A stretch of DNA of 64,000 nt from assembly GCA_046538415.1 (NCBI GenBank), contig JBKHIY010000009.1:7642-71641 (forward strand). The letters run 5' to 3'. A program made the position numbers and the translations under genes. The DNA is from Candidatus Brocadiia bacterium (GTDB lineage Bacteria; Planctomycetota; PUPC01; DSUN01). Of the stretch, positions 1 to 64,000 are shown one piece after another (within the stretch, counting starts at the first letter, position 1; every line of letters begins with the position of its first letter). The notes beneath the pieces were generated by a model. It made no database searches, had not been told where the DNA came from, and worked only from the letters and a program-made list of their open reading frames with translations.

Positions 1-1304
1 ACGATGCGGTCGGCGTCGATGCGGTAGTCGGCCAGCACCTGGTCGAGCGCGGCGAGCACGTCGCCCTCGGCGGCCAGCATGTAGTCGATGCTCCCCCGCC
101 CGTGGGGGGCCACCGTGATCACCCCCTGGACCACGGGCTGGGGATGGCCCTGGTAGGGGCGGTACCAGCCGTGGCCGTGGAGGGTGACGATGAGGGGGAA
201 GGGCCGCTCGCCCGTGTAGTCGCGGGGCACGGCGATCGAGGTGGGCTGGAGCGAGCCGTCGAGCGGCGAGCGCACGGCCTTCAGAAAGCAGCCCCGCTTC
301 GAGGGGAAGGGGTCGTTGCCCGCCAGCAGGGCCTCCAGGTCGGCCCGCAGGGTGCGCGCCGCGCGGCTCACCGCCCGGACCACGCGCGGCGAGACGGTGC
401 GCTCGGAGAGCAGGTGCTGGCGGTAGGCCACCTGGACCCGCAGCCAGCCGAGCTGGCGGGCGTGCGGGCCGTCGATGTGGGCCGCGATCTCGCGGGCCAG
501 GGCGTCGAGCCGCCCCCGGAGGGCCTCCACGGATGGGGCCTGGCGCTGGGCGAGCGAGGCGTAGAGCTCCGCCGTGGCCCTGGCCTGCGCGGCCAGCTCG
601 TCGGTCCACTCCGCGGCCACCAGGGTCGCGGCGAACAGGTGCATCCGGCGGTTGTAAGGGAGGGACAGGGCCTCCAGGGTCTTGGACGGGTCCAGGGGGA
701 TGGCCTGGAGCCACAGCCGGGGCTGGACCTCCTCGCGGACCATCCGCGCGCGGTCGGAGTCCCAGGTGTAGCGGCATTGGGCGTGGAAGGCGGCCCGCTC
801 GCCGAACTTCGCGGCCTGGCACCAGTCGGTGAGGGCCAGCTCGGCCTCCGCCGGGCCCTCCTTGTAGGCCAGCCCCAGGGGCTCGCGGAAGCTGCCGTTC
901 TCCGAGGCCCCCACCAGGTGGAGGCTCTTGTAGCGCCCCGGGGGCACCTGGATGCGCTGGCCGGAGCACGACAGGTTGTTCACCTCGCCCCGCTCCTTGC
1001 TGGGGAACAGGAAGTGGACGCCGGCGAAGGAGAAGCGGGTGCCGGTGGCGGGCAGGTGCTCGGCGGGGAAGACCGAGCCGGGGATGTCGATGGGGTGGTC
1101 GGGGCAATCGAAGTTGCCGTCGGCGCGGTCGCCTCGTCCGGCGATGGCGTCGTTGTCGAACAGCGGCTCGAGGTTCAGCGGCACCTGGCCGCGCACGCCC
1201 CAGGGGGCGGCGGTCTCGCCGCCATATGCCGCCGAGGCGGCCACGAGCAGGCCGGCCAGGACGGCCAGCCGGCCCCGCCGGTGCTGGGGCTGGGGATGGC
1301 TCAC
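1..1304 (-). CDS. secreted alpha/beta-hydrolase-fold protein (esterase/peptidase-like); 3' end runs off the window
   Basis: Not in the ORF track because no stop lies in the window. Manual minus-strand translation from GTG 1304-1302 (GTGA overlap with the upstream stop, GGAGG about 7 nt upstream) stays open to position 1. It reads MSHPQPQHRRGRLAVLAGLLVAASAAYG (signal-like) ... PLIVTLHGHGW ... GRGSIDYMLAAEGDVLAALDQVLADYRIDADRI. That pattern precedes the nucleophile elbow of DLH/S9-type esterases. Confidence 0.55.
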   Translation of the reverse strand, partial: MSHPQPQHRRGRLAVLAGLLVAASAAYGGETAAPWGVRGQVPLNLEPLFDNDAIAGRGDRADGNFDCPDHPIDIPGSVFPAEHLPATGTRFSFAGVHFLFPSKERGEVNNLSCSGQRIQVPPGRYKSLHLVGASENGSFREPLGLAYKEGPAEAELALTDWCQAAKFGERAAFHAQCRYTWDSDRARMVREEVQPRLWLQAIPLDPSKTLEALSLPYNRRMHLFAATLVAAEWTDELAAQARATAELYASLAQRQAPSVEALRGRLDALAREIAAHIDGPHARQLGWLRVQVAYRQHLLSERTVSPRVVRAVSRAARTLRADLEALLAGNDPFPSKRGCFLKAVRSPLDGSLQPTSIAVPRDYTGERPFPLIVTLHGHGWYRPYQGHPQPVVQGVITVAPHGRGSIDYMLAAEGDVLAALDQVLADYRIDADRI

Positions 1305-3229
1305 TTCGCCGCCTCCACCACCGTCTCCAGGGGGCCCAGACGCCGCTCCCAGGGGCCCCCGGTGGGCGGCTCGATGCGCACCGAGCGCGGCTCGGACGCG
1401 GCGTTCACCGCGATCACGTGCCGCTGCCCCCCGTGGTCGAGCACGCGGTAGCGCACCTCGCCCTCCAGGCGGGCGGCCACCTCCCGGCCCTCCAGGAGCG
1501 CGGGGATGAGGCCCCGGACCATGCGGGCGATGGCGCTCGCCTCGCGCCAGCGGCGGTCGAAGAGCTCGGGCGGCGCGGCGGTGCCTTTCTCGAGGCCCTT
1601 GCGGAGGTCGTAGTAGGAGTAGAAGACGAGGCCCTGGGCGCGGTGGATGAGGGCGAGGGCGGCCATGGCCCGCTTCTCGGCGAAGGTCGGCTCGCGGTCC
1701 TGGGGCCTGCCCGTGTAGTTGGCCCAGCGGAAGATCTGGGGCACGCACCACACCGGTTTCGCTGTCGCCATCGCCCGGTGCGCGGTGTCCATCCACTCGC
1801 CCACCATGGTCACGGGGTGGCGGGGCACGGGATAGGGGTCGCAGCCCAGGATGTCGGTGACGGCGTAGTAGCGGTCGAACTCGCCGGGCCGGCACAGCAC
1901 CTGGAAGGCGGGATGGTGGGGGTCCAGGCGGCAGACGAGGCGGTAGGCGGCCCGCAGCTTGGGCAGCCACTCGGGGCCCAGCTCGTCGTTGGTGTACCAG
2001 GCGAGGAGGGCGGGATGGTCGCGCAGGTCGCCCACGGTGCGGCGGACCAGCTCGATGTCGCTCATCCCCTCGCGGCGGGGGTAGTAGCGGGTGCCCTCGT
2101 AGAAGTCCTTGATGGAGTAGATGACCTTGAGCCCGTGCTCCCGGGCGCGGTCGAGGTAGGCCCGCGGCTCCTTCCCCGCGCCGTAGCCGTAGCACAGGAT
2201 GGTGTTGAAGCCCGCCTCGGCGATGCGCGCCAGATGCTCGTCCTCCGTGGGGCCGAGGTAGAGCCCCAGAGGAAAGAAGGGCTCGCCGTCGACCGCCAGC
2301 CGCCGCCGCTCGTCGACCCGCACCTTGCGCTCGAGCGGCATGGCCACGCGCAGGGCCAGCTGCCGCTCGGCCACCGGCCGCCGGGCCGCCAGGCGGACGC
2401 GCAGGGTGTGGGCGCCGAGGGGCAGGGCGGGCAGGCGCCAGGCCATGCGGGCGGGGCCCTCGTCGGGCGGCGCGGGCCGGGGCGGGAAGCGGGCGAGCAG
2501 CCGCCCCGCGGGGTCGCGCAGCTCGGCCTCGAGGTCCAGCCCCTCGGCGGGCAGCGCGTGTTCCCGGCGGTTCAGCCGCACCTGGACGGCGATGGGCTTC
2601 TCGTCGGTCGCCGCCTCCACCGTGGCCCGGTAGGCGGGGCGGACCAGCCGTGCGGAGAAGGCCGGGCCGCGAAGGGCGCGCACCGCGACGTCGTCGAACC
2701 ACGCGGTGCCCACGTTGCCCTTGCGAAGGTAGAGCACCACGTGGGCACGAGCCGCCTCGGGGGGCAGCGGCGGGCTCTCGCCCCCCAGCCGCGCCCACTC
2801 GAACGTGCCCTCCCTGCACTTCGGGTAGTGTCCGCCGAGCCACTTTCCGTCGGCGTCGTGCCACTCGATGCAGATGCCGGCGCCCTGCTGCCAGGCGTCG
2901 CCGTCGTGGACCCCTTCGCCCTTCACCCAGGCGCTCACGCGGTAGCGCACGCCGGGCAGGAGGGGCACGGGGGCGGTGACCAGGCGGTAGGTCTCGGGCT
3001 CGGCGTTGGTGAAGCGGAGGCTGTGCTCGCCCCCGTGGCGCGTCGCGGCGTCCCAGGCGCAGTGGCCCGGAGGCAGGGACCAGCCGTCGGGCTGCCCGTC
3101 GCCGTCGGCGTCGCGCTCGAAGCCCGGGTTGGGGACCAGGTTCCTGCCCCAGTGGTCCTCGGGCACGTCGCGGCCGAGGGCGAGGGGGCTTGCGCACAGG
3201 GCGGCGAGCAGGACGATGGCGAGGCGCAT
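1301..3229 (-). CDS. secreted glycoside hydrolase (clan GH-A-like TIM barrel) with N-terminal CBM4/9-like domain
   Basis: Inner part of ORF 1301..4390. ATG at 3229 gives signal peptide MRLAIVLLAALCASPLALG. NLVPNPGFE..DGW..LRF..VSAWVKG looks like a CBM4_9 jelly roll. FNTILCYGYG ... LLAWYTNDELGP matches the acid/base NE motif. Codons upstream of 3229 are R/P/G-rich and overlap the next gene. Confidence 0.7.
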   Translation of the reverse strand: MRLAIVLLAALCASPLALGRDVPEDHWGRNLVPNPGFERDADGDGQPDGWSLPPGHCAWDAATRHGGEHSLRFTNAEPETYRLVTAPVPLLPGVRYRVSAWVKGEGVHDGDAWQQGAGICIEWHDADGKWLGGHYPKCREGTFEWARLGGESPPLPPEAARAHVVLYLRKGNVGTAWFDDVAVRALRGPAFSARLVRPAYRATVEAATDEKPIAVQVRLNRREHALPAEGLDLEAELRDPAGRLLARFPPRPAPPDEGPARMAWRLPALPLGAHTLRVRLAARRPVAERQLALRVAMPLERKVRVDERRRLAVDGEPFFPLGLYLGPTEDEHLARIAEAGFNTILCYGYGAGKEPRAYLDRAREHGLKVIYSIKDFYEGTRYYPRREGMSDIELVRRTVGDLRDHPALLAWYTNDELGPEWLPKLRAAYRLVCRLDPHHPAFQVLCRPGEFDRYYAVTDILGCDPYPVPRHPVTMVGEWMDTAHRAMATAKPVWCVPQIFRWANYTGRPQDREPTFAEKRAMAALALIHRAQGLVFYSYYDLRKGLEKGTAAPPELFDRRWREASAIARMVRGLIPALLEGREVAARLEGEVRYRVLDHGGQRHVIAVNAASEPRSVRIEPPTGGPWERRLGPLETVVEAAK

Positions 3230-3285
3230 GGGGCTCTCCCGGGGCCAGGGGACCGCAGCGATCCAACCAGCCGCGCGACGCAAAG

Positions 3286-4260
3286 TCAAGCCACGTAGTC
3301 GCGGATGAGGATGACGTTGGCGGGCGGGGTCTCGTAGGGCAGGGCGCCGGTGCCCAGGATGCAGTTGGGCCGTGTGGCGGCGAGGCCCAGGATGCGGTCG
3401 ACCTCGCGGAGGATGGCGGGGCGGTCGCCTTGGGCCACTGTGCGGGGGTCGAGGTTGATGCGCACGCTCACCTGGGGATGGGCGGCGGAGCGGGCGACGA
3501 AGGCCCCCTGGTCGGTCTCGGCGGGGCAGATGACGTAGCTCGTGCCCGTGCTCAGGACGGCATCGAGGATGGGCTCGGTGTCGCCGCCCACCACGCAGGG
3601 CACGGGATGGCCCAGCGCCGCCTCGGCCAGGGCCATGGTCCGCCGCAGCGGGCCCAGCTCGACCTGGCGGAACTGCCGCGGGGAGAGCAGCGGAGGGGCC
3701 GCCGCGGACTCGAAAAACGCCACGTCCAGCCCCGCGTCGGCCACCGCCCGGCAGAACGCGCCCTGGCCCTCGGCCAGCTGCCACAGCCACGCCGACGTGG
3801 CCTCCGGCTCCCGGGCCACGTCCTCCAGCAGCCCCTCGATGCCCCGCAGGCTCACGGCGATGGAGAACGGGCCGCTGAGCGGCACCCGCACGTCGGCCTG
3901 CGGCAGCTCGAGAGCCAGCCGCCGCGCCGCCTGGACGACCATGGGGAGCCGGCCGTCGCGCCGGGGGTCGAAGGGCCGCAGCCCCCGGGCCTCGGCCAGC
4001 GAGCCCACCAGGGGCCGGGTGATGGCGGGCGCGCCGGTGCCGCCGGGCGCGGTGACCCGGGCGCCGTAGGCCTCGGCCTCCAGGTTGTAGATGTCGATGC
4101 CCACCACCACGGGCTCGTGGCGGTAGGCGAGGTAGGCTGCGCGGTGGGCCGCGACCAGCAGCTCGGGCTCGCGGGAGACCTCCCAGGGCGTGCGACCGAC
4201 GAAGCGCGCCGCGTGCTCGTAGACCGACGGGGCGAAGGGGATCTTCACGGGCCACCCCAT
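3286..4260 (-). CDS. uroporphyrinogen-decarboxylase (URO-D/MtaA-like) family protein
   Basis: ORF 3286..4260, 324 aa, unbiased composition, URO-D-like overall pattern. Family call is by eye only. Confidence 0.5.
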   Translation of the reverse strand: MGWPVKIPFAPSVYEHAARFVGRTPWEVSREPELLVAAHRAAYLAYRHEPVVVGIDIYNLEAEAYGARVTAPGGTGAPAITRPLVGSLAEARGLRPFDPRRDGRLPMVVQAARRLALELPQADVRVPLSGPFSIAVSLRGIEGLLEDVAREPEATSAWLWQLAEGQGAFCRAVADAGLDVAFFESAAAPPLLSPRQFRQVELGPLRRTMALAEAALGHPVPCVVGGDTEPILDAVLSTGTSYVICPAETDQGAFVARSAAHPQVSVRINLDPRTVAQGDRPAILREVDRILGLAATRPNCILGTGALPYETPPANVILIRDYVA

Positions 4261-4320
4261 CCAGCGCCGCCAGTCGGAGCGCCGCCCCGCTGACGATGGA
4301 AGAACCAGGAGAAGAGCATC

Positions 4321-4341
4321 TGGATGCTGGATGCTGGATGC
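4321..4341. repeat. heptanucleotide tandem repeat (TGGATGC) x3
   Basis: Direct reading: tggatgc tggatgc tggatgc tgg, in the 158-nt spacer between the AKR stop (4419) and the URO-D-like start (4260). Confidence 0.95.
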
Positions 4342-4366
4342 TGGGGAGTCGGAGCGTTTCCTTCTT

Positions 4367-4408
4367 CATCGAGCATCGAGCATCGAGCATCGAGCATCGA
4401 GCATCGAG
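4367..4408. repeat. heptanucleotide tandem repeat (CATCGAG) x6
   Basis: Direct reading: six perfect copies of catcgag. The unit GCATCGA is a one-mismatch reverse complement of TGGATGC in the neighbouring array. Confidence 0.95.
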
Positions 4409-4418
4409 CGAAGAGGCA

Positions 4419-5564
4419 TCACGAACCGGCGGACTCGAAGGTCTCGGCGACCTCCTGGATGCGGGCCTGGATGTCGATGTCCTGGGGGCACTTGCCGGCG
4501 CACTCGCCGCACTCGACGCAGTGCGATGCGTCGCCCTCGCCGAGCTTGCGATACATCTTCCTGGCCAGCTCGACGAGGCCGTGGACCCTGAGGGTGTTCA
4601 TGGCCGCGAAGTTGCCGGGGATGTCGACCCCGTTGGGGCAGGGCATGCAGTAGCCGCAGCCGGTGCAGTAGAGGTCGAGGAGTTCGCGGTTTTCCCTCTG
4701 GAGTCGGTCGATGGCCTCGAGCTCCTGGTCGGAAAGGGGCTCGGGCCGGGACGCGGCCGCGGCGTTCTCCTCGACCTGCTCGATGCTGTTCATGCCCGAC
4801 ATCGCGGTGGTGACGTGGGGGTTGGCGAGGACGAATCGGATGGCGGCCTCGGGGGTGGAGGAGGCGTCGATGGCCTGGCCGTAGACCTGGGAGGGGTGGA
4901 CCAGGCGCCCGCCGCCCACCGGCCCCATGATGCTCACGCCCATGCCCAGTTCGTGGGCGGTTTCGATGAGCGCCTCGTTCTTGCGGTTCAGGAGGTTGTA
5001 TTGGACGACCATGAAATCGAGCTGGCCGTCGGCCATGTCGATGATCTTCTTGATGTTCTCGGGGCTATCGTGGGAGGAGAAGCCGATGTGGCGGACCAGC
5101 CCCTCCTCCCTGGCCCGCAGGGCCTGGTCGAGGCAGCCGCCCGGGGGCTTGCACACGATGCGGAAGGCGACCAGGGTGGAGTCGTGGAAGAGGTAGAAAT
5201 CGATAGTGTCGGTGCCCAGCCGCTCCAGCTCCTCCTCCAGGCAGCGGCGGTAGAGCTGGCCGGTGGGCTTGTCGCCGGGGATGGGCCAGAACTGGTGGCC
5301 CACGGGATTCTTGGCCGAGATGACCACGTCCTCGCGGTCCACCTCCTGGAGGAACTGGCCGAGGCAGCGCTCGCTGTCGCCGTTGTCGTACATGTAGGCC
5401 GTATCGAAGTAGTTGACCCCCAGCTCGCGCGCCCGGCGGAAGAGGCGGTGCGAGTGGTCGAAATCGATCTTCTTTTTCTCATCGGGCAGCTTCGGCAGAC
5501 GCATGCAGCCGAAGCCCAGGGTGGAGAGCTGGATCTGCGTGTTGCCTGCCTGGCGGTACTCCAT
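4419..5564 (-). CDS. aldo/keto reductase with C-terminal 4Fe-4S ferredoxin-type domain
   Basis: Inner part of ORF 4419..6086. ATG 5564 is preceded by AGGAGGTGCC. The body reads MEYRQAGNTQIQLSTLGFGCMRL...GVNYFDTAYMY (AKR). The C-terminus carries CTGCGYCMPCP and CVECGECAGKCP cluster motifs. Confidence 0.85.
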   Translation of the reverse strand: MEYRQAGNTQIQLSTLGFGCMRLPKLPDEKKKIDFDHSHRLFRRARELGVNYFDTAYMYDNGDSERCLGQFLQEVDREDVVISAKNPVGHQFWPIPGDKPTGQLYRRCLEEELERLGTDTIDFYLFHDSTLVAFRIVCKPPGGCLDQALRAREEGLVRHIGFSSHDSPENIKKIIDMADGQLDFMVVQYNLLNRKNEALIETAHELGMGVSIMGPVGGGRLVHPSQVYGQAIDASSTPEAAIRFVLANPHVTTAMSGMNSIEQVEENAAAASRPEPLSDQELEAIDRLQRENRELLDLYCTGCGYCMPCPNGVDIPGNFAAMNTLRVHGLVELARKMYRKLGEGDASHCVECGECAGKCPQDIDIQARIQEVAETFESAGS

Positions 5565-5658
5565 GGCACCTCCTGTCCTGAGGGAGCGCGTGGACCGGGA
5601 AAGTAGGAGAAGGGACTCGTATTCTACCAGGAGGCCGTGCGGGCGGCAAATGCCCGCC

Positions 5659-5687
5659 TTGACTCGCGCCGCCCGAGGGGATAAGGT
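5659..5687 (+). promoter_or_regulatory. sigma-70-type promoter, TTGACT-17 nt-TAAGGT
   Basis: -35 at 5659-5664, 17-nt spacer, -10 at 5682-5687 (TAnnnT). It lies about 34 nt upstream of the HPP gene start. Confidence 0.5.
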
Positions 5688-5720
5688 CTTGCCCGGACAG
5701 GTCCCCTGAGAGGAGCCGCC

Positions 5721-6224
5721 GTGCGCATCCTGGACGGGAAGTTCCGGCCCCACATGGCCCGCTACGTGCTCCAGTGCCTCCTGGCCACGGTGGCTATCAT
5801 GGTGGTGCTGTTGATCATGGACACCCTGGAGCACACCACGATCATCGCCTCGCTGGGGGCCAGCGCGTTCATCGCCTTCGCCATGCCCGAGGCCCACGTC
5901 TCGGAGAGCCGCTACCTGGTGGGCGGCTACGCCGTGGGCATCGTGGTGGGGGCGTGCTTCGGGCTGCTCTACCGCTGGCCGGCGCTGGCCGACGCGGGGC
6001 TGGAACGCCACGCCGCGGAGATCGTGCTGGGGGGCCTGGCCGTGGGCTGCGCCATCTTCGGGATGGTGATCACCAACACCGAGCATCCTCCCGCGGCGGG
6101 CATTGCCCTGGGCCTGGTGGTCAGCCGCTGGGACGGGGGCACGCTGCTCACCATCTTCGGCGCCATCGTGGCCCTGGCCACCATCCGCTGGCTCCTCCGC
6201 CCCGCGCTCCGCAACCTCCTGTAG
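5721..6224 (+). CDS. HPP-family integral membrane protein
   Basis: ORF 5721..6224 with GTG start after GAGAGGAG. Four hydrophobic segments and the literal NTEHPPAAG HPP motif. Confidence 0.8.
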   Translation: MRILDGKFRPHMARYVLQCLLATVAIMVVLLIMDTLEHTTIIASLGASAFIAFAMPEAHVSESRYLVGGYAVGIVVGACFGLLYRWPALADAGLERHAAEIVLGGLAVGCAIFGMVITNTEHPPAAGIALGLVVSRWDGGTLLTIFGAIVALATIRWLLRPALRNLL

Positions 6225-6373
6225 CCGAATCCCTTACGCCTCGGCGCTGTCAGGAGAAGCCGACAAGCCGTCGGCCACAGCGGACGGAGCGCCGCGGCCC
6301 CCGTCGCTCCCGGGACAGCCGTAAGCCCCAACTAAAACGAAGGTTACGCCATTCCGCCCGTCCCCTCCGCGAC

Positions 6374-6388
6374 CGGCACGGGGTTTGC
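6374..6388 (+). promoter_or_regulatory. sigma-54 (RpoN) -24/-12 promoter motif
   Basis: cGGCAC-ggggt-TTGC (GG-N10-GC), about 130 nt upstream of the PEP-CTERM protein start. Confidence 0.6.
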
Positions 6389-6520
6389 GCCTATCCCCAT
6401 CGGCCGACGCACTGTCGCGCCCCCAACGAGCCCGGCGCGCCCCCCCGGCACGCCGAGGAGCGCCGGCGCGGCGGGGGGGAGAATGCACCCAGGCCGCATT
6501 CACATATGGAGGTCCCGACA

Positions 6521-8620
6521 ATGCTCCGTCGACCTGCAACCCTGTTCACTGCCTTGTGCCTCAGCGCCCTCCTGGCCGGCGCCGCCCAGGCAGGCTGGAT
6601 CGGCACCGACATCCAGCCCGCGGGCTCCACCACCATCGAGTCGGGAGGAGTCGTACGCGTGGTGGGCTGGGGAGCCGACCTGTGGGGCAACAGCGACGGC
6701 TTCCACTATGCCTACATGCCCGCGGCCGGCGACTTCGACGTCAGCATCCACCTCACCGACCTCGTCCGCGCCCCCGACTACTGGACCAAGGCCGGCCTCA
6801 TGCTCCGCGAGGAGCTCACCGCCGACTCCGCCAACGAGCTGGCCATGCTCCACCGCAAGGGCAACAATAACTCCAGCGGACGCGTCCGCCACCAGAACCG
6901 CCCCTCCGCCGGCTCCGGCACCTCGGGAACGGGACCCGTGGACATCAACGCCGAGGACGCCTGGCTCCGCCTCGTCCGCGCCGGCTCCGCCGTCAACAGC
7001 TACTACGCCACCGGCCCCACCCGGCCCACCGACGACACCAGCACCGACGGCTGGACCGAGATGGCCTCCCGCACCCTCGGCTGGGCCGACCCCAGCGCCG
7101 GCTACCTGGGCCTCGCCCTCACCAGCCACAACCCCACTCGCTGGGCGGAGGCCACCTTCCAGGAGTTCCACGACCATCAGCTCGGCGTCGACCTCGACCC
7201 CACCACCCTGCCCATGACCTCCCAGGACTTCTCCCGCTACGCCGCCGGCAACCACACCGAGGCCGGCGGCCAGCTCGTCATCAACGGCGACGGCGCCGAC
7301 ATCTGGGACGAGGGCGACAACTTCTACTACCTCTACCAGGACAGCCCCGTGGACGGCGACTTCAACGCCGTCGTCCGCCTGGTGAGCCAGCAGAGGACCA
7401 ACGGATGGGCCAAGGCCGGCCTCATGGCCCGCCAGGAGGCCACCGGCATCGCCCGCCACGCCCACGTCTCCGCCACCCCCAGCAACGGCGTGACCCTCCA
7501 GTGGCGGAACAACCCCCGGGGCGGCTCCGGCGGCACCGGCCTCGGCGGCTCGCCCGACAGCACCGCCGACGGCTCCGCACCCATCTGGCTGCTGCTCACC
7601 CGCAGGGGCGACACCTTCGCCGCCCGTTGGGCCCCCGACGTGGGCGGCCTGCCCGGCACCTGGTCCAGCGCCATCGACCACACCGTGGGCGGGATGCCCG
7701 ACCAGGCCCTCGTGGGCCTCAACGCCACCAGCCACAATAACGGCACCCTCGGCGAGGCCGTCTTCGACAACTTCATCCTCGGCCTCTGGGAAGCCCGCGG
7801 CGCCCTCGGCGTCGCAGGACCCAAAAACCCCCGCGTGGTGGGCAAGGCCTACGGCGTCGACCCCGACACCGGCACCGTGCTCGGCCCCGCACGCTGGAAG
7901 ATCGAGCGCCTGCGCACCGACACCACCTCGGGCCTCACCATCGAGTGGTTCGAGAACGAAGGCTGGAGCGGCGACCCCGCCTACACCGCCGTGGTGCCTG
8001 ACATCAACCGAGGCGACCAGGACTACCCGGGAACCCCCTGGGGCGGGAACCAGGACCACTTCTCCGTCCGCTACAGCGGCCAGCTCCACATCGCCAGCGA
8101 CGGCCTCTACGCCTTCCGCGAGGAGGTCGACGACCAGGCCATCTTCGACATCGACCTCGACGGCGACGGACTGTTCGAGCCCGGCGACGGCGAGCGCATC
8201 CTGGACAATGGCTCCTGGAGCACCCACACCTCGAACACCGTGGACCTCGCGGCCGGGTGGTACGACATCGAGTTCCGCCAGCGCGAGGGCGGCGGGGGCG
8301 ACTTCTGCCGCCTCCTCTGGGACCCCACCGGCGGCAGCGACTGGGCCGCGGTGCCCGAGGACGTCCTCCGCACCGAGTTCACCAGCGTCGAGGCCCTCCT
8401 CGCCGAAGGCTACCACAACGTGGGCGGCCCCGACGAGGACGGATACTTCGGCGTCTTCCTGGGCGAGCCCGAGGAGTGGCAGCTGCGGCTCACGGTGGAC
8501 TACATGGGCGAGCTGTTCGTGACCGAGGACACCTTCATGGGCGTCCCCGAGCCCGCCACCTGCCTGCTGCTCGGCGGCGGCCTGGCCGCCCTCGTCCGCC
8601 GGCGCCGCCGCAGGGCCTGA
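6521..8620 (+). CDS. secreted PEP-CTERM-anchored protein: two ConA-like (DUF1349-type) domains + PA14 domain
   Basis: Inner part of ORF 5774..8620. ATG 6521 lies 8 nt after GGAGG and gives signal peptide MLRRPATLFTALCLSALLAGAAQA. An internal duplication is visible (GFHYAYMPAAGDFDVSIHL..YWTKAGLMLRE versus NFYYLYQDSPVDGDFNAVVRL..GWAKAGLMARQ). The PA14-like stretch reads FSVRYSGQLHIASDGLYAFREEVDDQAIFDID. The C-terminus is VPEPATCLLLGGGLAALVRRRRRRA. Confidence 0.85.
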   Translation: MLRRPATLFTALCLSALLAGAAQAGWIGTDIQPAGSTTIESGGVVRVVGWGADLWGNSDGFHYAYMPAAGDFDVSIHLTDLVRAPDYWTKAGLMLREELTADSANELAMLHRKGNNNSSGRVRHQNRPSAGSGTSGTGPVDINAEDAWLRLVRAGSAVNSYYATGPTRPTDDTSTDGWTEMASRTLGWADPSAGYLGLALTSHNPTRWAEATFQEFHDHQLGVDLDPTTLPMTSQDFSRYAAGNHTEAGGQLVINGDGADIWDEGDNFYYLYQDSPVDGDFNAVVRLVSQQRTNGWAKAGLMARQEATGIARHAHVSATPSNGVTLQWRNNPRGGSGGTGLGGSPDSTADGSAPIWLLLTRRGDTFAARWAPDVGGLPGTWSSAIDHTVGGMPDQALVGLNATSHNNGTLGEAVFDNFILGLWEARGALGVAGPKNPRVVGKAYGVDPDTGTVLGPARWKIERLRTDTTSGLTIEWFENEGWSGDPAYTAVVPDINRGDQDYPGTPWGGNQDHFSVRYSGQLHIASDGLYAFREEVDDQAIFDIDLDGDGLFEPGDGERILDNGSWSTHTSNTVDLAAGWYDIEFRQREGGGGDFCRLLWDPTGGSDWAAVPEDVLRTEFTSVEALLAEGYHNVGGPDEDGYFGVFLGEPEEWQLRLTVDYMGELFVTEDTFMGVPEPATCLLLGGGLAALVRRRRRRA

Positions 8621-8647
8621 GCCTGCACGACGCACCCGCGCCCACTC

Positions 8648-8678
8648 GGGGCGCCACCCGACTCCCGGGCGGCGCCCC
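8648..8678. terminator. GC-rich hairpin in convergent intergenic region
   Basis: GGGGCGCC (8648-8655) pairs with GGCGCCCC (8671-8678). No clear U-tract. Confidence 0.4.
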
Positions 8679-8716
8679 CTTCATGCCAGCAGCACCAGGA
8701 GGCACAGAGGGGGGGA

Positions 8717-8751
8717 GCCCGGCGCGCCGTCTGGGGCTCGGCGCGCCGGGC
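8717..8751. terminator. 12-bp perfect-stem hairpin in convergent intergenic region
   Basis: GCCCGGCGCGCC (8717-8728) pairs with GGCGCGCCGGGC (8740-8751). Confidence 0.45.
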
Positions 8752-8767
8752 CGGGGCGATGCGCGGC

Positions 8768-9184
8768 CTAGGCCAGGGCTCCGGCCCACCGGCCGTCGAG
8801 CCCAGCGGAAGGGGAGGCATGCACCGTGACCGGCCGCAGCAGCCGCCGAATCAGACGCACTACCGGCTCCACCTCGACAGAGCGGCTCACCACCGCGTCG
8901 GCGGCCCCCCCGCGGCAGGCCCCCTCGGCCGCCGCGTCCTCCGCCTGGAGCACCACCACCATCTCCTCGAGGCCCCGGCGCCGCAGGAGGGCGGCCAGGG
9001 TGGAGCCCTCCATGTCCGGCAAGCGCTCGCGGGCCACCAGGAGGTCGACCTGGAAAGAGCGGAGGAGGCCTAGCGCCTCCTCGGCGGTCTCCGCCAGGAG
9101 GGTGAAGTAGCCGGTCTGGCGGAGCCTGGCGTCCAGCCGCTCTCGCAGGGTGGACCAGTCTTCGGCGATCAGAATGGTTTGCAT
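8768..9184 (-). CDS. single-domain response-regulator receiver, apparently degenerate
   Basis: ORF 8768..9184. MQTILIAEDW...VDLLVARERLPDMEG has the receiver pattern, but by-eye alignment puts Arg/Ala where the phospho-acceptor Asp (DLvllD) is expected. It lies 11 nt downstream of the HD-GYP gene. Confidence 0.6.
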   Translation of the reverse strand: MQTILIAEDWSTLRERLDARLRQTGYFTLLAETAEEALGLLRSFQVDLLVARERLPDMEGSTLAALLRRRGLEEMVVVLQAEDAAAEGACRGGAADAVVSRSVEVEPVVRLIRRLLRPVTVHASPSAGLDGRWAGALA

Positions 9185-9195
9185 CGGCCGCTCTC

Positions 9196-10320
9196 CTACT
9201 TCGTCGCTCCCGCCGGGCCGGCGTGCTGGGCGGGAGGTTCGCTGCCTCGCTCTCGCTTCCCCGGCGCGGCCAGAGGGGAGGGCAGGGCCACGGCCCGAGC
9301 CACCGCGATGCCCGCGGCGTGCAGGTCCACCACCCGCGGCCGCTCCAGCGGCCGCCCCTCGCGGCCGGTCAGCAGGCGCACGTAGGGACGGTCGGGCTCG
9401 TCCCAGTGCGAGGCCACCACCAGGGCTATCTCTCCGCTCTCCAGGCGCACCCCGCTGCCCACGGGATAGAGGCCCAGAGCTCGCAGGAAGCTGGCCGCCA
9501 TCCGCTTGTCGAACCGCGGCGGGCCGAGCTTGCCGAAAGCGTCCAGCACCAGCGCCTCCATCGCCTCGTGGGGCAGCACCGCCTGCTTGTAGGGCCGGGG
9601 GCTGACCATCGTCTCGTACGCCTCGGCCAGGGCCAGGAGCCGGGCGAACTCGTGGGTGTGCGCCGCCCCCAGACCGTCGGGATACCCGCTGCCGTCGGCC
9701 CGCTCGTGGTGCTGGCGCACCACCGCCGGCACCACCCGGCGCAGCAGCCCCTCGAGCTGGCCCCCGCAGCGCAGCAGCTCCGCACCCTCCGCCGCGTGGC
9801 CCCGCAACACCTCGCGCTCCCCCGAGGTCAGCGGCTCCGACTTGGCGAACAGCTCCGCCGACACCCGCTCCAGGCCCACGTCGTGGAGCAGCGCACAGAG
9901 GCCCACCACCTCCACCGTCGAGGGCTGGAAGCCGTGGGCCTCCGCCACGTGGAGGGCCAGGCAGGCCGTGTGCACCGAATGGCGCACCAGCAACTCCCGC
10001 CGCACGGCCTCCGCCTCCGCCCCCGGGCCCAGCAGCGCCGCGGGATACGCCATGTCGAGGGCCCGGAGCGGGTCCTCGTGCAGCCGACGCCGCAGCGAGG
10101 CCACCACCCGCGGGGCACGGGCCGGGGCCAGGGCGGCAGGAGGCATGGCCACGGGAGCGTGGGGCGCCGCAGGGGGCGCCGGCAGGTGCCCGGCCGAGCC
10201 CTCCGCGCGCCGGGCCTCGACGTGCTCGGCCACGAAGTCCTCAATGCGCCGCGCGTCGTCGCGGCGATGCCGAGCCGCGCCGCCCACGTCGCGGCGCAGG
10301 GACTTCTCCGATGCGTCCAT
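9196..10320 (-). CDS. HD-GYP domain c-di-GMP phosphodiesterase
   Basis: Inner part of ORF 9196..10401. ATG 10320 (MDASEKS) follows GGAAGGGTGG. Motifs LLHDVGLERV and HHERADGSGYPDGL are present. The longer start would overlap the sigma-54 motif at 10398. Confidence 0.8.
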   Translation of the reverse strand: MDASEKSLRRDVGGAARHRRDDARRIEDFVAEHVEARRAEGSAGHLPAPPAAPHAPVAMPPAALAPARAPRVVASLRRRLHEDPLRALDMAYPAALLGPGAEAEAVRRELLVRHSVHTACLALHVAEAHGFQPSTVEVVGLCALLHDVGLERVSAELFAKSEPLTSGEREVLRGHAAEGAELLRCGGQLEGLLRRVVPAVVRQHHERADGSGYPDGLGAAHTHEFARLLALAEAYETMVSPRPYKQAVLPHEAMEALVLDAFGKLGPPRFDKRMAASFLRALGLYPVGSGVRLESGEIALVVASHWDEPDRPYVRLLTGREGRPLERPRVVDLHAAGIAVARAVALPSPLAAPGKRERGSEPPAQHAGPAGATK

Positions 10321-10397
10321 CGCGGTCCACCCTTCCTGCCCAGCTCGGCCCGCTGGGCGTGGGGGAGGCCGGCGCGGGCCTCGCCAGAGCGCCGTGA

Positions 10398-10412
10398 GCA
10401 AACGCCATGCCC
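10398..10412 (-). promoter_or_regulatory. sigma-54 -24/-12 promoter motif
   Basis: Minus strand reads gGGCAT-ggcgt-TTGC, about 78 nt upstream of the HD-GYP start. Confidence 0.5.
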
Positions 10413-10519
10413 GCCGCGGTTCGGCGACACAACTCTCGAATCGAAGGGAAGATGCACCGGCGGTTGCGGCCCCGCCCCGGGGCCTCAGGAGCGTGGAGAA
10501 TTGGTCGTTTTGCAGGAGA

Positions 10520-11371
10520 TCACGGCGCCTCGCCGCCGCGGGCCGCCACCAGGCGGCGATAGCAGCGGCCGACCACCAGCCCGACCTCGTCCGGCCGCTG
10601 GGGCTCGGCGATGTAGTCGTCGCAGGCGCGAAGGGCCTCGCCCCCGGGCCCCTCGAGGGCGGAAGCGCTTGCCAGAGCGATAGTTACCACCCGCTGGCGA
10701 CGGGCCGCCAGCTCCGCCACCAGCCGCCCGCCCTCGGCCACCAACAGCGGAGCCGCGGCCAGCACCAGCGAACAGCCGTGCGCCCCCACCAGGCTCACCG
10801 CCTCCGGCACGCTGTTTGCCACATACACCGTGTAGCCCTGCTTGACAAGAAGGCCGGTGAGCCGCTCCCGCTCGGGGCCGGGCTCGCAGGCGACGCAGAC
10901 CTGGGCCAGCCGGCCCTCCTCCTCGGGCCTGTGGGACGCCAGCACGCGGTCCAGGCCCACGAAGGAGGCCCCGCACTCCCACTGGTCGCCCCGACGCTCG
11001 GCGCGCGCCACCTCGACGAACACCCTCCGCTCGCCCAGCGAGCCGGGCAGGTAGACGGTGAGCACCTCGCCAGGCTCCAGGCCCGCACGGGTGAACAGCC
11101 GCAGGCCGCCGCGCGAGATGTCCCGCACCATCGCCCGGTGCAGGCCCTGCTCGCCGCGCCGCCCGGGGCCGCCGGGCCGATGGCGCAGGAAGCTCACCTC
11201 CAGGTCGATGGGGTGGCGCTCGAAAGCCCGACGGTCCGGACCGCCCCAGCCCCGCGGCTGCGGCCGAGCCGGGCCGGCCCGGCGGGCCAGAAGCTCGTCG
11301 ATCGTGCGGCGGGCCTCCCGCAGCTCCTCCACCGACAGGCTGCGGAGGACCTCCTCGATCGCTTGGCGCAC
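10520..11371 (-). CDS. PilZ-domain c-di-GMP receptor fused to a pseudo-receiver domain
   Basis: ORF 10520..11371, GTG start. PilZ signatures RRAFERH and DISRGG are present. The C-terminal 120 aa are receiver-like (VCVACEPGPE...GCSLVLAAAP...VVTIALAS) but lack the DD pocket and acceptor Asp by eye. Confidence 0.7.
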   Translation of the reverse strand: MRQAIEEVLRSLSVEELREARRTIDELLARRAGPARPQPRGWGGPDRRAFERHPIDLEVSFLRHRPGGPGRRGEQGLHRAMVRDISRGGLRLFTRAGLEPGEVLTVYLPGSLGERRVFVEVARAERRGDQWECGASFVGLDRVLASHRPEEEGRLAQVCVACEPGPERERLTGLLVKQGYTVYVANSVPEAVSLVGAHGCSLVLAAAPLLVAEGGRLVAELAARRQRVVTIALASASALEGPGGEALRACDDYIAEPQRPDEVGLVVGRCYRRLVAARGGEAP

Positions 11372-11536
11372 GCGTCGTCCACCTCGCAGGCAGGCTCTTG
11401 AGGCCGATACTGAAACAGAATTCTAGCGCCTTTTCCGCGCCGGGCAAGGGCGGTTTTGCCCTTCCCGCGGCCCCGCCGCCTGCGTGCCCCCGCGCGGCGG
11501 GCCGCGCCGGCCGCCGGGAACACAGGGGGACCTCTC

Positions 11537-11731
11537 GTGGCGAAGCTCACCGAGAAGCTCGGACTGCGCATCGACACCCGGCGTTTCCTCCGCCAGCTCG
11601 CCGAGGCTCGACGCCGCTACGCCGCGCACCCGCCGGAGCCTATCGAACTCGAGGCACAGCAGCCCCGCCTGCCCTCGCGGCGGAGCCGCTCCCCGGACGC
11701 CACGCCCCGGGAGCCCGACACCGACACCTGA
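11537..11731 (+). CDS. possible small protein (64 aa), function unknown
   Basis: GTG 11537 lies 7 nt after AGGGGGA, inside ORF 11456..11731. It reads VAKLTEKLGLRIDTRRFLRQLAEARRRYAAHPPEPIELE... There is no family resemblance, and it may be non-coding leader. Confidence 0.25.
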   Translation: MAKLTEKLGLRIDTRRFLRQLAEARRRYAAHPPEPIELEAQQPRLPSRRSRSPDATPREPDTDT

Positions 11732-11775
11732 GCGCGGCCCCACGCCGCGCCCCGAGACCAGGAGGACATCTCCCC

Positions 11776-12477
11776 ATGGCACCCAGGCCACTCGCACTCG
11801 CCCTGGCCGGCCTGGTGGCGCTCGGCGCCTCGGGGTGCGCCCCGAAGCCCGGCCCCTCGGCCGCCGAGCCCCCCGAGCCCGCCGGCACCCCCGCCGCGCC
11901 CGTGAGCCCCGAGGCCCGCTCCGCCCTCGCCCAGGGGCCGCCCCTCCGGCTCGACAACCAGGTGCTCGGCGGCGAGGCCAGCCTCCTGGAGAAGCTCCAG
12001 GACGCCCTCGCACGCCTCAGCCAGGCCGAGGAAGCGAAGAAGGAACTCGCCGCGCGCCTGAACGCCGCCACGCAGCGCAACACCGCCGCACAGCAGGAGG
12101 CCGCCGAGCTCGAGCGCCAGGTCCAGCAGCTCACCCAGATGCACGACGATGCCGCCCAAGCCCTGGCCAAGGCCCAGGCACAGCTCCAGGAGGCCCAGGC
12201 GACCATCCAGGAGCTGCGCCCCAAGGCCCAGGAGGCCGACCGCGCCACCCAGCGCGTGGCCACGCTCGCCGAGCAGATCGAAGAGCTCAAGACCGCCAAC
12301 CAGCAGCTCCGCGACAAACTCCTCCAGGCCGAACTCGACCGCGTGAAAGCCCAGCAGGACCTGGTGGCCCTCCAGATCGTCATGGCCCGGCAGCGGGCCC
12401 TCATCCGCCGCAAGGGCGGCGACCAGGCCAAGGCCCCCACACCCCAGACCCCGGTGGCCCAGGAGACCTCGCCATGA
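11776..12477 (+). CDS. lipoprotein with about 170-aa coiled coil
   Basis: Inner part of ORF 11398..12477. ATG 11776 lies 9 nt after GGAGGA. The lipobox is LVALGASG-C. A long heptad-like Q/A/E/L-rich segment follows (LEKLQDALARLSQAEEAKKELAARLN...DRVKAQQDLVALQ). Confidence 0.75.
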   Translation: MAPRPLALALAGLVALGASGCAPKPGPSAAEPPEPAGTPAAPVSPEARSALAQGPPLRLDNQVLGGEASLLEKLQDALARLSQAEEAKKELAARLNAATQRNTAAQQEAAELERQVQQLTQMHDDAAQALAKAQAQLQEAQATIQELRPKAQEADRATQRVATLAEQIEELKTANQQLRDKLLQAELDRVKAQQDLVALQIVMARQRALIRRKGGDQAKAPTPQTPVAQETSP

Positions 12478-13130
12478 CGAGCCGCGCCGCCCTCCTGCCC
12501 CTGGCCATGGCCCTCCTCGCCGGCTGCGGCGGCCCTCTCTTCGCACCCCCGCCGCCCGAAGTGAGCATCTACCGCTCCCCCGAGCTGGGGCGAAACGGAC
12601 GCGAGCGGGTGCTCGTGCTGCCCTTCCGCCACCGCGACGAGGGGGTATCGCGGGCCGTCACCGAGGCCTTCGCCCTCGAGCTCGCCAAGACCCAGGCCTT
12701 CGAGGTCATCAGCCCCGAAGACCCGCAGGCCGGACCCGCCGCCGATACCCCGCTGTGGGACGACGGGGGCCTCGACGTGCCGGCCCTGGTGGCCCTGCGC
12801 CGCCGCCTCAACGTCCAGGCCCTGGTCCTCGGCCACGTCACCCACTACCGCCCCTACGACCCTCCCGTCCTGGGCCTCCGCGTCCAGGTCGTCTCGACCC
12901 GCTCGGGCTCCGTGCTGTGGGGGGCCGAGGCGTGCTTCGACGCGCGGGAGGAAGGGGTGCGTGCCCTGATGAGGAAGTTCCACGGACGGCGGTTGAGCGA
13001 CCAGGCCGAGACCTACGGCTGGCGCATCCTGCTCGACTCGCCCCGGCACTACGCCCAGTTCGTCTCGCGCCAGTTGGTGGCCACCCTGGGCGCGGATGCG
13101 GGCCGCCTGCTGGCCGAAAAGACCCCGTGA
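12474..13130 (+). CDS. lipoprotein, LpoB/FlgO/TolB-N-like fold suspected
   Basis: Inner part of ORF 11484..13130. ATG 12474 overlaps the upstream stop (ATGA). The lipobox is LLAG-C. VLVLPFRHRDEG..AFALELAKTQAFEVIS...LVLGHVTHY...LRVQVVSTRSGSVLW follows the pattern of small periplasmic alpha/beta lipoproteins. Confidence 0.7.
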   Translation: MTSRAALLPLAMALLAGCGGPLFAPPPPEVSIYRSPELGRNGRERVLVLPFRHRDEGVSRAVTEAFALELAKTQAFEVISPEDPQAGPAADTPLWDDGGLDVPALVALRRRLNVQALVLGHVTHYRPYDPPVLGLRVQVVSTRSGSVLWGAEACFDAREEGVRALMRKFHGRRLSDQAETYGWRILLDSPRHYAQFVSRQLVATLGADAGRLLAEKTP

Positions 13131-13139
13131 GGAGCGACC

Positions 13140-13421
13140 ATGGAGATCCACGACGTCGGCGGCCCCCGCCAGCCCCGGCCCCCGCAGCACCAGGAGTCGT
13201 CCCGGCAGGCCTCGCGGCGCTCGGCGGACGGCGACCGGGTGGACATCTCGCCGCGCGCCCGCCGCGCCGTCCACGCCAGCCGCCTCGCCCGCCGCGTGCT
13301 CGCCCTGCCCGAGACGCGCCCCGCCGCCGTGCGGGCCGCCCGCCAGGCCCTCCACCGCGGGGAGCTGCTCGCGCCGCCCGCCATCCGGGCTACCGTGCGA
13401 GGCATGATCCCCGACCGGTAA
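13140..13421 (+). CDS. flgM: anti-sigma-28 factor FlgM
   Basis: ORF 13140..13421 after GAGGAG. DRVDISPRARR...ETRPAAVRAARQALHRGELLAPPAIRATVRGMI matches the FlgM C-terminal pattern. Confidence 0.75.
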   Translation: MEIHDVGGPRQPRPPQHQESSRQASRRSADGDRVDISPRARRAVHASRLARRVLALPETRPAAVRAARQALHRGELLAPPAIRATVRGMIPDR

Positions 13422-13485
13422 GCTCCCAGGCCAGGGTCCACCCCGGCCCCCCACCCTTCGCATGAGCGACGCCAGCGCGCGCACG

Positions 13486-13518
13486 AGAGGGAAGCCTTCG
13501 GCCAGAAGGCTTCCCTCT
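13486..13518. terminator. 13-bp perfect-stem hairpin between convergent flgM and fliN
   Basis: AGAGGGAAGCCTT (13486-13498), 7-nt loop, AAGGCTTCCCTCT (13506-13518). Confidence 0.6.
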
Positions 13519-13545
13519 TCGCGCCATTCGGGGGGCAAAAGGAGC

Positions 13546-13572
13546 GGCGGGGCGCCGCGCAGGCGCCCCGCC
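13546..13572. terminator. 11-bp perfect-stem hairpin between convergent flgM and fliN
   Basis: GGCGGGGCGCC (13546-13556), loop gcgca, GGCGCCCCGCC (13562-13572). Confidence 0.55.
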
Positions 13573-13616
13573 AGGCGATGCCGGGCGAAGACGCTCCGGC
13601 GAATGAGCCGTGGGGG

Positions 13617-14045
13617 CTAGTGGAGGTCCTTGGTCCGCTCCCCGGGCTCGACAACGGCGGTGACCCGCAGGCCGAAGCTCTCGTCCACCACCACGATTTC
13701 GCCCTGGGCGACCACGTGGTCGCGGATCACCAGGTCCACGGGCTCGCCGGCCATGCGGTCGAGCTCCAAGATGGAGCCGGGCTTGAGGGCGAGGAGCTCC
13801 TCGACGGTCATCTCCGTGCGCCCCAGCTCCACGACCACGGGCACCTCGAGGTCGAGGATGAGGTCGAGGGGCGGGGCTTCGTCGGTGGCCGCCTCGTCGC
13901 TGGAGTCCTCGCTGAGGGGGCTGAAGGCCACGGGGCTCACCGCCACCTCTCCCTGCCCGCCGCCCTCGGCGTCCTGCGCGGTCTGGGCCTGCTCCTGGGC
14001 GGGAGCTTCGGCGTCGACGGCGGCTTCGGCTTCGTCACTCATCAT
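13617..14045 (-). CDS. fliN: flagellar motor switch protein FliN
   Basis: ORF 13617..14045. An acidic N-terminus is followed by the SpoA domain LEVPVVVELGRTEMTVEELLALKPGSILELDRMAGEPVDLVIRDHVVAQGEIVVVDESFGLRV. Confidence 0.9.
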   Translation of the reverse strand: MMSDEAEAAVDAEAPAQEQAQTAQDAEGGGQGEVAVSPVAFSPLSEDSSDEAATDEAPPLDLILDLEVPVVVELGRTEMTVEELLALKPGSILELDRMAGEPVDLVIRDHVVAQGEIVVVDESFGLRVTAVVEPGERTKDLH

Positions 14046-15042
14046 GGGTCTGGTTTCCTTTGCGAGGGGGCTGGGGGACGCGGGTGAGCTGGACGCCGAG
14101 GCGCTTGCCCACCAGTCCGGGCTGGCCGGTGAACCGGTGCCTGCCCTCGACGGTTACGGCGAGGGGCTGGCCGACCCGGGAGTCGAGGCGCACGACGTGG
14201 CCGGGCTGGAGGTTCATCAGGTCGAGTGCGGAGATGCGGGCCCGTCCCAGCTCCACGGCCACGCGCAGGGGTGCGGCGCCGATGGCCCGTCGGAGAACGT
14301 CCGTGGCCTCGGCCTCCGCCTGCTGCTCCTCCTCGAAGGCGGCGGCCAGACGAGCCCGCTCCCGGGGCACCAGCCGGTCGACGACCGCGGCGGGCAGACA
14401 GAAGCCGATGTCGCCCACGCAGGTGTCGCCCCCCACGGCGAAGGTGACCTGGAGCACCATGTCGCGAACGCCCAGGAACTGGACTTCGCGGGGGTCCATG
14501 GCCATGGCCTCGGGCTGGAAGCTCACGGACGTGAGGTTCGACCACGCCCCGGCCAGGGTCTCCAGCACGGCGGCGATGGGCTTGGCGAGGAGAGCCTGCT
14601 CCACCGCGGTGAGGGGCCGTGGCTGGTCGAGGGCCTCGCCCTGGCCGCCCAGGAGGCGGTCGACGATGCCCAGGGCGAGGGAGATGTCCACGGTGAGCAG
14701 CCCGCGCCGGCCGGGGGGCTCGACGCGGAAGAGCTGGAGGCACACGGGGACGGGGAGGGCGGAGTTGAAGGCCCCGTAGGCCACGAAGTCGCTGCCCGCG
14801 ACGTTGGCCTCCACGGGGGTGCGGAGCAGGTCGCCGAGGGCGCTGGAGAGGGCCTGGGCGGCCTCCTCGTGGAGCCGCTCGATGGCCCGCAGCTGGTCGC
14901 GCGAGAGGCGGCTCTTGGAGCCGAAGTCGTAGGGGCGGATCTCGCGCCCGTCGGCGGCGTCGCCCTCCCCCTCGGGCACGTCGCCCTCGTTGACCGCGGT
15001 GAGCAGGTTGTTGAGCTCCTCGGCGCTGAGCAGCTCGCTCAT
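14035..15042 (-). CDS. fliM: flagellar motor switch protein FliM
   Basis: Inner part of ORF 14035..15114. ATG 15042 gives MSELLSAEELNNLL, a CheY-P-binding-type N-terminus. The C-terminus is a SpoA domain. Confidence 0.9.
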   Translation of the reverse strand: MSELLSAEELNNLLTAVNEGDVPEGEGDAADGREIRPYDFGSKSRLSRDQLRAIERLHEEAAQALSSALGDLLRTPVEANVAGSDFVAYGAFNSALPVPVCLQLFRVEPPGRRGLLTVDISLALGIVDRLLGGQGEALDQPRPLTAVEQALLAKPIAAVLETLAGAWSNLTSVSFQPEAMAMDPREVQFLGVRDMVLQVTFAVGGDTCVGDIGFCLPAAVVDRLVPRERARLAAAFEEEQQAEAEATDVLRRAIGAAPLRVAVELGRARISALDLMNLQPGHVVRLDSRVGQPLAVTVEGRHRFTGQPGLVGKRLGVQLTRVPQPPRKGNQTHDE

Positions 15043-15053
15043 GGCTGGACGTC

Positions 15054-15569
15054 CTACTGGATCATGAACTCGGTGAAGTAGGCGTGGAGGACGGCGTCGG
15101 GGAGGCCCAGGCACTCGTTCACCGAGAGGCGTAGCTCGCGGAGGAGCTGGTCCTTGTGCTCCTTGCCCTCCACGTCCTCGAGGCGCTTCTCGGAGAGCAG
15201 GGAGATGAGCAGATGGCGGATCTCGGTGAGGTGCGCGGCGAACTCCTTCTTGGCCTCCTCGTCCTTGGCCCGGAACACGATGGTGGCCTTGAGCATGCGG
15301 CGTCCCCGCTCGTCGGCCAGGTTCACCATCACCTCCAGGGGCTCCAGGGAGGTGCCCTTGGGCTGCTCCGGCCGCGGGGCCCGCTCGCCGGGCCGGGCCG
15401 GGCTCTCGAACCTGGCCAGCACGGAGGGGAGGGCCACGGCACCCAGCACGGTGCCCAGCAGGGCGCAGCCCAGGAGCACGAGGAGGGGCGCGAGGCGGGC
15501 GAAGCGGCCCGTCCCGCTGGCCTCCGGGGGGGTCTCCTGGTCTTCGGCGGGAGCTTGGTCGTCGGCCAT
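15054..15569 (-). CDS. fliL: flagellar basal-body-associated protein FliL
   Basis: ORF 15054..15569. One TM segment, then LEVMVNLADERGRRMLKATIVFRAKDEE...YFTEFMIQ. Confidence 0.85.
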   Translation of the reverse strand: MADDQAPAEDQETPPEASGTGRFARLAPLLVLLGCALLGTVLGAVALPSVLARFESPARPGERAPRPEQPKGTSLEPLEVMVNLADERGRRMLKATIVFRAKDEEAKKEFAAHLTEIRHLLISLLSEKRLEDVEGKEHKDQLLRELRLSVNECLGLPDAVLHAYFTEFMIQ

Positions 15570-15585
15570 GGGAGGGTCCTTTCGG

Positions 15586-16299
15586 CTACTCCAGGGGCTT
15601 GGGGGAGAGGACGATGGTCACGCGGTCGTTGCCTTCGCCCTGGCCGGCGTCGCGTGCGGCCACGGGGCGGAAGCGGCCGTGGCCGGCGAGGGTGATACGG
15701 CCGTAGGCGATGCCCCCCTCGGCGTGCAGATAGCGTGCCACGGCGGCGGCGCGGTGGGCGGAGAGAGCCCAGCCGTCCTCGGGCCCGGCGGCGTAGGTCT
15801 CGACGGCCAGGTAGGAGAGGGTCTGCTGGGCCAGCTCGGCGATTCCGTCGAGGGCCTCGCGGCTGCGGGCCTCGAGCTGCGCGGTGCCGGGCCGGAAGGC
15901 CACGGCGGTGGGGAGGGCCACGGCCTGGTTCTGGCGGAGGTATTCGATGGTCGTCCGCCGCAAGCGGTCGCTGGGCGGCTCGAGGATCTGGCGGTCCAGG
16001 ATGTGGCCGTCGGGAGCGGGCTCCACGTAGCGTTCGGGGATGGTGTAGTTGGGAGGGAGGGCGCCCAGGTCCATCGGCTTGCGGCCCCCGGGAAGGATGC
16101 CGGGGAGGCCCAGGGTCTCGATGGCGTGCACGAAGGAGCCGGTGCCCGCGGCCACCAGGCCGGCCCGCTGCTCCTCGGCGATGCTCACCAGGAGGATGAA
16201 GAAGGTGAGCAGGAGGGTCATCATGTCGCCGTAGGACATCATGTAGGCGGGCACGGGGCGTTTGCCCGAGGAGCGGCGCTTTTTCTTGCCCGGGGCCAT
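15586..16299 (-). CDS. MotB paralog 2 (stator B subunit, divergent OmpA-like C-terminus)
   Basis: ORF 15586..16299. PAYMMSYGDMMTLLLTFFILL carries the plug/TM with the conserved Asp. The C-terminus LSAHRAAAVARYL..GHGRFRPV..NDRVTIVL is OmpA-like, but VETYAAG replaces EGHTD. Confidence 0.8.
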   Translation of the reverse strand: MAPGKKKRRSSGKRPVPAYMMSYGDMMTLLLTFFILLVSIAEEQRAGLVAAGTGSFVHAIETLGLPGILPGGRKPMDLGALPPNYTIPERYVEPAPDGHILDRQILEPPSDRLRRTTIEYLRQNQAVALPTAVAFRPGTAQLEARSREALDGIAELAQQTLSYLAVETYAAGPEDGWALSAHRAAAVARYLHAEGGIAYGRITLAGHGRFRPVAARDAGQGEGNDRVTIVLSPKPLE

Positions 16300-16302
16300 G
16301 GC

Positions 16303-17022
16303 TCAGTCCTGCTTGCGCCGGCGGGCGAGGATCACCAGCTCGATACGGCGGTTTCGGGCTCGCAGAGCGGGCGAGCGGTTGGGGAAGGCGGGCCGGTGTC
16401 CGGCATAGCCGGCCACGCTGATGCGCTGGGGCCGAACGGGCCCCGCCTGGGCGAGGAAGCGGGCCGCCGCGGTGGCCCGTGCCACGGAGAGGTCCCAGGC
16501 CGTGGGGTAGTCGCTGGAGCCCCGGAAGAGGTCGTCGGTGTGGCCTTCGACCCGGACCGGGTTGTAGATGTCGCGCACCGCCGCGGCGATCGCCTCCAGG
16601 GCGGCCCGCGAGCTGCCGGTGAGGCGGGCGGAGCCGCGCTCGAAGAGCGTGTCGGCGGCGATGCGGATGCGGTAGCCCTGGTGGAGCTTGTCCAGGTCGA
16701 GTTCCTCGCCGAAGCGCTTCTTGAGGCGGATGGCCAGGCCCTTGAAGCTCTCGTCGGTCATCCGCCCCTCCGGGGGATGGAGCATTCCCTGGTCGTCGGA
16801 GCGCCCGTGATAGGCGGTGGGCCGCTTGTAGAGGGCGGAGGCGTCGGTCTCCATGCCCACCACGCCCAGGGCGCCCTGGAGGGAGCCGCGCACCAGCTCG
16901 AACTCCTCGACCTCCAGGGTGGACCAGGTGAGCAGGAGGATGAAGAAGGTGACGAGCAGCGAGATGATGTCGCTGAACGTCACGATCCAGTCGGGGGCGC
17001 CCTTTTTCGAGTCCTCGCTCAT
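16303..17022 (-). CDS. motB: MotB (stator B subunit, canonical OmpA-like C-terminus)
   Basis: Inner part of ORF 16303..17613. ATG 17022 overlaps the motA stop (ATGA). PDWIVTFSDIISLLVTFFILLL carries the conserved Asp. The C-terminus reads VRVEGHTDD..WDLSVARATAAARFL..NRRIELVI. Confidence 0.9.
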   Translation of the reverse strand: MSEDSKKGAPDWIVTFSDIISLLVTFFILLLTWSTLEVEEFELVRGSLQGALGVVGMETDASALYKRPTAYHGRSDDQGMLHPPEGRMTDESFKGLAIRLKKRFGEELDLDKLHQGYRIRIAADTLFERGSARLTGSSRAALEAIAAAVRDIYNPVRVEGHTDDLFRGSSDYPTAWDLSVARATAAARFLAQAGPVRPQRISVAGYAGHRPAFPNRSPALRARNRRIELVILARRRKQD

Positions 17023-17804
17023 GCCGCCCGTGCCTCCGTGCGCTGGTCCAGTTCCGCGTAGAGGCTGGGTGCGATGTAGCTCTTCAGGCGGTCCTCGATG
17101 GCCCTGGGGTTCTCGCCGTTCTGGATGCACACCACCCCCTCGATGAGCAGCTCGGTGAGCAGGGCCTCGTCCTGGCTGGAGGCCTCGAGCTTTCCCGCCA
17201 GGGGGAGGAACACCAGATTGGCCATCACCGCTCCGTAGAAGGTGGTGATCAGGGCGGTGGCCATGCCCACGCCGATCTGGCTGGGGTCGCTGAGCTGGCG
17301 GAGCATCTGCACCAGCCCGATGAGCGTGCCGATCATCCCGAACGCGGGGGCCGAGGCGCCCATCGACTCCAGGATCTTCTTGCCCCGGGCATGGCGCTCG
17401 CGGCGGGCCTCGAGCTGGCTGGTCAGGATGTCCCGCACCGCCTCCGGCGAGGTGCCGTCGATGACCAGCTGGAGGCCCCGGCGGAGGAAGGGGTCGGCGT
17501 CGTCGCCCAGCCGTTCCTCCAGGGCCAGGATGCCGTCCCGGCGGGCGATACGGGCGTACTCCGTGATCTGGCGAATGGCGTCCACGGGGGACATGAGCTG
17601 GTTGAGGAAGCACTTCTTGGCGATGCGGAACACCCCCAGGACGTTGGCCAGGGGGAAGTTCATGAGGGTGGCGGCGATGGTGCCGCCCACGGTGATCATC
17701 AGGGAGGGGACGTTGAAGAAGATCCCGATCCCGCCGCCCAGGAAGATGGCGACGATCACGCAGGCGAAGCCGGATACCACGCCGACGAGGGTTGCGACAT
17801 CCAC
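17019..17804 (-). CDS. motA: MotA (stator A subunit)
   Basis: ORF 17019..17804, four TM segments, and PAFGMIGTLIGLVQML..ALITTFYGAVMANLVFLPLAGKL. Confidence 0.92.
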   Translation of the reverse strand: MDVATLVGVVSGFACVIVAIFLGGGIGIFFNVPSLMITVGGTIAATLMNFPLANVLGVFRIAKKCFLNQLMSPVDAIRQITEYARIARRDGILALEERLGDDADPFLRRGLQLVIDGTSPEAVRDILTSQLEARRERHARGKKILESMGASAPAFGMIGTLIGLVQMLRQLSDPSQIGVGMATALITTFYGAVMANLVFLPLAGKLEASSQDEALLTELLIEGVVCIQNGENPRAIEDRLKSYIAPSLYAELDQRTEARAA

Positions 17805-17814
17805 GGCAGGGGCC

Positions 17815-18066
17815 TCAGGTCGCTGGAGGTGCGGTGTCGCCGGGCGCGGCCGCGGGGCCGGCCAGGCCGAAGCTCAGGCCTCCCGGCTCGCGCAGGCGCC
17901 GGCGGTAGTCCAGGATGGCCTCCACCACCTCCTGGGGCCGGGTGCTGGAGACGATCTTGCGGCCCGTGGTGAGGGTGATCACGGTGTCGTGGGCCGCGGC
18001 CACGCTCTCCACGAGCTCGGCGTTGACCAGGATGCGGGAGCCGTTCAGAAGGCGGATGGGAATCAC
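17815..18066 (-). CDS. flbD: flagellar protein FlbD (SwrD-like)
   Basis: GTG 18066 (GTGA overlap with the upstream stop) inside ORF 17815..19905. It reads IPIRLLNGSRILVNAELVESVAAAHDTVITLTTGRKIVSSTRPQEVVEAILDYRR. Confidence 0.8.
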   Translation of the reverse strand: MIPIRLLNGSRILVNAELVESVAAAHDTVITLTTGRKIVSSTRPQEVVEAILDYRRRLREPGGLSFGLAGPAAAPGDTAPPAT

Positions 18067-18854
18067 GGCTTCTGCTCCTTGCTCTCCGCGTCGTCGCGGT
18101 AGCGGATGTGCGAGATGTCGGCCTTGAGGGCCAGCGCGGTCTCGGGGTCCATGGCATCGAAGACCATGGCGGCCTTCTTCTCCTGCATCTCGGCCAGCAC
18201 TTTGGCGGCGAGTCCCGGGGAGCCATTCTTGTGGAGAGCCTGGAGCTCCGCGGCGGCGGAGGTCGGCTCCTGGTCCTCGTAGATTCGGGCCAGCTTGACC
18301 AGCCGCCGCCGCTCCTGGCTCTCGGCCACCAGGGCTTCGGCCTCCAGGGCCTTGCGCTGGGCGACGAGCTGCTGCTGCCGCTCGGCCAGGGAGCCCATGA
18401 GCTGGTCCAGGCGGTCGCGGTCGCGCTGGAGGTCGCGCTGGAGGGCCTTGAGACGCTCCTCCTGGCGCTGGAGCTCCTGGCGGCGCCTCTCGTAGCGCTG
18501 GCGTGCTTGGCGAAGGTCGGTGATCAGGTCGCTGATCTGGGCCGCGGGCATGGGGTGGACGGCGGCCACGTTGGGCACCTCCTCGGGCTCCTGGTCGTGG
18601 GGCGCCTCGGGCTCGGGCACCAGGGCGCCGAGCAGGGGCACGTGGCGGATGCGGCACAGGGGCTCGCGGGCGAAGTGGCCGCCGGCGATCAGGGCGATGA
18701 GGGCGGAGAGGCACAGGGTGCCCAGGAACACGGCGAGGGCCCGCTTGACCAGCCAGGGGGAGAGGAGGCCCGCCCCTTGCTGGCCCTCGGTCGCCTGCTC
18801 GGCCTCGGCCGCCTCGCGGTCGGGGTGCTGCTCGTCGGTCTTCTCGTCGGGCAT
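18063..18854 (-). CDS. YlxF/MotE-family flagellar protein (MgtE_N-like domain)
   Basis: ORF 18063..18854. One TM segment, a coiled coil (QRQEERLKALQRDLQRDRDRLDQL), then LARIYEDQEPTSAAAELQAL..AAKVLAEMQEKKAAMVFDAM. Its position after fliJ matches Bacillus and spirochaete clusters. Confidence 0.65.
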   Translation of the reverse strand: MPDEKTDEQHPDREAAEAEQATEGQQGAGLLSPWLVKRALAVFLGTLCLSALIALIAGGHFAREPLCRIRHVPLLGALVPEPEAPHDQEPEEVPNVAAVHPMPAAQISDLITDLRQARQRYERRRQELQRQEERLKALQRDLQRDRDRLDQLMGSLAERQQQLVAQRKALEAEALVAESQERRRLVKLARIYEDQEPTSAAAELQALHKNGSPGLAAKVLAEMQEKKAAMVFDAMDPETALALKADISHIRYRDDAESKEQKP

Positions 18855-18881
18855 GGCGCGTCCTCCGGGACGTGTTCGCTA

Positions 18882-19361
18882 TCAGGCCGCGGGCCCCGGC
18901 CCGCCGCGGTCGCCTGGGCCGGGATAGTGGAAGCGTCGTGCCCCGGCCTCGTCGAGCTTGCGGGTGAGCTCCCTGGCCTCCACGCGGCGGTGTTCGTCGA
19001 GTCGCCGCTCGCGGAGCAGGGCGATGAGGCGATGGCGGGTGGCGGCCTCGCGCAGCTCTCGGCGGCGGCTGTGGTGCTGGGCGGCGGCCCGGTCGCGCTC
19101 CTGGCGCCGCTGGTCGAGGGCCTGTTCCATGCGCGCGAAGTAGTCCTGGTAGAGCGCCTCCTCGCGGGGCCTGGTGGCGCCCTGGCTTCGGCGGCGACGG
19201 TGCTCCTGGCGGGCCTCGCCCACCTGGCGCTCGAGATGCTCGAGCACGCCGGCCGCCCGCCGCCGTTCCTCGGCGGCCTGGGCCAGGCGCAGCTTGGCCT
19301 CGTCCTCGCGATGGGCGAGAAGCTTGAGGAGGCCGGCCAGGGGGAAGCGGAATCGTCGCAC
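18882..19361 (-). CDS. fliJ: flagellar export chaperone/stalk protein FliJ
   Basis: GTG 19361 lies 2 nt after the fliI stop, inside ORF 18882..20561. It reads RRFRFPLAGLLKLLAHREDEAKLRLAQAAEERRRAAGVLEHLERQ, a charged coiled coil. Confidence 0.7.
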   Translation of the reverse strand: MRRFRFPLAGLLKLLAHREDEAKLRLAQAAEERRRAAGVLEHLERQVGEARQEHRRRRSQGATRPREEALYQDYFARMEQALDQRRQERDRAAAQHHSRRRELREAATRHRLIALLRERRLDEHRRVEARELTRKLDEAGARRFHYPGPGDRGGPGPAA

Positions 19362-19363
19362 GC

Positions 19364-20734
19364 TCAGGCCCTCGAAATCTTCGTCGCCAGGCCGTCCACC
19401 AGGCGCTCCACGCTCCGGGCGTAGGGCGCCTTCTCGTCGAGCGGTTGGCGAAGGTACTCCTCGATCTCCCCCACCAGGGAGATGGCCAGGTCGAGCTGCG
19501 GGCTGGAGCCCCGGGTGTAGGCCCCCAGGCGAAGCAGCTCCTCGGAATTGCGATAGGTGGCGTAGAGCCGCCGCACGGCTCCCGCGGCCTCCATGTGCTG
19601 GGGCGAGACCACGTCGGGCATGCTGCGGCTGAGGCTCTGGAGGATGTCGATCGCAGGGTAGTGGTTGCGCACCACGAGGTCGCGGCTGAGCACGATGTGG
19701 CCGTCGAGCACGGAGCGGGCGGCGTCGGAGACCGGCTCGTCCAGGTCGTCGCCTTCCACCAGCACGGTGTAGATGCCGGTGATGGCGCCCCGCGGCGTGG
19801 TCCCCGCCCGCTCCACCAGGCGCGGGAGGGTGGCGAAGACCGAGGGGGTGTAGCCCCGCGTGGTGGGGGGCTCGCCGATGGACAGGCCCAGCTCCCGCTG
19901 GGCATAGGCGAAGCGGGTGATGGAGTCGAGGAACAGGACGACGTTGCGCCCCTGGTCGCGGAAGTGCTCGGCGATGGTGGTGGCCACGAAGGCGCCCTTG
20001 ATGCGGCGGAGGGCCAGGTCGTCCGAGGTCACGGCGACCACCACCGACTTCTTCAGGCCCTTCTCGCCCAGGTTCTTGTCCAGGAATTCCCGCACCTCGC
20101 GCCCCCGCTCCCCCACCAGGCCCACCACCACCACGTCGGCATCGCAGCAGCGCGCGATCTGGCCCACCAGCACGCTCTTGCCCACCCCGCTGCCCGAGAA
20201 CACGCCCACCCGCTGGCCACGGCCGAGGGACAGGAAGCCGTCGATGGCCCGCACCCCGGTGGCCAGGGGCTGGGCGATGCGGGGCCGGTGCATGGGAGGC
20301 GTCGGGGTGGCGAGGATGGGCCGGCGGCTGCGGCACCGCAGGGGGCCACGCCCGTCGGCGGGACGGCCCAGGCCGTCGAGCACCCGGCCCAGCAACTGAT
20401 CGCCCACGGGCACGCTCAGCGGCCGCCCCGTGGCCACCACCCGGCATCCCGGCCCGATCCCGCTCACCTCGTCCAGGGGCATCAGGAGCATGCGGTTGGA
20501 GCGGAAGCCGACCACCTCGGCGTCCACCGCGGGGGTCCCGTCCTCGGGGTGGATGCGGCACACCTCGCCCACCACGGCCGCCGGCCCCGCCGACTCGATC
20601 ACCAGGCCCGTCACCTGGCTCACCCGCCCCGTGCGTCGCACCGCCTCCACGCCGTCCACGGCCCGGGCCAGGTGGCCCAGGAGCTCCGGCGGCGCCGGCG
20701 CGCTCGGCGGTGGGAGGGCCTCAGTGCTCTCCAT
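19364..20734 (-). CDS. fliI: flagellum-specific ATPase FliI
   Basis: ORF 19364..20734. Walker A is GSGVGKS and Walker B is VVLFLDSITRFA. The fold looks F1-ATPase-like throughout. Confidence 0.95.
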   Translation of the reverse strand: MESTEALPPPSAPAPPELLGHLARAVDGVEAVRRTGRVSQVTGLVIESAGPAAVVGEVCRIHPEDGTPAVDAEVVGFRSNRMLLMPLDEVSGIGPGCRVVATGRPLSVPVGDQLLGRVLDGLGRPADGRGPLRCRSRRPILATPTPPMHRPRIAQPLATGVRAIDGFLSLGRGQRVGVFSGSGVGKSVLVGQIARCCDADVVVVGLVGERGREVREFLDKNLGEKGLKKSVVVAVTSDDLALRRIKGAFVATTIAEHFRDQGRNVVLFLDSITRFAYAQRELGLSIGEPPTTRGYTPSVFATLPRLVERAGTTPRGAITGIYTVLVEGDDLDEPVSDAARSVLDGHIVLSRDLVVRNHYPAIDILQSLSRSMPDVVSPQHMEAAGAVRRLYATYRNSEELLRLGAYTRGSSPQLDLAISLVGEIEEYLRQPLDEKAPYARSVERLVDGLATKISRA

Positions 20735-21389
20735 GGTCTGCTCCTGGGGGCGCCGGGGGCTGGGGCTCGCCGTCCGCGTGGTGGTCGTCGGCCGCCTCGC
20801 GGAGAGCGGCGGCCACGGCCTCCCACTGGGAGTCGATGGTGGCGTCGATGGCCCCGCAGTCGGTCTCGGCCACGCACCCGCCGGGCTGGATGGCGGGGTC
20901 GGCGGCGAGCTCGATGCCGGGCGGCCCGCCGCCGGCCTGGTCGATCGCCTCCTTGTCCCGGGGGTGGAGCCGGACGCGAAGCACGGCGGCGTCCTGGGCC
21001 TGGCGGATGGCCTCTGCGACCACCCGCTGGGCTACCTGGCGGGTGGCGGCGGCCTCGCCGCAGACGATTTTCCGGGCCACGGCCAGGGCCAGCTCGAGCA
21101 CGCCGTCGCCGGCCTCGGCCAGGAAGCGGCGCCGGGCCTCGCCCAGCTCTGCGGTGGCGGCGGCGAGCGCCTGGCGGGCGGCCTCCAGCTCCTTGCGGGC
21201 GGCCTGGCGGCCCTCGGCGACGCCTTCGCCGCGGCCCGCCTCGTAGCCCTCGGCCCGGCCCCGCTGGTAGGCCCGGCGCTCGATCTCCTTTTCCCTCGGC
21301 CCGCGGGCCTCCAGGCCTCCGCCGTTGGCCACGACCACGGGGCCGCCGGCGAGCACGGTGCTGGGCAAGATACTGGGCACCTGCCTCAT
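20721..21389 (-). CDS. fliH: flagellar assembly protein FliH
   Basis: ORF 20721..21389. EIERRAYQRGRAEGYEAGRGEGVAEG, then ...VRLHPRD...DPAIQPGGCVAETDCGAIDATIDSQWEAV. Confidence 0.85.
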   Translation of the reverse strand: MRQVPSILPSTVLAGGPVVVANGGGLEARGPREKEIERRAYQRGRAEGYEAGRGEGVAEGRQAARKELEAARQALAAATAELGEARRRFLAEAGDGVLELALAVARKIVCGEAAATRQVAQRVVAEAIRQAQDAAVLRVRLHPRDKEAIDQAGGGPPGIELAADPAIQPGGCVAETDCGAIDATIDSQWEAVAAALREAADDHHADGEPQPPAPPGADHGEH

Positions 21390-22387
21390 ACCATCTCCTT
21401 CTCGCCCTCTCGCTGGACGGTGGCCTTGCCTTCCTCGACGAGGCGGCTGGCGGCGTCGACCATCTGCTGCTGGGCGTCCTCGACCTCGGAGAGGGGCCGC
21501 GGCCCGAGCAGCTCCTGCTCCTCCCGGAGGGTCTCGGCGGCCCGGCTGGAGATGGCGTTGAAGATCGCCTCCTTGACCTCATCGCTGGCGGTCTTGAGGG
21601 CCAGGGCCACCACCCGGGTGTCCACCGCGCCCACCACGTCGCGCAGGGCGGTGGGCTCGAGCAGGGGCAGGTCGTCGAACAGGAACATCAGCTGGCGCAC
21701 CTGGTTGCCCAGGTCCTCGTCGCGGTCGCGCACGGCCCCCAGGGCGGCCTCTCGGGCGGTGCGGCTGGTGGCGGAGAGGACGTCGGCCACCAGCTTGAGC
21801 CGTCCCTTGGACGAAGCCAGGGGGTCGGCGGCGGAGACCATGGCCTGTGCCCGCTCGCCGAGCACGCGTCCGATGCTCTCCAGCACCTCGGGCGTGGCGC
21901 CCTGCTCGGAGGCGACCATTCGCTCCACCACGTCGCCGGCCACGCTCTCGGGCAGGAGGGCGAGCACGCGGCCCGCCTTCTCGGCGCTCACCCGGGGCAG
22001 CACGATGGCGATGGTCTGGGGGTGCTCGCCGCCCAGGAGCTCTACCAGCTGCTCCGCCTCCAGGCGTTCGAGGGCGGCGAAGGGCTGGCCGCTGCTGCCC
22101 CGCTGGCGGCCCTCCACCAGGGGGGCGGCCTGCTCCTCGCCCAGCGACTTCTCCAGCAGGGCGCGCACGCGGGTCTCGGGCTCGGCCACGGCGAGGCGGC
22201 CCGCCTGGCACATCTGCTCGAACTCCTCGAGCACGCTCTCTACGGTCTGGGGGTCGACGTAGTCGATTCCCATCATGGCGTCCACGAGCTCGTGGCGCTG
22301 CTCCTCGGAGAAGCGGGACAGAAGGTCGGCGGCGACCTCGGGCTCGAGGACGAGGAGGAGGGTGGCGACCTTCTGGCGTCCGTCCAC
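21386..22387 (-). CDS. fliG: flagellar motor switch protein FliG
   Basis: ORF 21386..22387, GTG start. QKVATLLLVLEPEVAADLL is present, as are the MFLFDDL and RPLSEVEDAQQQMV motifs. Confidence 0.93.
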   Translation of the reverse strand: MDGRQKVATLLLVLEPEVAADLLSRFSEEQRHELVDAMMGIDYVDPQTVESVLEEFEQMCQAGRLAVAEPETRVRALLEKSLGEEQAAPLVEGRQRGSSGQPFAALERLEAEQLVELLGGEHPQTIAIVLPRVSAEKAGRVLALLPESVAGDVVERMVASEQGATPEVLESIGRVLGERAQAMVSAADPLASSKGRLKLVADVLSATSRTAREAALGAVRDRDEDLGNQVRQLMFLFDDLPLLEPTALRDVVGAVDTRVVALALKTASDEVKEAIFNAISSRAAETLREEQELLGPRPLSEVEDAQQQMVDAASRLVEEGKATVQREGEKEMV

Positions 22388-22401
22388 GGTGTGTAGGGTC
22401 C

Positions 22402-24003
22402 TCAGGTGGGGGATCCGGCGCGGGCCTCGGAGGGGGCCTCGGCGCCCTTGTACCAGGCCTTGAGCAGTTCGGAAGCGGCGTCCGGGTCGCTATGGACGGC
22501 GGAGGCGACGCGCTCGTGGAGCGGGGCGCCCTGGGCGGCGCGCCGCTGCTGCTCGGCGGCCTGGGCCTCGCGGGCCTGGGCCTCCGCCGCCTCGCGGGCG
22601 GCGCGGGCCCTCCGCCGCATGGAGCGCACCACGAGGAGGAAAGCCACAATCACCACGGCAGTGCTGCCATGCCTGGCCACGCGGAGGATGAATCCGCGCT
22701 GCCGCTCGCTGGCCACCTCCTCGTCCGTCACCGCCGGCGTGGGTTGGCTGAACTCCACGCAGTCCACGTTCACGATGTCGTTGCGGCTCTCGTCGTAGCC
22801 CACCGCTTGCTTGACCGCTTCGGTGAGCTTGGTCATCTCCTCCTGGGGCAGGGGCTGGAAGGTGCGCGCCTGCTCCCCGTCCTCCCCCTCTTCGGTGGTG
22901 TAGGTGCCGGCCACGAGCACGCTCACGGTCAGGCGGTCGAGGGTCACGCTGTTGTCCACCCGCACCACTTCGGTGCGGGGCACCTCGTATTCCATTTCCT
23001 CGCTGGATTCGGTGCTGTTGCGGGGCTCGCCGCTGGCCCGCGTGGCGCCGCCTCGCCCGGGGAGGTTGCTGGCGCTGCCCGCGGGACCATCGGCGCCCTC
23101 GGAGCCGCCGGTGGTCTTGCTGGTGGTGCTGCTCTCGCGCTTGGCCACGCGGCCCTCCTCGTCGAACTGGAGGTCGCGGGTCTCCTCCTGCTTGAGCGTG
23201 ACATCGGCGCACACGCTCACGGAGGATCGCCCGGGGCCCAGAGAGGCGTCGAGCATGTCCTGGACCTTGCGGGTGAAATGCTTTTCAATCTCCCGCTGGG
23301 CGATGAGGTGTGCGGAGGCGGAGCCCAGGCCGCGGTCGCCCGCCTGGCGGGACAGGGGGTTGAGGTACTGGTCCGTGATGGTCACGTTCTCGGGCTTCAG
23401 GCCCTCCGTGCTGCGGGCCACGAAGGCGGCGATGGCCGCCACCTGGCCGGGGTCGAGCTGGCCCCCGTGGCGCAGCTTGAGGAGCACGGAGGCGGTGGCC
23501 GGCTGCTCCTGGTCCAGGAACACGCTGGGCTCGGGGGTGGTGAGGTGCACCCGCGCCCACTCCACCGGCTCGACGCAGCCGATGGTCCGGGCCAGCTCGC
23601 CCTGCACGGCCCGCAGGTACTTCTTGCGCTCGGCGAACTCGGTGAGGCCCAGGGAGCCCTTGTCCAGGATTTCGAAGCCGTCGCCGCCCGAGGGCACGCC
23701 CTCGCTGAGCAGCTTGCCCCGCGTGGCCTGCACGCGGTCGCTGGGCACCAGCACGGTGGTGCCGCCCTCCTCCAGGCGGTAGGACATCCCCTCGGCTTCG
23801 AGCTGGGAGACCACGGACGCGGCGTCCTTGCGGGACAGGCCGCTGTAGAGGAGTCCGTAGCTCTGGCGCCCGCCCCAGGACACGAGGGCCACCAGTGCGG
23901 CGGCGCTGCCCAGCCCCACCAGGAGGATGGAGACCTTCTGGTTGATGCCGAGCTGGCTCCAGATTCCAGCCAGTTGTCGCGGGGCGTTGGCCAGGCTTGC
24001 CAT
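22402..24003 (-). CDS. fliF: flagellar MS-ring protein FliF
   Basis: ORF 22402..24003. An N-terminal TM segment, then LYSGLSRKDAASVVSQLEAEGMSYRLEEGGTTVLVP. A second TM segment lies near the C-terminus. Confidence 0.93.
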   Translation of the reverse strand: MASLANAPRQLAGIWSQLGINQKVSILLVGLGSAAALVALVSWGGRQSYGLLYSGLSRKDAASVVSQLEAEGMSYRLEEGGTTVLVPSDRVQATRGKLLSEGVPSGGDGFEILDKGSLGLTEFAERKKYLRAVQGELARTIGCVEPVEWARVHLTTPEPSVFLDQEQPATASVLLKLRHGGQLDPGQVAAIAAFVARSTEGLKPENVTITDQYLNPLSRQAGDRGLGSASAHLIAQREIEKHFTRKVQDMLDASLGPGRSSVSVCADVTLKQEETRDLQFDEEGRVAKRESSTTSKTTGGSEGADGPAGSASNLPGRGGATRASGEPRNSTESSEEMEYEVPRTEVVRVDNSVTLDRLTVSVLVAGTYTTEEGEDGEQARTFQPLPQEEMTKLTEAVKQAVGYDESRNDIVNVDCVEFSQPTPAVTDEEVASERQRGFILRVARHGSTAVVIVAFLLVVRSMRRRARAAREAAEAQAREAQAAEQQRRAAQGAPLHERVASAVHSDPDAASELLKAWYKGAEAPSEARAGSPT

Positions 24004-24024
24004 CCCAGGTCACTCCGGGAGCGC

Positions 24025-24049
24025 CGGGCGGGCCGCGGGGGCCCGCCCG
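24025..24049 (-). other. 10-bp perfect-stem hairpin between fliE and fliF
   Basis: CGGGCGGGCC (24025-34) pairs with GGCCCGCCCG (24040-49) in the 55-nt intra-operon spacer. Confidence 0.4.
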
Positions 24050-24058
24050 GGGGCAGGG

Positions 24059-24370
24059 TCAGAGCTGCATGCGCATCACGTCGCGATAGGCGTCGACCAG
24101 CTTGTTTCGGGCTTCCATGAGGAACTTGAAGCTCAGCTCGGCCTTGCTCACGGCGATCATCATCTCGTGGAGGTTCTCGCCGTCGCCGGCGGCGAAGCGG
24201 GAGATGGCGTCGGCGGCCTCGTGCTGCATCGCGTCGACCTGCTCGACGAGGCCCCCCAGGGCGCCCTGGAAGCCGCCCTCGGGGCTCTTGGGCTGAGCGC
24301 GCTGGGGCGCGGATGCGCCAAGGCCTTCGATTCCCGGCGGCCGGTTCAGCGGTCCGATGGCATCGGGCAC
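24059..24370 (-). CDS. fliE: flagellar hook-basal body protein FliE
   Basis: ORF 24059..24370. HEMMIAVSKAELSFKFLMEARNKLVDAYRDVMRMQL. Confidence 0.9.
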   Translation of the reverse strand: MPDAIGPLNRPPGIEGLGASAPQRAQPKSPEGGFQGALGGLVEQVDAMQHEAADAISRFAAGDGENLHEMMIAVSKAELSFKFLMEARNKLVDAYRDVMRMQL

Positions 24371-24419
24371 GGTGGCGTCTCCCTCACGATGGCCTCATGG
24401 GCTCGGGCCCTCCCCCCCC

Positions 24420-24851
24420 TCAGCGTCCCAGGCGGAGGGTCTGGAGCATCATCTCCTTGAAGGTCTTGAGCACGGCCAGGTTGGCCTGGTAGGACCGAGA
24501 GGCGGTGATCATATCGACCATCTCCGTGACCGGCTCCACGTTGGGCATGAGCACCATGCCGTCCTCGTCCGCGTCGGGGTGCCCGGGGCGGAAGACGGTG
24601 CGGAAGGGAGCTGTGGAGCGGGCCACGCGGGCCACGCGCACGCCGCCGAGCCCGTCGTCCTGGCCGGTCGCCGCCTCGCGCTCGACGAGGCTCTGGAAGA
24701 CGACGTCGCGCTTGCAGTACGGCTCGCCCCCGGGGGTGCGGGTGACGTTGGCGTTGGCCAGATTGTTGGCGATCACCCGCATCCTCTGGCGCTCGGCCTC
24801 CAGGGCGCTGGCGCTGATGCGGAAGGGGCTGAACGTGCTTTCGAAGTCCAT
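24420..24851 (-). CDS. flgC: flagellar proximal rod protein FlgC
   Basis: ORF 24420..24851. RMRVIANNLANANVTRT ... MITASRSYQANLAVLKT. Confidence 0.93.
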   Translation of the reverse strand: MDFESTFSPFRISASALEAERQRMRVIANNLANANVTRTPGGEPYCKRDVVFQSLVEREAATGQDDGLGGVRVARVARSTAPFRTVFRPGHPDADEDGMVLMPNVEPVTEMVDMITASRSYQANLAVLKTFKEMMLQTLRLGR

Positions 24852-24887
24852 GGCCTTCTCCCTTGCCCGGGGGGGCCCGGGGCGGGT

Positions 24888-25256
24888 CTAGCTGGTGCGG
24901 CTGTCGCCGCTGATGGCGGCGCGGTAGGCCGCCAGTCGCGTGGAGAGGACTCGGGTGCAGGCGTTGTAGATCAGGGAGTTTTTCATCAGGTCGGCCAGTT
25001 CCTGCTCGGCGCTCACGTTGTTGCCGTCGGGCCTGCGGGGGGCGTCGGCGCTCTTCACCACCTGGGCGCCGGCGGCCTCCAGACGGCGGACGTCGCCGCT
25101 GCGCAGCGCCTCGGCCAGGTGGTCGCCGAAGCTCACCACGCGGCGCTGGTAGCCGGGGGTGTTGGCGTTGGCCAGGTTGTTGGCGATCACCTTGTGGCGA
25201 AGGGCCGCGGCGTCGAGCACCTTCCCTAGCAGCGTCACCTGCACGTCGTTGACCAT
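24888..25256 (-). CDS. flgB: flagellar proximal rod protein FlgB
   Basis: ORF 24888..25256. RHKVIANNLANANTPGYQRR ... MKNSLIYNACTRVLS. Confidence 0.92.
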   Translation of the reverse strand: MVNDVQVTLLGKVLDAAALRHKVIANNLANANTPGYQRRVVSFGDHLAEALRSGDVRRLEAAGAQVVKSADAPRRPDGNNVSAEQELADLMKNSLIYNACTRVLSTRLAAYRAAISGDSRTS

Positions 25257-25340
25257 CTCGTGTGCCCCCAGGCGCAGTTCGCGTCAGGATGCCGCGAATC
25301 GCACTCGCGGCCTGCCGCTCAGGGCGGCGAGGGAAAAAAT

Positions 25341-25356
25341 TGCAAATGCCATGCCG
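25341..25356 (-). promoter_or_regulatory. sigma-54 -24/-12 promoter motif upstream of flgB
   Basis: Minus strand reads cGGCAT-ggcat-TTGCA followed by a T-run, about 85 nt upstream of the flgB ATG. Confidence 0.65.
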
Positions 25357-25469
25357 TTTCTTTCCGCCGGTGCGAACGGGGGCCAGGAGGCGGCGGATGC
25401 CGCCACCCTCGCCCCTCCGCTGTGCTTCTCTCCGAGCCACGGGGCGGAAGGGGTTTCCCGGCCCCGCCG

Positions 25470-26852
25470 CTAGGCGGTGGCCAGGCGCTCGCCGAGCATG
25501 CCCTGTTGGCGGTAGCGTCCCAGCTTGTTGCGCAGGGTTCGAGGGGTGACCTCGAGGATGCGTGCCGCCTCGGTCTTGTTGCCCCCCGTGCTCTCCAGGG
25601 TCTTGAGGATCAGCTCGCGCTCCATCTCGTCGATGGACTGTCCGACGACGACTCCCGTGCCCAGGCGGGGGGCTCGCCCCTCGCGGAGGTCGGCGGGCAG
25701 GTCCTGGGTCTCGAGCACCTCGCGGGTGCCCAGGACGACGGCGCGGTGGATGATGTTGCGCAGCTCGCGGACGTTTCCCGGCCACCGGTAGTTGGTGAGC
25801 GCGTGGAGGGCCTCCTTGCTCACGCGGCGGACGGGCGAGGCGCTCTCGCGGCTGAACCGCTTGAGGAAGTAGTCGACCAGCAGGGGCACGTCCTCCCGGC
25901 GGTCGCGCAGCGGCGGGAGGACGATGGGCACCACGTTGAGGCGGTAGAAGAGGTCGCTGCGGAAGCGCTTCTCCTCCACCTCGCGCACCAGGTCGCGGTT
26001 GGTCGTGCAGATGAGGCGCACGTCGACCTTGATGGTACGGGTGCCGCCCACGCGCTCGAACTCCTCCTCCTCGATGGCCCGCAGGAGCTTGGCCTGGAGT
26101 GCGAGGGGGATTTCGGAGATTTCGTCGAGCAGGAGGGTGCCCCCGTGGGCCAGCTCGAAGCGCCCCTCCCGACGGGCGATGGCCCCGGTGAAGGAGCCTT
26201 TCTCGTGGCCGAACAGCTCGCTTTCCAGGAGGGTCTCGGACAGTGCGGCGCAGTTGACCGTGATGAGCGCTTCCTCGCTGCGGGGGCTGGAGTAGTGGGC
26301 GAGCCGGGCCACCAGCTCCTTGCCCGTGCCGCTCTCGCCCTGGATGAGCAGCGTGGCCTTGCTCTTGGCTACCCGCTCGACGGTCTCCAGCACCTGGCGC
26401 ATCCTGGCGTGGCGGCCGACGATCTGCTCGCCGGAGTCGCGCCCCGAGAGCTGGGAGCGCAGGTAGCGGTTCTCTCGCACCAGGGCGTGCCACTCGCCCA
26501 CGCGCTGGAGGAGGACGTCGATGCGGTCAGGGGAGAAGGGCTTGACGATGTAGTCGAAGGCCCCGTCCTTCATGGCCTCCACGGCGCTCTCGATGGTGCC
26601 GTAGGCGGTGACCAGGATCACCGGGGCGTCGCGGTTGACCTCGCGTGCCCGGCGGAGAACCTCCATGCCCGAGACGTCGGGCATCTTGACGTCGCTGACC
26701 ACCAGGTCGAAGTCCTCCCGCTCGAGCAGGCGCAGGCCCTCGGCCCCGCACGTGGCGGCCACCGTCTCGCAGCCGTGGCGGCCGAGGGTTTCCTCGAGCA
26801 GTTCGCGGCTCAGGGCATCGTCGTCGACGATCAGCACTCTCTCGATGGCCAT
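25470..26852 (-). CDS. sigma-54-dependent response regulator (NtrC family; FleR/FlrC/FlgR-like), EBP1
   Basis: ORF 25470..26852. The REC domain reads VLIVDDD..DLVVSDVKMPDVSG. The AAA+ domain has GESGTGKE and GSFTGA, and ESELFGHEKG is present. A C-terminal Fis-type HTH follows (NKTEAARILEVTPRTLRNKL). Confidence 0.9.
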   Translation of the reverse strand: MAIERVLIVDDDALSRELLEETLGRHGCETVAATCGAEGLRLLEREDFDLVVSDVKMPDVSGMEVLRRAREVNRDAPVILVTAYGTIESAVEAMKDGAFDYIVKPFSPDRIDVLLQRVGEWHALVRENRYLRSQLSGRDSGEQIVGRHARMRQVLETVERVAKSKATLLIQGESGTGKELVARLAHYSSPRSEEALITVNCAALSETLLESELFGHEKGSFTGAIARREGRFELAHGGTLLLDEISEIPLALQAKLLRAIEEEEFERVGGTRTIKVDVRLICTTNRDLVREVEEKRFRSDLFYRLNVVPIVLPPLRDRREDVPLLVDYFLKRFSRESASPVRRVSKEALHALTNYRWPGNVRELRNIIHRAVVLGTREVLETQDLPADLREGRAPRLGTGVVVGQSIDEMERELILKTLESTGGNKTEAARILEVTPRTLRNKLGRYRQQGMLGERLATA

Positions 26853-26858
26853 GCGCGG

Positions 26859-28145
26859 TCACCTCGGTTCCATGGTGGGGCGGGGTCGCGGGGCCTGGCG
26901 GGGGAGGGTGAGGACTGCCGTGGTCCCCTGGCCATCCTCGCTGTCCAGCTCCAGGGAGCCGCCGTGCAGGCGAGCGATGCGCCGCACGATGGCCAGGCCC
27001 AGGCCACTGCCCGTGCTCTTGGTGGTGAAGAAGGGGTCGAAGATCTTGCTCCGCACCTCGTCGGGGATGCCCGGGCCGGTGTCCTGGATGCGGATCTGCA
27101 CGCGGTCCGGGGGCTGGCCGCAGGCGCGGGTCGCCAGGCGCACCTCGCCCCCGCCCTCGCCCAGGGCCTGGACGGCGTTGAGCAGGAGGTTCATGGCCGC
27201 CTGGCGGAGCTGGTCGGGGTCGGCCACCAGCCGGTCGGCCCGAGGGGAGAAGTCGCGGCGGAAGGCCACCCCCCGGAGGCCCTGATGGCGGCACTCCTCC
27301 TCCACGAAGCTCAGGGCCTCCTCCAGCACGGCCCGGGCCGAGATGGGGCGGACCTCCAGGGCGCAGGGCTGGCTGAACTCCAGCATGTGGGTCACCGTGC
27401 GGTTCAGGCTCCGCGCCCCGGCCTGGATCTTGCGGGCGAACTGGCGGAGCTTGCTCCCCGCCTCCAGGTCGCGCACCAGCAGCGAGGCGAAGCCCTCGAT
27501 CCCGTTCAGGGGGTTGCGGATCTCGTGGGCTAGCTGAGAGGCCATGTGGCCCAGCGCGGCCAGCTTGTCGGCCCGGTCGAGGCGTTTCTGGAGCTCGCGG
27601 AACTCGGTCCTGTCCGCGAAGATCTCCACGGCGCCGATGAGGGCCCCGCGGGAGTCGCGGATGGGGGCGAAGGTGGAGCTGAGGCGCAGGCGGCGCCCCG
27701 AGGCGCACACCACCTCGCGCTCGAAGCCGCTGGTGGCCCGGCCCCGGGCCAGGGTGTCGGCCAGGGGAGAGGGCGAGCCGTCGGCGCTGTGGTGGACCCG
27801 CTGGTAGGGCTGGCCCAGGAGCTGGCCGGCGGGGAGCCCCAGGATGCGCTCGGCGGCCCGGTTGGCCGAGGTCACCCGTCCCTCGGCGTCCACGGCGACG
27901 AGCCCGTTGTCCATCCCCGCCAGGATTTCGTTCAGGTAGTTGGTCAGGCTGTTGAGTTCCTCGACCTTTCGGTTCAGCCGCTGGTTGGCCTGGAGCAGCT
28001 GGTGGTCGACCTGTCGGACTCGTTCGCGGAGGGCGCGGTAGGCCTCTTCGAGCCGCTGGGAGGAGCGGCTGAAGGTCTCGAAGGCGACCGCCAGGTCGCT
28101 GGCGGCGAGCCCGGTGTGGGACGAGGCGTGGGGGGCAGGCGCCAT
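26859..28145 (-). CDS. cytoplasmic PAS-domain sensor histidine kinase (FleS/FlrB/FlgS-like), HK1
   Basis: Inner part of ORF 26859..28718, ATG 28145. It has a coiled coil, a PAS domain (GLVAVDAEGRVTSANRAAERILG), H-box LAHEIRNPLNGI, N-box NLLLNAVQA and G-boxes DTGPGI and GSGLGLAI. No TM segment is present. Confidence 0.88.
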   Translation of the reverse strand: MAPAPHASSHTGLAASDLAVAFETFSRSSQRLEEAYRALRERVRQVDHQLLQANQRLNRKVEELNSLTNYLNEILAGMDNGLVAVDAEGRVTSANRAAERILGLPAGQLLGQPYQRVHHSADGSPSPLADTLARGRATSGFEREVVCASGRRLRLSSTFAPIRDSRGALIGAVEIFADRTEFRELQKRLDRADKLAALGHMASQLAHEIRNPLNGIEGFASLLVRDLEAGSKLRQFARKIQAGARSLNRTVTHMLEFSQPCALEVRPISARAVLEEALSFVEEECRHQGLRGVAFRRDFSPRADRLVADPDQLRQAAMNLLLNAVQALGEGGGEVRLATRACGQPPDRVQIRIQDTGPGIPDEVRSKIFDPFFTTKSTGSGLGLAIVRRIARLHGGSLELDSEDGQGTTAVLTLPRQAPRPRPTMEPR

Positions 28146-28167
28146 GGTGCTCTCCGTGGCCTCGGGG

Positions 28168-28629
28168 TCAGCGGTGGATATCCATGAAGCGAGGCTGCGG
28201 CTGGGGCTCGTCGGCGGTGGAGCGGTGCATCTCGGTGCCCCGCTGGATGTGGCCCAGCTCCTCTTCCACTTCGCCGTGGCACTGGAGGAGGAGCTGCTCG
28301 TTGCGCTGCTCCTGGGCCATGATGCTTTCGATGGTGGCCAGGATGGCGTCGAGGAGGGCGTTGAGGCGCTCGCGCTGCGGGCCGGGGACGGCTTCGCCCC
28401 ACCATTGGCGCTTGAGGGGCTCGATGTCGCTCTCGATGCTGGCCAGGGCGCGGAGGAGCTGGTCCTTGCGCTCGAAGAGGGCGGCGCAGCGGTCCACGTC
28501 GCCATGGTCTGCCAGCAGGGCCCCCTGCTCCTCGGAGAGGGCCAGGAGGGACTGGTAGATCTCCGCCTCGGTCCTGTAGCTGGCGATGAGGCGTGCGGCC
28601 GCGTCGCTCTCGCTTCCTGTGCCTGCCAT
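28168..28629 (-). CDS. FlgN-like helical protein (paralog of the flgN at 47918)
   Basis: ORF 28168..28629. All-helical Q/E/L-rich pattern (YRTEAEIYQSLLALSEEQGALL..FERKDQLLRAL..NEQLLL) resembling the FlgN family. Weak call. Confidence 0.4.
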   Translation of the reverse strand: MAGTGSESDAAARLIASYRTEAEIYQSLLALSEEQGALLADHGDVDRCAALFERKDQLLRALASIESDIEPLKRQWWGEAVPGPQRERLNALLDAILATIESIMAQEQRNEQLLLQCHGEVEEELGHIQRGTEMHRSTADEPQPQPRFMDIHR

Positions 28630-28633
28630 TGGT

Positions 28634-29296
28634 TCACTCTCCTGTGGAGGACTGGAGGCGCTCCCAGCGCTTTTCCCATTGCGCCGTCTTCAGCGTCCAG
28701 GCCACGTGGCCTTTGCACCAGGGGTTGTCGGGGTAGTCCTGCATGAGGGTCTGGAAATGCTCGATCGCCGCGTCGTAGAGGCCCAGGCGGCGGCAGCAGT
28801 TGCCCGCCTGGAGGAGTGCCCAGATGCGGTCGCCGTCTTCGAGTCCCTCCCGCCCCGCCAGGGCCTCGTAGAGAGCTCGCGCCCGGGCGTAGCGGCCCAG
28901 GCGGTAGAGCACGTCGGCGGCGGCCATCGAGGGGCGGCGGAGGAGCGGCGAGGAGTCCTCGCCGCCCTGGCGGGCCCCGTCCTGTGTCTTGGGCTTCTCC
29001 TTGTCCCCCCCCTCGGGCTTGGGCGCGTCCCCGGCGCCCGGGGGGCCGGACGGAGGCTTCTGGGGCGTCGCCGTATGCGCGGCGGCTTCCAGCTTCTCCA
29101 GCTCGGCCCTCATGCGGGCCAGGCTGGCCTCCTCGGCGGCGAGCCGCTCGGCGAGCGAGGGAGCCTGGCCTTCGGGGCGGGCCGCGCCGACGGGCTCCTC
29201 GGCCTGCTTGCGGAGCTCGGCGCCAATGGGAGCCGCGAGGAGCGTCAGGGCGGCGAAGACGACTGGCGCTCGGGGGAATCTGCCGAGGGGGGTCAT
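28634..29296 (-). CDS. secreted small TPR-like protein
   Basis: Inner part of ORF 28634..30664. ATG 29296 overlaps the upstream stop (ATGA). A signal-like N-terminus and a charged linker are followed by LYRLGRYARARALYEAL..AGNCCRRLGLYDAAIEHFQTLMQDYPDNPW. Confidence 0.65.
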   Translation of the reverse strand: MTPLGRFPRAPVVFAALTLLAAPIGAELRKQAEEPVGAARPEGQAPSLAERLAAEEASLARMRAELEKLEAAAHTATPQKPPSGPPGAGDAPKPEGGDKEKPKTQDGARQGGEDSSPLLRRPSMAAADVLYRLGRYARARALYEALAGREGLEDGDRIWALLQAGNCCRRLGLYDAAIEHFQTLMQDYPDNPWCKGHVAWTLKTAQWEKRWERLQSSTGE

Positions 29297-31032
29297 GGGG
29301 TGGCTCCTTCGGCGCCGCCGGGGCGGGTGGCGGCCTGGGCGACGCGCGCCGCCTCCTGGTAGGCCTGGAGAGCCTCCTCCAGGCGTCCCATGCGGCGGTG
29401 GCAGTTGCCCATCCCGTCGTAGGCGTCGGCGGCCAGGCCGGGCTGCGAGGTGCCCTCGGCCACGCGGCGGAAGAGGGCCAGCGCGTCGGCGGGGCGCCCG
29501 TCGTCCAGGGCCGCCTGGCCGGCGCGGTAGAGGGCGCGCCAGGCGGCAGGGGCGTCGCTCTCGCGGGCCGCCCGCTCGAAGTAGAGCTGGGCCTTCTGGC
29601 AGTTGCCCTTGGCGCGGTAGCACTCGCCGAGCCCCTCCAGGACCTCCCTGCGGTCCGGGCGCCCGGGCTGTTCGGCGAGAACCTGCTCGTAGATGCTCAC
29701 CGCGTGGCCGAAGAGCGTCATCCGCTGGTAGAGCCTGGCCAGCCGCAGGCGAGCCTGGCGGGCCTGGGGGGCCTGCGGGGCCTGGCGGAGAGCCCCGCGG
29801 TAGGCTTCCAGGGCCAGGAGGGGGGCGTCCTGGCGGAAGAAGGACTCCGCGATCAGGTAGTAGGCGTCGACGGCCTCGGGGGCCTGGGGGAACTTCTGCA
29901 TCAGGGCGTGGAGCATGGCCCGCGCCTTCGCGTGCTCGCCCTGGGCCAGGAGGCCTCGCCCGGCCAGCAGGCGCACCCGGGCCTCCGCCCTCGCCGGCAG
30001 CCCCCCCTGGAGGAGGCCCTGGAAGCGCCGCTGGGCCGCCGTCAGGCGGTTGCTCTCCAGCAGGCACTGGCCGAGCAGCACCTCGGCCTCCAGGCGGCTC
30101 GGCGTGTCGGGGTATTTCTGGATGACCTCCTCGAACAGGGGCACGGCCTCGGCGGGGCGGTCCTCGGCCACGTGGAGGCCCGCCAGGGCGAGCAGCGCAT
30201 CGTCGGCGAAGGCGCTCTGGGGATGGGCCGCGGCCAGGCGGCGGTAGGCCATGGCGGCCTGCTTGCGGTCGTCGAGCGCCGCGCTCGACCGTCCCATGAG
30301 CAGCAGCGCCTCGGGTGTCTCGGCGGCGTCCGGGTACTCGTCGACCAGCCGCTGGAGCTGCTCGATGGCCTGGGGGTGGAGGCCCTGGTCGGCGAAGTGC
30401 TTGCCCAGGGTCAGGTGCGCGTGCGGCGCGCGTTCGCTGTCGGGGTAGGTCACCAGGGCCACCTTGAACCAGTGCTCGGCCTTGGCCCGCAGCCGCTCCT
30501 GGGGCGACTCGTAGTGCTGCTTGCTCGGGGGCGTGACCACCAGCGTCTCGTCGCCCAGCGTATAGTCCAGGTCGAAGCGCCCCACCAGGAGGTCCAGAAG
30601 CTCCCGCAGCGTCACCGTCTCCAGGGCCGCGGTGACCAGGCCGGACAGGGCGGGGTAGGGACAATCCTTGTCCATCAGCAGGTCGACGCGGGCCTCCACG
30701 GCCACGCTCTCCAGCACCCGCTTCAGGGTGGCTCCGTGCGCTTCCACGGCGAACACGGTTCGGCCATGGGCGTCGCGGTCGCTACGCACCAGCACCACTG
30801 GCTCCTGGGCGTCGCCGCTGCGGGAGCGGGGGGGCGGCTGGGGCACGTCGGGCGGAGCTCCGACCTCCTGCTCGTACTGCCGCAAGCGCTGGCGGAGACG
30901 CTCCAACTGCGCCTGGCGCCGCCGGAGCTCGCGCTCGGCCTCGCGGCGGGGGCCCTCGCCCTCGTCCTCGGCGCCACGCGCTGCGGCGGCGAGGGCGGGA
31001 AGCACACACAGGGCCAGCGCGGCGATCCTCAT
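29293..31032 (-). CDS. secreted STN-domain + multi-TPR protein
   Basis: Inner part of ORF 29293..31347. ATG 31032 overlaps the upstream stop (ATGA). The signal peptide is MRIAALALCVLPALAAAARG, followed by a coiled coil. The STN-like segment reads VFAVEAHGATLKRVLESVAVEARVDLL..VTLRELLDLLVGRFDLDYTLGDETLVV. About 10 TPR-like repeats follow. Confidence 0.7.
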   Translation of the reverse strand: MRIAALALCVLPALAAAARGAEDEGEGPRREAERELRRRQAQLERLRQRLRQYEQEVGAPPDVPQPPPRSRSGDAQEPVVLVRSDRDAHGRTVFAVEAHGATLKRVLESVAVEARVDLLMDKDCPYPALSGLVTAALETVTLRELLDLLVGRFDLDYTLGDETLVVTPPSKQHYESPQERLRAKAEHWFKVALVTYPDSERAPHAHLTLGKHFADQGLHPQAIEQLQRLVDEYPDAAETPEALLLMGRSSAALDDRKQAAMAYRRLAAAHPQSAFADDALLALAGLHVAEDRPAEAVPLFEEVIQKYPDTPSRLEAEVLLGQCLLESNRLTAAQRRFQGLLQGGLPARAEARVRLLAGRGLLAQGEHAKARAMLHALMQKFPQAPEAVDAYYLIAESFFRQDAPLLALEAYRGALRQAPQAPQARQARLRLARLYQRMTLFGHAVSIYEQVLAEQPGRPDRREVLEGLGECYRAKGNCQKAQLYFERAARESDAPAAWRALYRAGQAALDDGRPADALALFRRVAEGTSQPGLAADAYDGMGNCHRRMGRLEEALQAYQEAARVAQAATRPGGAEGATP

Positions 31033-32129
31033 CGGAGGCCCTCCTCGTCGAGCGCCTGGCCCTCCAGCCAGTAGGCATCGGCCAGGCGGTAGTGGGCCTT
31101 CTCGATGAGGCTCGCGGCCTGGGGCCCGAAGCTCGCCTGGCGGAGCAGCAGCTCGTAGAACGCCTCGCGGGCCTTGTGGTAGGAGCCCAGGCGCAGGTGG
31201 ACCTCGCCCAGCTGATAGAGCGCCCGGGGATGGTAGCTGCTGGGATAGGCGAGGGCCACCTGGCGGTAGGCGGCGATGGCCTGGGGATACTTGCTCAGGC
31301 GGAAGTAGCACTGGCCGAGGCGGAAGGCCGCGGCCCCGTCGTTCCACCCCGAGGGCACCACGGCCAGGGCATTGCGGTAGGCGGCGGCGGCCTTCACGTA
31401 CTGCTCCTTCTCGAAGAGCACGTCCGCCTTCTCCATGGTCTGCACGTAGCGCAGCCCCTCGTCCACCTGGAGGGTGCTCTGGGCCTGGCTCGCCTCCTGG
31501 TCCGCCCGGTCCTGGGGGAGGGAGGAGCGGGGCTGGGGCGGGTGGAGCGGGGAGGGGGGCTCGGGGCGCTGGACCGAGGCGAGGGCATCGGCCACCTTGC
31601 GGTAGACGCTCCAGGTGGCCACGATGAACACGGCGAGGAAAAGGGCGTGGAGCAGGACGAGGGTTCGGGACGTTGTGGCCAGGGGCAGCGGTCGCGAGCT
31701 GGCCTGGGCTGCTTGCCGCTGGCGCGGCGCGGGCGAAGGGGTGGGAGCGCCCGCCGGAGGCCCGTCGGCCCGCTCGACCGGCTCGTCCTGCTCCTCGCCT
31801 TGAGGCTCTGGAGGTGCGTCGTCGGAGATCTCGACGAAGGTTTCCTCACCGGGACTCTCGTCCTCGTCTTCTCCGGGCCCCGGTGGCTCCTCCTCGCCGC
31901 GCAGCTCGGCGAGGATCTCGGTGATGGCCTCGTGGCGGTCCGCCTCCGTCTCGTCGTAGTCGGAGTCCTCGGCCCCGGCCGGGGGGGCGGCGGGCTCGGG
32001 CGCGGCCTCGCGCGGCTCTTCGCCCGGCTGTTCGTCGCCGCCCGGCTCCCGGGTCAGGGCCTCCTGGGGCTCCTCGGCTGCGGGGGCCTGCGTGGAGCCT
32101 TGCTGCGTGCTCTCGGGCTCTTCAGCCAT
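31029..32129 (-). CDS. bitopic membrane protein: acidic cytoplasmic N-terminus, one TM, periplasmic TPR (YbgF-like) domain
   Basis: ORF 31029..32129. The first 150 aa are E/P/D-rich. The TM segment is LVLLHALFLAVFIVATWSV. TPR motifs include YVKAAAAYRNAL..FRLGQCYFRLSKYPQAIAAYRQV..LYQLGEVHLRLGSYHKAREAF. Confidence 0.7.
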   Translation of the reverse strand: MAEEPESTQQGSTQAPAAEEPQEALTREPGGDEQPGEEPREAAPEPAAPPAGAEDSDYDETEADRHEAITEILAELRGEEEPPGPGEDEDESPGEETFVEISDDAPPEPQGEEQDEPVERADGPPAGAPTPSPAPRQRQAAQASSRPLPLATTSRTLVLLHALFLAVFIVATWSVYRKVADALASVQRPEPPSPLHPPQPRSSLPQDRADQEASQAQSTLQVDEGLRYVQTMEKADVLFEKEQYVKAAAAYRNALAVVPSGWNDGAAAFRLGQCYFRLSKYPQAIAAYRQVALAYPSSYHPRALYQLGEVHLRLGSYHKAREAFYELLLRQASFGPQAASLIEKAHYRLADAYWLEGQALDEEGLR

Positions 32130-32529
32130 GTCCGTTCTCGATGGTGGCCTGGGAAGGCTCCAGGAGCTGCTGCCTTTCGGGCTCGCTTAGCTGGGGGCCG
32201 AAGCTTGCGGCGATTTGCTCCTCGGTGTCGAGGAACTCGAAGACGGCCCCCAGGCCGCACAGGTCGAAGAGCTGGCGCACGGCGGGGCGGCAGGCGAGGA
32301 GCTTGAGGTCGCCGCCGCGCTGGCGCAGCTCGTCGAGGTGAGCGAGAAGGGCGCCGAGGGCCCGCGCGGAGACGTAGCAGGCGGGGCGCATGTCCACCAC
32401 CACCTGGCAGAATCCTGCGGCCAGGGCTTCGCCCAGCCTGCGGCGCAGGGCTTCCGCCTCCCCGCCCAGGAGATTGCCCCGGGGCACCACCACGCGGATG
32501 CCGATCGCCTCGTCAGTTCCCATCGCCAC
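32122..32529 (-). CDS. STAS-domain anti-sigma-factor antagonist (SpoIIAA/RsbV-like)
   Basis: ORF 32122..32529. VVVPRGNLLGGEAEALRRRL...VVVDMRPACYVSARALGALL..LKLLACRPAVRQLFDLCGL. The Ser in YVSARALG aligns by eye with the phospho-Ser of SpoIIAA. Confidence 0.75.
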   Translation of the reverse strand: MAMGTDEAIGIRVVVPRGNLLGGEAEALRRRLGEALAAGFCQVVVDMRPACYVSARALGALLAHLDELRQRGGDLKLLACRPAVRQLFDLCGLGAVFEFLDTEEQIAASFGPQLSEPERQQLLEPSQATIENGHG

Positions 32530-33826
32530 GGCTACGTCCTTTCTCCATTCGCACGGTGGTCCCGCGACGGGGCGAGGAGTCCACCTCCATCGCGTCCATC
32601 AGCCGGCGCATCATGTGGAAGCCCCGGCCCGATTCCCGGTAGAGGTCGGGGCCGTCGAGGAGCGCCGGCTCGGCCGCCGCGGGGTCGAAGCCGCAGCCGC
32701 TGTCGCTCACCTGGACCACCAGGTCGTCCTCGGTGAGCAGGTAGCGCACCTCGATCATCCCCTGGCCGCGGCCCTCGTAGGCGTGGCGCTCGGCGTTGTC
32801 CACCGCCTCGGCCACTGCGGCCACCACACGGGAAGCCGCCATCTCGTCCAGCCCCGCCTCCTCGGCCACCCGCCGGGTGCGCTCGATACTCGCCTCCGCG
32901 GCCCCGGGGACTCGGAGGGTGAGGGTGTGCTCGCCAAGCCTGTGGAGCAGGGCTCCCAGGTCGGCGCGGAGCGCCGCCCCGGCCACCAGCCCCTCGGCCT
33001 CCGCCAGGCTCTGCTCGGGGCCGGCGGCCGCGGCCTCGGCGCTGGCCGCCACCAGGATGCTACCCTCCCCGATGGCCAGGCCCACGTCCTCGTGGCCGCC
33101 GCCCAGGTCCTCCGCATGGTCCGGCTGAGGCCCGCACAGCCAGGCCACCACCTCGCCCCGGCAAGCGTAGCGGAGCACGCGGGCCGGCACGTCCACCACG
33201 CCCAGGAAGGCCCACAGCTCCTGCCCCAACCATTCCTGGGCGCTGGCCAGCACCGTCTGGGGACGCCCCCGGTGGGCCGCCGTGGCCCGCAGCAGGCCGC
33301 GCAGCACCTCCGCGCCCGCCGCGGGCTCCGCGGCGAACAGGATGCCGCGCCGCCCGGGGCCCACCCGCCAGGCGTCGCGCACCCACCGGGTCTCCCCCGG
33401 GGCCAGGAGGAGCTCGTGGGGCATGGGGGCCAGGGGGAAGGGGCTGCGGGCCGGGGCGCGGGGCTCCCGGGCGCCCAGGACGCGGGCCGCGGCGGCGCAC
33501 AGGTCGGCCACGCGGAAGGGCTTGGTCAGGTAGTCGGAGGCCCCCAGGCGGAGGGCCTGGCGGGCGGTCTCCAGGGAGCCGTAGGCGGTGACCACGATGG
33601 CGGCCACCGCGGGCTGGCGCAGGCGCAGGGCGCGGAGGAGTTCGAGGCCGTCGATGCCCGGGAGGCGGACGTCGCAGACCAGGAGGTCGACGCGGGTGTC
33701 GCGTGCCAGTTCGAGCGCTGCCTCGCCGCTTTCCGCTTCGCGCACGTGGTGGCCCTGGTTGCGGAGCGCGGTGGCCGCCGCGGCCCGCAGCGCCCGGTCG
33801 TCGTCCACGAGGAGGATGGTGGCCAT
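32513..33826 (-). CDS. response regulator fused to a degenerate PP2C/SpoIIE-like domain and an RsbW/SpoIIAB-type serine kinase domain
   Basis: ORF 32513..33826. The REC domain reads ILLVDDD..DLLVCDVRLPGIDG..DYLTKPF. The middle region follows the SpoIIE pattern but has EPAAGA for DvsGhG and VAASAEA for yTDGl. The C-terminal HATPase_c_2 domain reads AVAEAVDNAERHAY..VSDSGCGFD..GRGFHMMRRLMD..GTTVRMEK. Confidence 0.7.
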   Translation of the reverse strand: MATILLVDDDRALRAAAATALRNQGHHVREAESGEAALELARDTRVDLLVCDVRLPGIDGLELLRALRLRQPAVAAIVVTAYGSLETARQALRLGASDYLTKPFRVADLCAAAARVLGAREPRAPARSPFPLAPMPHELLLAPGETRWVRDAWRVGPGRRGILFAAEPAAGAEVLRGLLRATAAHRGRPQTVLASAQEWLGQELWAFLGVVDVPARVLRYACRGEVVAWLCGPQPDHAEDLGGGHEDVGLAIGEGSILVAASAEAAAAGPEQSLAEAEGLVAGAALRADLGALLHRLGEHTLTLRVPGAAEASIERTRRVAEEAGLDEMAASRVVAAVAEAVDNAERHAYEGRGQGMIEVRYLLTEDDLVVQVSDSGCGFDPAAAEPALLDGPDLYRESGRGFHMMRRLMDAMEVDSSPRRGTTVRMEKGRSRGDGN

Positions 33827-33832
33827 CGGGGG

Positions 33833-34822
33833 TCAGCTCCCGCTCTGCGCGGCGTCGGCGCGCCGCAGGTAGACGGTGAAGCGCGTGCCCTCGCCGGGCC
33901 GGCTCTCCACGGTCACGTGCCCGCCCTGCTGCTCGATGAGCTTGCGGGTCACGGCCAGGCCGAGGCCCACGCCGCCGGCCCGGGTGGTGAAGAAGGGGGC
34001 GAAGATCCTGGGCAGGTGGCGCCGCTCGATGCCCCGCCCCGTGTCGGCGAACTCCACGCACACGAAGTCCGAGCCGGGCTCGGGCTGGCGGATGCGCACG
34101 GAGAGGGTGCCGCCCCGGGGCATGGCCTGGAGGGCGTTGGTCGCCAGGTTGCGGAAGGCCTGCTGGATGAGCTCGGAGTCGGCCTGGACGGGGGTACACC
34201 GCTCGGGCTCCTCGACCTCCACCCTCACCCGCTGGCGGGAGGCCAGGGGCCGCAGGGCGCGGAGCACGGGGCCCACGTCGTCGGCGACGTCGGAGGGCAG
34301 GAGCTGGGGCTGGCGGCTGCGTGCGAAGTCGAGCAGGTTGCGCACCATCCTGGCCAGCCGCTCGGTCTCGCCGAGGATCACGTCGAGGCCTTCGGCCCCC
34401 TCGTGGCCCGGGGGAAGGCCTTCGCGGACCACCTCCGCCGTGGCCGAGATGCCGGCCAGGGGGCTGCGGAACTCGTGGGCCACCACGGCGCACAGCTCGC
34501 CCAGCTCGGCCAGGGCCTGGAGCCGTGCCGCGTCGTCCTCCGCCTGCGGGGCCGCCTCGGGCTGGGGAGCTTCGGGGCGAGGCGCTGCGGGGAGCGCGGG
34601 CTCGAGGCCCAGGAGGGCGGCTTCCACGGTCTGGTCGCCTTCGTCGATGGGCCTCAGGCTGCCGCCCACCTTGCGCACGCTCCGCGCGTCGGCGGCGAAG
34701 CCGCGGCCGCGGCGGGGCCTGCGGGGGTCGGGGATGCGGAGGTCCAGTTCCGCATCGGGGGCCTGGTCGGTGAGCAGGCCGTCCAGGACGTGCTCGCGGT
34801 GCTCGGCGTCGCCTTGTGCCAC
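33833..34822 (-). CDS. soluble histidine kinase without recognisable sensor domain, HK2
   Basis: Inner part of ORF 33833..35053. GTG 34822 lies 8 nt after GAGGGAG and 16 nt after the EBP2 stop. Motifs are H-box VVAHEFRSPLAGI, N-box RNLATNALQA, and G-boxes DTGRGI and GVGLGLAV. No TM segment is present. Confidence 0.8.
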   Translation of the reverse strand: MAQGDAEHREHVLDGLLTDQAPDAELDLRIPDPRRPRRGRGFAADARSVRKVGGSLRPIDEGDQTVEAALLGLEPALPAAPRPEAPQPEAAPQAEDDAARLQALAELGELCAVVAHEFRSPLAGISATAEVVREGLPPGHEGAEGLDVILGETERLARMVRNLLDFARSRQPQLLPSDVADDVGPVLRALRPLASRQRVRVEVEEPERCTPVQADSELIQQAFRNLATNALQAMPRGGTLSVRIRQPEPGSDFVCVEFADTGRGIERRHLPRIFAPFFTTRAGGVGLGLAVTRKLIEQQGGHVTVESRPGEGTRFTVYLRRADAAQSGS

Positions 34823-34838
34823 GGCTTGTGCTCCCTCG

Positions 34839-36254
<1,416 letters not shown>

Positions 36255-36340
36255 CCGCATCCTCGATACTGAGAGGGTCGAAGCCGCTGGCTCAGGGGAA
36301 GATTTCCTGCGCCGCCCGTGCGAGACGGCGCGCAGCAATC

Positions 36341-36356
36341 GCAAAGCCTGTGCCAG
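36341..36356 (-). promoter_or_regulatory. sigma-54 -24/-12 promoter (consensus-perfect) upstream of EBP2
   Basis: Minus strand reads cTGGCAC-aggct-TTGCg, about 87 nt upstream of ATG 36254. Confidence 0.7.
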
Positions 36357-36669
36357 CTGAGCCCCGGCGGGGCGGACAGCGGGCGTCGGGCGGGGGAAGG
36401 AAGGTGCCCGCGGGGCGGAAAGAATTGCCAAGCGCCCACAGCCCAGCGGCTTACGCCGCCGCGGCGGCGGCGCGGAAAATCCAGCGCCCCCGCGAAGAAT
36501 CCGTCGCCCACGCCCCCGGGACGCCGGCGGCGCGCGGGCCGCGAGCGTACGGTGCCCGGCGCGGCGCCAGCCGCGCCGGCGCCATAAGCCCAGCGCTAGC
36601 AAGGAGCTCCGAGCGGGTGTACGCTCCGCCGTACAGTGTGGGGTGGACAGAACGGGGCGGAGGCGGGCG

Positions 36670-37110
36670 TCAGGCGAGGAACGTGGTGGTCTTGGGCTCG
36701 GCGCCGGGGGCCTGGGGCGGGCGTTCGCCGCGGTGTGCGGTCAGCTCGGCCCATCCCTCGCCCAGGGTCCGGACCACCTGGAGGGCCTGGCGTGCGGCGT
36801 GGGGGTCTTTGCGAAGGTTGGCCTCGGCGAGGCGGCGGTAGGCGAAGGTAAAGAGTCCCCGCAGGTCGGCGGCCAGGTCGCTGGGGTCGTCCTCGGGGAT
36901 GCTGGCCAGGAAGTGGGCGATGATGCGCTTGGCGCGCAGGAAGGCCTCGTGGGCCCGTGCGGGCTCGCCCTCCTCGATGCCGGCGGCGGCCTGGCGGATG
37001 AAGCGGGCCGCCGCCTCGTGGAGCATGGCCACGCGGGTCAGGGGGTCGGCGCCTTCCACCTCGGCGGCCAGGTACTGGCGCGAGGCGCGCTGGGGGTCGG
37101 TGCCAGTCAC
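36670..37110 (-). CDS. fliS: flagellin chaperone FliS
   Basis: ORF 36670..37110, GTG start after GGAGAG. YLAAEVEGADPLTRVAMLHEAAARFIRQA..KRIIAHFLASIPEDD..LRGLFTFAYRRLAEANLRKD..LGEGW. Confidence 0.85.
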   Translation of the reverse strand: MTGTDPQRASRQYLAAEVEGADPLTRVAMLHEAAARFIRQAAAGIEEGEPARAHEAFLRAKRIIAHFLASIPEDDPSDLAADLRGLFTFAYRRLAEANLRKDPHAARQALQVVRTLGEGWAELTAHRGERPPQAPGAEPKTTTFLA

Positions 37111-37142
37111 GGTGCTCTCCGCCTGGGAGTGGAGAAGAAAAG

Positions 37143-37253
37143 GAAGGGGGAAGGGTGGAGAATCGTCCGGCGTCGCTTTGCCATCGAGCCAAGCTGAGCC
37201 ACACGCCCTGGCCCAGTGTTGTTCTCAATTCGTGGCAACGCCCTTCCCCCTTC
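37143..37253. repeat. 13-bp inverted repeat bracketing most of the fliD-fliS spacer
   Basis: GAAGGGGGAAGGG (37143-37155) and CCCTTCCCCCTTC (37241-37253) are perfect complements 85 nt apart. Confidence 0.85.
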
Positions 37254-37297
37254 GTCGGTAGTCCGTTTGCCCTCCCGGCACTTCGTTTCCGTGGGCC

Positions 37298-39610
37298 TCA
37301 TCTCCGCGACTGGCTCTGCCAGGAAGTCAGTGCGGCGAGCTGGGTGTTGAGGAGGTCCTCCTGGCTCCGCAGGGAGGCCAGGGACTGTTCGAGGGCCGCG
37401 AAGCGCTCGGCCAGGCGTTCGCGCCGGTTGGCCAGCAGCTCCTCCATCCGCTCGATGCGCGCCCGGTAGCGCTCGACCTGGTCGCTGTAGCGGTCCTCGC
37501 GGCTCTTCACGTAGCCGTCCACGGGGTCGGTGAGGTAGGTGAGCAGGTCCTGGGCCTGCTTGGCCACGCCCTTGACCACGGTGACCAGGGCGGAGGCTCC
37601 CTCGCCCACTTCGTCCTCGCCCATGGCCACCTCCACGCGGAGGCCCTGGGCGTCGCTGTAGGTGCTGGTGGCCTCGAGGATGCGGCCCGTGCCCTCGGCG
37701 GCGAAGCCGTCGATGGTGCCCGCCACGTCCTGGCCCTCGGTCGAGGTCCCGTCGGCGAGGCCGAGGACGGAGGCGGCGCTGTTGGCGGGATTGTCGCCCA
37801 GGGTCACGCTGCGGCCCGAGCCATAGGCGGCGGTCTGGAGGCGGAAGTATCCGGAGTCGCCTTCGTCGATCCACTGGACATCGACGTCGGCGAGGCCATT
37901 GGCGTCGGCGGCGATCTTGGCGGCCAGCTCGCTGGCCAGCTCGGCGCCCGAATGATAGGTCTTGTGGGCCAGCTCCATGGTCTGGGAGCTCACGCCGTTG
38001 ACGCACAGGACCAGCTTGTCGTTCGTCTCGTCGATGGTCAGGGGCGCCACGGCGGGGTCGGCGATGCTCGCCCCCTCGAGCCGGCCGCGGGTGGCGGCCT
38101 GGGAGACGGCCACGCGGTAGCCGGCCGTGGTGGCCTGGGTGTCGCCGGTGGCGGCCACGAAGCGGATGCCGGCGTGGGTGGACTCGCCGGAAACCCGGAA
38201 GATGTCGGCCACCGCCTGGGGGTCGTCCTCGAGGGCTGCGGCCAGCTCGGCGCTGTCCAGGGATAGCCGCCCCGTGGCGCTCACGGAGATACCCAGGGCG
38301 TAGAGGCCGTCGGAGCCGGAGGGCAGGCCGGGCACGGTGCCCAGCACCGCGCTGCGGAGGTCGGTCTGGACCTTGATCACCGAGGTATTGCCCAGGAGCA
38401 CCCCCGCCACGTCGTTCTCCGCGTCGTAGCGAGTCTGCTCCCGGATGAAGTCGACCACCGCGTTGTAGTGGTCCACGAAGCTCTGCACCCGCCCCTGGAT
38501 GGTCTCGGTGTCGGTGGCCACCTGGACCTCGATGCTCTCGGCGGGATCGGCCTTCCTGAGCCCCAGGGTGAGGCCGGGGAGGACCTCATCGACGCTGTTG
38601 GACTCCGAGGAGATGGTGATCTGGCCGTCGCCGCTGCCCACCACCAGCTGGGCGTCGGCGGGCTCCTGGACGGTGGGCACGAAGGCATCGATGGTGAAGC
38701 GGTCGCCGGCGGCGAAGGTGCCGGCGCCGAAGGTGGCGTTCACCCCCAGGTCGGTGCCGTGGGCGTCGTCGTAGACGTCGATGGCGCCGTCGCCGGGCAT
38801 GGCGTACGTGGATCCCCAGCTCTGCCCGCCGTCCTCGCTGACGCGGTACTCGGCCTCGCCGAGCCCCCCGCCGGTCACGATCTCGACGAGGTAGCTCTCG
38901 TTGGAGCTGCCGGTGTAGGTGCCGCTGGTGGTAGCGGCGCCGGAATAGGTATTGGCCGAGTGGGCGACCACGTCGCTGATGGACGTCGAGCCGAAGTCGG
39001 GGCCCTCGCCGCCGGTCAGGTCGGCGGTGATGGCCATCTCGTTGTCTGCCCCGGTGGCGTCCGCGGTCAGGAGGAGGCGGTAGGGCACGGCGTCGGAGCC
39101 ATCGTAGATGATGGAGGCGGTGACCGCGGCGTCGGAGGCGTTGATGGCGTCGCGCAGGCCGGCCAGGGTGTTGTTGCTGGCGTCGACGTCGATGGTCACC
39201 GTTTCCCCGTCGCCCACCTGGATCTGGAGGGTGCCGCTGCCCACGCTCGTGGAATCGGTGTCGGCGTAGCCCTGGGAAGCCACCTGGTGGGCTCGGGCCA
39301 GGGAGTTGATGGTGATGCTGTAGGTACCGGGCACGGCGGTGCGGGCGGCGGTGGCGGTGAGGGCGTCCTCGTCGCTCACGGAGACGGTCTTGGCGGCGAA
39401 GGAGCTGGGGCGGGCCAGCGACCTGGCGTCGGAGAGGACGGCGAGGAGCTGGGTGTTGAGCATGCGGAAAGCGGTGAGCTGCTCGTCGGCCCTGGCCTCG
39501 CGGGCCTCCAGGAGGGTCACCTCGCGCCGCTCCACGGCCATCGCCTTGTCGATGATGTCCGAGGTGTCGAAGCCCGAGATGAGTCCGTCGACGGAAACGG
39601 TGCTCGACAT
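37298..39610 (-). CDS. fliD: flagellar filament cap protein FliD (HAP2), enlarged (770 aa)
   Basis: ORF 37298..39610 after GGAGA. The N-terminus is VDGLISGFDTSDIIDKAMAVERREVTLLE. The C-terminus is a coiled coil with ...RYRARIERMEELLANRRERLAERFAALEQ. Confidence 0.92.
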   Translation of the reverse strand: MSSTVSVDGLISGFDTSDIIDKAMAVERREVTLLEAREARADEQLTAFRMLNTQLLAVLSDARSLARPSSFAAKTVSVSDEDALTATAARTAVPGTYSITINSLARAHQVASQGYADTDSTSVGSGTLQIQVGDGETVTIDVDASNNTLAGLRDAINASDAAVTASIIYDGSDAVPYRLLLTADATGADNEMAITADLTGGEGPDFGSTSISDVVAHSANTYSGAATTSGTYTGSSNESYLVEIVTGGGLGEAEYRVSEDGGQSWGSTYAMPGDGAIDVYDDAHGTDLGVNATFGAGTFAAGDRFTIDAFVPTVQEPADAQLVVGSGDGQITISSESNSVDEVLPGLTLGLRKADPAESIEVQVATDTETIQGRVQSFVDHYNAVVDFIREQTRYDAENDVAGVLLGNTSVIKVQTDLRSAVLGTVPGLPSGSDGLYALGISVSATGRLSLDSAELAAALEDDPQAVADIFRVSGESTHAGIRFVAATGDTQATTAGYRVAVSQAATRGRLEGASIADPAVAPLTIDETNDKLVLCVNGVSSQTMELAHKTYHSGAELASELAAKIAADANGLADVDVQWIDEGDSGYFRLQTAAYGSGRSVTLGDNPANSAASVLGLADGTSTEGQDVAGTIDGFAAEGTGRILEATSTYSDAQGLRVEVAMGEDEVGEGASALVTVVKGVAKQAQDLLTYLTDPVDGYVKSREDRYSDQVERYRARIERMEELLANRRERLAERFAALEQSLASLRSQEDLLNTQLAALTSWQSQSRR

Positions 39611-39674
39611 CGTCGTCTCCAGCAGCTAGAAGCGGCGCCCCGTGCCCGGCGAGGGGCCGAAGGGCGCCGCCCGG

Positions 39675-39998
39675 TCAGCGGGCAGGAGGCAGGACACGGC
39701 GGGCGCGAGGGGGCGGGGCCCACCGCGCCGTCTCCAACAGCACCGCGGGCAGCTCGCCCAGGCGGCGGGGAGGCAGTTCCTCGATGATGGCCCCCGTCGA
39801 GAGGTGGACGAACTGCACATAGAAATAGGTTCCTCGGCGGTAGGGGACGAACCGGCGCCCGAACGAACGCCCCCCGGACGAGGGAGGCGAAGGGGAAGCT
39901 TTTGCCTCCCGCCCGGCGCGAACCTTCCCGGGTTCGCCCTCCTGGCCCTCCGGGGAAAGGGAAGCGGCAAATGATGTGCCAGTGGGGTGTGCGGGCAC
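39675..39998 (-). CDS. flaG: FlaG-like protein
   Basis: ORF 39675..39998. GTG 39998 lies 9 nt after GGAGG. RRFVPYRRGTYFYVQFVHLSTGAIIEELPPRRLGELPAVLLE fits the FlaG core (LrF..vkvvD..TGEvIrqIP.e..l.l). The position between fliC and fliD is canonical. The N-terminal limit is uncertain because a sigma-54 motif lies inside the first 30 nt. Confidence 0.5.
   Translation of the reverse strand: MPAHPTGTSFAASLSPEGQEGEPGKVRAGREAKASPSPPSSGGRSFGRRFVPYRRGTYFYVQFVHLSTGAIIEELPPRRLGELPAVLLETARWAPPPRARRVLPPAR
39967..39981 (-). promoter_or_regulatory. sigma-54 -24/-12 promoter (consensus-perfect)
   Basis: Minus strand reads cTGGCAC-atcat-TTGCc. The core and downstream flank are nearly identical to the flgF promoter at 53280. 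Confidence 0.6.
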
Positions 39999-40056
39999 GC
40001 CTTCGATCCTCCAAGCACGCCCCGCCAGGCCAGGCCGGCGGCGAGCGGGTGCCGCC

Positions 40057-40084
40057 GGCGGGGCCGCCCGATGGCGGCCCCGCC
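40057..40084 (-). terminator. 12-bp perfect-stem hairpin downstream of fliC
   Basis: GGCGGGGCCGCC (40057-68), loop cgat, GGCGGCCCCGCC (40073-84), about 50 nt after the fliC stop. No U-tract. Confidence 0.5.
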
Positions 40085-40136
40085 GGCTGAGGCTACTCGC
40101 TACAGCAGACTGCGTCGCTCAGGCCGCATCGGCGGG

Positions 40137-41987
40137 TTAGCCGAGCAGGCCGAGCACCAGCTGAGGCACCTGGCCAGCGGAGCCAAGCACCGTCATGCCG
40201 GCCTGGAGGAGGATCTGCTGCTTGGTGAACTCGCTGACTTCGACGGCGAAGTCGGCGTCCACGATGGTCGAGCGGGCGGACGTGAGGTTCTCGGAGGCGA
40301 CCCGCAGGTTGTTGAGCTGGCTCTCCAGGGTGTTGGCCTGGAAGGAGCCGATGTCGGACCGCACGTCGGTCACCTCGTCGATGGCCTGGTCGACCAGCAG
40401 CAGGCCGTCCTGGGCACCGTCGGAGGTGAGGACGCTGATCTCCGAGAGGTTGGAGAAGCCGCTGTCGGTGCTCACGTTCTCCGCCAGGGTGTCGGCCCCC
40501 ACGTCCAGGAGGCTCAGGGAGACCGTCTGGTTGCGGTCGCCGCCCACCTGGAAGACCAGGGAGTTGTCCACCACCTGGACGTCCTCGTAGGCATCGCTGC
40601 CGTTGAGGCGGATCTCGTTGCCGATGGTCACCCGCAGGGAGTTGCCCGAGTAGTCGTTGATGCTGAACTGGCTGTCCGCGGTCCACGTCACGGCCGTGCC
40701 GGCCACGCCGGAGCCGCTGCTGCCGCCCGCCGCGTCGTAGATGCGGGCCAGGCCGCTGGCGGCCGTGACGTTCACGATGGCGCTGCCCACGTCCAGCCCG
40801 GTGTTGTCGGCCTGGACCTTGAGCTGCCCGTCGTCGCCGTCGGAAAGGGTGACCGTGGTGTTCGTCGCGGCGCTGTCGCCCTCGACGTAGGACACGGTGT
40901 TGGCGCTGCCGTCCAGCTCCACCACCGCGTCGGTTCCCTGCGTCCCGTCGGCGTCGCTGTTGTCGCCGTCGGTGAACCCGGTGAGAACGCCGCTGAGGGC
41001 GTCGGTGTCGTCGTCGGGCGCGGCGATAGCCACGTAGGCGTCGCTGCCCTCGGAGGTGGTGCGGAAGCCGACGGTGTCGCTGTCCACCGCGTAGGCCTCG
41101 ACCTTCCCCCCGACGTTCCCGTCGGCGTCGATGGCCGCCTGGATGTCGGCGACCAGGGCGTCGAGGTCGAAGCCCCCGGAGAGGTCGACGTCGATCGTCA
41201 GGTCGGCGGACGTGACCTGGGCGCTGCCGTCGTAGACGGTGAGCTTGAACTCCTCGGGAGCCGCGCTGTAGTCCGTGTCGCTGGTGTCCACGTCGCCGGT
41301 GATGGAGCTGACGGTGGAGGCCTGGGTGACCTTGACCACGTGCGCTCCGGCCTCGAGCCCCTCCACGTCCTGCTCGGCGTCGGTGAGACCGCCGTCGACG
41401 AAGCCCAACGACTCGAGGGTGGTCGCGTCCTCAGAGTCCCACGAGGCGTCGGTGACGCTGTCGAGCTGGAGGCTATAGGTGCCCGTGGCCAGGGTGCTGT
41501 TGCCGAACGAGGCGTAGATGCTGTCGTTCGTCCCGTCGGCCAGGGACACCAGGTTGGCGGCGGAGCCGTCGAGGAGCTTCTTGGTGCCGAACGCGGTGTC
41601 GCGCGCGATACGGTCGAGGGTATCGAGCGCGTTGTCGATCTCGGCCTGGTTGGCGGCAAGCGAGTTGGCGTCGTTGGCGCCCTCGTTGGCCGAGTCGATC
41701 ACCAGTTCGCGGATGTGCACCAGGATGCTGTTGACCTCTTCCAGGGCGCCCTCGGCCGTCTGGGCCATGGAGAGCGCCCGCTCGGTGTTCTCCACCGCCT
41801 GGTTCAGCCCGGCGATCTGGGCTCCCTGCCGCTCCGCGATGGCCAAGCCAGCGGGGTCGTCGGCAGCAGCGTTGATGCGGAGGCCCGAGGACAGCCGCTC
41901 CAGCGCCGTCGACAGCGCGCGGTCTGTCCGCTCCACATTACGCTGGCCGATCAACGCGGCCATGTTCGTGTTGATGCGAAGACCCAT
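40137..41987 (-). CDS. fliC: flagellin (large, 616 aa)
   Basis: Inner part of ORF 40137..41996. ATG 41987 lies 9 nt after AAGGAGGA. The N-terminus is MGLRINTNMAALIGQRN...LSSGLRINAAADDPAGLAIAE. The C-terminus is ...DADFAVEVSEFTKQQILLQAGMTVLGSAGQVPQLVLGLLG. Confidence 0.95.
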   Translation of the reverse strand: MGLRINTNMAALIGQRNVERTDRALSTALERLSSGLRINAAADDPAGLAIAERQGAQIAGLNQAVENTERALSMAQTAEGALEEVNSILVHIRELVIDSANEGANDANSLAANQAEIDNALDTLDRIARDTAFGTKKLLDGSAANLVSLADGTNDSIYASFGNSTLATGTYSLQLDSVTDASWDSEDATTLESLGFVDGGLTDAEQDVEGLEAGAHVVKVTQASTVSSITGDVDTSDTDYSAAPEEFKLTVYDGSAQVTSADLTIDVDLSGGFDLDALVADIQAAIDADGNVGGKVEAYAVDSDTVGFRTTSEGSDAYVAIAAPDDDTDALSGVLTGFTDGDNSDADGTQGTDAVVELDGSANTVSYVEGDSAATNTTVTLSDGDDGQLKVQADNTGLDVGSAIVNVTAASGLARIYDAAGGSSGSGVAGTAVTWTADSQFSINDYSGNSLRVTIGNEIRLNGSDAYEDVQVVDNSLVFQVGGDRNQTVSLSLLDVGADTLAENVSTDSGFSNLSEISVLTSDGAQDGLLLVDQAIDEVTDVRSDIGSFQANTLESQLNNLRVASENLTSARSTIVDADFAVEVSEFTKQQILLQAGMTVLGSAGQVPQLVLGLLG

Positions 41988-42017
41988 TCTCAACATCCTC
42001 CTTGAAGGACTTCCACT

Positions 42018-42033
42018 CGGGTTTCCTTACCCG
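42018..42033 (-). promoter_or_regulatory. predicted CsrA-binding hairpin (GGA in hexaloop) in the fliC leader
   Basis: The mRNA reads CGGGU-AAGGAA-ACCCG, a 5-bp stem presenting GGA, 31-46 nt upstream of the fliC ATG. A second GGA-rich site is the SD AAGGAGGA (41997-42004). Confidence 0.5.
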
Positions 42034-42234
42034 TGCGACTGGCTCCCCCTGTGGGAGCGGCCCCCCGCGGAAGCGAGAGGCAAGACCGTGCTCAGTCCAT
42101 CCGGGGCTTCTCTCGCCAGAGGGGCCCCGAATTGGCCTCTCACTTCATTCGCACCTCCTCGGCTCCAAAGGGCTCCCAACCGGCCGGGCCGCACCGCGGG
42201 CCCGACACCTCGCACAGCATGTCGCTGTGGGTCA

Positions 42235-42261
42235 GTATCGGCGGCCGCGGTCCGCAGTTAA
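42235..42261 (-). promoter_or_regulatory. sigma-28 (FliA)-type promoter for fliC
   Basis: Minus strand reads TTAA-N15-GCCGATAC versus consensus TAAA-N15-GCCGATAA. It implies a leader of about 240 nt. Confidence 0.6.
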
Positions 42262-42488
42262 GCCCCGCGGCGAAAAAACTCGCCGCCCCCCGCCGGGCCG
42301 CGCGCCGCCAGGCATATCTTGCGCTCGCGAGCCGACCGCGCTACCGTATGTCGTAGAGAAATCATGGCCACCCGCACGCCATTGTGCGAGTTATGCCACC
42401 GAGGCCCTAACATAAGGCATTGAAGCTGCGTGCGTTCCAGGCGGGCGAGAAAACGTAAGTGGAAAAAGGACGGAAAGGCGTTTTAAAC

Positions 42489-42517
42489 TTGACAGCGCCA
42501 GCGCGCGTCGGTATAAC
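42489..42517 (+). promoter_or_regulatory. sigma-70-type promoter, TTGACA-17 nt-TATAAC
   Basis: -35 at 42489-42494 and -10 at 42512-42517, in a locally AT-richer stretch about 74 nt upstream of the MerR-like gene. Confidence 0.6.
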
Positions 42518-42590
42518 CTGAGTCGACCTGGATCATCACAAAATGTAGGACTTGTCCTGCGCCACAAGCCCGCCATCTAGTGGAGGAAGC

Positions 42591-42818
42591 ATGGGAGTCT
42601 TCATCAAGGACGCTGCCCACGACATCGGCGTCTCGCCGGCCACCCTCAAGCGGTGGTTCCGCGACGCCAAGGTCCGCGACGTGGCCCGCGACCGCAACGG
42701 CTACCGCATCTTCGAGCCCGCGGATATCGACCGCATCCGCCGCTACGCCGAGCAGCGCTTCGAGCCGCCGCCCCTGCCGGCCAAACGCCGCAGCCGCATC
42801 GGCGCCTCGCAGTCCTGA
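42591..42818 (+). CDS. stand-alone MerR-type HTH protein (BldC/excisionase-like, 75 aa)
   Basis: Inner part of ORF 42552..42818. ATG 42591 follows GGAGGAAGC. It reads IKDAAHDIGVSPATLKRWFRDAKVRDVARDRNGYRIFEPADIDRIRRY, a MerR N-terminal DNA-binding domain with no effector domain. Confidence 0.7.
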   Translation: MGVFIKDAAHDIGVSPATLKRWFRDAKVRDVARDRNGYRIFEPADIDRIRRYAEQRFEPPPLPAKRRSRIGASQS

Positions 42819-42858
42819 GCCGCCTCCCGGCCCGACGCCGCCCCTCGGACGGGGACCG

Positions 42859-43821
42859 ATGCCCAACAACGCCTTCTTCAAGTTCTTCCAAGACCTCGTG
42901 CTCTCCGAAACCTGGAAGAAGCTCACCCCCTCCGCGCGCACCCTCTACCCCGTCCTCGCCATCCACACCGACAAGGACTTCAAGCCCGTCTACCCCTCGC
43001 TCAAGCGCCTCAAGGCCCTCAGCGGACTCGGCAACAGCGGCATCGCCTCCGCACTGCGAAGCCTCGAGGAAAATGGCCTCGTGCGCATCTGGTCGGGAAA
43101 GCACAAGAGCGGCAACGTGCCCAACACCTACGAGTTCACCTTCGAATACGCCGGCTGCCAGATCTCCCTACCCCCGCTGCAGGGCAAGGCTACCCCCGCA
43201 GTGGGTCTAGGGCATGCCCCGGCACAGGGCAAGGCTACCCCCAACGCAGGCCAGACCCTTGCCCCCCAGGAAGAAGAGCTTGCACCCCAGAAGGCCACGA
43301 ACAAGAAGAACAAGAAAACAAGAACAAAGAGAACAAGAACCAGCACAACAAATACCACCATCCAGGGCGACGTGCACATCAATATCGACCACGGCCCCAA
43401 GCCCGCGGTTGTTGAATCCCTCAAGCAATTCTTCTCCGAAAGCCTCGCCCGACAGCTCGCCCAGGAGCACCCCCCGGAGTACATCCAGGAGAAAATCGAG
43501 ATCACCCGCTACAACCAGGAACGCGGCAAGGTGCGCGACCCCGCCGCCTACCTCCGCCAGGCCATCTCCCAGGACTACGGTCGTCCCACCGGCTTCACCA
43601 CCTCCGCCGAGCGCGAGCAGGCCAGGGCCCAGGACCACCAGTTCCAGGAGCTCAAGGAGCGCATCCAGAAGGGCCAGGTCACCATCGCCCGCCACCGCAC
43701 CACCGGCCAGACCAACCTCGTGGACGTCCCCGCCGACCTGGCCTACGTCATCCTCCAGAGCCGGCGCGGCACCCGCTGCATCAACTCCTGGGACGACGCC
43801 CAGCAATACCACTTCCAGTGA
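42859..43821 (+). CDS. winged-helix DNA-binding protein, replication-initiator/phage-O-like (hypothetical)
   Basis: Inner part of ORF 42580..43821, ATG 42859. The N-terminal wHTH reads LTPSARTLYPVLAIH..SLKRLKALSGLGNSGIASALRSLEENGLVRI. A K/N/T-rich linker follows. The C-terminus has ..RDPAAYLRQAISQDYGRP.., reminiscent of plasmid/phage Rep proteins. The functional call is weak. Confidence 0.6.
   Translation: MPNNAFFKFFQDLVLSETWKKLTPSARTLYPVLAIHTDKDFKPVYPSLKRLKALSGLGNSGIASALRSLEENGLVRIWSGKHKSGNVPNTYEFTFEYAGCQISLPPLQGKATPAVGLGHAPAQGKATPNAGQTLAPQEEELAPQKATNKKNKKTRTKRTRTSTTNTTIQGDVHINIDHGPKPAVVESLKQFFSESLARQLAQEHPPEYIQEKIEITRYNQERGKVRDPAAYLRQAISQDYGRPTGFTTSAEREQARAQDHQFQELKERIQKGQVTIARHRTTGQTNLVDVPADLAYVILQSRRGTRCINSWDDAQQYHFQ
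43180..43242 (+). repeat. 18-nt perfect direct repeat (CAGGGCAAGGCTACCCCC) x2, 45 nt apart, inside the wHTH gene
   Basis: 43180-43197 and 43225-43242. Each copy encodes QGKATP. Confidence 0.9.
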
Positions 43822-43901
43822 CCGCCGGCCCGCGGGCCGCCCAGAAGCCGCGGCCGGACTTCGTCGGGGAGAATGGGCCGGGAGGGGAAAGCGGGCGGAC
43901 C

Positions 43902-44129
43902 TCAGGTGCCGAAGAGCTTGCCGATACCCAGGACCTGGCTGTCGGAGGAGGAGGCGGCGGCCCGGTTCTCCTCCCGGATCTGGTCGTAGATTTCCTTGCG
44001 GTAGACGGGCACGGCGCGGGGGGCCTGGACTCCCAGCTTCACCTGGTGGCGAGAGATCTCGAGGACGTGGATCTCCACGCTGTCGCCGAGGACGATGGAC
44101 TCACCCTTGCGGCGGGTTAGCACAAGCAC
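43902..44129 (-). CDS. csrA: carbon storage regulator CsrA (flagellar type)
   Basis: ORF 43902..44135. GTG 44129 lies 6 nt after AAGGAGG and gives the canonical N-terminus (M)LVLTRRKGESIVLGDSVEIHVLEISRHQVKLGVQAPRAVPVYRKEIY. Confidence 0.9.
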   Translation of the reverse strand: MLVLTRRKGESIVLGDSVEIHVLEISRHQVKLGVQAPRAVPVYRKEIYDQIREENRAAASSSDSQVLGIGKLFGT

Positions 44130-44586
44130 GGGCAACCTCCTTGTTGCGCCGCCGCTCGCCCGCGCCGGGGTGGACGGGATAACGGACGGGAAGTTCGCGA
44201 CTCTGAAGCACCACCTGCATGGCGGTGGCGTCCCGCGTGTTCCACACCACGGGGGCCCGGAGGTTCGCGGTGATCGACTGGGGGTCGAGGCTGAGGGTCA
44301 GCAGGAGGAGCAGGCGCGCGTCCTCGGCCCGCTCCAGGCCGATGGCCGCGGCGTCCGCGTCGTCCAGCTCCAGGCCGTAGTCCTCCACCACCAGGTAGGC
44401 GTCCACCAGGGGGAAGAGCACCTCCGGCGCCTCCACGCACTGGGCCCAGAAGACGGGGCGGCTCGCCTCGTCCTCGATGAATGCGTAGTCGGTCCACTGG
44501 CCGAACCCGAGGATGGGGCGCACGAAGCGCACCACCCGGCCCTCGGGCACCTCGACGGTCCCGAAACGGCAGCTCTCAACCTGCAT
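44101..44586 (-). CDS. fliW: flagellar assembly factor FliW
   Basis: ORF 44101..44586. FGTVEVPEGRVVRFVRPILGFG..DYAFIEDE..FWAQCVEAPEVLFPLVD..ANLRAPVVWN. Confidence 0.88.
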   Translation of the reverse strand: MQVESCRFGTVEVPEGRVVRFVRPILGFGQWTDYAFIEDEASRPVFWAQCVEAPEVLFPLVDAYLVVEDYGLELDDADAAAIGLERAEDARLLLLLTLSLDPQSITANLRAPVVWNTRDATAMQVVLQSRELPVRYPVHPGAGERRRNKEVARACANPPQG

Positions 44587-44652
44587 CGCCGTGCCCTCCT
44601 CCTGGGGGAGGCTGAGGGGGTTGCCGGCGAGAGGGGGCCGACAGGGGGGTCA

Positions 44653-45588
44653 TCACAGGTACTCCAGAAGGGTGTGCTTCATCACTTGCGCCGCCATCAC
44701 GAGGGCGGACTGCAAGGCGGTCTGCTGACCGTAGAGCATGGCGGCCGCGGAGGCGAAGTCGGCGTCGTGCACGCGGCTGAGCAGCTCGTCGTCGGCCGTC
44801 ACCCCGTTCTCGATCACCGAGCGGTTGAACTCCAGGCGGGAGGAGCGCCAGCCCAGCCGCCCGGTGGCGGCGACCACGCGGTCGTGGGCCGTGGAGACGG
44901 CGTCGATGTGGTCCGAGAGCGCGCGGGACACCTCCTTGTGGGAGAGGCCCTCGGTGTTGAGCAGCAGGTCGCGAAGCTCGACCAGAGCCTCGAAGGCCCC
45001 CGGCCCCTCGGCGTCGGCCAGGAAGATGGCCGAGCCCGGCTCGTTGGTCTGCACGCGGCTGCCGGGCCCCGCCTCCAGCTCGATGGCGTCGTCGTTGCCC
45101 TGGTAGGTGACCGCGGCGATGCGGCCCAGCGGCCCCCGCTCGGCCGCGAAGGGCGCCGTGTCGTCGGCCGAGCCGGCGAACAGGTAGGTGCCGTTGTAGC
45201 GCTCGTTGGCCCGGTCGATCGTCTGCTGGAGCATCTGGTCCACCGCTTCCCCGAGGCTTCGCCGGGCGGCCTCGTCGCAGGTCGCGTCGGCGCCTTCCAC
45301 GCAGATGGAGCGTGCCTGGACGAACAGGTCGGTGAGCTCCAGGAGGGTGGACGAGGCGTACTCGACGCGGCTTTGGGCCTGCTCCAGGTTGCGGCTGTAC
45401 TGCTCGAGGCGGGTCTTGTGGGCTCGCACCCTCTCGGCCTGGGCGGCGTCGAGGGGCGCGTCGGAGAGGCGGTTGATCCGTCGGCCGGTGGCGAGCTGCT
45501 CCTGGGAGCGCAGCAGGTTCTCGCTGGCGTCGCGGATGGAGGCCAGGGCGGAGCGTGCCAGGGATAGCTGGGTGACGCGGAAGTTCAT
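44653..45588 (-). CDS. flgL: hook-filament junction protein FlgL (HAP3)
   Basis: ORF 44653..45588. MNFRVTQLSLARSALASI..LATGRRINRLSDAP at the N-terminus, and ..DADFASAAAMLYGQQTALQSAL at the C-terminus. Confidence 0.9.
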   Translation of the reverse strand: MNFRVTQLSLARSALASIRDASENLLRSQEQLATGRRINRLSDAPLDAAQAERVRAHKTRLEQYSRNLEQAQSRVEYASSTLLELTDLFVQARSICVEGADATCDEAARRSLGEAVDQMLQQTIDRANERYNGTYLFAGSADDTAPFAAERGPLGRIAAVTYQGNDDAIELEAGPGSRVQTNEPGSAIFLADAEGPGAFEALVELRDLLLNTEGLSHKEVSRALSDHIDAVSTAHDRVVAATGRLGWRSSRLEFNRSVIENGVTADDELLSRVHDADFASAAAMLYGQQTALQSALVMAAQVMKHTLLEYL

Positions 45589-45610
45589 GGGGCCTCTCCA
45601 GGGAGCTGGC

Positions 45611-47905
45611 TCACATCTCCATGAGCAGCCCGGTGAGCTCCTCGATGGTCTTGAGATAGCGGGCGGCGAAGAGGTAGAGCTGCTGGTAGCGGAGCAGCTC
45701 CACCGCCTCCTCGTCCTGGTTCACGCCGGAGATGGAGTCGCGGTGGTTCTGGGCGGTCTCCAGCAGCAGGCGGGCCCCCTCCTCCACCTGTTGGGCGGTG
45801 CGGGCGTCGGTGCCCACCCGGCCGATGAGGTGGGAGTAGAAGTCGCCCACCGTCTCGTCGTCGAGCTCGGGGAAGGCCAGCGCCTGGACCTCGCCCATGC
45901 GGAGGGCATTGGTGTTGTCGCCGTGGGCCTCGGTGCGGGCCGCGGCCAGGCGGTCGAGGTCGGCGGCCACGGCGGGCTCCACGCTCAGGTTGCTCGCGGC
46001 GGTGCCCCGGAAGAGGGTGTTCATGCCCAGGGCGGCGAGGAGTCCCGGCTCGTCGGGCTCGGCGGCCAGTTCCACCGCGAAGGAGTCGCCGTCGCCCACC
46101 AGGCCCTCGCCGAGGGCCAGGCGGATGCCGCCGGGGAGCGCCAGGTCGTCGCCCGGCTCGTAGCCCTCGCCGGCCTCGAGGGTGGCGACGGTCGCCCCCT
46201 GGCTGTCGGTCACCACCACCCGCAGGTCGGCCGCCGGGGCATAGGCGTCGATGGAGAAGCGGTCGCCGGCGGCGAACGTGCCCGGCCCGAAGGTCGCGTC
46301 CACCCCCAGGTCGGTGCCGTTGAGGTCGTCGTAGACGTCGATGGTCCCGCCGTCGAGGGCCAGGGTGGAGCCCCAGGTCGTGCCTCCGTCCTCGCTCACC
46401 CGGTAGGTGGCGGCGGCCAGGTCGCCGCCGTCCACGATCTCGATGAGGTACGACTGGTTGGCCTCGCCGGTGAAGGCGCCGCCGGAGGTGGCCGTGCCCG
46501 CGTAGGTGTTGCCCCCGTCGGCCTCCAGGTCGGCGACGAGCGGCTCGGAGCCGACCACGCAGGTGCCGCCCGCCCCGGCGTGAGTCTGCGAGGTGTCGAC
46601 GGTGAAGGTGTAGGTGTCGCTGGCCTCCAGGTCCACGGCCCCGTCGAGGGTGGCGGCCGCGGTGCCCAGGGTGCCCGGGTGGGTGGGCACGCGGTTGGTG
46701 AAGGCGAAGCGGTAGCCGGCCTCGGCGTCGACGTGCAGGCGGCCGCCGCCCGCGGCGGCCCGCAGGTGGGCCACGCCATCGAGCGCCGCGGCCACGTCGT
46801 CCAGGCTCTGGGACGCCGGGTCGATGTCCAGGCGGGTCTGCACCACTTCGCCGGTGGCCTGGTGGATGACGGAGACGAAGAGGGAGCCGGCCGCGATGTC
46901 GAAGGGCAGGGCGGCGTCGGCCAGGGGGGCCTCGGCGTCGCCCACCAGGGTGGTGCCGTCGAGGGCCGTGAAGCCGCCGTCGCGGCCCACGCCCGTGCTG
47001 TGGCGGCGGTTCACCTCGCGGGCCAGCGTGGTGGCCAGGGCGTCGAGGCGGTCGCGGTAGCCGGGCACGGTGGTCTGGTCGAGGTGGAGGAGGGCGCCCA
47101 GCTTGCCGCTGGAGGCATCCAGGGGGGCCTCGAGCTCGCCCACCACGACCTCCAGGCTGTGGCCCGTGGTGCGCGTTTCCAGCTCGACGGGGCCGTGGGG
47201 AGCGATGAGGGTGAGGCCGTTCATGCGCACGTGGGCCCGCTGGAGCTCGTCGCGGGTCACCTCCAGGGGCATGAGCTCGGCGAGGCGTCGGAGGGCGGTG
47301 GTCTGCTGGTCGAGCAGATCGTTGGGCTGGTGGCCGGCCACGGCGGCGTCGGCGATCTTGAGGTTCAGCTCGTGGACCTCGCGGGCCAGCTGGTTGGCGT
47401 CGTCCACGGCCTGCTGGATGTAGGGGCCGAGCTGGGTGTCGAACTCGGCGAGGCGGGTGGCCAGGTCGTTGAAGCCGTCGGCGAGGGTCTCGGCGTGGCT
47501 GACGACGGCGCCCCGCTCGGCGGTGCCCGCGGGGTTGCGGGCCAGCTCGCGGAAGCTGTTGAAGAAGTTGTCGATGAGGGTGCCCAGCCCGGATTCGAGG
47601 TCGGTGGGGAAGAGCCCCTCGACCACGCCCAGGAGCCCGCTCTGGCAGCTTGCCGAGCCCACCATGGGGTCGCGGGCGAGCACGAGGGCATCGACGAGCT
47701 GGTCGCGGACGGCCCGGATGTCGACCTGCTCGACCCCCGCTCCGGCGGTGAGCCGCAGGGGGTCAGTGGGGGGGATGGAGGCGAAGTGGATCCGCTGGCG
47801 GCTGTAGTTCTCGGTGCCCACGTTGGCGATATTGTGGCCCGTGAGCTGGATGCCCTTCTGGGCGGCCCGCAGGGCGCTCAGGCCGATGTTCAGTCCGGTG
47901 CGCAT
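45611..47905 (-). CDS. flgK: hook-filament junction protein FlgK (HAP1), enlarged (764 aa)
   Basis: ORF 45611..47905. GLNIGLSALRAAQKGIQLTGHNIANVGTENYSRQR at the N-terminus, and ..GVNQDEEAVELLRYQQLYLFAARYL at the C-terminus. Confidence 0.93.
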   Translation of the reverse strand: MRTGLNIGLSALRAAQKGIQLTGHNIANVGTENYSRQRIHFASIPPTDPLRLTAGAGVEQVDIRAVRDQLVDALVLARDPMVGSASCQSGLLGVVEGLFPTDLESGLGTLIDNFFNSFRELARNPAGTAERGAVVSHAETLADGFNDLATRLAEFDTQLGPYIQQAVDDANQLAREVHELNLKIADAAVAGHQPNDLLDQQTTALRRLAELMPLEVTRDELQRAHVRMNGLTLIAPHGPVELETRTTGHSLEVVVGELEAPLDASSGKLGALLHLDQTTVPGYRDRLDALATTLAREVNRRHSTGVGRDGGFTALDGTTLVGDAEAPLADAALPFDIAAGSLFVSVIHQATGEVVQTRLDIDPASQSLDDVAAALDGVAHLRAAAGGGRLHVDAEAGYRFAFTNRVPTHPGTLGTAAATLDGAVDLEASDTYTFTVDTSQTHAGAGGTCVVGSEPLVADLEADGGNTYAGTATSGGAFTGEANQSYLIEIVDGGDLAAATYRVSEDGGTTWGSTLALDGGTIDVYDDLNGTDLGVDATFGPGTFAAGDRFSIDAYAPAADLRVVVTDSQGATVATLEAGEGYEPGDDLALPGGIRLALGEGLVGDGDSFAVELAAEPDEPGLLAALGMNTLFRGTAASNLSVEPAVAADLDRLAAARTEAHGDNTNALRMGEVQALAFPELDDETVGDFYSHLIGRVGTDARTAQQVEEGARLLLETAQNHRDSISGVNQDEEAVELLRYQQLYLFAARYLKTIEELTGLLMEM

Positions 47906-47917
47906 GGCCGCACTCCC

Positions 47918-48418
47918 TCAGAGCACCTGGTCCACGCGGGTGGCGTCGTGGCCGCGGGGCTCCTGGCGTCCGCCGGGGGTATAGGTGTCGGGCTCTGCGG
48001 CGGCTCCGAAGACGGCGTCGAGGATTTCGCCGGTGAGCTCGATGGAGCAGCGCAGGAGCTGGAAGTTCATGCGGTTCACGTCGTTGATCTGGGCGGCGAG
48101 GTCGAGCAGGTGCTGGCGTCGCGCGGCCAGCTCGTCGCGCTGGGGGGGCTCGAGCAGCGCGATGAGGTCGGCAAGGCGCGAGGTGGGGCCGAGGGCCTCG
48201 TGGCGCTGGGCGAGCTGGTGGCGGATGGCCAGGCGTTCGGCCTCCAGCTCGTTGGCCCCGCGCACCAGCCGCTCCTCGCGGGCCACCACGTCGGCGAGGG
48301 CGTGGGCCTCGCTGGCCACGATGGCGCGCTGCTTGACCCGCTCGGTCTCGAGGATGTCCTCGTAGAGCCGCGCGGTCCGCTCCAGGTTGTCACTCATGCG
48401 CTTCACGGCGTGCTGCAT
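47918..48418 (-). CDS. flgN: FlgN-family export chaperone
   Basis: ORF 47918..48418. LERTARLYEDILETERVKQRAIV..LLDLAAQINDVNRMNFQLL. The position directly upstream of flgK is canonical. Confidence 0.7.
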   Translation of the reverse strand: MQHAVKRMSDNLERTARLYEDILETERVKQRAIVASEAHALADVVAREERLVRGANELEAERLAIRHQLAQRHEALGPTSRLADLIALLEPPQRDELAARRQHLLDLAAQINDVNRMNFQLLRCSIELTGEILDAVFGAAAEPDTYTPGGRQEPRGHDATRVDQVL

Positions 48419-48809
48419 CGGGGGTCTCCGCTCGTTCGGGGCGGTGCGCGGGGTCCGCGTGCTGGTGCGGCGGCGCGGCGCGGCGGGCGAGCTGTCGCTC
48501 CAGGGTCCTGGCGATGCCGATGCCGCCGGCCCGGGCCACGGCCTGGGCGAGGGCGTCGTCGAGCAGGTGGTCGCAGGTCTCCTGGGCCGGGCCGTGGGGC
48601 AGCAGGCCGCCCTGGGGCACCGTCTGGCGCATCTCGCGGAGCAGCCAGCTCACGAAGTGGGCCTCCAGCATCTGGCATGCCTGGCGCAGCTCGGCCCGGG
48701 CCCCGGCCTGTCCCTCCTGGGCGGCTGCCGCGAGGCGCTGGAGGCGCTGGGCCATGGCCTGGGGCGGGCCGGCGGGCAGGTGGGGCACGGGCGCGGCGTC
48801 CAGGGGCAT
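48390..48809 (-). CDS. flgJ: rod-binding protein (FlgJ N-terminal domain only, no muramidase domain)
   Basis: ORF 48390..48809. ACQMLEAHFVSWLLREMRQT...LLDDALAQAVARAGGIGIARTLERQL matches the Rod_binding pattern. Confidence 0.75.
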   Translation of the reverse strand: MPLDAAPVPHLPAGPPQAMAQRLQRLAAAAQEGQAGARAELRQACQMLEAHFVSWLLREMRQTVPQGGLLPHGPAQETCDHLLDDALAQAVARAGGIGIARTLERQLARRAAPPHQHADPAHRPERAETPDAARREAHE

Positions 48810-48821
48810 CGGGCCTCCTCC

Positions 48822-49955
48822 CTACATCACGATGAGCTCGGCGGGCAGCGCCCCGGCCCGCTTGATGGCCTGGAAGATGGCCACGATGTCGTTGGGCTTG
48901 ACCCCCAGGGCGTTGAGAGCCTTGGCCACGTCGGCCACGGTGGGCGCCGGGTCGATGACCACGAAGCGGCGCTCGGTCTCCCGGACCTCCAGTTGGGTGT
49001 CGGGCACGACCACCGTCTCGCCGTCGGAGAGGGGCGCGGGCTGGGAGATGCCCGCGCTCTCCTTGGTGATGAACACCAGGCTGCCGTGGGCGATGGCCAC
49101 CTTGGCGATCCGCACCTGGGCTCCGCCCACGATGGTGCCCGTGCGCTCGTTGATGATCACGCGGGCCGGGCTGTCGGGCTGGACGGCCACCTCCTCCAGG
49201 CGGGCGATGAAGGCCACCATGCCCTCGCCCTCGGGGGTCTCGGGCGGCACGGCCACGCGCACGGTGCCCCCGTCGACGGCCCGGGCGGCCTTGGGGAAGC
49301 GGCGATTGATGGCCTCGGCCACGCGAGAGGCGGTGGTGAAGTCGGGCTCCCGCAGGCACACGGTGAGCGAGGAGCCGGCGACGAGGGTCACCGGCACCTC
49401 GCGCTCGACCAGCGCCCCGTTGGGGATGTTGCCCACCGTGGGATGGCCCTTGGTGATGCTCGCCGCGGCGCCGCCGGCGGAGAAGCCGCCCGTGGAGATG
49501 GCCCCCTGGGCCACGGCGTAGACCCGGCGGTCGGCCCCGTAGAGGGGGGTCTGGAGGAGCACCCCGCCCTGGAGGCTCTTGGCGTCGGCCAGGGAGGAGA
49601 CCAGGCAGTCGATGCGCGTGCCCGCTCGCACGAAGGCCGGGAGGTCGGCGGTCACGGTGACCACGGCCACGTTCTTGGCGTCCAGGTCGTCGGGGTCGAT
49701 GGTCACGTCCATGCGTTCCAGGAAGTTGCCCAGGATGTCGCTCACGATCTCCGAGGTGTCGCCGGTGCCGTTGAGGCCCACCACGATGCCGTAGCCGAGG
49801 AGCTGGTTGTCCCGCGCCCCCTGGACGTGAGCGATGTCCTTGAGCCGCACCGCGGGCATGGCCGGCCCCTCGGCCTCCGGCCGTGCCGCGGGCGGCTGGG
49901 CCGCTGCCGCGGTGGCGGCGAGGGATAGAGCTGCGAGCAGGGCGTTGGCGTTCAT
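48822..49955 (-). CDS. flgI: flagellar P-ring protein FlgI
   Basis: ORF 48822..49955. A signal peptide, then RLKDIAHVQGARDNQLLGYGIVVGLNGTGD...AKSLQGGVLLQTPL...LNALGVKPNDIVAIFQAIKRAGALPAELIVM. Confidence 0.95.
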   Translation of the reverse strand: MNANALLAALSLAATAAAAQPPAARPEAEGPAMPAVRLKDIAHVQGARDNQLLGYGIVVGLNGTGDTSEIVSDILGNFLERMDVTIDPDDLDAKNVAVVTVTADLPAFVRAGTRIDCLVSSLADAKSLQGGVLLQTPLYGADRRVYAVAQGAISTGGFSAGGAAASITKGHPTVGNIPNGALVEREVPVTLVAGSSLTVCLREPDFTTASRVAEAINRRFPKAARAVDGGTVRVAVPPETPEGEGMVAFIARLEEVAVQPDSPARVIINERTGTIVGGAQVRIAKVAIAHGSLVFITKESAGISQPAPLSDGETVVVPDTQLEVRETERRFVVIDPAPTVADVAKALNALGVKPNDIVAIFQAIKRAGALPAELIVM

Positions 49956-50019
49956 GGCCTGGGCTCCGAGGCGGCGAGGCGCATCGCTTGCCGGGCGGGC
50001 TCCCGCCCGAGGCGGGGCG

Positions 50020-50667
50020 TCAGAAGGGCCATACGAAGTCGATGACGTGGGCGAAGAAGCCCTTGTTGCGGACCCGCATGGCCGGCCCGCGGCCCTCGTA
50101 GCTCATGCGGGCCTGGGCGATGTGCTCGGACCGCACGGTGTTCTGGGCCGTGATGTCGGCTGGGCGGACGATGCCCGAGAGGCACACCAGCCGCACGTCG
50201 CGCCCGTGGCGCACCTGGCGGGTGGCCTCGATCAGGAGATTGCCGTTGGGCAGGACCTCCTTGACGGCGGCGGCGATGCGCAGCTCGAGTTCTTCCTTCG
50301 ACTCCGTCTTGGCCGTCGAGTCGTGCTTGCGCGAGGCCTCCCACTCCACGGCGGGCAAGCCGGCCTCGGCGGCGGTGGTGGTCGTGGTGGCCGCGGGGTC
50401 GGGCTTGTTGATGCCCAGGACGTTCTGGATCTTCTTGATGGCGCCGCCGGTCTCCGTGGCCTGGGAGTGGCTCTGGCTGAGGTCCGTGGTGGCCTTGGCC
50501 TCCTCGTCGATGAGGATGGTCACGATGTCCCCCACGCGGCGGGCCTTGAGGTCCGAGAACCACCCGGGCCGCGGCTGCTCGGAGCCCGGCCACAGGGAAT
50601 CGGCGGACGCCGGCCCCGCGGGGAGCACGGCCAGGAGAATCGCCAGGGCGGGAATGCGAGCGGACAT
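50020..50667 (-). CDS. flgH: flagellar L-ring protein FlgH
   Basis: ORF 50020..50667. DLKARRVGDIVTILIDE...AAAVKEVLPNGNLLIEATRQV..LSGIVRPADI. Confidence 0.92.
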   Translation of the reverse strand: MSARIPALAILLAVLPAGPASADSLWPGSEQPRPGWFSDLKARRVGDIVTILIDEEAKATTDLSQSHSQATETGGAIKKIQNVLGINKPDPAATTTTTAAEAGLPAVEWEASRKHDSTAKTESKEELELRIAAAVKEVLPNGNLLIEATRQVRHGRDVRLVCLSGIVRPADITAQNTVRSEHIAQARMSYEGRGPAMRVRNKGFFAHVIDFVWPF

Positions 50668-50694
50668 GGCATCTCGCTCCTCGTGTGCACGCGG

Positions 50695-51666
50695 CTAGAA
50701 GGGCACCTGCACCGTGCGGCCATCGACCACGTGGCCCTGGACCACCTTCCGGGAATCCACGTTCACCACCCCGATCACCTCGCCCACGGCGCCGTCCTGC
50801 TGGGCGATGCCCCGGGCCGTGATGCGCATCCCCGGGGCCTCCACCACCAGGCTCACCAGCGAGCCCCGCCGCACCACGCGGGCGGGGGCTAGCACCCGGC
50901 GGGTGAGCACGGCGAAGGCGGGCAGCGGCTGGCGACATTCCTTGCCCAGGGCCTCCGCCAGGTCGCCGATCGCCTCGTTGCCAAGACTGGTCAGCTCCGT
51001 GCGCTGGAACTGCACGTCGTCCTTCGTGATCCGCTGCCCGCGGCGGAGCCGCCGTCGGGCCACCAGCACCCGCTGGAAGACCCGCACGTTGAGCAGCACG
51101 CTGGTGTGGCCCACCACGCGGGCCCCCTCCTGGACCGTGACCTGGACGGGCACGGTGCCCAGCAGGCGCCGTCCGCGCCCCGTGGTCACGGTGTAGCGCA
51201 CCTCGTGCCCCGTGCCCCTCAGGCGCAGGTCGGCGGCGGGGCGCTGGACCTCCACGATCAGGTCCTCGTCGGGCCAGGGCAGGGCCGCTCGCACCTCGTC
51301 CACGGCCGCCTGGGCGATGGCTTCGCCGGGCAGCACGGTGGCCGCGCGGCGCACGCTGGTGGCCGCCGGCCCCGCCCACTGCACCGACGCCGGCTCCACC
51401 TGCTCCTGGCGCAGCCGCAGGGCAAGGAACTCGCGGGTGAAGCGGCGGTCGTGCCCCGGGCTGGGCGCAGGCCCCAGGTCGATGTCGCCCAGCCGGTGGG
51501 CCAGGTCGCCCTGGCGGGCGTCCACCTCGGCCAGGTCGCCCAGGGTCACCCGCTCGGAGTCCACCGTGGCGGTGGGGCGGAGGGTGAGGGTCACCGGCTC
51601 CCCGGCCGCGGCGAGGGCGGCGAAGAGCACGAGGACGGCGGCTACGGCGGAGCGCATGTGGGGCAC
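50695..51666 (-). CDS. flgA: P-ring assembly chaperone FlgA
   Basis: ORF 50695..51666. A signal peptide, then a C-terminal SAF-like domain (VVRRGSLVSLVVEAPGMRITARGIAQQDGAVGEVIGVVNVDSRKVVQGHVV). Confidence 0.85.
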   Translation of the reverse strand: MPHMRSAVAAVLVLFAALAAAGEPVTLTLRPTATVDSERVTLGDLAEVDARQGDLAHRLGDIDLGPAPSPGHDRRFTREFLALRLRQEQVEPASVQWAGPAATSVRRAATVLPGEAIAQAAVDEVRAALPWPDEDLIVEVQRPAADLRLRGTGHEVRYTVTTGRGRRLLGTVPVQVTVQEGARVVGHTSVLLNVRVFQRVLVARRRLRRGQRITKDDVQFQRTELTSLGNEAIGDLAEALGKECRQPLPAFAVLTRRVLAPARVVRRGSLVSLVVEAPGMRITARGIAQQDGAVGEVIGVVNVDSRKVVQGHVVDGRTVQVPF

Positions 51667-51677
51667 AGCTCCTGGGG

Positions 51678-52469
51678 CTAGCGGACCACGTTGTTGGCCT
51701 GCTCGAGCATGCTGTCGCTGGTGCGGATGGCCCGGGAGTTCACCTCGTAGGCCCGCTGGGCGATGATGAGGCTCACCAGCTCGGTCACCACGTCCACGTT
51801 GGAGCCTTCGAGGAAGCCGTGATTGAGCTCGCCCAGGCCGTTGGCCCCGGGGGTGCCCACGGTGGGCGAGCCCGAGGCCACGGTCTCCGCGTAGAGATTC
51901 CCGCCCAGGGCCTCCAGGCCCGCGGGGTTGGGAAACGAGGCGATCTGAATCTGGCCCACCACCTGGGCGTCCTGCGAGGAGCCGGTGCGCACGGTCACCG
52001 TGCCGTCCGGGCCCACCGCTACGTCCGTAGTATCGGACGGGACCGTGATCTGGGGGCTGAGCAGGTAGCCCTGGGCGGTGACCAGCTGGCCCTGGGCATT
52101 CACGCGGAACGAGCCGTCGCGAGTGTAGACCGTCTGGCCCAGGGCGGGCTGGACGATCTGGAAGAAGCCGCCTCCGCTGATGGCCAGGTCGAACTTGCCC
52201 CCCGTGGGCTGGAGCGAGCCCTGCTTGAAGTTCCGCAGCGTCGAGATGTGCCGCACCCCCGAGCCGATCTCCAGGCCGCTGGGCATCTGGTAGCCCTGCA
52301 CCGACTCCGCGCCAGGGCTCACCAACGTCTCGTAGAGCAGGTCCTGGAAGTCCAGCCGCGTCTTCTTGAACCCCGTGGTGTTCACGTTCGCGATGTTGTT
52401 GGAGATGTTGTCCACCCGCAGTTGCTGGGCCTTCATCCCCGTGGCGGACGTGAAGAGCGACCTGAGCAT
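51678..52469 (-). CDS. flgG: flagellar distal rod protein FlgG
   Basis: Inner part of ORF 51678..52484. ATG 52469 lies 6 nt after GGAGG and gives MLRSLFTSATGMKAQQLRVDNISNNIANVNTTGFKK. The C-terminus has ..LIIAQRAYEVNSRAI. Confidence 0.95.
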   Translation of the reverse strand: MLRSLFTSATGMKAQQLRVDNISNNIANVNTTGFKKTRLDFQDLLYETLVSPGAESVQGYQMPSGLEIGSGVRHISTLRNFKQGSLQPTGGKFDLAISGGGFFQIVQPALGQTVYTRDGSFRVNAQGQLVTAQGYLLSPQITVPSDTTDVAVGPDGTVTVRTGSSQDAQVVGQIQIASFPNPAGLEALGGNLYAETVASGSPTVGTPGANGLGELNHGFLEGSNVDVVTELVSLIIAQRAYEVNSRAIRTSDSMLEQANNVVR

Positions 52470-52494
52470 GGCCATCCTCCGCAAAGGGCGGTCT

Positions 52495-53217
52495 CTAGCT
52501 GGCGGCCTCGTTCAACTGCTCCATGCTTTCGTCGATGGACACCAGGGCCCGCTGGGCGGCCTCGAAGCCGCGCAGCGTCGTGATCATCGCCACCAGTTCG
52601 TCGATGGCGTTCGTGTTCGAGCCCTCCACCGCTCCCTGCACCACCGTGGCACCCTCGAGGGTGGCGGGAGCCGCCGCTCCGTCGGACAGGGCGAAGGCCG
52701 TGTAGGCCGCGGGACGCAGCACCTCGGGCTGCGGGATGTCCACCACCCACACGCGGCCTACCTCGGCGCCGTCGGCGAACACCCGGCCCTCGCGGTCCAC
52801 CACCAGCTCCGTGGTCTCCTCCGGGATGCGCACTGGGCCGCCCCCGGCGCCCACCAGGCCGCGGCCCACCGTGTCCACCACCCGGCCCTCGCCGTCGAGC
52901 ACGAAGCTGCCCTTGCGCGTGTAGACGTAGCCGCTCTGTGCCTGGAGCACGAAAAAGCCCTGGCCCTGGATGGCCAGGTCGAGCGGCCGCTCCGTGGTCA
53001 CCAGGGGGCCGGGGCTGAAGTCGACCACCACGTCGTCGACCTCCGCGCCCGCCAGGCCGCCCAGCTCCGCGGCCAGCTCCGCCTGAAAGGGCTCGAAGAG
53101 CGCCAGGCGGCGCTTGTAGCCCCCCGTGTCGACGTTCGCCAGGTTGTGGGCCAGCACCTCCTGGGCACGGAGGTAGGCCTCGAGCCCGCTGGCGGCGGAG
53201 TAGACTCCAGCGTCCAT
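52495..53217 (-). CDS. flgF: flagellar proximal rod protein FlgF
   Basis: Inner part of ORF 52495..53283. ATG 53217 lies 9 nt after AAGGAG. MDAGVYSAASGLEAYLRAQEVLAHNLANVDTGGYKRR at the N-terminus, and ..MITTLRGFEAAQRAL at the C-terminus. Confidence 0.88.
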   Translation of the reverse strand: MDAGVYSAASGLEAYLRAQEVLAHNLANVDTGGYKRRLALFEPFQAELAAELGGLAGAEVDDVVVDFSPGPLVTTERPLDLAIQGQGFFVLQAQSGYVYTRKGSFVLDGEGRVVDTVGRGLVGAGGGPVRIPEETTELVVDREGRVFADGAEVGRVWVVDIPQPEVLRPAAYTAFALSDGAAAPATLEGATVVQGAVEGSNTNAIDELVAMITTLRGFEAAQRALVSIDESMEQLNEAAS

Positions 53218-53279
53218 ACGGGGCTGCTCCTTCTGCGAGCCGGTTCGGATGGACTCAGTCGCGGCCACGGCGGGAAGGC

Positions 53280-53294
53280 GCAAATGATGTGCCG
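53280..53294 (-). promoter_or_regulatory. sigma-54 -24/-12 promoter upstream of flgF
   Basis: Minus strand reads cGGCAC-atcat-TTGCg, about 63 nt upstream of the flgF ATG. Confidence 0.65.
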
Positions 53295-53528
53295 CAGCCC
53301 GGTTCCGAGCCGGCGGGGCCGGCCCGCGCCCCGGACCGCGGCCCCCGCGAAGCGGGCTAAGCCGCCCTCATGGCTGGAGATCCACCGTTGGGGAGAGCCC
53401 AGGAGGGGAGGGGAGGCGGGAAAAAAATGCCGCGCCCAGCCGCCAGGCCGGCGGGACGTCGCCGCGATGCCCATGACCGCGTTTTGATGCGAAACGCGCG
53501 CCAGGCCAACGCGGGAACAGCGACGTGG

Positions 53529-53978
53529 TCAGGAGCCCTCGGACGCCCCGCTGAGCCGGCGCACCAGCTCATCGAGGTCGCACGCGGCCACCTCCTGGTC
53601 GCTGATCGGGGGCATGTGGCGGAACTTCTCGAACTCCTGCCAGTTCGAGAACTCGACAAACGCCGAGGCAGGCAGGCGGTACTGCGGCTCCCGAGGCCGG
53701 GGGCGGGGCGGCAGCGGCGGGAGCACGGGCTTGCTGGGCTTCGCCTCCTGCGGCGGCGGCGAGGAGGGCTGCCCAGGCCCCTTCTCGGAAAGCCGGCGGC
53801 ATTCGCCCAGCAGCTCCACGATGCGGTCCCGCAGCAGCGACAGGCGCTGGAGCTGCTCGCGCTGGTGGCTCGTGGCCTTCTGCATGCGGCTCGCCGAATC
53901 GGCCAGGCGCTGGGCCGCAAGTCGAAGCGATATAACGAGTTGGAGAAGCGACGGGGCAGGCTCGTTGGGGGTCGACAT
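53529..53978 (-). CDS. hypothetical protein (149 aa), no recognisable family
   Basis: Inner part of ORF 53529..54419. ATG 53978 lies 8 nt after GGAGGA. It has an N-terminal helical segment (LLQLVISLRLAAQRLADSASRMQKATSHQREQLQRLSLLRDRIVELL), a Pro-rich linker, then FVEFSNWQEFEKFRHMPPISDQEVAACDLDELVRRL. Confidence 0.55.
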   Translation of the reverse strand: MSTPNEPAPSLLQLVISLRLAAQRLADSASRMQKATSHQREQLQRLSLLRDRIVELLGECRRLSEKGPGQPSSPPPQEAKPSKPVLPPLPPRPRPREPQYRLPASAFVEFSNWQEFEKFRHMPPISDQEVAACDLDELVRRLSGASEGS

Positions 53979-54033
53979 GGAAAACGTCCTCCGGGGTCTC
54001 GCCAGGAGACGAACCCCCAGGGGACGCATTGTA

Positions 54034-54062
54034 AGCCTAGCCCAAGATCGGCCCCCTGTCAA
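54034..54062 (-). promoter_or_regulatory. possible sigma-70-type promoter, TTGACA-17 nt-TAGGCT
   Basis: Minus strand has -35 at 54062-54057 and -10 at 54039-54034 (TAnnnT), about 56 nt upstream of ATG 53978. A GCCGATCT (sigma-28-like -10) overlaps the spacer, so the sigma assignment is ambiguous. Confidence 0.35.
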
Positions 54063-54269
54063 GGGTACTCGGGCGCTTTTTTCCGTCCCCTGACGCACTT
54101 TGCGCCGGGCGGACGCGATTTGCTGGTGCCCCGCACGCGCCGCGCGGCGCCGCCGCCGCCCGGCGAGGCCCCGGCGAGCCCCAGCGTCCGTGCGTAAGCC
54201 CATGCAGGAGACGCCGTTATGGCTTGCTCTGACGAGTCGCCTCGCTCCGGCGGCCCGGGGGCGCGTCGA

Positions 54270-54284
54270 TGGCATGCCGTTTGC
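54270..54284 (+). promoter_or_regulatory. sigma-54 -24/-12 promoter upstream of the fliY-like gene
   Basis: TGGCAT-gccgt-TTGC, about 68 nt upstream of ATG 54352. Confidence 0.6.
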
Positions 54285-54351
54285 CGCCCCGGGCAGACGA
54301 GGCCGCCGCCGGCCCCAGCGCCCTCGGAACCTCCCAGGAGCGAGCACCCCG

Positions 54352-55230
54352 ATGGCCGAAGACGAAGTATCCCAGGCGCTTACGCCTCTACTCCAGGCCG
54401 CCGCGGGCCGGGCCAGCAAGGAGCTGGCGGAATCGCTCGGCGCCGACCTGGAGGCCGACGCCGAACCCGCCGGGCCGCTGGGCGCCCAGGCACTGGCCGA
54501 CCAGGCCAGCGACGGCGCGGTGGTCCTGGCCGGCTCGCTCGCCGGCGCGGTCGAGGCCCCTATCCTCTTTTACATGGAGCGCGGCGACGCCATGCGGTTG
54601 GCCTGCCGCGCCCAGCAGGTGCCCGAGGAGCAGGTCGAGGAGCGGCTGGGGCAGGCCCCCGGGGAGGAAGACCTCGCGGCCATCGCCTTCGCCCTGGCGC
54701 GCATCGGCGCCGCGGCCTCCGCCGTGTGGGAGGAGCAAGCCCAGGGAGTCGCGTGGCCCTCCGAGCCCACCGACCTGAGACCCCAGCTCATCGACTCCCC
54801 CGAGGCCCTGGAGGAAGCTCTGGGCTCCCTCGGCGAGGAGGCCGAGCCGCTGGGCTTCCGCGTGCGACTGGGCGAGCCCGTGGGCGCCAGCCTGCTGCTC
54901 CTGGTCCCTGCCGCCACGGGGCGGGAGCTGGTCGGCGGGGGCACGCCCCAGGCCGGGGCGGCGAAGGGGCTGCCGCGGGAGCTGTCCCGGCTGCTGCGGG
55001 TGCCTTTCGCGGCGCGGGTGGTCATCGCCCGCCGGCAGGTGACGGTGCGGGAACTTCTCCAGCTCGCTCCGGGGCACGTCTTCGAGCTCCAGCGAGGCGC
55101 CCAGGAGCCCCTGGAGCTTCGCGCCGGGGAGAAGCTGCTCGCCCGGGGCGAGGCCGTGACGGTGGACGAGCGGCTGGGCTTCCGCGTGGCCGAGGTCCAC
55201 CGGGGCTCGTCCGAGGGCCGTAAGGGCTGA
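54352..55230 (+). CDS. FliY-like switch protein (CheC-like N-terminal region + FliN/SpoA C-terminal domain)
   Basis: Inner part of ORF 54100..55230, ATG 54352. The C-terminus LRVPFAARVVIARRQVTVRELLQLAPGHVFELQRGAQEPLELRAGEKLLARGEAVTVDERLGFRVAEV is a SpoA domain. The N-terminal ..EEDLAAIAFALARIGAAASAVWE.. is CheC/FliY-like by eye. Confidence 0.7.
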   Translation: MAEDEVSQALTPLLQAAAGRASKELAESLGADLEADAEPAGPLGAQALADQASDGAVVLAGSLAGAVEAPILFYMERGDAMRLACRAQQVPEEQVEERLGQAPGEEDLAAIAFALARIGAAASAVWEEQAQGVAWPSEPTDLRPQLIDSPEALEEALGSLGEEAEPLGFRVRLGEPVGASLLLLVPAATGRELVGGGTPQAGAAKGLPRELSRLLRVPFAARVVIARRQVTVRELLQLAPGHVFELQRGAQEPLELRAGEKLLARGEAVTVDERLGFRVAEVHRGSSEGRKG

Positions 55231-55549
55231 CCGCCCGTCCTCTCCCCTTTACATCCTGCTGTGCCGTTTCGCCTTCCCGCGCCTGGCAGGGCGGGCGAGG
55301 GGGCGGCGCTCCCCTTACATGCTTCTCTCACTCTCGGCCCGGCCGCGGCGATGTGGGCGGCGGCGTCGCCCTTGGGTAGCCGTGGGCCGGGGCCGAGCGG
55401 GAAAAGCTTTCCAGCGACGGGGCATGGAGTAGCCGGGCCGGCGGGGGAGCTGGGCCGGGGAGCGGCGGGGCTTGGCCGAAATCGTATCCTCGTGTTTTGG
55501 AATGCGTTACGCTCTTTCGCGAGGCTCGTGGGGGGCGTTCTGCGGCGTT

Positions 55550-55564
55550 TGGCACGGCGTGTGC
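55550..55564 (+). promoter_or_regulatory. sigma-54 -24/-12 promoter upstream of fliK-flgD-flgE
   Basis: TGGCAC-ggcgt-gTGC, about 53 nt upstream of ATG 55617. Confidence 0.6.
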
Positions 55565-55616
55565 ACGAGGGCGGGTCGCTTCTCTCGCCAGAAGCTCGGA
55601 ATCGGTCGGATCGCAC

Positions 55617-57344
55617 ATGCAGGAGATCGTGTTGAACGCTCTGTTGGGCGTTCCAGCAGGCCTCGCGCCCCCGCTTGCCGGGACATCCGGCGGCGGGGTG
55701 GACCGTCGGGGTCCGGCCGTGCGGTTCGAGACCGAGCTTCTGGAGCTGTCTTCCCCCGTCCTTTCTGCTCCCATCCTTACGCCTGCCGCTCCGACGGGCG
55801 CGCCGACCACCACGGTGTCCGTCGGGGGAGCGGCGCGTCCTGCGGGCGGCGCGGTTTACCGCCTGCGTCCGGCCGCGCCGTGGGCCTTGCTCGACGCGCA
55901 CGGAGGCGCCGGGGCGGGGCCGCAGGCTCTTGTTCCTTCGGGGCTCCGCTCGGCGGTGGTCCCGCGCCGCGGGTCTGAGGGGCTATCTCCCGCGAGGAGC
56001 GCGGCCGGGCCGAGCGAGAGCGTGGTGCCCTCCGTCCGTGCGTCGGAGGGGACCGGGGCGGCGACCGGCCCGCAGAGGACGGCGGGCCGCGTCGCGGCTT
56101 CCCCCGCCATCACCCTGGTTCACGTGTCGGATGCCGCGGGCACCGTGCCCGGCATCCCGGCTGGAGGCGACGGCGCCCCGGATGCCGCCCCGGCCTCTGC
56201 GAGCTTGCCGCGGTCCGCGAATGGGGGGCCGCGTGTGGCCCCGTCCGAGGCGCCGCTACCTGCGGGTGCGCCCCGCGCTGATGCGCCGCGCGGAGCGTCG
56301 GGCCTCGCCGCCGCGCCCGCCGAGGGCGGGGCAGCGACCTCGGTAGTGCCGGAGGGCGTGGGCGCTGCCGCGCTCCTGCACGCGGCGCACCGCTCGCCTG
56401 GCGCGCAGACCCCCGGCGGGGGCGAGCCGGGGACGCCGCAAGGCGCGGAGGCGTCCGCTCGGGCGTCCGCCGTGGCGGCCGCGGCCGTCGCCGTGCCTCG
56501 TGCCCCGCGGCCCGGCGGCGGGCCGGCGGGCGACTCGCCCACAGCCCCCGGCGAGGGCGCCGAGTGGGCCTACCAGGAATGGAGCCGCGGCGCGGCGGGG
56601 CAGGGCGAGCATCGGCCGGCGGCGAGAACATTTGGCATGGCGGAGGAGAATGCCCAGCCGTGGGGTCGGCGGGCCGGTGGCGCGGCGGGTGCGGCGACGG
56701 GCAGTCCTGCTGCCGCCGCCGGCCGCGCCACGGCCCGCCCCATCGCCGAGCCCCTCGGGGGCGACGACGCCGGGCCGTCGGCCCCCCGGCTGGCCGCCGG
56801 CGTCCAGGCACCCTCCGCCCCCATAGGCCAGCCCCTGGCCCCGCGCGAGGCCGCGGGCCACGAGCCGGGGGGCGAGCGCGTGGTGGAGATGGGCCAGCGG
56901 GAGGCGGGCCAGCGAGTGCCCAGCCTGCTCGCCGAGCACGCCCGGCTGGCGGAACGGGGGAGGGAGCAGGAGCTGCGCGTGCGCCTGCGTCCGCCGGACC
57001 TGGGCGAGATTCGCGTGAACTTCCGCTCCCGCGACGGCGTGCTGCGGGGCGCCATCCAGGTGGAGCGCCTGGAGGTGCGCGAGTGGGTGGAGGCCCGGCT
57101 GGCCGGCTGGCGCGAGGAGCTGAGCGGCGCCGGGCTGAAGGTGGACCGGCTCGAGGTCTCGCTGATGCCCCGGGAGGGCGGCGGGGACCACGGGCTGCCC
57201 GGCCGCGGCGACATGCCCCAGCCGCAGGACGCGGCCCCCAGCAGCCCCAAGGGCGCCTCGCCCGGTCCTGCCCCCCAGGCCGGGGGGCCGAGCCTGGGGG
57301 TGAACCTGGCGGGCCGCCGCGGCGGGATCGACTACTTCGCATAG
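55617..57344 (+). CDS. fliK: flagellar hook-length control protein FliK
   Basis: Inner part of ORF 55497..57344, ATG 55617. A long A/P/G-rich ruler region is followed by the Flg_hook domain ELRVRLRPPDLGEIRVNFRSRDGVLRGAIQVERLEVREWVEARLAGWREELSGAGLKVDRLEVSL. Confidence 0.8.
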   Translation: MQEIVLNALLGVPAGLAPPLAGTSGGGVDRRGPAVRFETELLELSSPVLSAPILTPAAPTGAPTTTVSVGGAARPAGGAVYRLRPAAPWALLDAHGGAGAGPQALVPSGLRSAVVPRRGSEGLSPARSAAGPSESVVPSVRASEGTGAATGPQRTAGRVAASPAITLVHVSDAAGTVPGIPAGGDGAPDAAPASASLPRSANGGPRVAPSEAPLPAGAPRADAPRGASGLAAAPAEGGAATSVVPEGVGAAALLHAAHRSPGAQTPGGGEPGTPQGAEASARASAVAAAAVAVPRAPRPGGGPAGDSPTAPGEGAEWAYQEWSRGAAGQGEHRPAARTFGMAEENAQPWGRRAGGAAGAATGSPAAAAGRATARPIAEPLGGDDAGPSAPRLAAGVQAPSAPIGQPLAPREAAGHEPGGERVVEMGQREAGQRVPSLLAEHARLAERGREQELRVRLRPPDLGEIRVNFRSRDGVLRGAIQVERLEVREWVEARLAGWREELSGAGLKVDRLEVSLMPREGGGDHGLPGRGDMPQPQDAAPSSPKGASPGPAPQAGGPSLGVNLAGRRGGIDYFA

Positions 57345-57354
57345 GGGACCGAAC

Positions 57355-57750
57355 ATGGCGTTCACCGAAGCCATCGGCAGCGCGTTCAAGGACTTCACCC
57401 AAGACACGTTCATGAAGCTGTTCCTCACCCAGCTCAAGCACCAGGACCCCATGGAGCCGATGGACAACTATGAGTTCACGTCCCAACTGGCTCAGATGGG
57501 GCAGCTGGAGCAGCTTTCGAACATGACCTCCCAGTTCGAGCAGGTGATGCGCTACCAGGAGTTCGGCTACGCCAGCCAGTTGATCGGCAAGGAGGTGGCC
57601 TACGTGTTGCCCGGGGCCGAGGGCCCGCGCACGGGCGTCGTGTCCGGGGTTCGTCTCCAGGACGGGGAGGTGCAGCTCGTGGTGGAGGACTCGACGGTTC
57701 CGCTTTCGTCCGTCACGGACATTCGGGAGGCCGAGCAGCCCCAGGCATAG
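57355..57750 (+). CDS. flgD: hook capping protein FlgD
   Basis: ORF 57355..57750. DTFMKLFLTQLKHQDPMEPMDNYEFTSQLAQMGQLEQL. Confidence 0.92.
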   Translation: MAFTEAIGSAFKDFTQDTFMKLFLTQLKHQDPMEPMDNYEFTSQLAQMGQLEQLSNMTSQFEQVMRYQEFGYASQLIGKEVAYVLPGAEGPRTGVVSGVRLQDGEVQLVVEDSTVPLSSVTDIREAEQPQA

Positions 57751-57778
57751 GGGCGGCCCCTGGCCAGGAGGAGCAACC

Positions 57779-59794
57779 ATGCTCGCATCGCTGACCACAG
57801 GTGTGACCGGACTTCGCTCCCACCAGCTCATGCTCGAGATGGTGGGCAACAACCTGGCGAACGTGAACACCCCGGCGTTCAAGTCCTCGCGCGTCACCTT
57901 CAGCGCCGCGCTGAGCGAGACCCTGCGGCCTGCCACGGGGGCCACCGACACCACGGGCGGGGTGAACGCCATCCAGCGCGGCCTGGGGGTGAAGACGGCC
58001 AGTATCGACGTCAGCTCCGCCCAGGGCACCATCGAGATGACGGGGCGCACCCTCGACCTGGCCTTCCAGGGCCCGGGCTACTTCGTGGTGGACGACGGAG
58101 CCCAGGACCTCTATACCCGGGTGGGCACCTTCAGCATCGACGCCGACGGCAAGCTGGTCCACTCCGCCACCGGCTTCCGCGCCCTGGACATCTACGGCCA
58201 GGCCATCACCATTCCCGCCAATACCCGCCTGGCCGGGCATCCCACGGAGAACATCTACATCACGGGCAACCTCGACGCGGCCTCCCTGCCGCCCCGCACC
58301 GAGGTCCACACCACCCGCACCCCCTTCACCACGGGGGGCGAGGCGGCGGTCGAGACTACCCCCATCAATCCCGTGGCCGAGGTGCTCGCCACGGACAGCG
58401 CCCTGGAGGTGGGCGGCAACCCCGCGGTGGCCGGCGACGCCCTCAACGACCTGGACGCCAATACCGCGGACTACGTCGATGGCGACGTGATCGAGCTCAC
58501 GGGCACCGCCATCGACGGCAGCGACGTGACCGCCGACTTCACCTACGGGGCGGGCGACGACGGCACCACCGTGGGCGAGCTCCGCGATGCCATCTCCGCC
58601 GCCTTCGCCGGGGCCACCTGTACCCTCGACGGCGACGGCAACCTGATGCTCACCGCCGACGACGAGGGCGCCGCGGAGCTGAGCCTCGCCCTGGCCGACG
58701 CCGCCGGGGCCACGGGAGCCACCACCTGGCCGGACGTCAGCGAGACCGTGGCCGGCAGCGACGGGCTCGACAGCGTGGATACGCCCTACGTGGACGGCGA
58801 TCAGATCTCCATCACCGGCATCGACGCCGCGGGCAACGACATCGCCGAGGTCTTCGTCTACGGCGCGGCCAACGACGGCACCACCCTGGGCGATCTCCGC
58901 GACTTCATCTCCAGCGCCTATCCCGACGCTGCCTGCACCCTGGACGCCGACGGCAACCTGGTGCTGACCGCCGACGAGGAGGGCCCCGCCGACCTGGCCA
59001 TCTCCATCGTCGACGAGGCCGGTGCCACCGGCTCCTCCACCTGGACGGAGCACGGCTTCAGCGAGACCACCCCCGGCGACCGGGGCGACACCTGGAACAC
59101 CACCATCTCCATCTTCGACACCCAGGGCAAGACCCACATCCTGTCCCTGGAGTTCGAGATGAAGGCCCAGAACACCTGGGACCTCACGGCCAGCATCCCG
59201 GAGAACGAGGGCACGCTGGTGGATTCCAAGATCGAGGGCATCACGTTCAACGAGGACGGCTCCTTCGGCCAGCTCGCCGGGGTGGGGGAGGGCGACCCGG
59301 GGATCAGCATCGACTTCCCCGGCCTGGGGGTGCACGACATCTCGCTGGACTTCGGCACGTCGGGCGGCTTCGACGGCCTCACCCAGTACGGGGGCCGCTT
59401 CTCCGCCGCCCCCACCCGCCAGGACGGCTATCAGGCGGGCACGCTGAGCACCATCTCGGTGCGTGAGGACGGGGGGATCCAAGGCACGTTCACCAACGGT
59501 CAGGTGAGCGACATCGCTACCCTCCAGGTGGCCACGTTCTCCAACCCCGAGGGGCTCCGCTCGGTCCGCGACGGCTTCTTCGCCAGCACGCCCAACAGCG
59601 GCCTGCCGCAGCCCGGGCAGGCGGGCCTGAGCGGGGCGGGGAAGGTGATCGCGGGGGCCCTGGAGGGCTCGAACGTGGACGTGGCCTACGAGTTCACCCG
59701 GCTGATCGTCGCCCAGCGTGGCTTCCAGGTCAACTCCCGGACCATCAGCGCCACCGACGAAGTGCTCGAGGAGCTGGCCCGCCTGATCCGGTAG
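57779..59794 (+). CDS. flgE: flagellar hook protein FlgE, enlarged (671 aa) with internal tandem domain duplication
   Basis: ORF 57779..59794. GVTGLRSHQLMLEMVGNNLANVNTPAFKSSR at the N-terminus, and ..LEGSNVDVAYEFTRLIVAQRGFQVNSRTI at the C-terminus. Confidence 0.95.
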   Translation: MLASLTTGVTGLRSHQLMLEMVGNNLANVNTPAFKSSRVTFSAALSETLRPATGATDTTGGVNAIQRGLGVKTASIDVSSAQGTIEMTGRTLDLAFQGPGYFVVDDGAQDLYTRVGTFSIDADGKLVHSATGFRALDIYGQAITIPANTRLAGHPTENIYITGNLDAASLPPRTEVHTTRTPFTTGGEAAVETTPINPVAEVLATDSALEVGGNPAVAGDALNDLDANTADYVDGDVIELTGTAIDGSDVTADFTYGAGDDGTTVGELRDAISAAFAGATCTLDGDGNLMLTADDEGAAELSLALADAAGATGATTWPDVSETVAGSDGLDSVDTPYVDGDQISITGIDAAGNDIAEVFVYGAANDGTTLGDLRDFISSAYPDAACTLDADGNLVLTADEEGPADLAISIVDEAGATGSSTWTEHGFSETTPGDRGDTWNTTISIFDTQGKTHILSLEFEMKAQNTWDLTASIPENEGTLVDSKIEGITFNEDGSFGQLAGVGEGDPGISIDFPGLGVHDISLDFGTSGGFDGLTQYGGRFSAAPTRQDGYQAGTLSTISVREDGGIQGTFTNGQVSDIATLQVATFSNPEGLRSVRDGFFASTPNSGLPQPGQAGLSGAGKVIAGALEGSNVDVAYEFTRLIVAQRGFQVNSRTISATDEVLEELARLIR

Positions 59795-59811
59795 GCCTCG
59801 TGGCCTCTGCT

Positions 59812-59849
59812 CCCGCCCGGCCCCGGCCCGCGAGGCGGGGCCGGGCGGG
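59812..59849 (+). terminator. 13-bp perfect-stem hairpin after flgE
   Basis: CCCGCCCGGCCCC (59812-24) pairs with GGGGCCGGGCGGG (59837-49), 18 nt after the flgE stop. Confidence 0.55.
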
Positions 59850-60103
59850 TGACCAAGGGCTAGACACCGTGGGCGGGTGGCTTGTCGGTTTTTCCTAACA
59901 GGCCGTAGGGTCTTGGGAGCGCGTCGGTTGCGGCGGCGCGGCCGGCGCGGAACGCAGCGCCCATGTCGGTAAAAGCTGAAAGATGCGCAGCGGCGAGGAC
60001 GCGGGGGAGCGAGGACTTGGCGGGGCCTGGGGCGACGTAACCGCCCTGCGAGGGGAGGGTTGCAGCTTCGCGCCGAGCGGGGGTGGGGCCTGCGGCGGCG
60101 GGG

Positions 60104-60118
60104 TGGCACAGCGTTTGC
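60104..60118 (+). promoter_or_regulatory. sigma-54 -24/-12 promoter (consensus-perfect) upstream of the EPS export locus
   Basis: TGGCAC-agcgt-TTGC, about 140 nt upstream of ATG 60259. Confidence 0.65.
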
Positions 60119-60258
60119 TCTGTAGCCTGTGGGCTGGGCGAGGACGGAATGTGAGCGGCGTGAAGCCCGCTTTTTGTTTGTCCGTCTGCTGTCCCAGACA
60201 ATCCAGGACAAGGCAGGACAGACTCAGACGCTGCCGACGCGCAGGAGGAAGGGAGCCG

Positions 60259-60456
60259 ATGGGCAGGAAGTCGAACGGCCGCATGACCATCAGCGAGGCG
60301 GCCAAGCGAGTGGGGGTATCCCCAAAGACCCTCCTTCGTTGGGAGAAGGCGGGCAAGGTCCAGAAGCCGAAGCGCGATTGGCGCGGCTGGCGGGTCTATG
60401 AGGAGGAGGACGTGAACGAGCTTCAGGCTTTCCACGACCGCTTGAGTCGTTGGTGA
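60259..60456 (+). CDS. stand-alone MerR-type HTH protein (BldC-like, 65 aa)
   Basis: Inner part of ORF 59983..60456. ATG 60259 follows AGGAGGAAGGGAG. It reads MTISEAAKRVGVSPKTLLRWEKAGKVQKPKRDWRGWRVYEEEDVNELQAF, a paralog of the protein at 42591. Confidence 0.7.
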   Translation: MGRKSNGRMTISEAAKRVGVSPKTLLRWEKAGKVQKPKRDWRGWRVYEEEDVNELQAFHDRLSRW

Positions 60457-60518
60457 GCGGCGCGGTTCCTGTCTACCCCTTTCGTTTGGACCCTCAAAGC
60501 TTGGGTTTGGAGAACGAG

Positions 60519-61304
60519 ATGACCGGCAAGGCTCACGTGTGGGTGATCGGGGTGCTCGGGCTGGCCCTCTGTGGGTGCTATCCGCGCCTGGAGTACGCGG
60601 ACCTGGAGAAGGAGTGGACGCGCCACGAGCTGCGCCAGCTCGAGAAGCGCTTCGAGCGGCTCAACGGGACCTACGAGATCGGGGTCCCCGACACCATCAA
60701 CGTCAACGTGCCCGACCACCCCGACCTGAGCGGGACCTTCGAGGTGCGGCCCGACGGCAACATCTCGTATCCCCTGCTGGGCGACGTCTACGTGGAGGGC
60801 CTCACCCCCATGGGGGTGAGCAAGATGCTCGCCGACCGCCTGGAGGCCTACGTGCAGAAGCCGGAGGTCCAGGTGACCGTGACCGGCTTCTACAGCAAGC
60901 AGGTCTACGTATTCAGCCGCGTGCGCCAGGGCGGCACCCGGTTCCCCTTCACCGGCGACATGAGCGTGCTCGACCTCATCGCCATGAACGGGGGATTCAG
61001 CCGGCTGGCCCGTGCGGACAAGCTTCGCCTGATCCGCGACGACCCCGAGGGAGCCCAGGTGTTCCGCATCTACGCGGGGCGGATGATGCGGGGCGACCTG
61101 ACGACCAACATCATGGTGAAAGAGAACGACACGCTCTACATCCCGGCCCACTGGTGGGCGGAGGTGGCCTTCGCGGCGGAGACCTTCTCCTATCCGTTCC
61201 GCGCCCTGGTCACCGGGCTCTACCACATCGGCGCCGCGCCGTACGAGGTCACCCGCGGTGCCCAGGAGTGGGAGCGGCGTAGAGAGGACATCGACGACCG
61301 TTAA
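60519..61304 (+). CDS. polysaccharide export protein (Wza/Poly_export + SLBB-like), probable lipoprotein
   Basis: Inner part of ORF 60450..61304, ATG 60519. N-terminus MTGKAHVWVIGVLGLALCGC. It reads YEIGVPDTINVNVPDHPDLSGTFEVRPDGNISYPLLGDVYVEGLTPMGVSKMLADRL..VTVTGFYSKQVYVFS. Confidence 0.8.
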   Translation: MTGKAHVWVIGVLGLALCGCYPRLEYADLEKEWTRHELRQLEKRFERLNGTYEIGVPDTINVNVPDHPDLSGTFEVRPDGNISYPLLGDVYVEGLTPMGVSKMLADRLEAYVQKPEVQVTVTGFYSKQVYVFSRVRQGGTRFPFTGDMSVLDLIAMNGGFSRLARADKLRLIRDDPEGAQVFRIYAGRMMRGDLTTNIMVKENDTLYIPAHWWAEVAFAAETFSYPFRALVTGLYHIGAAPYEVTRGAQEWERRREDIDDR

Positions 61305-61384
61305 GCGTGGCGTGTGCCGGCGGGCGGGGGCGACGCGTGGCGCCCCCGCCCCGGGCGCCGACCAGGAAGGGAGCACCGAGACCC

Positions 61385-62986
61385 ATGCCAGAAGTCCAGT
61401 CCCAGGCACAGCAGTTCGATTTCTACAAGTACCTCCGTGTCCTGTGGCGACGCAAGTGGCTGCTGATCATTCCGCTGGCCATTTGCGTGCCCTTCTCCCT
61501 GTGGCTCGCCTACATCTACCCCACCGAATATGAGTCCCGGGCCGTCCTGGAGCTTCGGGACAACCGGCCGGTGGGCGAAGAGCGGCCCCTGCGCATCGAC
61601 GTGAGCCGCGAGCTGGAAGCGGTGCGCATGACGATGCTCAGCTGGAACGCCGTGCGGGAGGTGATCCTGAGCCGCAAGGTGGAGTTCCCCGTCGAGGTGG
61701 ACCCCGATGACCGGCGGCAGATCGAGCGCATCTACCACAAGATCGCCAAGGGCACGCGGATGTCGGCCCGCGGCGCCCGCCACCTGATCGTCACCTACCG
61801 CAGCCGCTACCCCGAGCTCAACTACACCCTCATCAACGAGCTGGTCAAGAAGTTCGTGGGCGAGGACCGCGAGGAGGCCCAGGACAAGGCCCGCAAGGAC
61901 CTCAAGTACTACAGCGAGAAGCTGGCGGTGGCCAAGGCCCGCCTGGGCGAGATCGACAGCCAGATCCGCGAGTTCCACTCCGCCAATCCCTGGCTCACCG
62001 ACACCCTGCCCGAGCTCCAGAAGCAGTACGAGGACGCCCAGGAGCGCGAGCTCGCCGTGCGTCAGGAGCTCAAGGAGTGCCAGGCCCAGATCGAAGAGGT
62101 GGAGAAGGAGCTCAAGAAAGAGAAGCCGGAGATCCACATCACCCGCAAGGTGGAGCCCTCCGAAGAGGTCCGGGCCGCTCGCGAAGGTTACGCCGAGGCG
62201 GAGCGCTACTTCAAGGCCATGAAGTCCCGCTACACCCCCGCTCACCGCGACTACCAGAAGGCGGCCCGCATGTTCGCCGAGGCCGAGGCCAACCTCAAGG
62301 AGGTCGACCAGGGCGAGCAGACCATCGAGGAGACGGTGCCCAACCCCAAGTACGAGGAGCTGGCCAGCCGCCTCGAACAGCTCAAGAAGAAGGCCGAGCG
62401 CCTCCAGCAGCGTCAGCTCCTGGAGAACAAGAAGGTCAGCGAGCTGTACGTCAAGGTGCGCCGGGCCCCCGAGCTGCTGGCCCAGAAGCGGGCCCTCCAG
62501 GAGGACCGCGCCGCGGCGGCGGCCACCGTGGAGGACTACACCAAGGGCGCCCGGGCCGCCGACAAGAAGCTCCAGCGGCTGATGACCGAGGCCTACAGCA
62601 CCCGCTACGTGGTGCGGGAGTACGCCCGCGACGACCGCACGCCGGTCAAGAGCACCCAGACCAAGATCGTGGCCCTGGGGGTGCTGCTCGGCCTCCTGGT
62701 GGGTGTGGGGCTGGTGGCCCTGATCGAGTACCTCGACCAGACGTTCAAGACCATCGACGACGCCCGGGCCTACCTGGGCATCCCGGCCCTGGGCATCGTG
62801 CCCGCCATCTACACCCCGCGGGACCACCGCCGACGGCTGTGGTTCCGCGTCCTGGCCGCCAGCTCCGCGGTGTTCGTGGTGGGGGTGGCGGTGGCCATCT
62901 ACGTGATGATCCCCAGCGTACACGAGTTCTTCCGCAACACTGCCTGGGTGAAGTTCAAGGAATTCGTCGGCTACTCCCAGTGGTGA
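61385..62986 (+). CDS. polysaccharide chain-length determinant (Wzz/GumC/EpsF-like; no kinase domain)
   Basis: Inner part of ORF 61307..62986, ATG 61385. YKYLRVLWRRKWLLIIPLAICVPFSLWLAYIYPTEYESRAVLEL is followed by a long coiled-coil periplasmic region. C-terminal TM segments are present. Confidence 0.8.
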   Translation: MPEVQSQAQQFDFYKYLRVLWRRKWLLIIPLAICVPFSLWLAYIYPTEYESRAVLELRDNRPVGEERPLRIDVSRELEAVRMTMLSWNAVREVILSRKVEFPVEVDPDDRRQIERIYHKIAKGTRMSARGARHLIVTYRSRYPELNYTLINELVKKFVGEDREEAQDKARKDLKYYSEKLAVAKARLGEIDSQIREFHSANPWLTDTLPELQKQYEDAQERELAVRQELKECQAQIEEVEKELKKEKPEIHITRKVEPSEEVRAAREGYAEAERYFKAMKSRYTPAHRDYQKAARMFAEAEANLKEVDQGEQTIEETVPNPKYEELASRLEQLKKKAERLQQRQLLENKKVSELYVKVRRAPELLAQKRALQEDRAAAAATVEDYTKGARAADKKLQRLMTEAYSTRYVVREYARDDRTPVKSTQTKIVALGVLLGLLVGVGLVALIEYLDQTFKTIDDARAYLGIPALGIVPAIYTPRDHRRRLWFRVLAASSAVFVVGVAVAIYVMIPSVHEFFRNTAWVKFKEFVGYSQW

Positions 62987-63021
62987 GCGGATAGTCCCTG
63001 GGCCTGCGGTGGGACGAGCCC

Positions 63022-64000
63022 ATGTACGAGAAGTACTACGGCTTCGACGAGAAGCCCTTCAACCTGACGCCCGACCCGGACTACTTCTTCCTCAGTTCGG
63101 TCCACAAGCGGGCCCTCGACTACCTGGTCTACGGCCTGGAGTCGGGGATGGGCTTCATCCAGATCACCGGGGAGATCGGCTCGGGCAAGACTACCCTGAT
63201 CAAGTGCCTGCTGCGGAACCTCAGCCGCCAGGTCAAGGTGGCCTACGTGCTCCACTCCAAGGGCACCTTCCTCCAGCTCCTCCGCATGGTGCTGGAGGAC
63301 CTGGAGGTGTTGGGCATCGACCAGAAGCTCTCCAAGGAGGCCCTCCTCAGCCGGTTCCGCGACTACCTGGTGGCCCAGGCCCGCCGCCACAATAGCGTGG
63401 TGATCATCATCGACGAAGCGCAGAACCTCCAGCTCGACGTGCTGGAGGAGCTGCGCATGCTGTCCAACTTCGAGACCGAGAAGTCCAAGCTCCTCCAGAT
63501 CGTGCTGGTCGGCCAGCCCGAGCTGCGCGACCTGCTGCGCCGCGCCGAGCTGGAGCAGCTCCGTCAGCGGATCACCGTGCGTTTCCACCTCTATCCCCTC
63601 AACGAGCAGGAGACCCGCAGCTACATCCAGCACCGCCTCCGCGTGGCCGGCTCGGACGGCCGCGTGCGGTTCACCGCCGGCGCCTGTCAGCTCATCCACC
63701 GCTACGCCCGGGGCCTGCCCCGCCTGATCAACGTGGCCTGCGACGCCGCGCTGCTGGCCGGCTTCGTGGAGGAGCGGCGGGTGTTCAACGAGCGCTTCGT
63801 GCGCGACGCCCTGCTGGAGCTGGCCGACGAGCGGCCCGAGCTGCTCGCCCCCCAGGAGGGGGGAGCCGCGGCCGAGCCGGTGCTGGAGCGGCCCGCTCGC
63901 CGCGGCGGCCTGGTCGTGGCCCTGGTGGCCGCGGTCCTGGCCCTGGGCCTGGCCGGCGTGCTGGCCGTGGCCCACAGCCAGATGGCCAACGGCGGCGGGG
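63022..64000 (+). CDS. ExeA-like AAA ATPase (PEP-CTERM-locus secretion ATPase type); 3' end runs off the window
   Basis: Not in the ORF track because no stop lies in the window. Manual translation from ATG 63022 gives MYEKYYGFDEKPFNLTPDPDYFFLSSVHKRALDYLVYGLESGMGFIQITGEIGSGKTTLIK.. (Walker A), VVIIIDEAQNL (Walker B) and LVGQPEL. The frame is open to 64000. Confidence 0.8.
   Translation, partial: MYEKYYGFDEKPFNLTPDPDYFFLSSVHKRALDYLVYGLESGMGFIQITGEIGSGKTTLIKCLLRNLSRQVKVAYVLHSKGTFLQLLRMVLEDLEVLGIDQKLSKEALLSRFRDYLVAQARRHNSVVIIIDEAQNLQLDVLEELRMLSNFETEKSKLLQIVLVGQPELRDLLRRAELEQLRQRITVRFHLYPLNEQETRSYIQHRLRVAGSDGRVRFTAGACQLIHRYARGLPRLINVACDAALLAGFVEERRVFNERFVRDALLELADERPELLAPQEGGAAAEPVLERPARRGGLVVALVAAVLALGLAGVLAVAHSQMANGGG

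Follow-up and report, generated by a model that had tools for sequence, protein, structure and literature searches.

Flagellar genes are under sigma-54 control in several described systems. In Campylobacter jejuni and Helicobacter pylori, FlgS-FlgR and sigma-54 serve the rod and hook genes, the major flagellin depends on sigma-28, and FliW-CsrA controls flagellin. The early flagellar genes of epsilonproteobacteria are sigma-70 dependent. Vibrio cholerae (FlrA/FlrBC) and Pseudomonas aeruginosa (FleQ/FleSR) have four-tier cascades with two sigma-54 activators acting in sequence. A sigma-54 link between flagella, exopolysaccharide and the cell surface has also been published. Francke et al. 2011 (PMC3162934) described the concept discussed here as a cross-phylum statistical association: promoters of the sigma-54 class lie ahead of flagellar, exopolysaccharide and surface genes. 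Planctomycetes are not mentioned in the text searched. Haft et al. 2006 (PMC1569441) reported sigma-54 motifs in front of PEP-CTERM genes in Proteobacteria; the PEP-CTERM sigma-54 motif pair was defined in that phylum, and PrsKRT is absent from Rhodopirellula baltica (Table 1 of PMC1569441). For the Planctomycetia, a PSSM survey found predicted sigma-54 promoters to be enriched at motility, activator and csrA genes (PMC12316311), and the same paper cites the sigma-54 regulon prediction of Studholme & Dixon 2004 for Pirellula sp. strain 1. These surveys concern the same phylum and the same type of inference at the level of classes; the DNA described here is from another lineage, which is uncultured and high in GC. 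As far as we found, they (PMC12316311) describe neither the enhancer palindromes nor the sigma-28 tier or the EPS linkage.

The stretch of 64,000 nucleotides that we analysed (the window) comes from a 72% GC MAG, labelled Candidatus Brocadiia bacterium (Planctomycetota) at NCBI. Features are listed in Table 1, where L-numbers denote loci fetched for comparison. The window is probably the main flagellar gene cluster of this uncultured Planctomycetota member. Sigma-54 promoters very likely precede nearly every flagellar operon in it, flagellin being the exception. Three non-flagellar surface and signalling units (the PA14/PEP-CTERM gene, the HD-GYP-receiver pair, and the MerR-type/EPS export genes) have a predicted sigma-54 promoter as well.

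Table 1. Predicted promoters, candidate enhancers and gene units in the window (core-to-start distances are counted between the -12 GC and the start codon; three starts were corrected by eye)
Feature	Coordinates	Strand	Bits	Details
PEP-CTERM core CGGCACggggtTTGCg	6374..6389	+	12.4	weakest of nine; 133 nt before ATG 6521
PA14/PEP-CTERM gene	6521..8620	+		Pfam PA14 and PEP-CTERM
HD-GYP phosphodiesterase (9196-10320) and single-domain receiver (8768-9184)	8768..10320	-		likely two-gene operon; Pfam
HD-GYP core GGGCATggcgtTTGCt	10397..10412	-	15.1	78 nt before HD-GYP gene
PilZ gene	10520-11371			upstream of HD-GYP; RxxxR and DISRGG motifs
flgB-flgC-fliE-fliF-fliG-fliH-fliI-fliJ-unknown-flbD-motA-motB-motB-fliL-fliM-fliN	13617..25256	-		16 genes; gene model, Pfam
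flgB core CGGCATggcatTTGCa	25341..25356	-	17.4	86 nt before flgB; L024 counterpart GGGCACaccatTTGCa
flgB candidate enhancer palindrome GGGAAACCCCTTCC	25446..25459	.		~96 nt upstream of core; L024: GGGAAACCTTTTCCC at -103
Regulatory operon	25470..36254	-		10.8 kb; Pfam; EBP1 25470-26852, PAS histidine kinase 26859-28145, EBP2 34839-36254
EBP2 core TGGCACaggctTTGCg	36340..36355	-	16.5	87 nt before EBP2; kept in L023, L024, weaker in L025
Activator-operon palindrome TGTACG-N6-CGTACA	36618..36635	.		perfect; ~270 nt upstream of EBP2 core; candidate enhancer
fliD core TGGCACatcatTTGCc	39966..39981	-	19.3	357 nt before fliD; kept in L024, L025; downstream: small conserved ORF, fliD (37298-39610), fliS (36670-37110)
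Flagellin gene	40137-41987	-		no sigma-54 core
Flagellin promoter, sigma-28-type, TTAAC-N14-GCCGATAC	42235..42261	-		alignment block conserved in L024, L025
flgF-flgG-flgA-flgH-flgI-flgJ(rod-binding)-flgN-flgK-flgL-fliW-csrA	43902..53219	-		likely single operon; Pfam; synteny L002, L024, L025
flgF core CGGCACatcatTTGCg	53279..53294	-	15.4	63 nt before ATG 53217; kept in L002
fliN-like core TGGCATgccgtTTGCc	54270..54285	+	16.4	68 nt before gene; same-place cores in L002, L001
fliN-like gene	54352-55230	+		292 aa, FliN C-terminal domain
fliK candidate enhancer palindrome GGGAAAAGCTTTCC	55399..55412	.		~144 nt upstream of core; identical in L002, conserved in L001
fliK core TGGCACggcgtGTGCa	55550..55565	+	14.7	53 nt before ATG 55617; identical 16-mer in L002, TGGCACgctttGTGCt in L001
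fliK (55617-57344), then flgD, flgE	55617-59794			
MerR/EPS upstream boxes TTGTCGGTTTTTCCTAACA (59882-59900), GTCGGTAAAAGCTGAAAG (59965-59982)	59882..59982	+		conserved, three-way alignment
MerR-type core TGGCACagcgtTTGCt	60104..60119	+	19.7	best score; 141 nt before ATG 60259; kept in L001, L002, L023
MerR-type/EPS export genes	60259..63999	+		last gene cut by window end

Nine sigma-54 motifs had been proposed in a first-pass annotation, and all of them were recovered in place and on the strand of the gene. Each has exactly 10 nt between GG and GC and a context resembling TGGCAC-N5-TTGC. The annotation had put eight of the nine in intergenic DNA, about 50-140 nt from a start codon, in agreement with the distances of 53-141 nt found here. 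The site at 39967, far upstream of fliD, is probably its single non-intergenic one; it corresponds to codons 6-11 of a small conserved ORF when this is read in its longest version, although the start of the ORF is uncertain.

In 72% GC DNA, GG-N10-GC might arise freely, and the nine sites could be a product of composition; look-alikes do occur in coding sequence at 15725 and 10805, and at 43342 in an AT-richer gene. The counts argue against this. GGCAY-N5-TTGC has 9 matches in the window versus 0.83 expected, a number reached in 0 of 100 dinucleotide shuffles. An approximate sigma-54 matrix, written after the Barrios 1999 consensus and not derived from a curated site set, gave 10 matches of at least 14 bits versus 0.95 expected, with a maximum of 5 in 200 shuffles. 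Eight of these 10 lie between genes, 20-400 nt upstream of a gene on their own strand, a setting that covers 3.9% of all position and strand combinations (binomial p = 2e-10). A matrix scan against coding and shuffled background, which the annotation had recommended for the whole genome, shows, for the window, a roughly ten-fold enrichment, with matches concentrated upstream of same-strand genes. Since the cores are also kept at orthologous sites, a chance origin is effectively refuted for the nine-site set as a whole and is highly improbable. The PEP-CTERM site stands apart: eight sites score 14.7-19.7 bits, and at its 12.4 bits about 3 chance matches per window are expected. That this site alone is a chance match is possible, if somewhat doubtful.

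Two other matches, absent from the first-pass annotation, were rejected as probably not promoters. The match at 15725..15740 on the minus strand (TGGCACgctatCTGCa) lies inside motB, where it encodes VARYLH, and in L026 and L027 synonymous changes have removed its GG and GC. Because this coding coincidence is the third-best match, a high matrix score alone is fallible. The match at 10805..10820 on the plus strand is antisense inside the PilZ gene; as L023 has it too, with an unchanged codon position (ANS/TVP), it is explained by coding constraint.

Seven of the nine cores are kept at orthologous intergenic positions (L001, L002, L023-L025), although the proteins are only about 50-80% identical and the flanks have diverged. 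Conservation is highest in the GG and GC elements, with a variable spacer. The PEP-CTERM and HD-GYP sites are supported only indirectly, by L029/L030 and by a partial parallel in L023, respectively. Homologues of the PA14/PEP-CTERM gene in L029 and L030 have a strong core, CGGCACGCCGTTTGC, which lies about 45 nt ahead of their starts and does not align with the position in the window. The only match for the HD-GYP-receiver site is a sigma-54 core in L023 before an orphan receiver adjoining PilZ. The motif could also be real but serve as the operator of another DNA-binding protein or as an RNA element, since rpoN was absent from the window and the 30 fetched loci by tblastn with E. coli RpoN. 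This is very unlikely. Conservation confined to the GGCAC and TTGC blocks, at fixed spacing and with a free spacer, is the signature of sigma-54 recognition; the motif lies, in every case, on the strand of the gene and within promoter range; the cluster also encodes activators with sigma-54 contact loops; and Rfam found no RNA family in the window. In planctomycetes, rpoN is generally present (PMC3372290). Because the motifs are enriched, correct in strand and position, conserved in seven cases out of nine, and accompanied by two activators with intact sigma-54 contact loops, they are very likely genuine -24/-12 promoters.

The run from flgB to fliN is likely a single operon because its gaps are small, and its order of 16 genes is identical in L026-L028. 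The first-pass label flaG found no support for the small ORF before fliD, which has no Pfam match. As a sigma-28 promoter we looked for elements like TAAA-N15-GCCGATAA upstream of a late flagellar gene, and TTAA-N15-GCCGATAC was found before flagellin. The flagellin leader carries GGA motifs, and the flgF operon, close by, includes fliW and csrA. No fliA was seen in the window or the fetched loci.

Two NtrC-type activators had been annotated, and Pfam bears this out: EBP1 and EBP2 are both REC-AAA+-HTH_8 proteins, with the sigma-54 contact loop intact (GAFTGA in EBP2, the variant GSFTGA in EBP1). Each activator gene is adjacent to a histidine kinase gene. The regulatory operon encodes, in order, EBP2, a histidine kinase, a REC-RsbW-like kinase, a STAS protein, three TPR proteins, a FlgN-like protein, the PAS histidine kinase and EBP1, an order that is kept in L024 and L025 and shortened in L023. 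The activators did not reach the NCBIfam equivalogs FlgR (327 and 336 bits vs a cut-off of 750), FlbD (389 and 360 vs 750) or PrsR (TIGR02915, 397 and 383 vs 502.6); their best NCBIfam match is AtoC, yet below its cut-off. The activators of Pirellula were reportedly analysed by Studholme and Dixon in 2004.

Similar to C. jejuni and H. pylori, the window has a response-regulator activator with an adjacent kinase, predicted sigma-54 promoters for its rod, hook and fliK operons, a flagellin promoter of the sigma-28 type, and fliW and csrA in the cluster. Unlike in these species, the fliF/fliG/fliI motor-export operon and the activator operon also have predicted sigma-54 promoters, and there are two activators, both below the FlgR cut-off, instead of one. 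Two activators, sigma-54 before early and middle operons, and sigma-28 for late flagellin are common to the window and Vibrio and Pseudomonas. However, both activators here are of the receiver-containing NtrC type with no FleQ/FlrA-type N-terminus, the regulatory operon holds a partner-switching pair (the REC-RsbW-like kinase and the STAS protein) and TPR proteins, and no flhF, flhG or fliA is near the cluster.

Upstream of the cores we found conserved elements that may be enhancers. A GGGAA-N5-TTCC palindrome is common to the flgB and fliK upstream regions. The motif GGAA-N5-TTCC, which was found post hoc, has 7 occurrences in 218 kb, each of them 96-210 nt upstream from a core of the flgB or fliK type, and these occurrences represent only two independent promoter families. 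The same pairing is also present in the distant Planctomycetota L004 and L008. The TGTACG-N6-CGTACA palindrome of the activator operon is kept in L023-L025 and is unique in the window at 0 mismatches. The MerR/EPS boxes are unlike the flagellar palindrome, and the PEP-CTERM and HD-GYP promoters have none of the flagellar palindrome, the TGTACG palindrome and the EPS boxes. Degenerate TTTTCC half-sites lie near the EPS, flgF, fliN-like and EBP2 promoters.

Described sigma-54 systems suggest, by analogy, how the locus might work. RNA polymerase with RpoN would bind each core as a closed complex, which would fire only after a phosphorylated NtrC-type activator, at an enhancer about 100-270 bp off, remodels it using ATP. 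Since the activator operon has its own predicted sigma-54 promoter and a distinct palindromic enhancer, autoregulation or a cascade may operate. GGGAA-N5-TTCC would be a second enhancer, marking flgB and fliK as direct targets of one flagellar activator; to pair a particular activator with a particular enhancer is pure inference. The sigma-28-type flagellin promoter, the GGA-motif leader and the nearby FliW and CsrA genes point to filament synthesis as the last tier. Taken together, this is probably a flagellar hierarchy of a known kind, with the activators in a sigma-54-driven operon, sigma-54 promoters for the rod, hook, ring, motor and cap operons, and a sigma-28-type promoter for flagellin.

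The gene labels of the three non-flagellar units also held. The product of the PEP-CTERM gene is a secreted protein that combines a PA14 domain with a PEP-CTERM sorting tail (TIGR02595, 22.8 vs a cut-off of 16). The HD-GYP protein matches Pfam HD_5, with HD at residue 146 and HHERADGSGYP at residues 204-214, consistent with the motif HHExxDGxGYP. The MerR-like/EPS label fits a 65-aa MerR-type gene (60259-60456) followed by Poly_export, Wzz-like and XrtA-associated-ATPase-like genes (Pfam/NCBIfam), a gene order that is the same after flgE in L002 and beside flagellar regulators in L023. The ATPase, whose gene is cut by the window end, scores 319.9 bits against the XrtA/PEP-CTERM-associated equivalog (cut-off 324.5), the export protein 122.6 bits against the XrtA type (cut-off 180) and the chain-length determinant 147.5 (cut-off 278.9). 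XrtA/EpsH is absent from the window, and its expected place is beyond the window end. As in the PEP-CTERM/XrtA PrsK-PrsR-PrsT system (PMC1569441), a single PEP-CTERM gene follows a long stretch of intergenic DNA that contains a sigma-54 motif, and an EPS locus has export, chain-length and ATPase genes that are putatively of the XrtA-associated type. Unlike in that system, the activators are below the PrsR cut-off and a small MerR-type gene heads the EPS operon. Similar to Streptomyces BldC, a stand-alone MerR-type DNA-binding domain that binds direct repeats, the 65-aa protein is a DNA-binding domain only. It matches PDB 6amk and 6ama ('Putative DNA-binding protein', E ~2e-4 to 4e-4), which we take to be BldC, a weak similarity that does not exceed the one to N-terminal domains of other MerR proteins (3qao, 7e-8). 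The leader of its gene carries GGACA direct repeats at a 10-bp phase, and our guess is that the protein binds them.

The first-pass annotation had gone further and proposed an integrated motile-sessile regulon, in which the two window activators co-regulate flagella, c-di-GMP turnover, the PEP-CTERM protein and EPS export via one promoter class. Of this, the common promoter class for motility, c-di-GMP, surface and EPS units stood, all within 64 kb. The neighbourhood also speaks for it: flgE adjoins the MerR/EPS operon in both L001 and L002; that operon lies beside flagellar regulators in L023, where a fliK-type core with GGGAA-N5-TTCC enhancers 0.8 kb upstream points into it, and where PilZ and a sigma-54-preceded receiver adjoin EBP1. 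The TTTTCC half-sites are consistent with it, too. However, the specificity of a sigma-54 promoter is set by the activator bound at its enhancer, and the flagellar, activator-operon and EPS promoters have differing conserved upstream elements; therefore a shared sigma factor is not a shared regulon. The PEP-CTERM, HD-GYP and EPS promoters lack the full palindrome, sigma-54 promoters are by nature gated independently by their activators, and it would be strange if genes for opposed lifestyles were co-regulated in one direction. In addition, synteny with the PEP-CTERM and HD-GYP genes downstream of fliN is not kept in L026-L028, neither activator reaches the PrsR cut-off, and planctomycete sigma-54 regulons are predicted well beyond motility (PMC12316311). 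Thus, one shared motile-sessile regulon is partly supported but not demonstrated by the sigma-54 promoters, and in the proposed form is unlikely. Because their upstream conserved elements differ, the PEP-CTERM, HD-GYP-receiver and MerR-type/EPS units would most likely answer to other activators. They probably have a sigma factor and a chromosomal neighbourhood, but not demonstrably a signal, in common with the flagellar operons. The flagellar hierarchy predicted here would extend a well-known sigma-54 control scheme to a little-studied lineage.

The window has a GC content of 72% and contains a near-complete flagellar gene cluster. The gene model was based on codon usage, and the genes were annotated with Pfam and NCBIfam. 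At the left end, the PA14/PEP-CTERM, HD-GYP and receiver, and PilZ proteins all carry their canonical motifs. Every FlgE relative in reference genomes is from Planctomycetota, and since the nearest is only 65% identical, the source is an uncultured, high-GC planctomycete with no close sequenced reference. Two tandem motB paralogs follow motA, an order kept in three related loci (L026–L028). These loci also have the 263-aa gene between fliJ and flbD, which has no family match. Also without a family match is the 118-aa gene that separates flgF from the fliN-like gene; it is 57% identical in a further related locus, L002.

Genes and sequence elements of the window, with their positions
Feature	Position	Strand	Remark
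TGTC-N10-GACA palindrome	6248-6265	plus	
PA14/PEP-CTERM protein	6521-8620		left end
HD-GYP phosphodiesterase and receiver	8768-10320		left end
PilZ protein	10520-11371		left end
GCCGATACTGA	11403-11413	plus	
Four small genes	11537-13421		
flgB-flgC-fliE-fliF-fliG-fliH-fliI-fliJ-unknown-flbD-motA-motB-motB-fliL-fliM-fliN	13617-25256	minus	gene model, Pfam/NCBIfam
Tandem motB paralogs	15586-17022	minus	
263-aa gene	18063-18854	minus	
flgB leader hairpin	25291-25311	minus	
Regulatory block: EBP2, histidine kinase, receiver-RsbW-like kinase fusion, STAS protein, three TPR proteins, FlgN-like protein, PAS histidine kinase, EBP1	25470-36254	minus	
Receiver-RsbW-like fusion and STAS protein	32122-33826	minus	
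fliS, fliD, flagellin	36670-41987	minus	
Flagellin leader	41996-42035	minus	
TTAA-N15-GCCGATAC	42235-42261	minus	
TTGACA-N17-TATAAC promoter	42489-42517	plus	
Divergent pair, small MerR-type gene and HTH_36 gene	42591-43821	plus	75 aa and 320 aa
csrA-fliW-flgL-flgK-flgN-flgJ-flgI-flgH-flgA-flgG-flgF	43902-53219	minus	csrA back to flgF
118-aa gene	53529-53885	minus	
FliN-domain protein	54352-55230	plus	
fliK-flgD-flgE	55617-59794	plus	
Hairpin with T-run	60154-60180	plus	
TGTCCnGGACA palindrome, then GGACA direct repeats	60184-60223	plus	
MerR-type gene	60259-60456	plus	65 aa
Polysaccharide export gene, chain-length determinant, XrtA-associated ATPase-like gene			after the 65-aa gene; only the ATPase-like gene runs past the window end

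The first-pass annotation had read nine GG-N10-GC motifs as sigma-54 promoters, and all nine were found in place. The pattern GGCAYN5TTGC has 9 matches in the window against 0.83 expected, and a matrix approximated from the published consensus gives 10 matches scoring 14 bits or more, where shuffles give 0.95. Eight of these 10 fall within the 3.9% of position and strand space that is intergenic and lies 20–400 nt before a gene on the same strand (p = 2e-10). The starts of flgF, fliK, and the PEP-CTERM gene were corrected by eye from Shine-Dalgarno and N-terminal sequences. With these starts, the GC element is 53–141 nt from the start codon, in line with the 50–140 nt proposed earlier, except for fliD (357 nt). 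The core at 39967 overlaps codons 6–11 of a small conserved open reading frame (ORF), counted from the start that makes it longest. Third-position GC is about 68% in its N-terminal half versus 87% in its C-terminal half, and thus its true start is uncertain. This ORF had been labeled flaG, a name we drop, as it has no FlaG match in Pfam, nor any other.

We gathered relatives through homologs of FlgE, EBP2, FliM, and PA14. Gene order is kept across them, and the cores recur at orthologous intergenic positions. The cores of fliK (with an identical 16-mer in L002) and the fliN-like gene are kept in L001 and L002, that of flgF in L002, and that of the MerR/exopolysaccharide (EPS) operon in L001, L002, and L023. 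The core of the small ORF and fliD is kept in L024 and L025, that of flgB in L024, and that of EBP2 in L023 and L024, with a weaker form in L025. Aligned cores agree in the GGCAC and TTGC blocks and differ in the 5-nt spacer and the flanks, as predicted for sigma-54 recognition. Given their enrichment, placement, and conservation, the nine motifs, taken as a set, are very probably sigma-54 promoters. A tblastn search with an E. coli RpoN query found no rpoN in the window or the fetched related loci; the gene is usual in planctomycetes (PMC3372290).

Two cores have less complete parallels. The PEP-CTERM core of the window is weak (12.4 bits) and differs in position from those of L029 and L030, where CGGCACGCCGTTTGC lies about 45 nt before the starts of the PA14 homologs. 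The L029 and L030 cores support the suggestion that the PA14 family is driven by sigma-54. For the HD-GYP core (15.1 bits), the parallel is no more than partial: in L023, a receiver gene next to PilZ is preceded by a sigma-54 core. The PEP-CTERM core has a TGTC-N10-GACA palindrome (TGTCaggagaagccGACA) about 110–125 nt upstream. This palindrome is not kept in L029 and L030, where there is a long TTGATTTCCGGCAAC inverted repeat instead.

Several other candidates were rejected. The third-best matrix match, at 15725, was considered as a fliL-internal promoter. It consists of conserved OmpA-domain codons (VARYLH) in motB, and its GG and GC are removed by synonymous changes in L026 and L027. A core at 10805, antisense inside the PilZ gene, is seen again in L023 with an unchanged codon offset, encoding ANS/TVP. 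Both look-alikes are best explained by coding constraint, and thus matrix score alone is insufficient. The word AAAAGCT was considered as a common enhancer. It has only three occurrences, all near cores; L024 and L025 do not keep the copy at the supposed flaG, and the EPS copy is part of another conserved box. It was replaced by GGAA-N5-TTCC. No word passed multiple testing in an unbiased 8-mer enrichment upstream of 11 cores. The Rfam scan of the whole window found no family, and hence no c-di-GMP riboswitch.

Sigma-54 promoters are gated one by one, each by the activator bound upstream of it, and therefore promoters with a sigma factor in common need not be co-regulated. In the 218 kb of the window and related loci, GGAA-N5-TTCC occurs seven times, and each copy precedes a core of the flgB or fliK type by 96–210 nt; the motif was picked out post hoc, and its copies represent two independent promoter families. 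Its pairing with a core is also seen in distant Planctomycetota (L004 and L008, about 38% FlgE identity). The activator operon has a perfect palindrome instead, TGTACG-N6-CGTACA, about 270 nt upstream of its EBP2 core; it occurs once in the window and is kept in L023–L025. At the MerR/EPS promoter there are two conserved boxes that are particular to it. On balance, these patterns suggest at least three enhancer types, and thus the flagellar and non-flagellar promoters probably use different activators. The assignment of activators to enhancers is one that we infer. The two NtrC-type activators of the window, EBP1 and EBP2, both score below the NCBIfam equivalog cut-offs for PrsR, FlgR, and FlbD.

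The first-pass annotation had proposed that motility, c-di-GMP, PEP-CTERM, and EPS genes form one integrated motile-sessile regulon. The common promoter class stands, but the upstream elements differ among the promoters. Some overlap is conceivable, given the degenerate TTTTCC half-sites near several promoters. With at least three enhancer types, however, and with none of these elements at the PEP-CTERM and HD-GYP promoters, a single regulon is unlikely and at most partly supported, and we favor different activators.

In L023 (4406-4637 and 3243-3590), a fliK-type core with two GGGAA-N5-TTCC motifs lies 0.8 kb before the MerR/EPS promoter and is oriented into the MerR/EPS operon. The fliK-flgD-flgE genes are absent from this place, and here a flagellar enhancer may have been naturally rewired to the EPS operon. 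In the window, a hairpin with a T-run follows the MerR/EPS core, and before the 65-aa gene there is a TGTCCnGGACA palindrome with GGACA direct repeats in 10-bp phase. The whole element (60154-60223) is almost invariant in L001, L002, and L023; its conserved RNA pairs are invariant, with no covariation. The 65-aa protein weakly resembles BldC. The element may be an operator for this protein, or a set of CsrA GGA sites.

No sigma-54 core was found for flagellin. It is preceded by a conserved element, TTAA-N15-GCCGATAC, which fits the sigma-28 consensus. Neither fliA nor flgM is in the window, and the fetched related loci contain no fliA. A sigma-54 activator cascade would drive the basal body, hook, and cap, and sigma-28 would drive the filament. 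Campylobacter and Helicobacter, and likewise Vibrio and Pseudomonas, have this overall design. The flagellin leader has a hairpin with GGA in its loop (CACGGGTAAGGAAACCCGAG) and the ribosome-binding site AAGGAGGA; both look like CsrA sites. Together with fliW and csrA in the cluster, they resemble the known FliW-CsrA-flagellin circuit.

The flagellar regulatory operon contains a receiver-RsbW-like anti-sigma kinase fusion and a STAS protein, which are conserved in L023–L025 with the three TPR proteins and the FlgN-like protein. This partner-switching module might gate sigma-28 instead of FlgM. A metagenome scan with the REC-RsbW-like protein returned domain-level paralogs only. Before the 75-aa MerR-type and HTH_36 genes there is a perfect TTGACA-N17-TATAAC promoter. 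The pair keeps its place between csrA and flagellin in L023–L025, which marks it as part of the cluster rather than a mobile insertion. Four small genes, one of which has a signal peptide, are preceded by GCCGATACTGA; this sequence matches the flagellin -10 region exactly and has no TAAA-like -35. In the flgB leader there is a hairpin, GCCGCGAG-TGCGA-TTCGCGGC, and the 22 nt that come after it are identical in L024.

Francke et al. 2011 (PMC3162934) put forward the thesis that sigma-54 links flagella, exopolysaccharide, and the cell surface. In Proteobacteria, a sigma-54 motif before PEP-CTERM genes was reported with PrsK, PrsR, and PrsT, which are absent in Rhodopirellula baltica (Haft et al. 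2006, PMC1569441). Predicted sigma-54 promoters in Planctomycetia are enriched for motility, activator, and csrA genes in a 2025 PSSM survey (PMC12316311), which refers to in-silico work on Pirellula from 2004. Our literature search found no experimental work on sigma-54 flagellar control in planctomycetes. The general picture is unchanged, since sigma-54 control of flagella and surface polysaccharide is textbook elsewhere and already predicted for Planctomycetia. Among the new details, those of most use are the conserved palindromes of the enhancers and the conserved proximity of flagellar and EPS genes, with the GGACA-repeat leader found there. The association of sigma-54 with PEP-CTERM is extended beyond Proteobacteria. 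Planctomycetes alternate between swimming and attached cells, and their flagellar regulation has hardly been studied by experiment. The window offers a concrete, testable wiring diagram with nine promoter cores, two candidate enhancers, two activators with kinases, and a sigma-28 tier. Speculatively, GGAA-N5-TTCC with its core could be a phylum-wide flagellar enhancer read by one of the two activators, from a self-activating operon whose partner-switching module may replace FlgM in gating sigma-28. With the hook operon of this lineage hard-wired beside the XrtA-type EPS operon, and with the GGACA-repeat operator and BldC-like mini-regulator, these parts could form a genuine motile-to-attached switch. 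If true, this joint reading would describe a switch for the swarmer-to-sessile life cycle.

Follow-up and report, generated by a model that had tools for sequence, protein, structure and literature searches.

In the window, by which we mean the whole 64,000-nucleotide stretch of DNA analysed, the interval between fliC and csrA is occupied by a two-gene operon on the plus strand, in which a gene for a 75-aa MerR-type helix-turn-helix (HTH) protein is followed by one for a 320-aa protein resembling replication initiators (hereafter Rep-like; Table 1). The gene order across this region is fliD-fliC-merR-rep-csrA-fliW-flgL. An earlier note on this DNA had described such an opposite-strand pair between fliC and csrA, and its account of the genes and their products held up, including a K/N/T-rich linker and an RDPAAYLRQAISQDYGRP segment, both of which are seen in the 320-aa protein.

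Table 1. Features of the fliC-csrA interval and its flanks, in window coordinates
Feature	Position	Strand	Evidence or remark
fliC	40137-41996	-	flanking neighbour
Promoter	42480-42517	+	T-rich stretch, TTGACA, 17-nt spacer, TATAAC
Leader	42518-42590	+	alignments of orthologous loci
75-aa MerR-type HTH gene	42591-42818	+	MerR_1 match
320-aa Rep-like gene	42859-43821	+	HTH_36 replication-initiator-like protein
Rep-like winged-helix domain, residues 1-97	42859-43149	+	HTH_36, AF2 model, Foldseek
Rep-like disordered linker, residues 98-180	43150-43398	+	pLDDT <50, repeats, codon composition
Rep-like helical C-module, residues 181-270	43399-43668	+	AF2 model, BLASTP
Rep-like C-terminal beta domain, residues 271-320, and stop codon	43669-43821	+	predicted strands
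Gap between convergent stop codons of Rep-like gene and csrA	43822-43901		80 bp
csrA	43902-44135	-	flanking neighbour

The promoter combines TTGACA (42489-42494) with TATAAC (42512-42517) and forms part of a block, CTTGAC-N16-GGTATAACCT, that is kept in every orthologous locus aligned. It matches 11 of 12 sigma-70 consensus positions, no other site in the 64-kb window reaching 10/12, which agrees with the earlier ranking of it as the best sigma-70 consensus there; a standard promoter scan misses it, since its -10 hexamer ends in C. Because the pattern TTGAC-N16-GGTATAAYC occurs seven times in the genome, versus zero occurrences of a control pattern, the operon promoter looks like a housekeeping-type promoter of the host. 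Beside the expected transcription start lies the palindrome GTCGAC (42522-42527; element GTYRAC/GGTATAACC), a candidate operator. The leader as a whole has a conserved 5' part (CCTRNGTYRACCYRGCGCA..CAA), which includes this palindrome, a variable GC-rich middle and, at its 3' end, a conserved Shine-Dalgarno block, ATCTAGTGGAGGA, with GGAGGA at 42582-42587. No conserved RNA structure was supported by the leader alignment (-2.6 kcal/mol, little covariation), and a conserved uORF ending at the conserved leader TAG was ruled out, the reading frames differing among orthologues. Downstream, no terminator-like site was called in the rep-csrA gap, whose fold is no stabler than that of shuffled sequence (z +1.47); in L041 the gap measures 1 bp, in L014 about 14 bp.

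Composition, conservation and the question of insertion

The base composition of the interval is uneven, GC standing at 0.57 at 42300-42600 and at 0.57-0.60 at 43050-43500 versus about 0.70 around, and the dip is confined to the promoter and leader and to the central linker of the Rep-like gene. The lower-GC stretch to which the earlier note had drawn attention is real, but its interpretation as a foreign signature failed, the folded domains having a GC3 of 0.87-0.97, like host genes. In the linker, GC3 is 0.55-0.74 in all nine orthologues, and A/T-ending codons make up 40-56% of those for R, L, A, T and V, versus 1-8% in the background; the paralogue family described below displays the same central dip. 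Because the folded domains are host-like in their codon use and the linker alone is A/T-enriched in every orthologue, the low GC is, as judged from codon composition, not a foreign signature. The combination of opposite strand and local GC dip does not, in this case, point to a recent foreign insertion.

The distribution of the operon was surveyed in eight other genomes of the same uncultured planctomycete family and in 16 other genomes of the class. An orthologue and/or a paralogue of the Rep-like gene is present in seven of the eight family genomes, the orthologous pair in six (Rep-like orthologue at 66-72% identity) and a MerR-less paralogue in four; the 16 genomes from elsewhere in the class yielded neither orthologue nor paralogue. 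Roughly 45 clusters of orthologues were identified in all. The pair spans at least five genera with the same position and promoter (66-83% aa identity; 81-83% between members of one genus versus 66-76% between genera), its reading frames are intact in all nine loci, and the MerR-type gene lies directly 5' of the Rep-like gene in each of them (65-78% aa identity). G003, G004, G006 and L041 all have exactly the order fliD-fliC-merR-rep-csrA-fliW-flgL. Comparison of the csrA-fliC junction in relatives, which the earlier note had suggested, thus showed it to be filled in every flagellate member examined, an outcome that counts against that note's leading proposal, namely that csrA and fliC were separated by a foreign insertion, whether recent or decayed; its alternative, a domesticated DNA-binding pair, is supported.

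The operon has further persisted where its surroundings have not. Specifically, L039 retains FliS-pair-CsrA-FliW-FlgN, fliC, fliD, flgK and flgL having gone with no remnants, and in G001 and G005 the pair has a sigma-54 regulator on one side and the merR2-EPS genes on the other; the window counterparts of these two flanks are at 25.5-26.9 kb and 60.2-64 kb, respectively. The flagellar genes on either side, about 32 kb of them, have been lost in stages while the operon stays. Searches of G001 (96% complete), G005 (91%), G007 and G008 detected neither flagellin nor CsrA; all genomes are metagenome-assembled, so that such genome-wide flagellar absence means not found, whereas the local deletions at the locus are seen directly. 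The pair is present in three of these genomes (G001, G005 and G008) with neither Flagellin_N nor CsrA detected, and does not, therefore, follow flagellar genes across the family. Because it survives the loss of flagellar genes, a flagellum-independent job is indicated, and the idea of a dedicated fliC or csrA regulator is not supported, the pair persisting in genomes in which neither flagellin nor csrA was detected. Selection has acted on it more strongly than on its neighbours: the N domain of the Rep-like protein has dN/dS values of 0.11-0.30 and the C part values of 0.2-0.5, versus 0.4-0.8 for the flanking fliW, flgL, fliD, fliS and flgI, NG86 values that strong codon bias and saturation inflate and that are meaningful relative to the neighbours alone. 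The operon is, in effect, an island of retention in a flagellar regulon decaying in stages, which is direct evidence of long-term domestication.

One explanation to be weighed against these observations is that a decayed integrative element was recently inserted between csrA and fliC, is functionless and is near loss. Integrative elements typically carry Rep-like and excisionase-like (MerR/HTH_17-type) genes, the pair runs against the strand of its neighbours in a region of lower GC, and the family of proteins is confined to one lineage of the class. We nevertheless find this explanation scarcely credible, given the conservation of position and sequence over at least five genera, the intact frames, the constraint above that of neighbouring genes, the use of host codons by the folded domains and the retention of the pair through the loss of its surroundings. 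Outgroup families, moreover, have no csrA-fliC adjacency that could be split. The absence of an integrase, tRNA or att repeat, already remarked upon in the earlier note, was confirmed by a search of the contig for integrases (no tyrosine integrase), by a tRNA scan (none) and by a search for flanking direct or inverted repeats, in which att-like candidates were short matches at chance level only. A scan of the whole window yielded no Rfam family, and searches of IMG/VR and phage records turned up no close relatives. Identification as a mobile element of any type (island, prophage remnant or ICE) was rejected, there being no integrase on the contig, no att repeat or tRNA and no variation in site occupancy among the flagellate relatives examined. 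We are hence highly confident that the operon is not a recent insertion and has been inherited vertically across the family.

Relatives of the two proteins

The winged-helix identity proposed earlier for the N-terminus of the Rep-like protein is borne out by HTH_36 (PF13730), which matches residues 21-75 at 37.7 bits against a gathering cut-off of 25, and which also matches the paralogue and a homologue on the Turneriella plasmid pTURPA.01. The AF2 model of this domain has helices and a wing, and its top Foldseek matches in the PDB are the staphylococcal RepA_N initiators 5kbj, 4pql and 4pt7 and the DnaD N-domain 2v79 (probability 0.9-0.99, E ~0.07-0.15). The likeness to RepA_N is structural only (E ~0.07-0.1 and probability 0.96-0.99 for the three initiators), Pfam RepA_N (PF06970) giving no match at E<=1, and a profile search of PDB sequences with the 320-aa protein returned no meaningful match and no DnaD. 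Further, the winged-helix domain is the most constrained part of the protein (84-92% aa identity, with the low dN/dS given above) and is 30% identical to the pTURPA.01 HTH_36 protein, whose gene adjoins parAB. Over residues 3-270, the protein matches the PHROG families 'replication initiation protein' and 'DnaD-like helicase loader' (E 2e-8), and its full-length fold matches phage initiators (E 2e-5).

Beyond the linker, the C-module (AF2 pLDDT ~90) carries a conserved motif, YPPEYIQEKIEITRYN...RDPAAYLRxA(I/L)SQDY. By BLASTP it aligned with residues 315-391 of a protein from Planctomyces sp. SH-PL62 annotated as 'replication initiator protein A' and encoded beside parA-parB on plasmid pPL62-2 (36% identity, E 9e-12), the homologous part being the C-terminal extension of that RPA-domain protein, and many distant relatives match the C-module alone, behind Phage_rep_O or HTH_36 N-termini. 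The module is thus common to initiators with three kinds of DNA-binding head, HTH_36, RPA and Phage_rep_O. With a confident predicted structure and no solved fold matching it in the PDB, it is a candidate replisome-recruitment domain. The remaining C-terminal beta domain, in which strands are predicted with low confidence, retains conserved residues (ARH, DVP.D..Y.IL, RC, W), is specific to the orthologue/paralogue family and matched no family or fold in our searches.

A DnaD-type identity was considered, given that the primosome proteins DnaD and DnaB (DDBH1-DDBH2) of Firmicutes and the phage helicase loaders or replisome organisers resemble the protein in the PHROG loader match (E 2.5e-8) and in the DnaD-N fold (2v79, probability 0.9, E 0.14). 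Pfam DnaD_N, however, scores below threshold (E 0.089, 13.4 bits versus a cut-off of 27), the phylum is a different one, and DnaA is present. For the C-module, a DnaD C-domain (DDBH2) identity found no support: the module has a DnaD-like Y-x3-A-[ILV]-x3-[YW] motif, in which Y231-x3-A-I-x3-Y240 puts the aromatic at +9 rather than +8, one position away from the YxxxIxxxW described for DDBH2 (PMC2978336), and a PDB search with its confident model retrieved no DnaD-C structure.

The pPL62-2 and pTURPA.01 rep genes stand in parAB-rep plasmid backbones, unlike the operon studied here, and their products lack both a MerR partner and the C-terminal beta domain, pPL62-2 RepA differing further in that its N-terminal DNA-binding domain is RPA (PF10134) instead of HTH_36. 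HTH_36 initiators have been reported from three planctomycete plasmids (bioRxiv 10.1101/2024.01.22.576637). Because the protein matches PHROG initiator families, RepA_N and DnaD-N folds, phage initiators and parAB-adjacent Rep homologues, an ancestry of the Rep-like gene among plasmid-type initiators is likely. Replication of planctomycete plasmids and chromosomes is poorly known, and shuttle vectors are wanted.

The 75-aa protein was correctly taken to be a MerR HTH protein with no effector domain: it matches Pfam MerR_1 at 30.4 bits (cut-off 21.6), an HTH and wing of MerR type, as well as a PHROG MerR-like regulator (7e-6), and it has no second domain, that is, neither a coiled-coil dimerisation helix nor an effector-binding domain. 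Among solved structures, the MerR-like DNA-binding domain 2jml is closest to it (E 0.011), and orthologues diverge past residue ~58 into a short basic or proline-rich tail. The label 'BldC-like' applies to architecture only, BldC likewise being a stand-alone MerR domain; phmmer against all PDB chains detected no specific sequence relation, the matches at E<=10 including 2jml, 3qao and RacA and excluding BldC.

Proposed origin and roles of the operon

In the Cop-Rep operons of small plasmids, the initiator gene shares its transcript with a preceding gene for a small DNA-binding protein. The organization here recalls copG-repB of pMV158, in which such a gene precedes the initiator gene behind one strong promoter and a palindrome, although CopG is a ribbon-helix-helix protein and the protein here is of the MerR type. 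We lean towards interpreting the operon as a domesticated module of this cop-rep-like kind that serves a flagellum-independent host function. It probably began as a plasmid- or phage-type replication module comprising a small DNA-binding regulator and an initiator, captured at or before the origin of this one uncultured Planctomycetota family; afterwards, purifying selection has maintained it as a chromosomal operon, present in single copy and passed down vertically, as the MerR-less paralogue has also been.

How such a module would work can be sketched tentatively, and the sketch may well prove wrong in its particulars. First, the MerR-type protein might act as a 'Cop-like' autoregulator at the palindromic element beside the -10 hexamer. 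Second, the Rep-like protein would bind specific DNA through its winged helix, and its C-module could contact host replication or repair proteins, the two gene products jointly serving the flagellum-independent function. Finally, any effects of convergent transcription on csrA and fliW would be side effects in the flagellate members.

The closest parallels in overall design are the initiators of staphylococcal theta plasmids, the pSK41-type RepA_N proteins and pPR9 (PF13730), whose architecture has been described (PMC5703833). Like the Rep-like protein, they are ~320 aa long (319 aa in pSK41) and three-part, with an N-terminal winged helix, a dispensable-looking disordered linker with little conservation at the protein level, whose coding DNA carries repeats and is richer in A+T, and a lineage-specific C-terminal module; pPR9 shares the HTH_36 N-terminus. 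Unlike the pSK41 type, the Rep-like protein has no Pfam RepA_N match and its C-module is unrelated to any solved structure, its gene is chromosomal, single-copy, vertically inherited and free of par genes, and the upstream regulator is a MerR-type protein rather than an antisense RNA. In those plasmids the origin lies in the linker-coding DNA, and the in-gene repeats found here are a candidate origin only. Specifically, the linker DNA contains two perfect 16-bp direct repeats, GGGCAAGGCTACCCCC, at 43182-43197 and 43227-43242 (45 bp apart), followed by an A-rich tract at 43296-43354 built of rare AGA, ACA and AAA codons.

This resemblance raises the prospect that the element is still an active replicon, in which in-gene initiator sites and an easily melted tract would form a secondary or conditional chromosomal origin or a replication-restart entry. 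In its favour are the host-specific C-terminal domain and ori-encoded linker of the similarly built pSK41 Rep, the demonstration by pPR9 that an HTH_36 N-terminus works in such a layout, the RepA_N initiators as top fold matches, and a C-module held in common with a real plasmid RepA. The two repeats and the A-rich tract also point this way, as do the A/T enrichment and the Ala111 codon GCT inside the repeat, both kept in 9/9 orthologues, and the varying repeat number (three in P0010, none in P0045), as if the peptide were unimportant. We nonetheless judge an active replicon improbable. There is no switch in GC skew or gene orientation at the locus and no DnaA box in the window; P0045 manages with no repeats; and the synonymous sites of the linker, GGCAAGGCT aside, conserve composition rather than sequence, which relaxed or rare-codon selection in a disordered linker would fit equally. 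DnaA, moreover, is present in seven of the eight related family genomes and in G000, the genome studied here, which also rules out its replacement by the Rep-like protein. To our knowledge, no natural second origin has been established on a bacterial chromosome. Were the replicon reading true, the family would have a second, DnaA-independent entry point for replication or restart, which would explain the retention of the 1.6-kb unit, and the significance of the operon would be much greater if the repeats were a working origin.

A further alternative to the domesticated module is that the pair is a transcription-factor module of a motile/sessile decision, controlling the adjacent PEP-CTERM-type exopolysaccharide (EPS) export operon and perhaps, in flagellates, fliC or csrA. 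It lies between late flagellar genes and the merR2-Poly_export-Wzz-AAA_22 operon, adjoins the EPS locus at a distance of 2-4 kb in G001, G005 and L039, and has a paralogous small MerR gene at the head of that EPS operon; the Rep-like paralogue, for its part, adjoins genes for a PEP-CTERM protein and a small secreted protein. Control of csrA would be exerted by convergent antisense transcription, an arrangement to which the lack of a terminator and the gap of 1-80 bp lend themselves. Such a role is, in our estimation, unlikely: the pair does not adjoin EPS genes in G008 and persists in genomes in which neither csrA nor fliC was detected, the linker 16-mer has no further copy in the 4.9-Mb genome that could mark regulon-like sites, and the conserved C-module is one that belongs to replication initiators, not to known transcription factors.

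The merR-rep operon and its promoter

Our results establish the 1.6-kb unit between fliC and csrA as a conserved two-gene operon of DNA-binding proteins, with a strong housekeeping-type promoter and plasmid-initiator ancestry, that is maintained independently of the flagellum. It lies in a MAG of 4.9 Mb (219 contigs, 85% complete, roughly 70% GC). As the earlier note described, two plus-strand genes occupy this interval. Specifically, the first encodes a MerR-type DNA-binding domain with no further part, hence no effector domain, and the second a winged-helix protein whose Rep-like character is borne out by PHROG matches to replication initiation protein, DnaD-like helicase loader and O-like initiator families (E down to 2e-8, residues 3-270). 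The sigma-70 site singled out in that note is indeed the best in the window, although a stock promoter scanner passed it over, C being the last base of its -10 hexamer. Scans of the contig likewise agreed that integrase, tRNA and att-like repeats are absent, and yielded no Rfam family.

Positions in the window of the operon and of associated features
Feature	Position	Strand	Description
fliC	40137-41996	minus	left neighbour of the pair
Sigma-70 promoter	42489-42517	plus	TTGACA-17-TATAAC; sole match of at least 10/12 to consensus in 64 kb
MerR-type gene	42591-42818	plus	75 aa; MerR_1 match above threshold
Rep-like gene	42859-43821	plus	320 aa; HTH_36 at residues 21-75
Linker repeat, first copy	43182-43197		GGGCAAGGCTACCCCC, perfect copy
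Linker repeat, second copy	43227-43242		GGGCAAGGCTACCCCC, perfect copy; 45 bp from the first
A-rich tract	43296-43354		AGA, ACA and AAA codons
csrA	43902-44135	minus	right neighbour of the pair
Second MerR gene	60244-60456	plus	stand-alone; ~45% identical to the first
Export operon	60450-64000		headed by the second MerR gene

The promoter block CTTGAC-N16-GGTATAACCT is kept in all nine orthologous loci aligned, as are the first ~30 nt of the leader and its Shine-Dalgarno block, and a GTYRAC palindrome lies within the leader, beside the expected transcription start. In the source genome, the pattern TTGAC-N16-GGTATAAYC occurs seven times with at most one mismatch (C4, C14, C88, C125, C182 and C201), versus zero for the reversed control, and the pair's promoter therefore resembles a host housekeeping promoter. 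By sequence, the pattern may approximate the housekeeping consensus of this planctomycete, with GG extending the -10 hexamer upstream.

Synteny and retention through flagellar gene loss

A Rep-like orthologue (66-72% identity) was found in six of eight related genomes of the same family, spanning four further genera, and a 36%-identical paralogue in four genomes, the source included; neither was found in 16 genomes from other families of the class. The order fliD-fliC-merR-rep-csrA-fliW-flgL-flgK is identical in the window, in three relatives (G003, G004, G006) and in an ENA contig (L041), so that the junction in relatives is not empty but filled by the same pair. In flagellate outgroup families of the class (L033, L035, L036, L037), the flgK-flgL-fliW-csrA operon terminates at csrA and is followed by a non-flagellar gene, with fliC not nearby. 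Thus, there was no ancestral csrA-fliC adjacency to split, and the tight fliC-csrA neighbourhood is a peculiarity of the pair-bearing family. By the earlier note's own yardstick, these results refute its proposal of an insertion separating csrA from fliC, and they favour its alternative, a domesticated DNA-binding pair, given a conserved operon under constraint that persists through flagellar loss.

This persistence argues against a flagellum-specific role. The pair is kept at ~70% identity in G001 (96% complete), G005 (91%) and G008, MAGs in which genome searches found neither Flagellin_N nor CsrA. In G001 and G005, it is flanked by a sigma-54 response regulator and by the second small MerR with the Poly_export-Wzz-AAA_22 genes behind it. 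In the window, orthologues of the two flanks map to 25.5-26.9 kb and 60.2-64 kb, so that each side of the retained 1.6-kb unit lacks ~16 kb of flagellar genes, a local loss that is independent of MAG completeness. A JGI contig (L039; 3300009034 Ga0115863_1000034, 6493-12691; 75% identity) represents an intermediate state, the flagellar regulon decaying in stages: FliS-pair-CsrA-FliW-FlgN is present, fliC, fliD, flgK, flgL and the flgH/flgI block are absent at the locus, and no remnants or pseudogenes of the lost genes were found there. Locally, the FliW-CsrA partner switch has thus outlived its flagellin partner.

The Rep-like gene and csrA are convergent, separated by 1-80 bp across flagellate loci, and no terminator was found in the gap. 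This layout could permit antisense read-through into csrA in flagellate members, but such read-through cannot be the reason for the pair's retention.

In the sole single-contig relative (G008), 127 kb separate dnaA and the Rep-like operon (C1, 2725429 and 2852880), ~2% of a 6-Mb chromosome; in other assemblies, the two are on separate contigs.

Initiator ancestry, constraint and composition

The AlphaFold model of the Rep-like protein comprises a winged helix (1-95), a disordered linker (98-180), a helical C-module (182-270; pLDDT about 90 modelled alone) and a small, poorly predicted beta domain. In Foldseek searches, the nearest structures to the N domain were the staphylococcal RepA_N initiators 5kbj, 4pql and 4pt7, DnaD-N (2v79) and RctB domain 1, with weak E-values and high probability. 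From end to end, the full model could be aligned to replication initiators and replisome organisers of phages (E 2e-5), with low TM scores because the linker is flexible. Among plasmid records, two proteins encoded beside parA-parB gave informative matches: an HTH_36 protein of Turneriella parva pTURPA.01, to residues 3-137, and replication initiator protein A (RPA type) of pPL62-2 (Planctomyces sp. SH-PL62), whose C-terminal extension matches residues 180-254 (36% identity, E 9e-12). HTH_36-type initiators are reported to serve three planctomycete plasmids (preprint 10.1101/2024.01.22.576637).

At E <= 1e-3, an exhaustive profile search yielded 928 proteins. The orthologues form one 50% cluster and the paralogues score about 1e-45; all others are at or below 1e-20, and in many of them the match is confined to the C-module, behind HTH_36 or Phage_rep_O heads. 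The C-module, its predicted fold confident, looks like a portable initiator module common to RPA and HTH_36 heads and, in metagenomic proteins, to Phage_rep_O heads. We found no solved structural relative of it. It failed a strict test for DnaD DDBH2 identity (motif Y-x3-A-I-x3-Y, no DnaD-C fold match), and we therefore name the protein initiator-like, not DnaD: a new, uncharacterised member of an HTH_36 initiator-like superfamily with a MerR-type partner. In pPL62-2 RepA (L047:3059-4534), the homologous extension covers residues about 315-391.

The Rep-like gene is intact in all nine orthologues examined, with identities of 81-83% between same-genus pairs and 66-76% between genera. Codon bias inflates dN/dS in absolute terms, so we use it only relative to that of neighbouring genes: the winged helix gives 0.11-0.30 and the C-terminal part 0.2-0.5, versus 0.4-0.8 for fliW, flgL, fliD, fliS and flgI in the same genome pairs.

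The lower GC reported earlier is real but, judged by codon usage, is not a foreign signature. GC3 is 0.87-0.97 in codons 1-97 and 201-320, where rare A/T-ending codons are as frequent as in the host, and falls to 0.55-0.74 in residues 98-200, where A/T-ending codons for Arg, Leu, Ala, Thr and Val reach 40-56%, versus 1-8% in neighbouring genes. This central dip and codon excess recur in 9/9 orthologues, and the dip also in the paralogue family.

The paralogue (in the source genome, G000:C54 = L002:1397-2308, plus strand; also L019, L020 and L021) is an HTH_36 protein with the motif GYLRRALEDGW and no MerR partner, 63-80% conserved in four family genomes; it always adjoins a ~130-aa secreted protein without a Pfam match.

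Linker repeats and possible modes of action

The linker DNA recalls the in-gene Rep boxes of plasmid pSK41. Four such boxes lie in the middle of the pSK41 rep gene and are bound by the N-terminal winged helix of the 319-aa Rep, which also has a dispensable central peptide and a host-specific C-terminal domain; the pPR9 variant carries an HTH_36 head (PMC5703833). Here, the two copies of GGGCAAGGCTACCCCC have no others genome-wide, and the codons of the A-rich tract are nearly absent elsewhere in the genome. A rare GCT codon in the first repeat is invariant (9/9 orthologues); the corresponding codon in the second is GCT in seven and CCT in two. Repeat number differs, with three in P0010 and none in P0045. 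An active in-gene origin or cis site would heighten the interest of the pair, but we regard it as improbable: the locus has no GC-skew or gene-orientation switch and no DnaA boxes, DnaA is present, and outside the GGCAAGGCT core the linker keeps composition, not sequence, as a disordered linker would do equally well under relaxed selection or under selection for rare codons.

As a domesticated operon of initiator ancestry, the pair can be pictured by analogy with cop-rep operons. The MerR-type protein would be the counterpart of the small Cop repressor, acting at the palindrome beside the -10 hexamer. The Rep-like protein would bind specific DNA via its winged helix, while the C-module, common to a genuine planctomycete plasmid RepA, may contact host replication or repair proteins. 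The main conventional rival, which we consider unlikely, is that the two proteins are transcription factors for the neighbouring exopolysaccharide export operon. The arrangement of the second MerR with Poly_export-Wzz-AAA_22 (PEP-CTERM-type polysaccharide export) is conserved in G001, G005 and L039, where the export operon is just 2-4 kb from the Rep-like operon.
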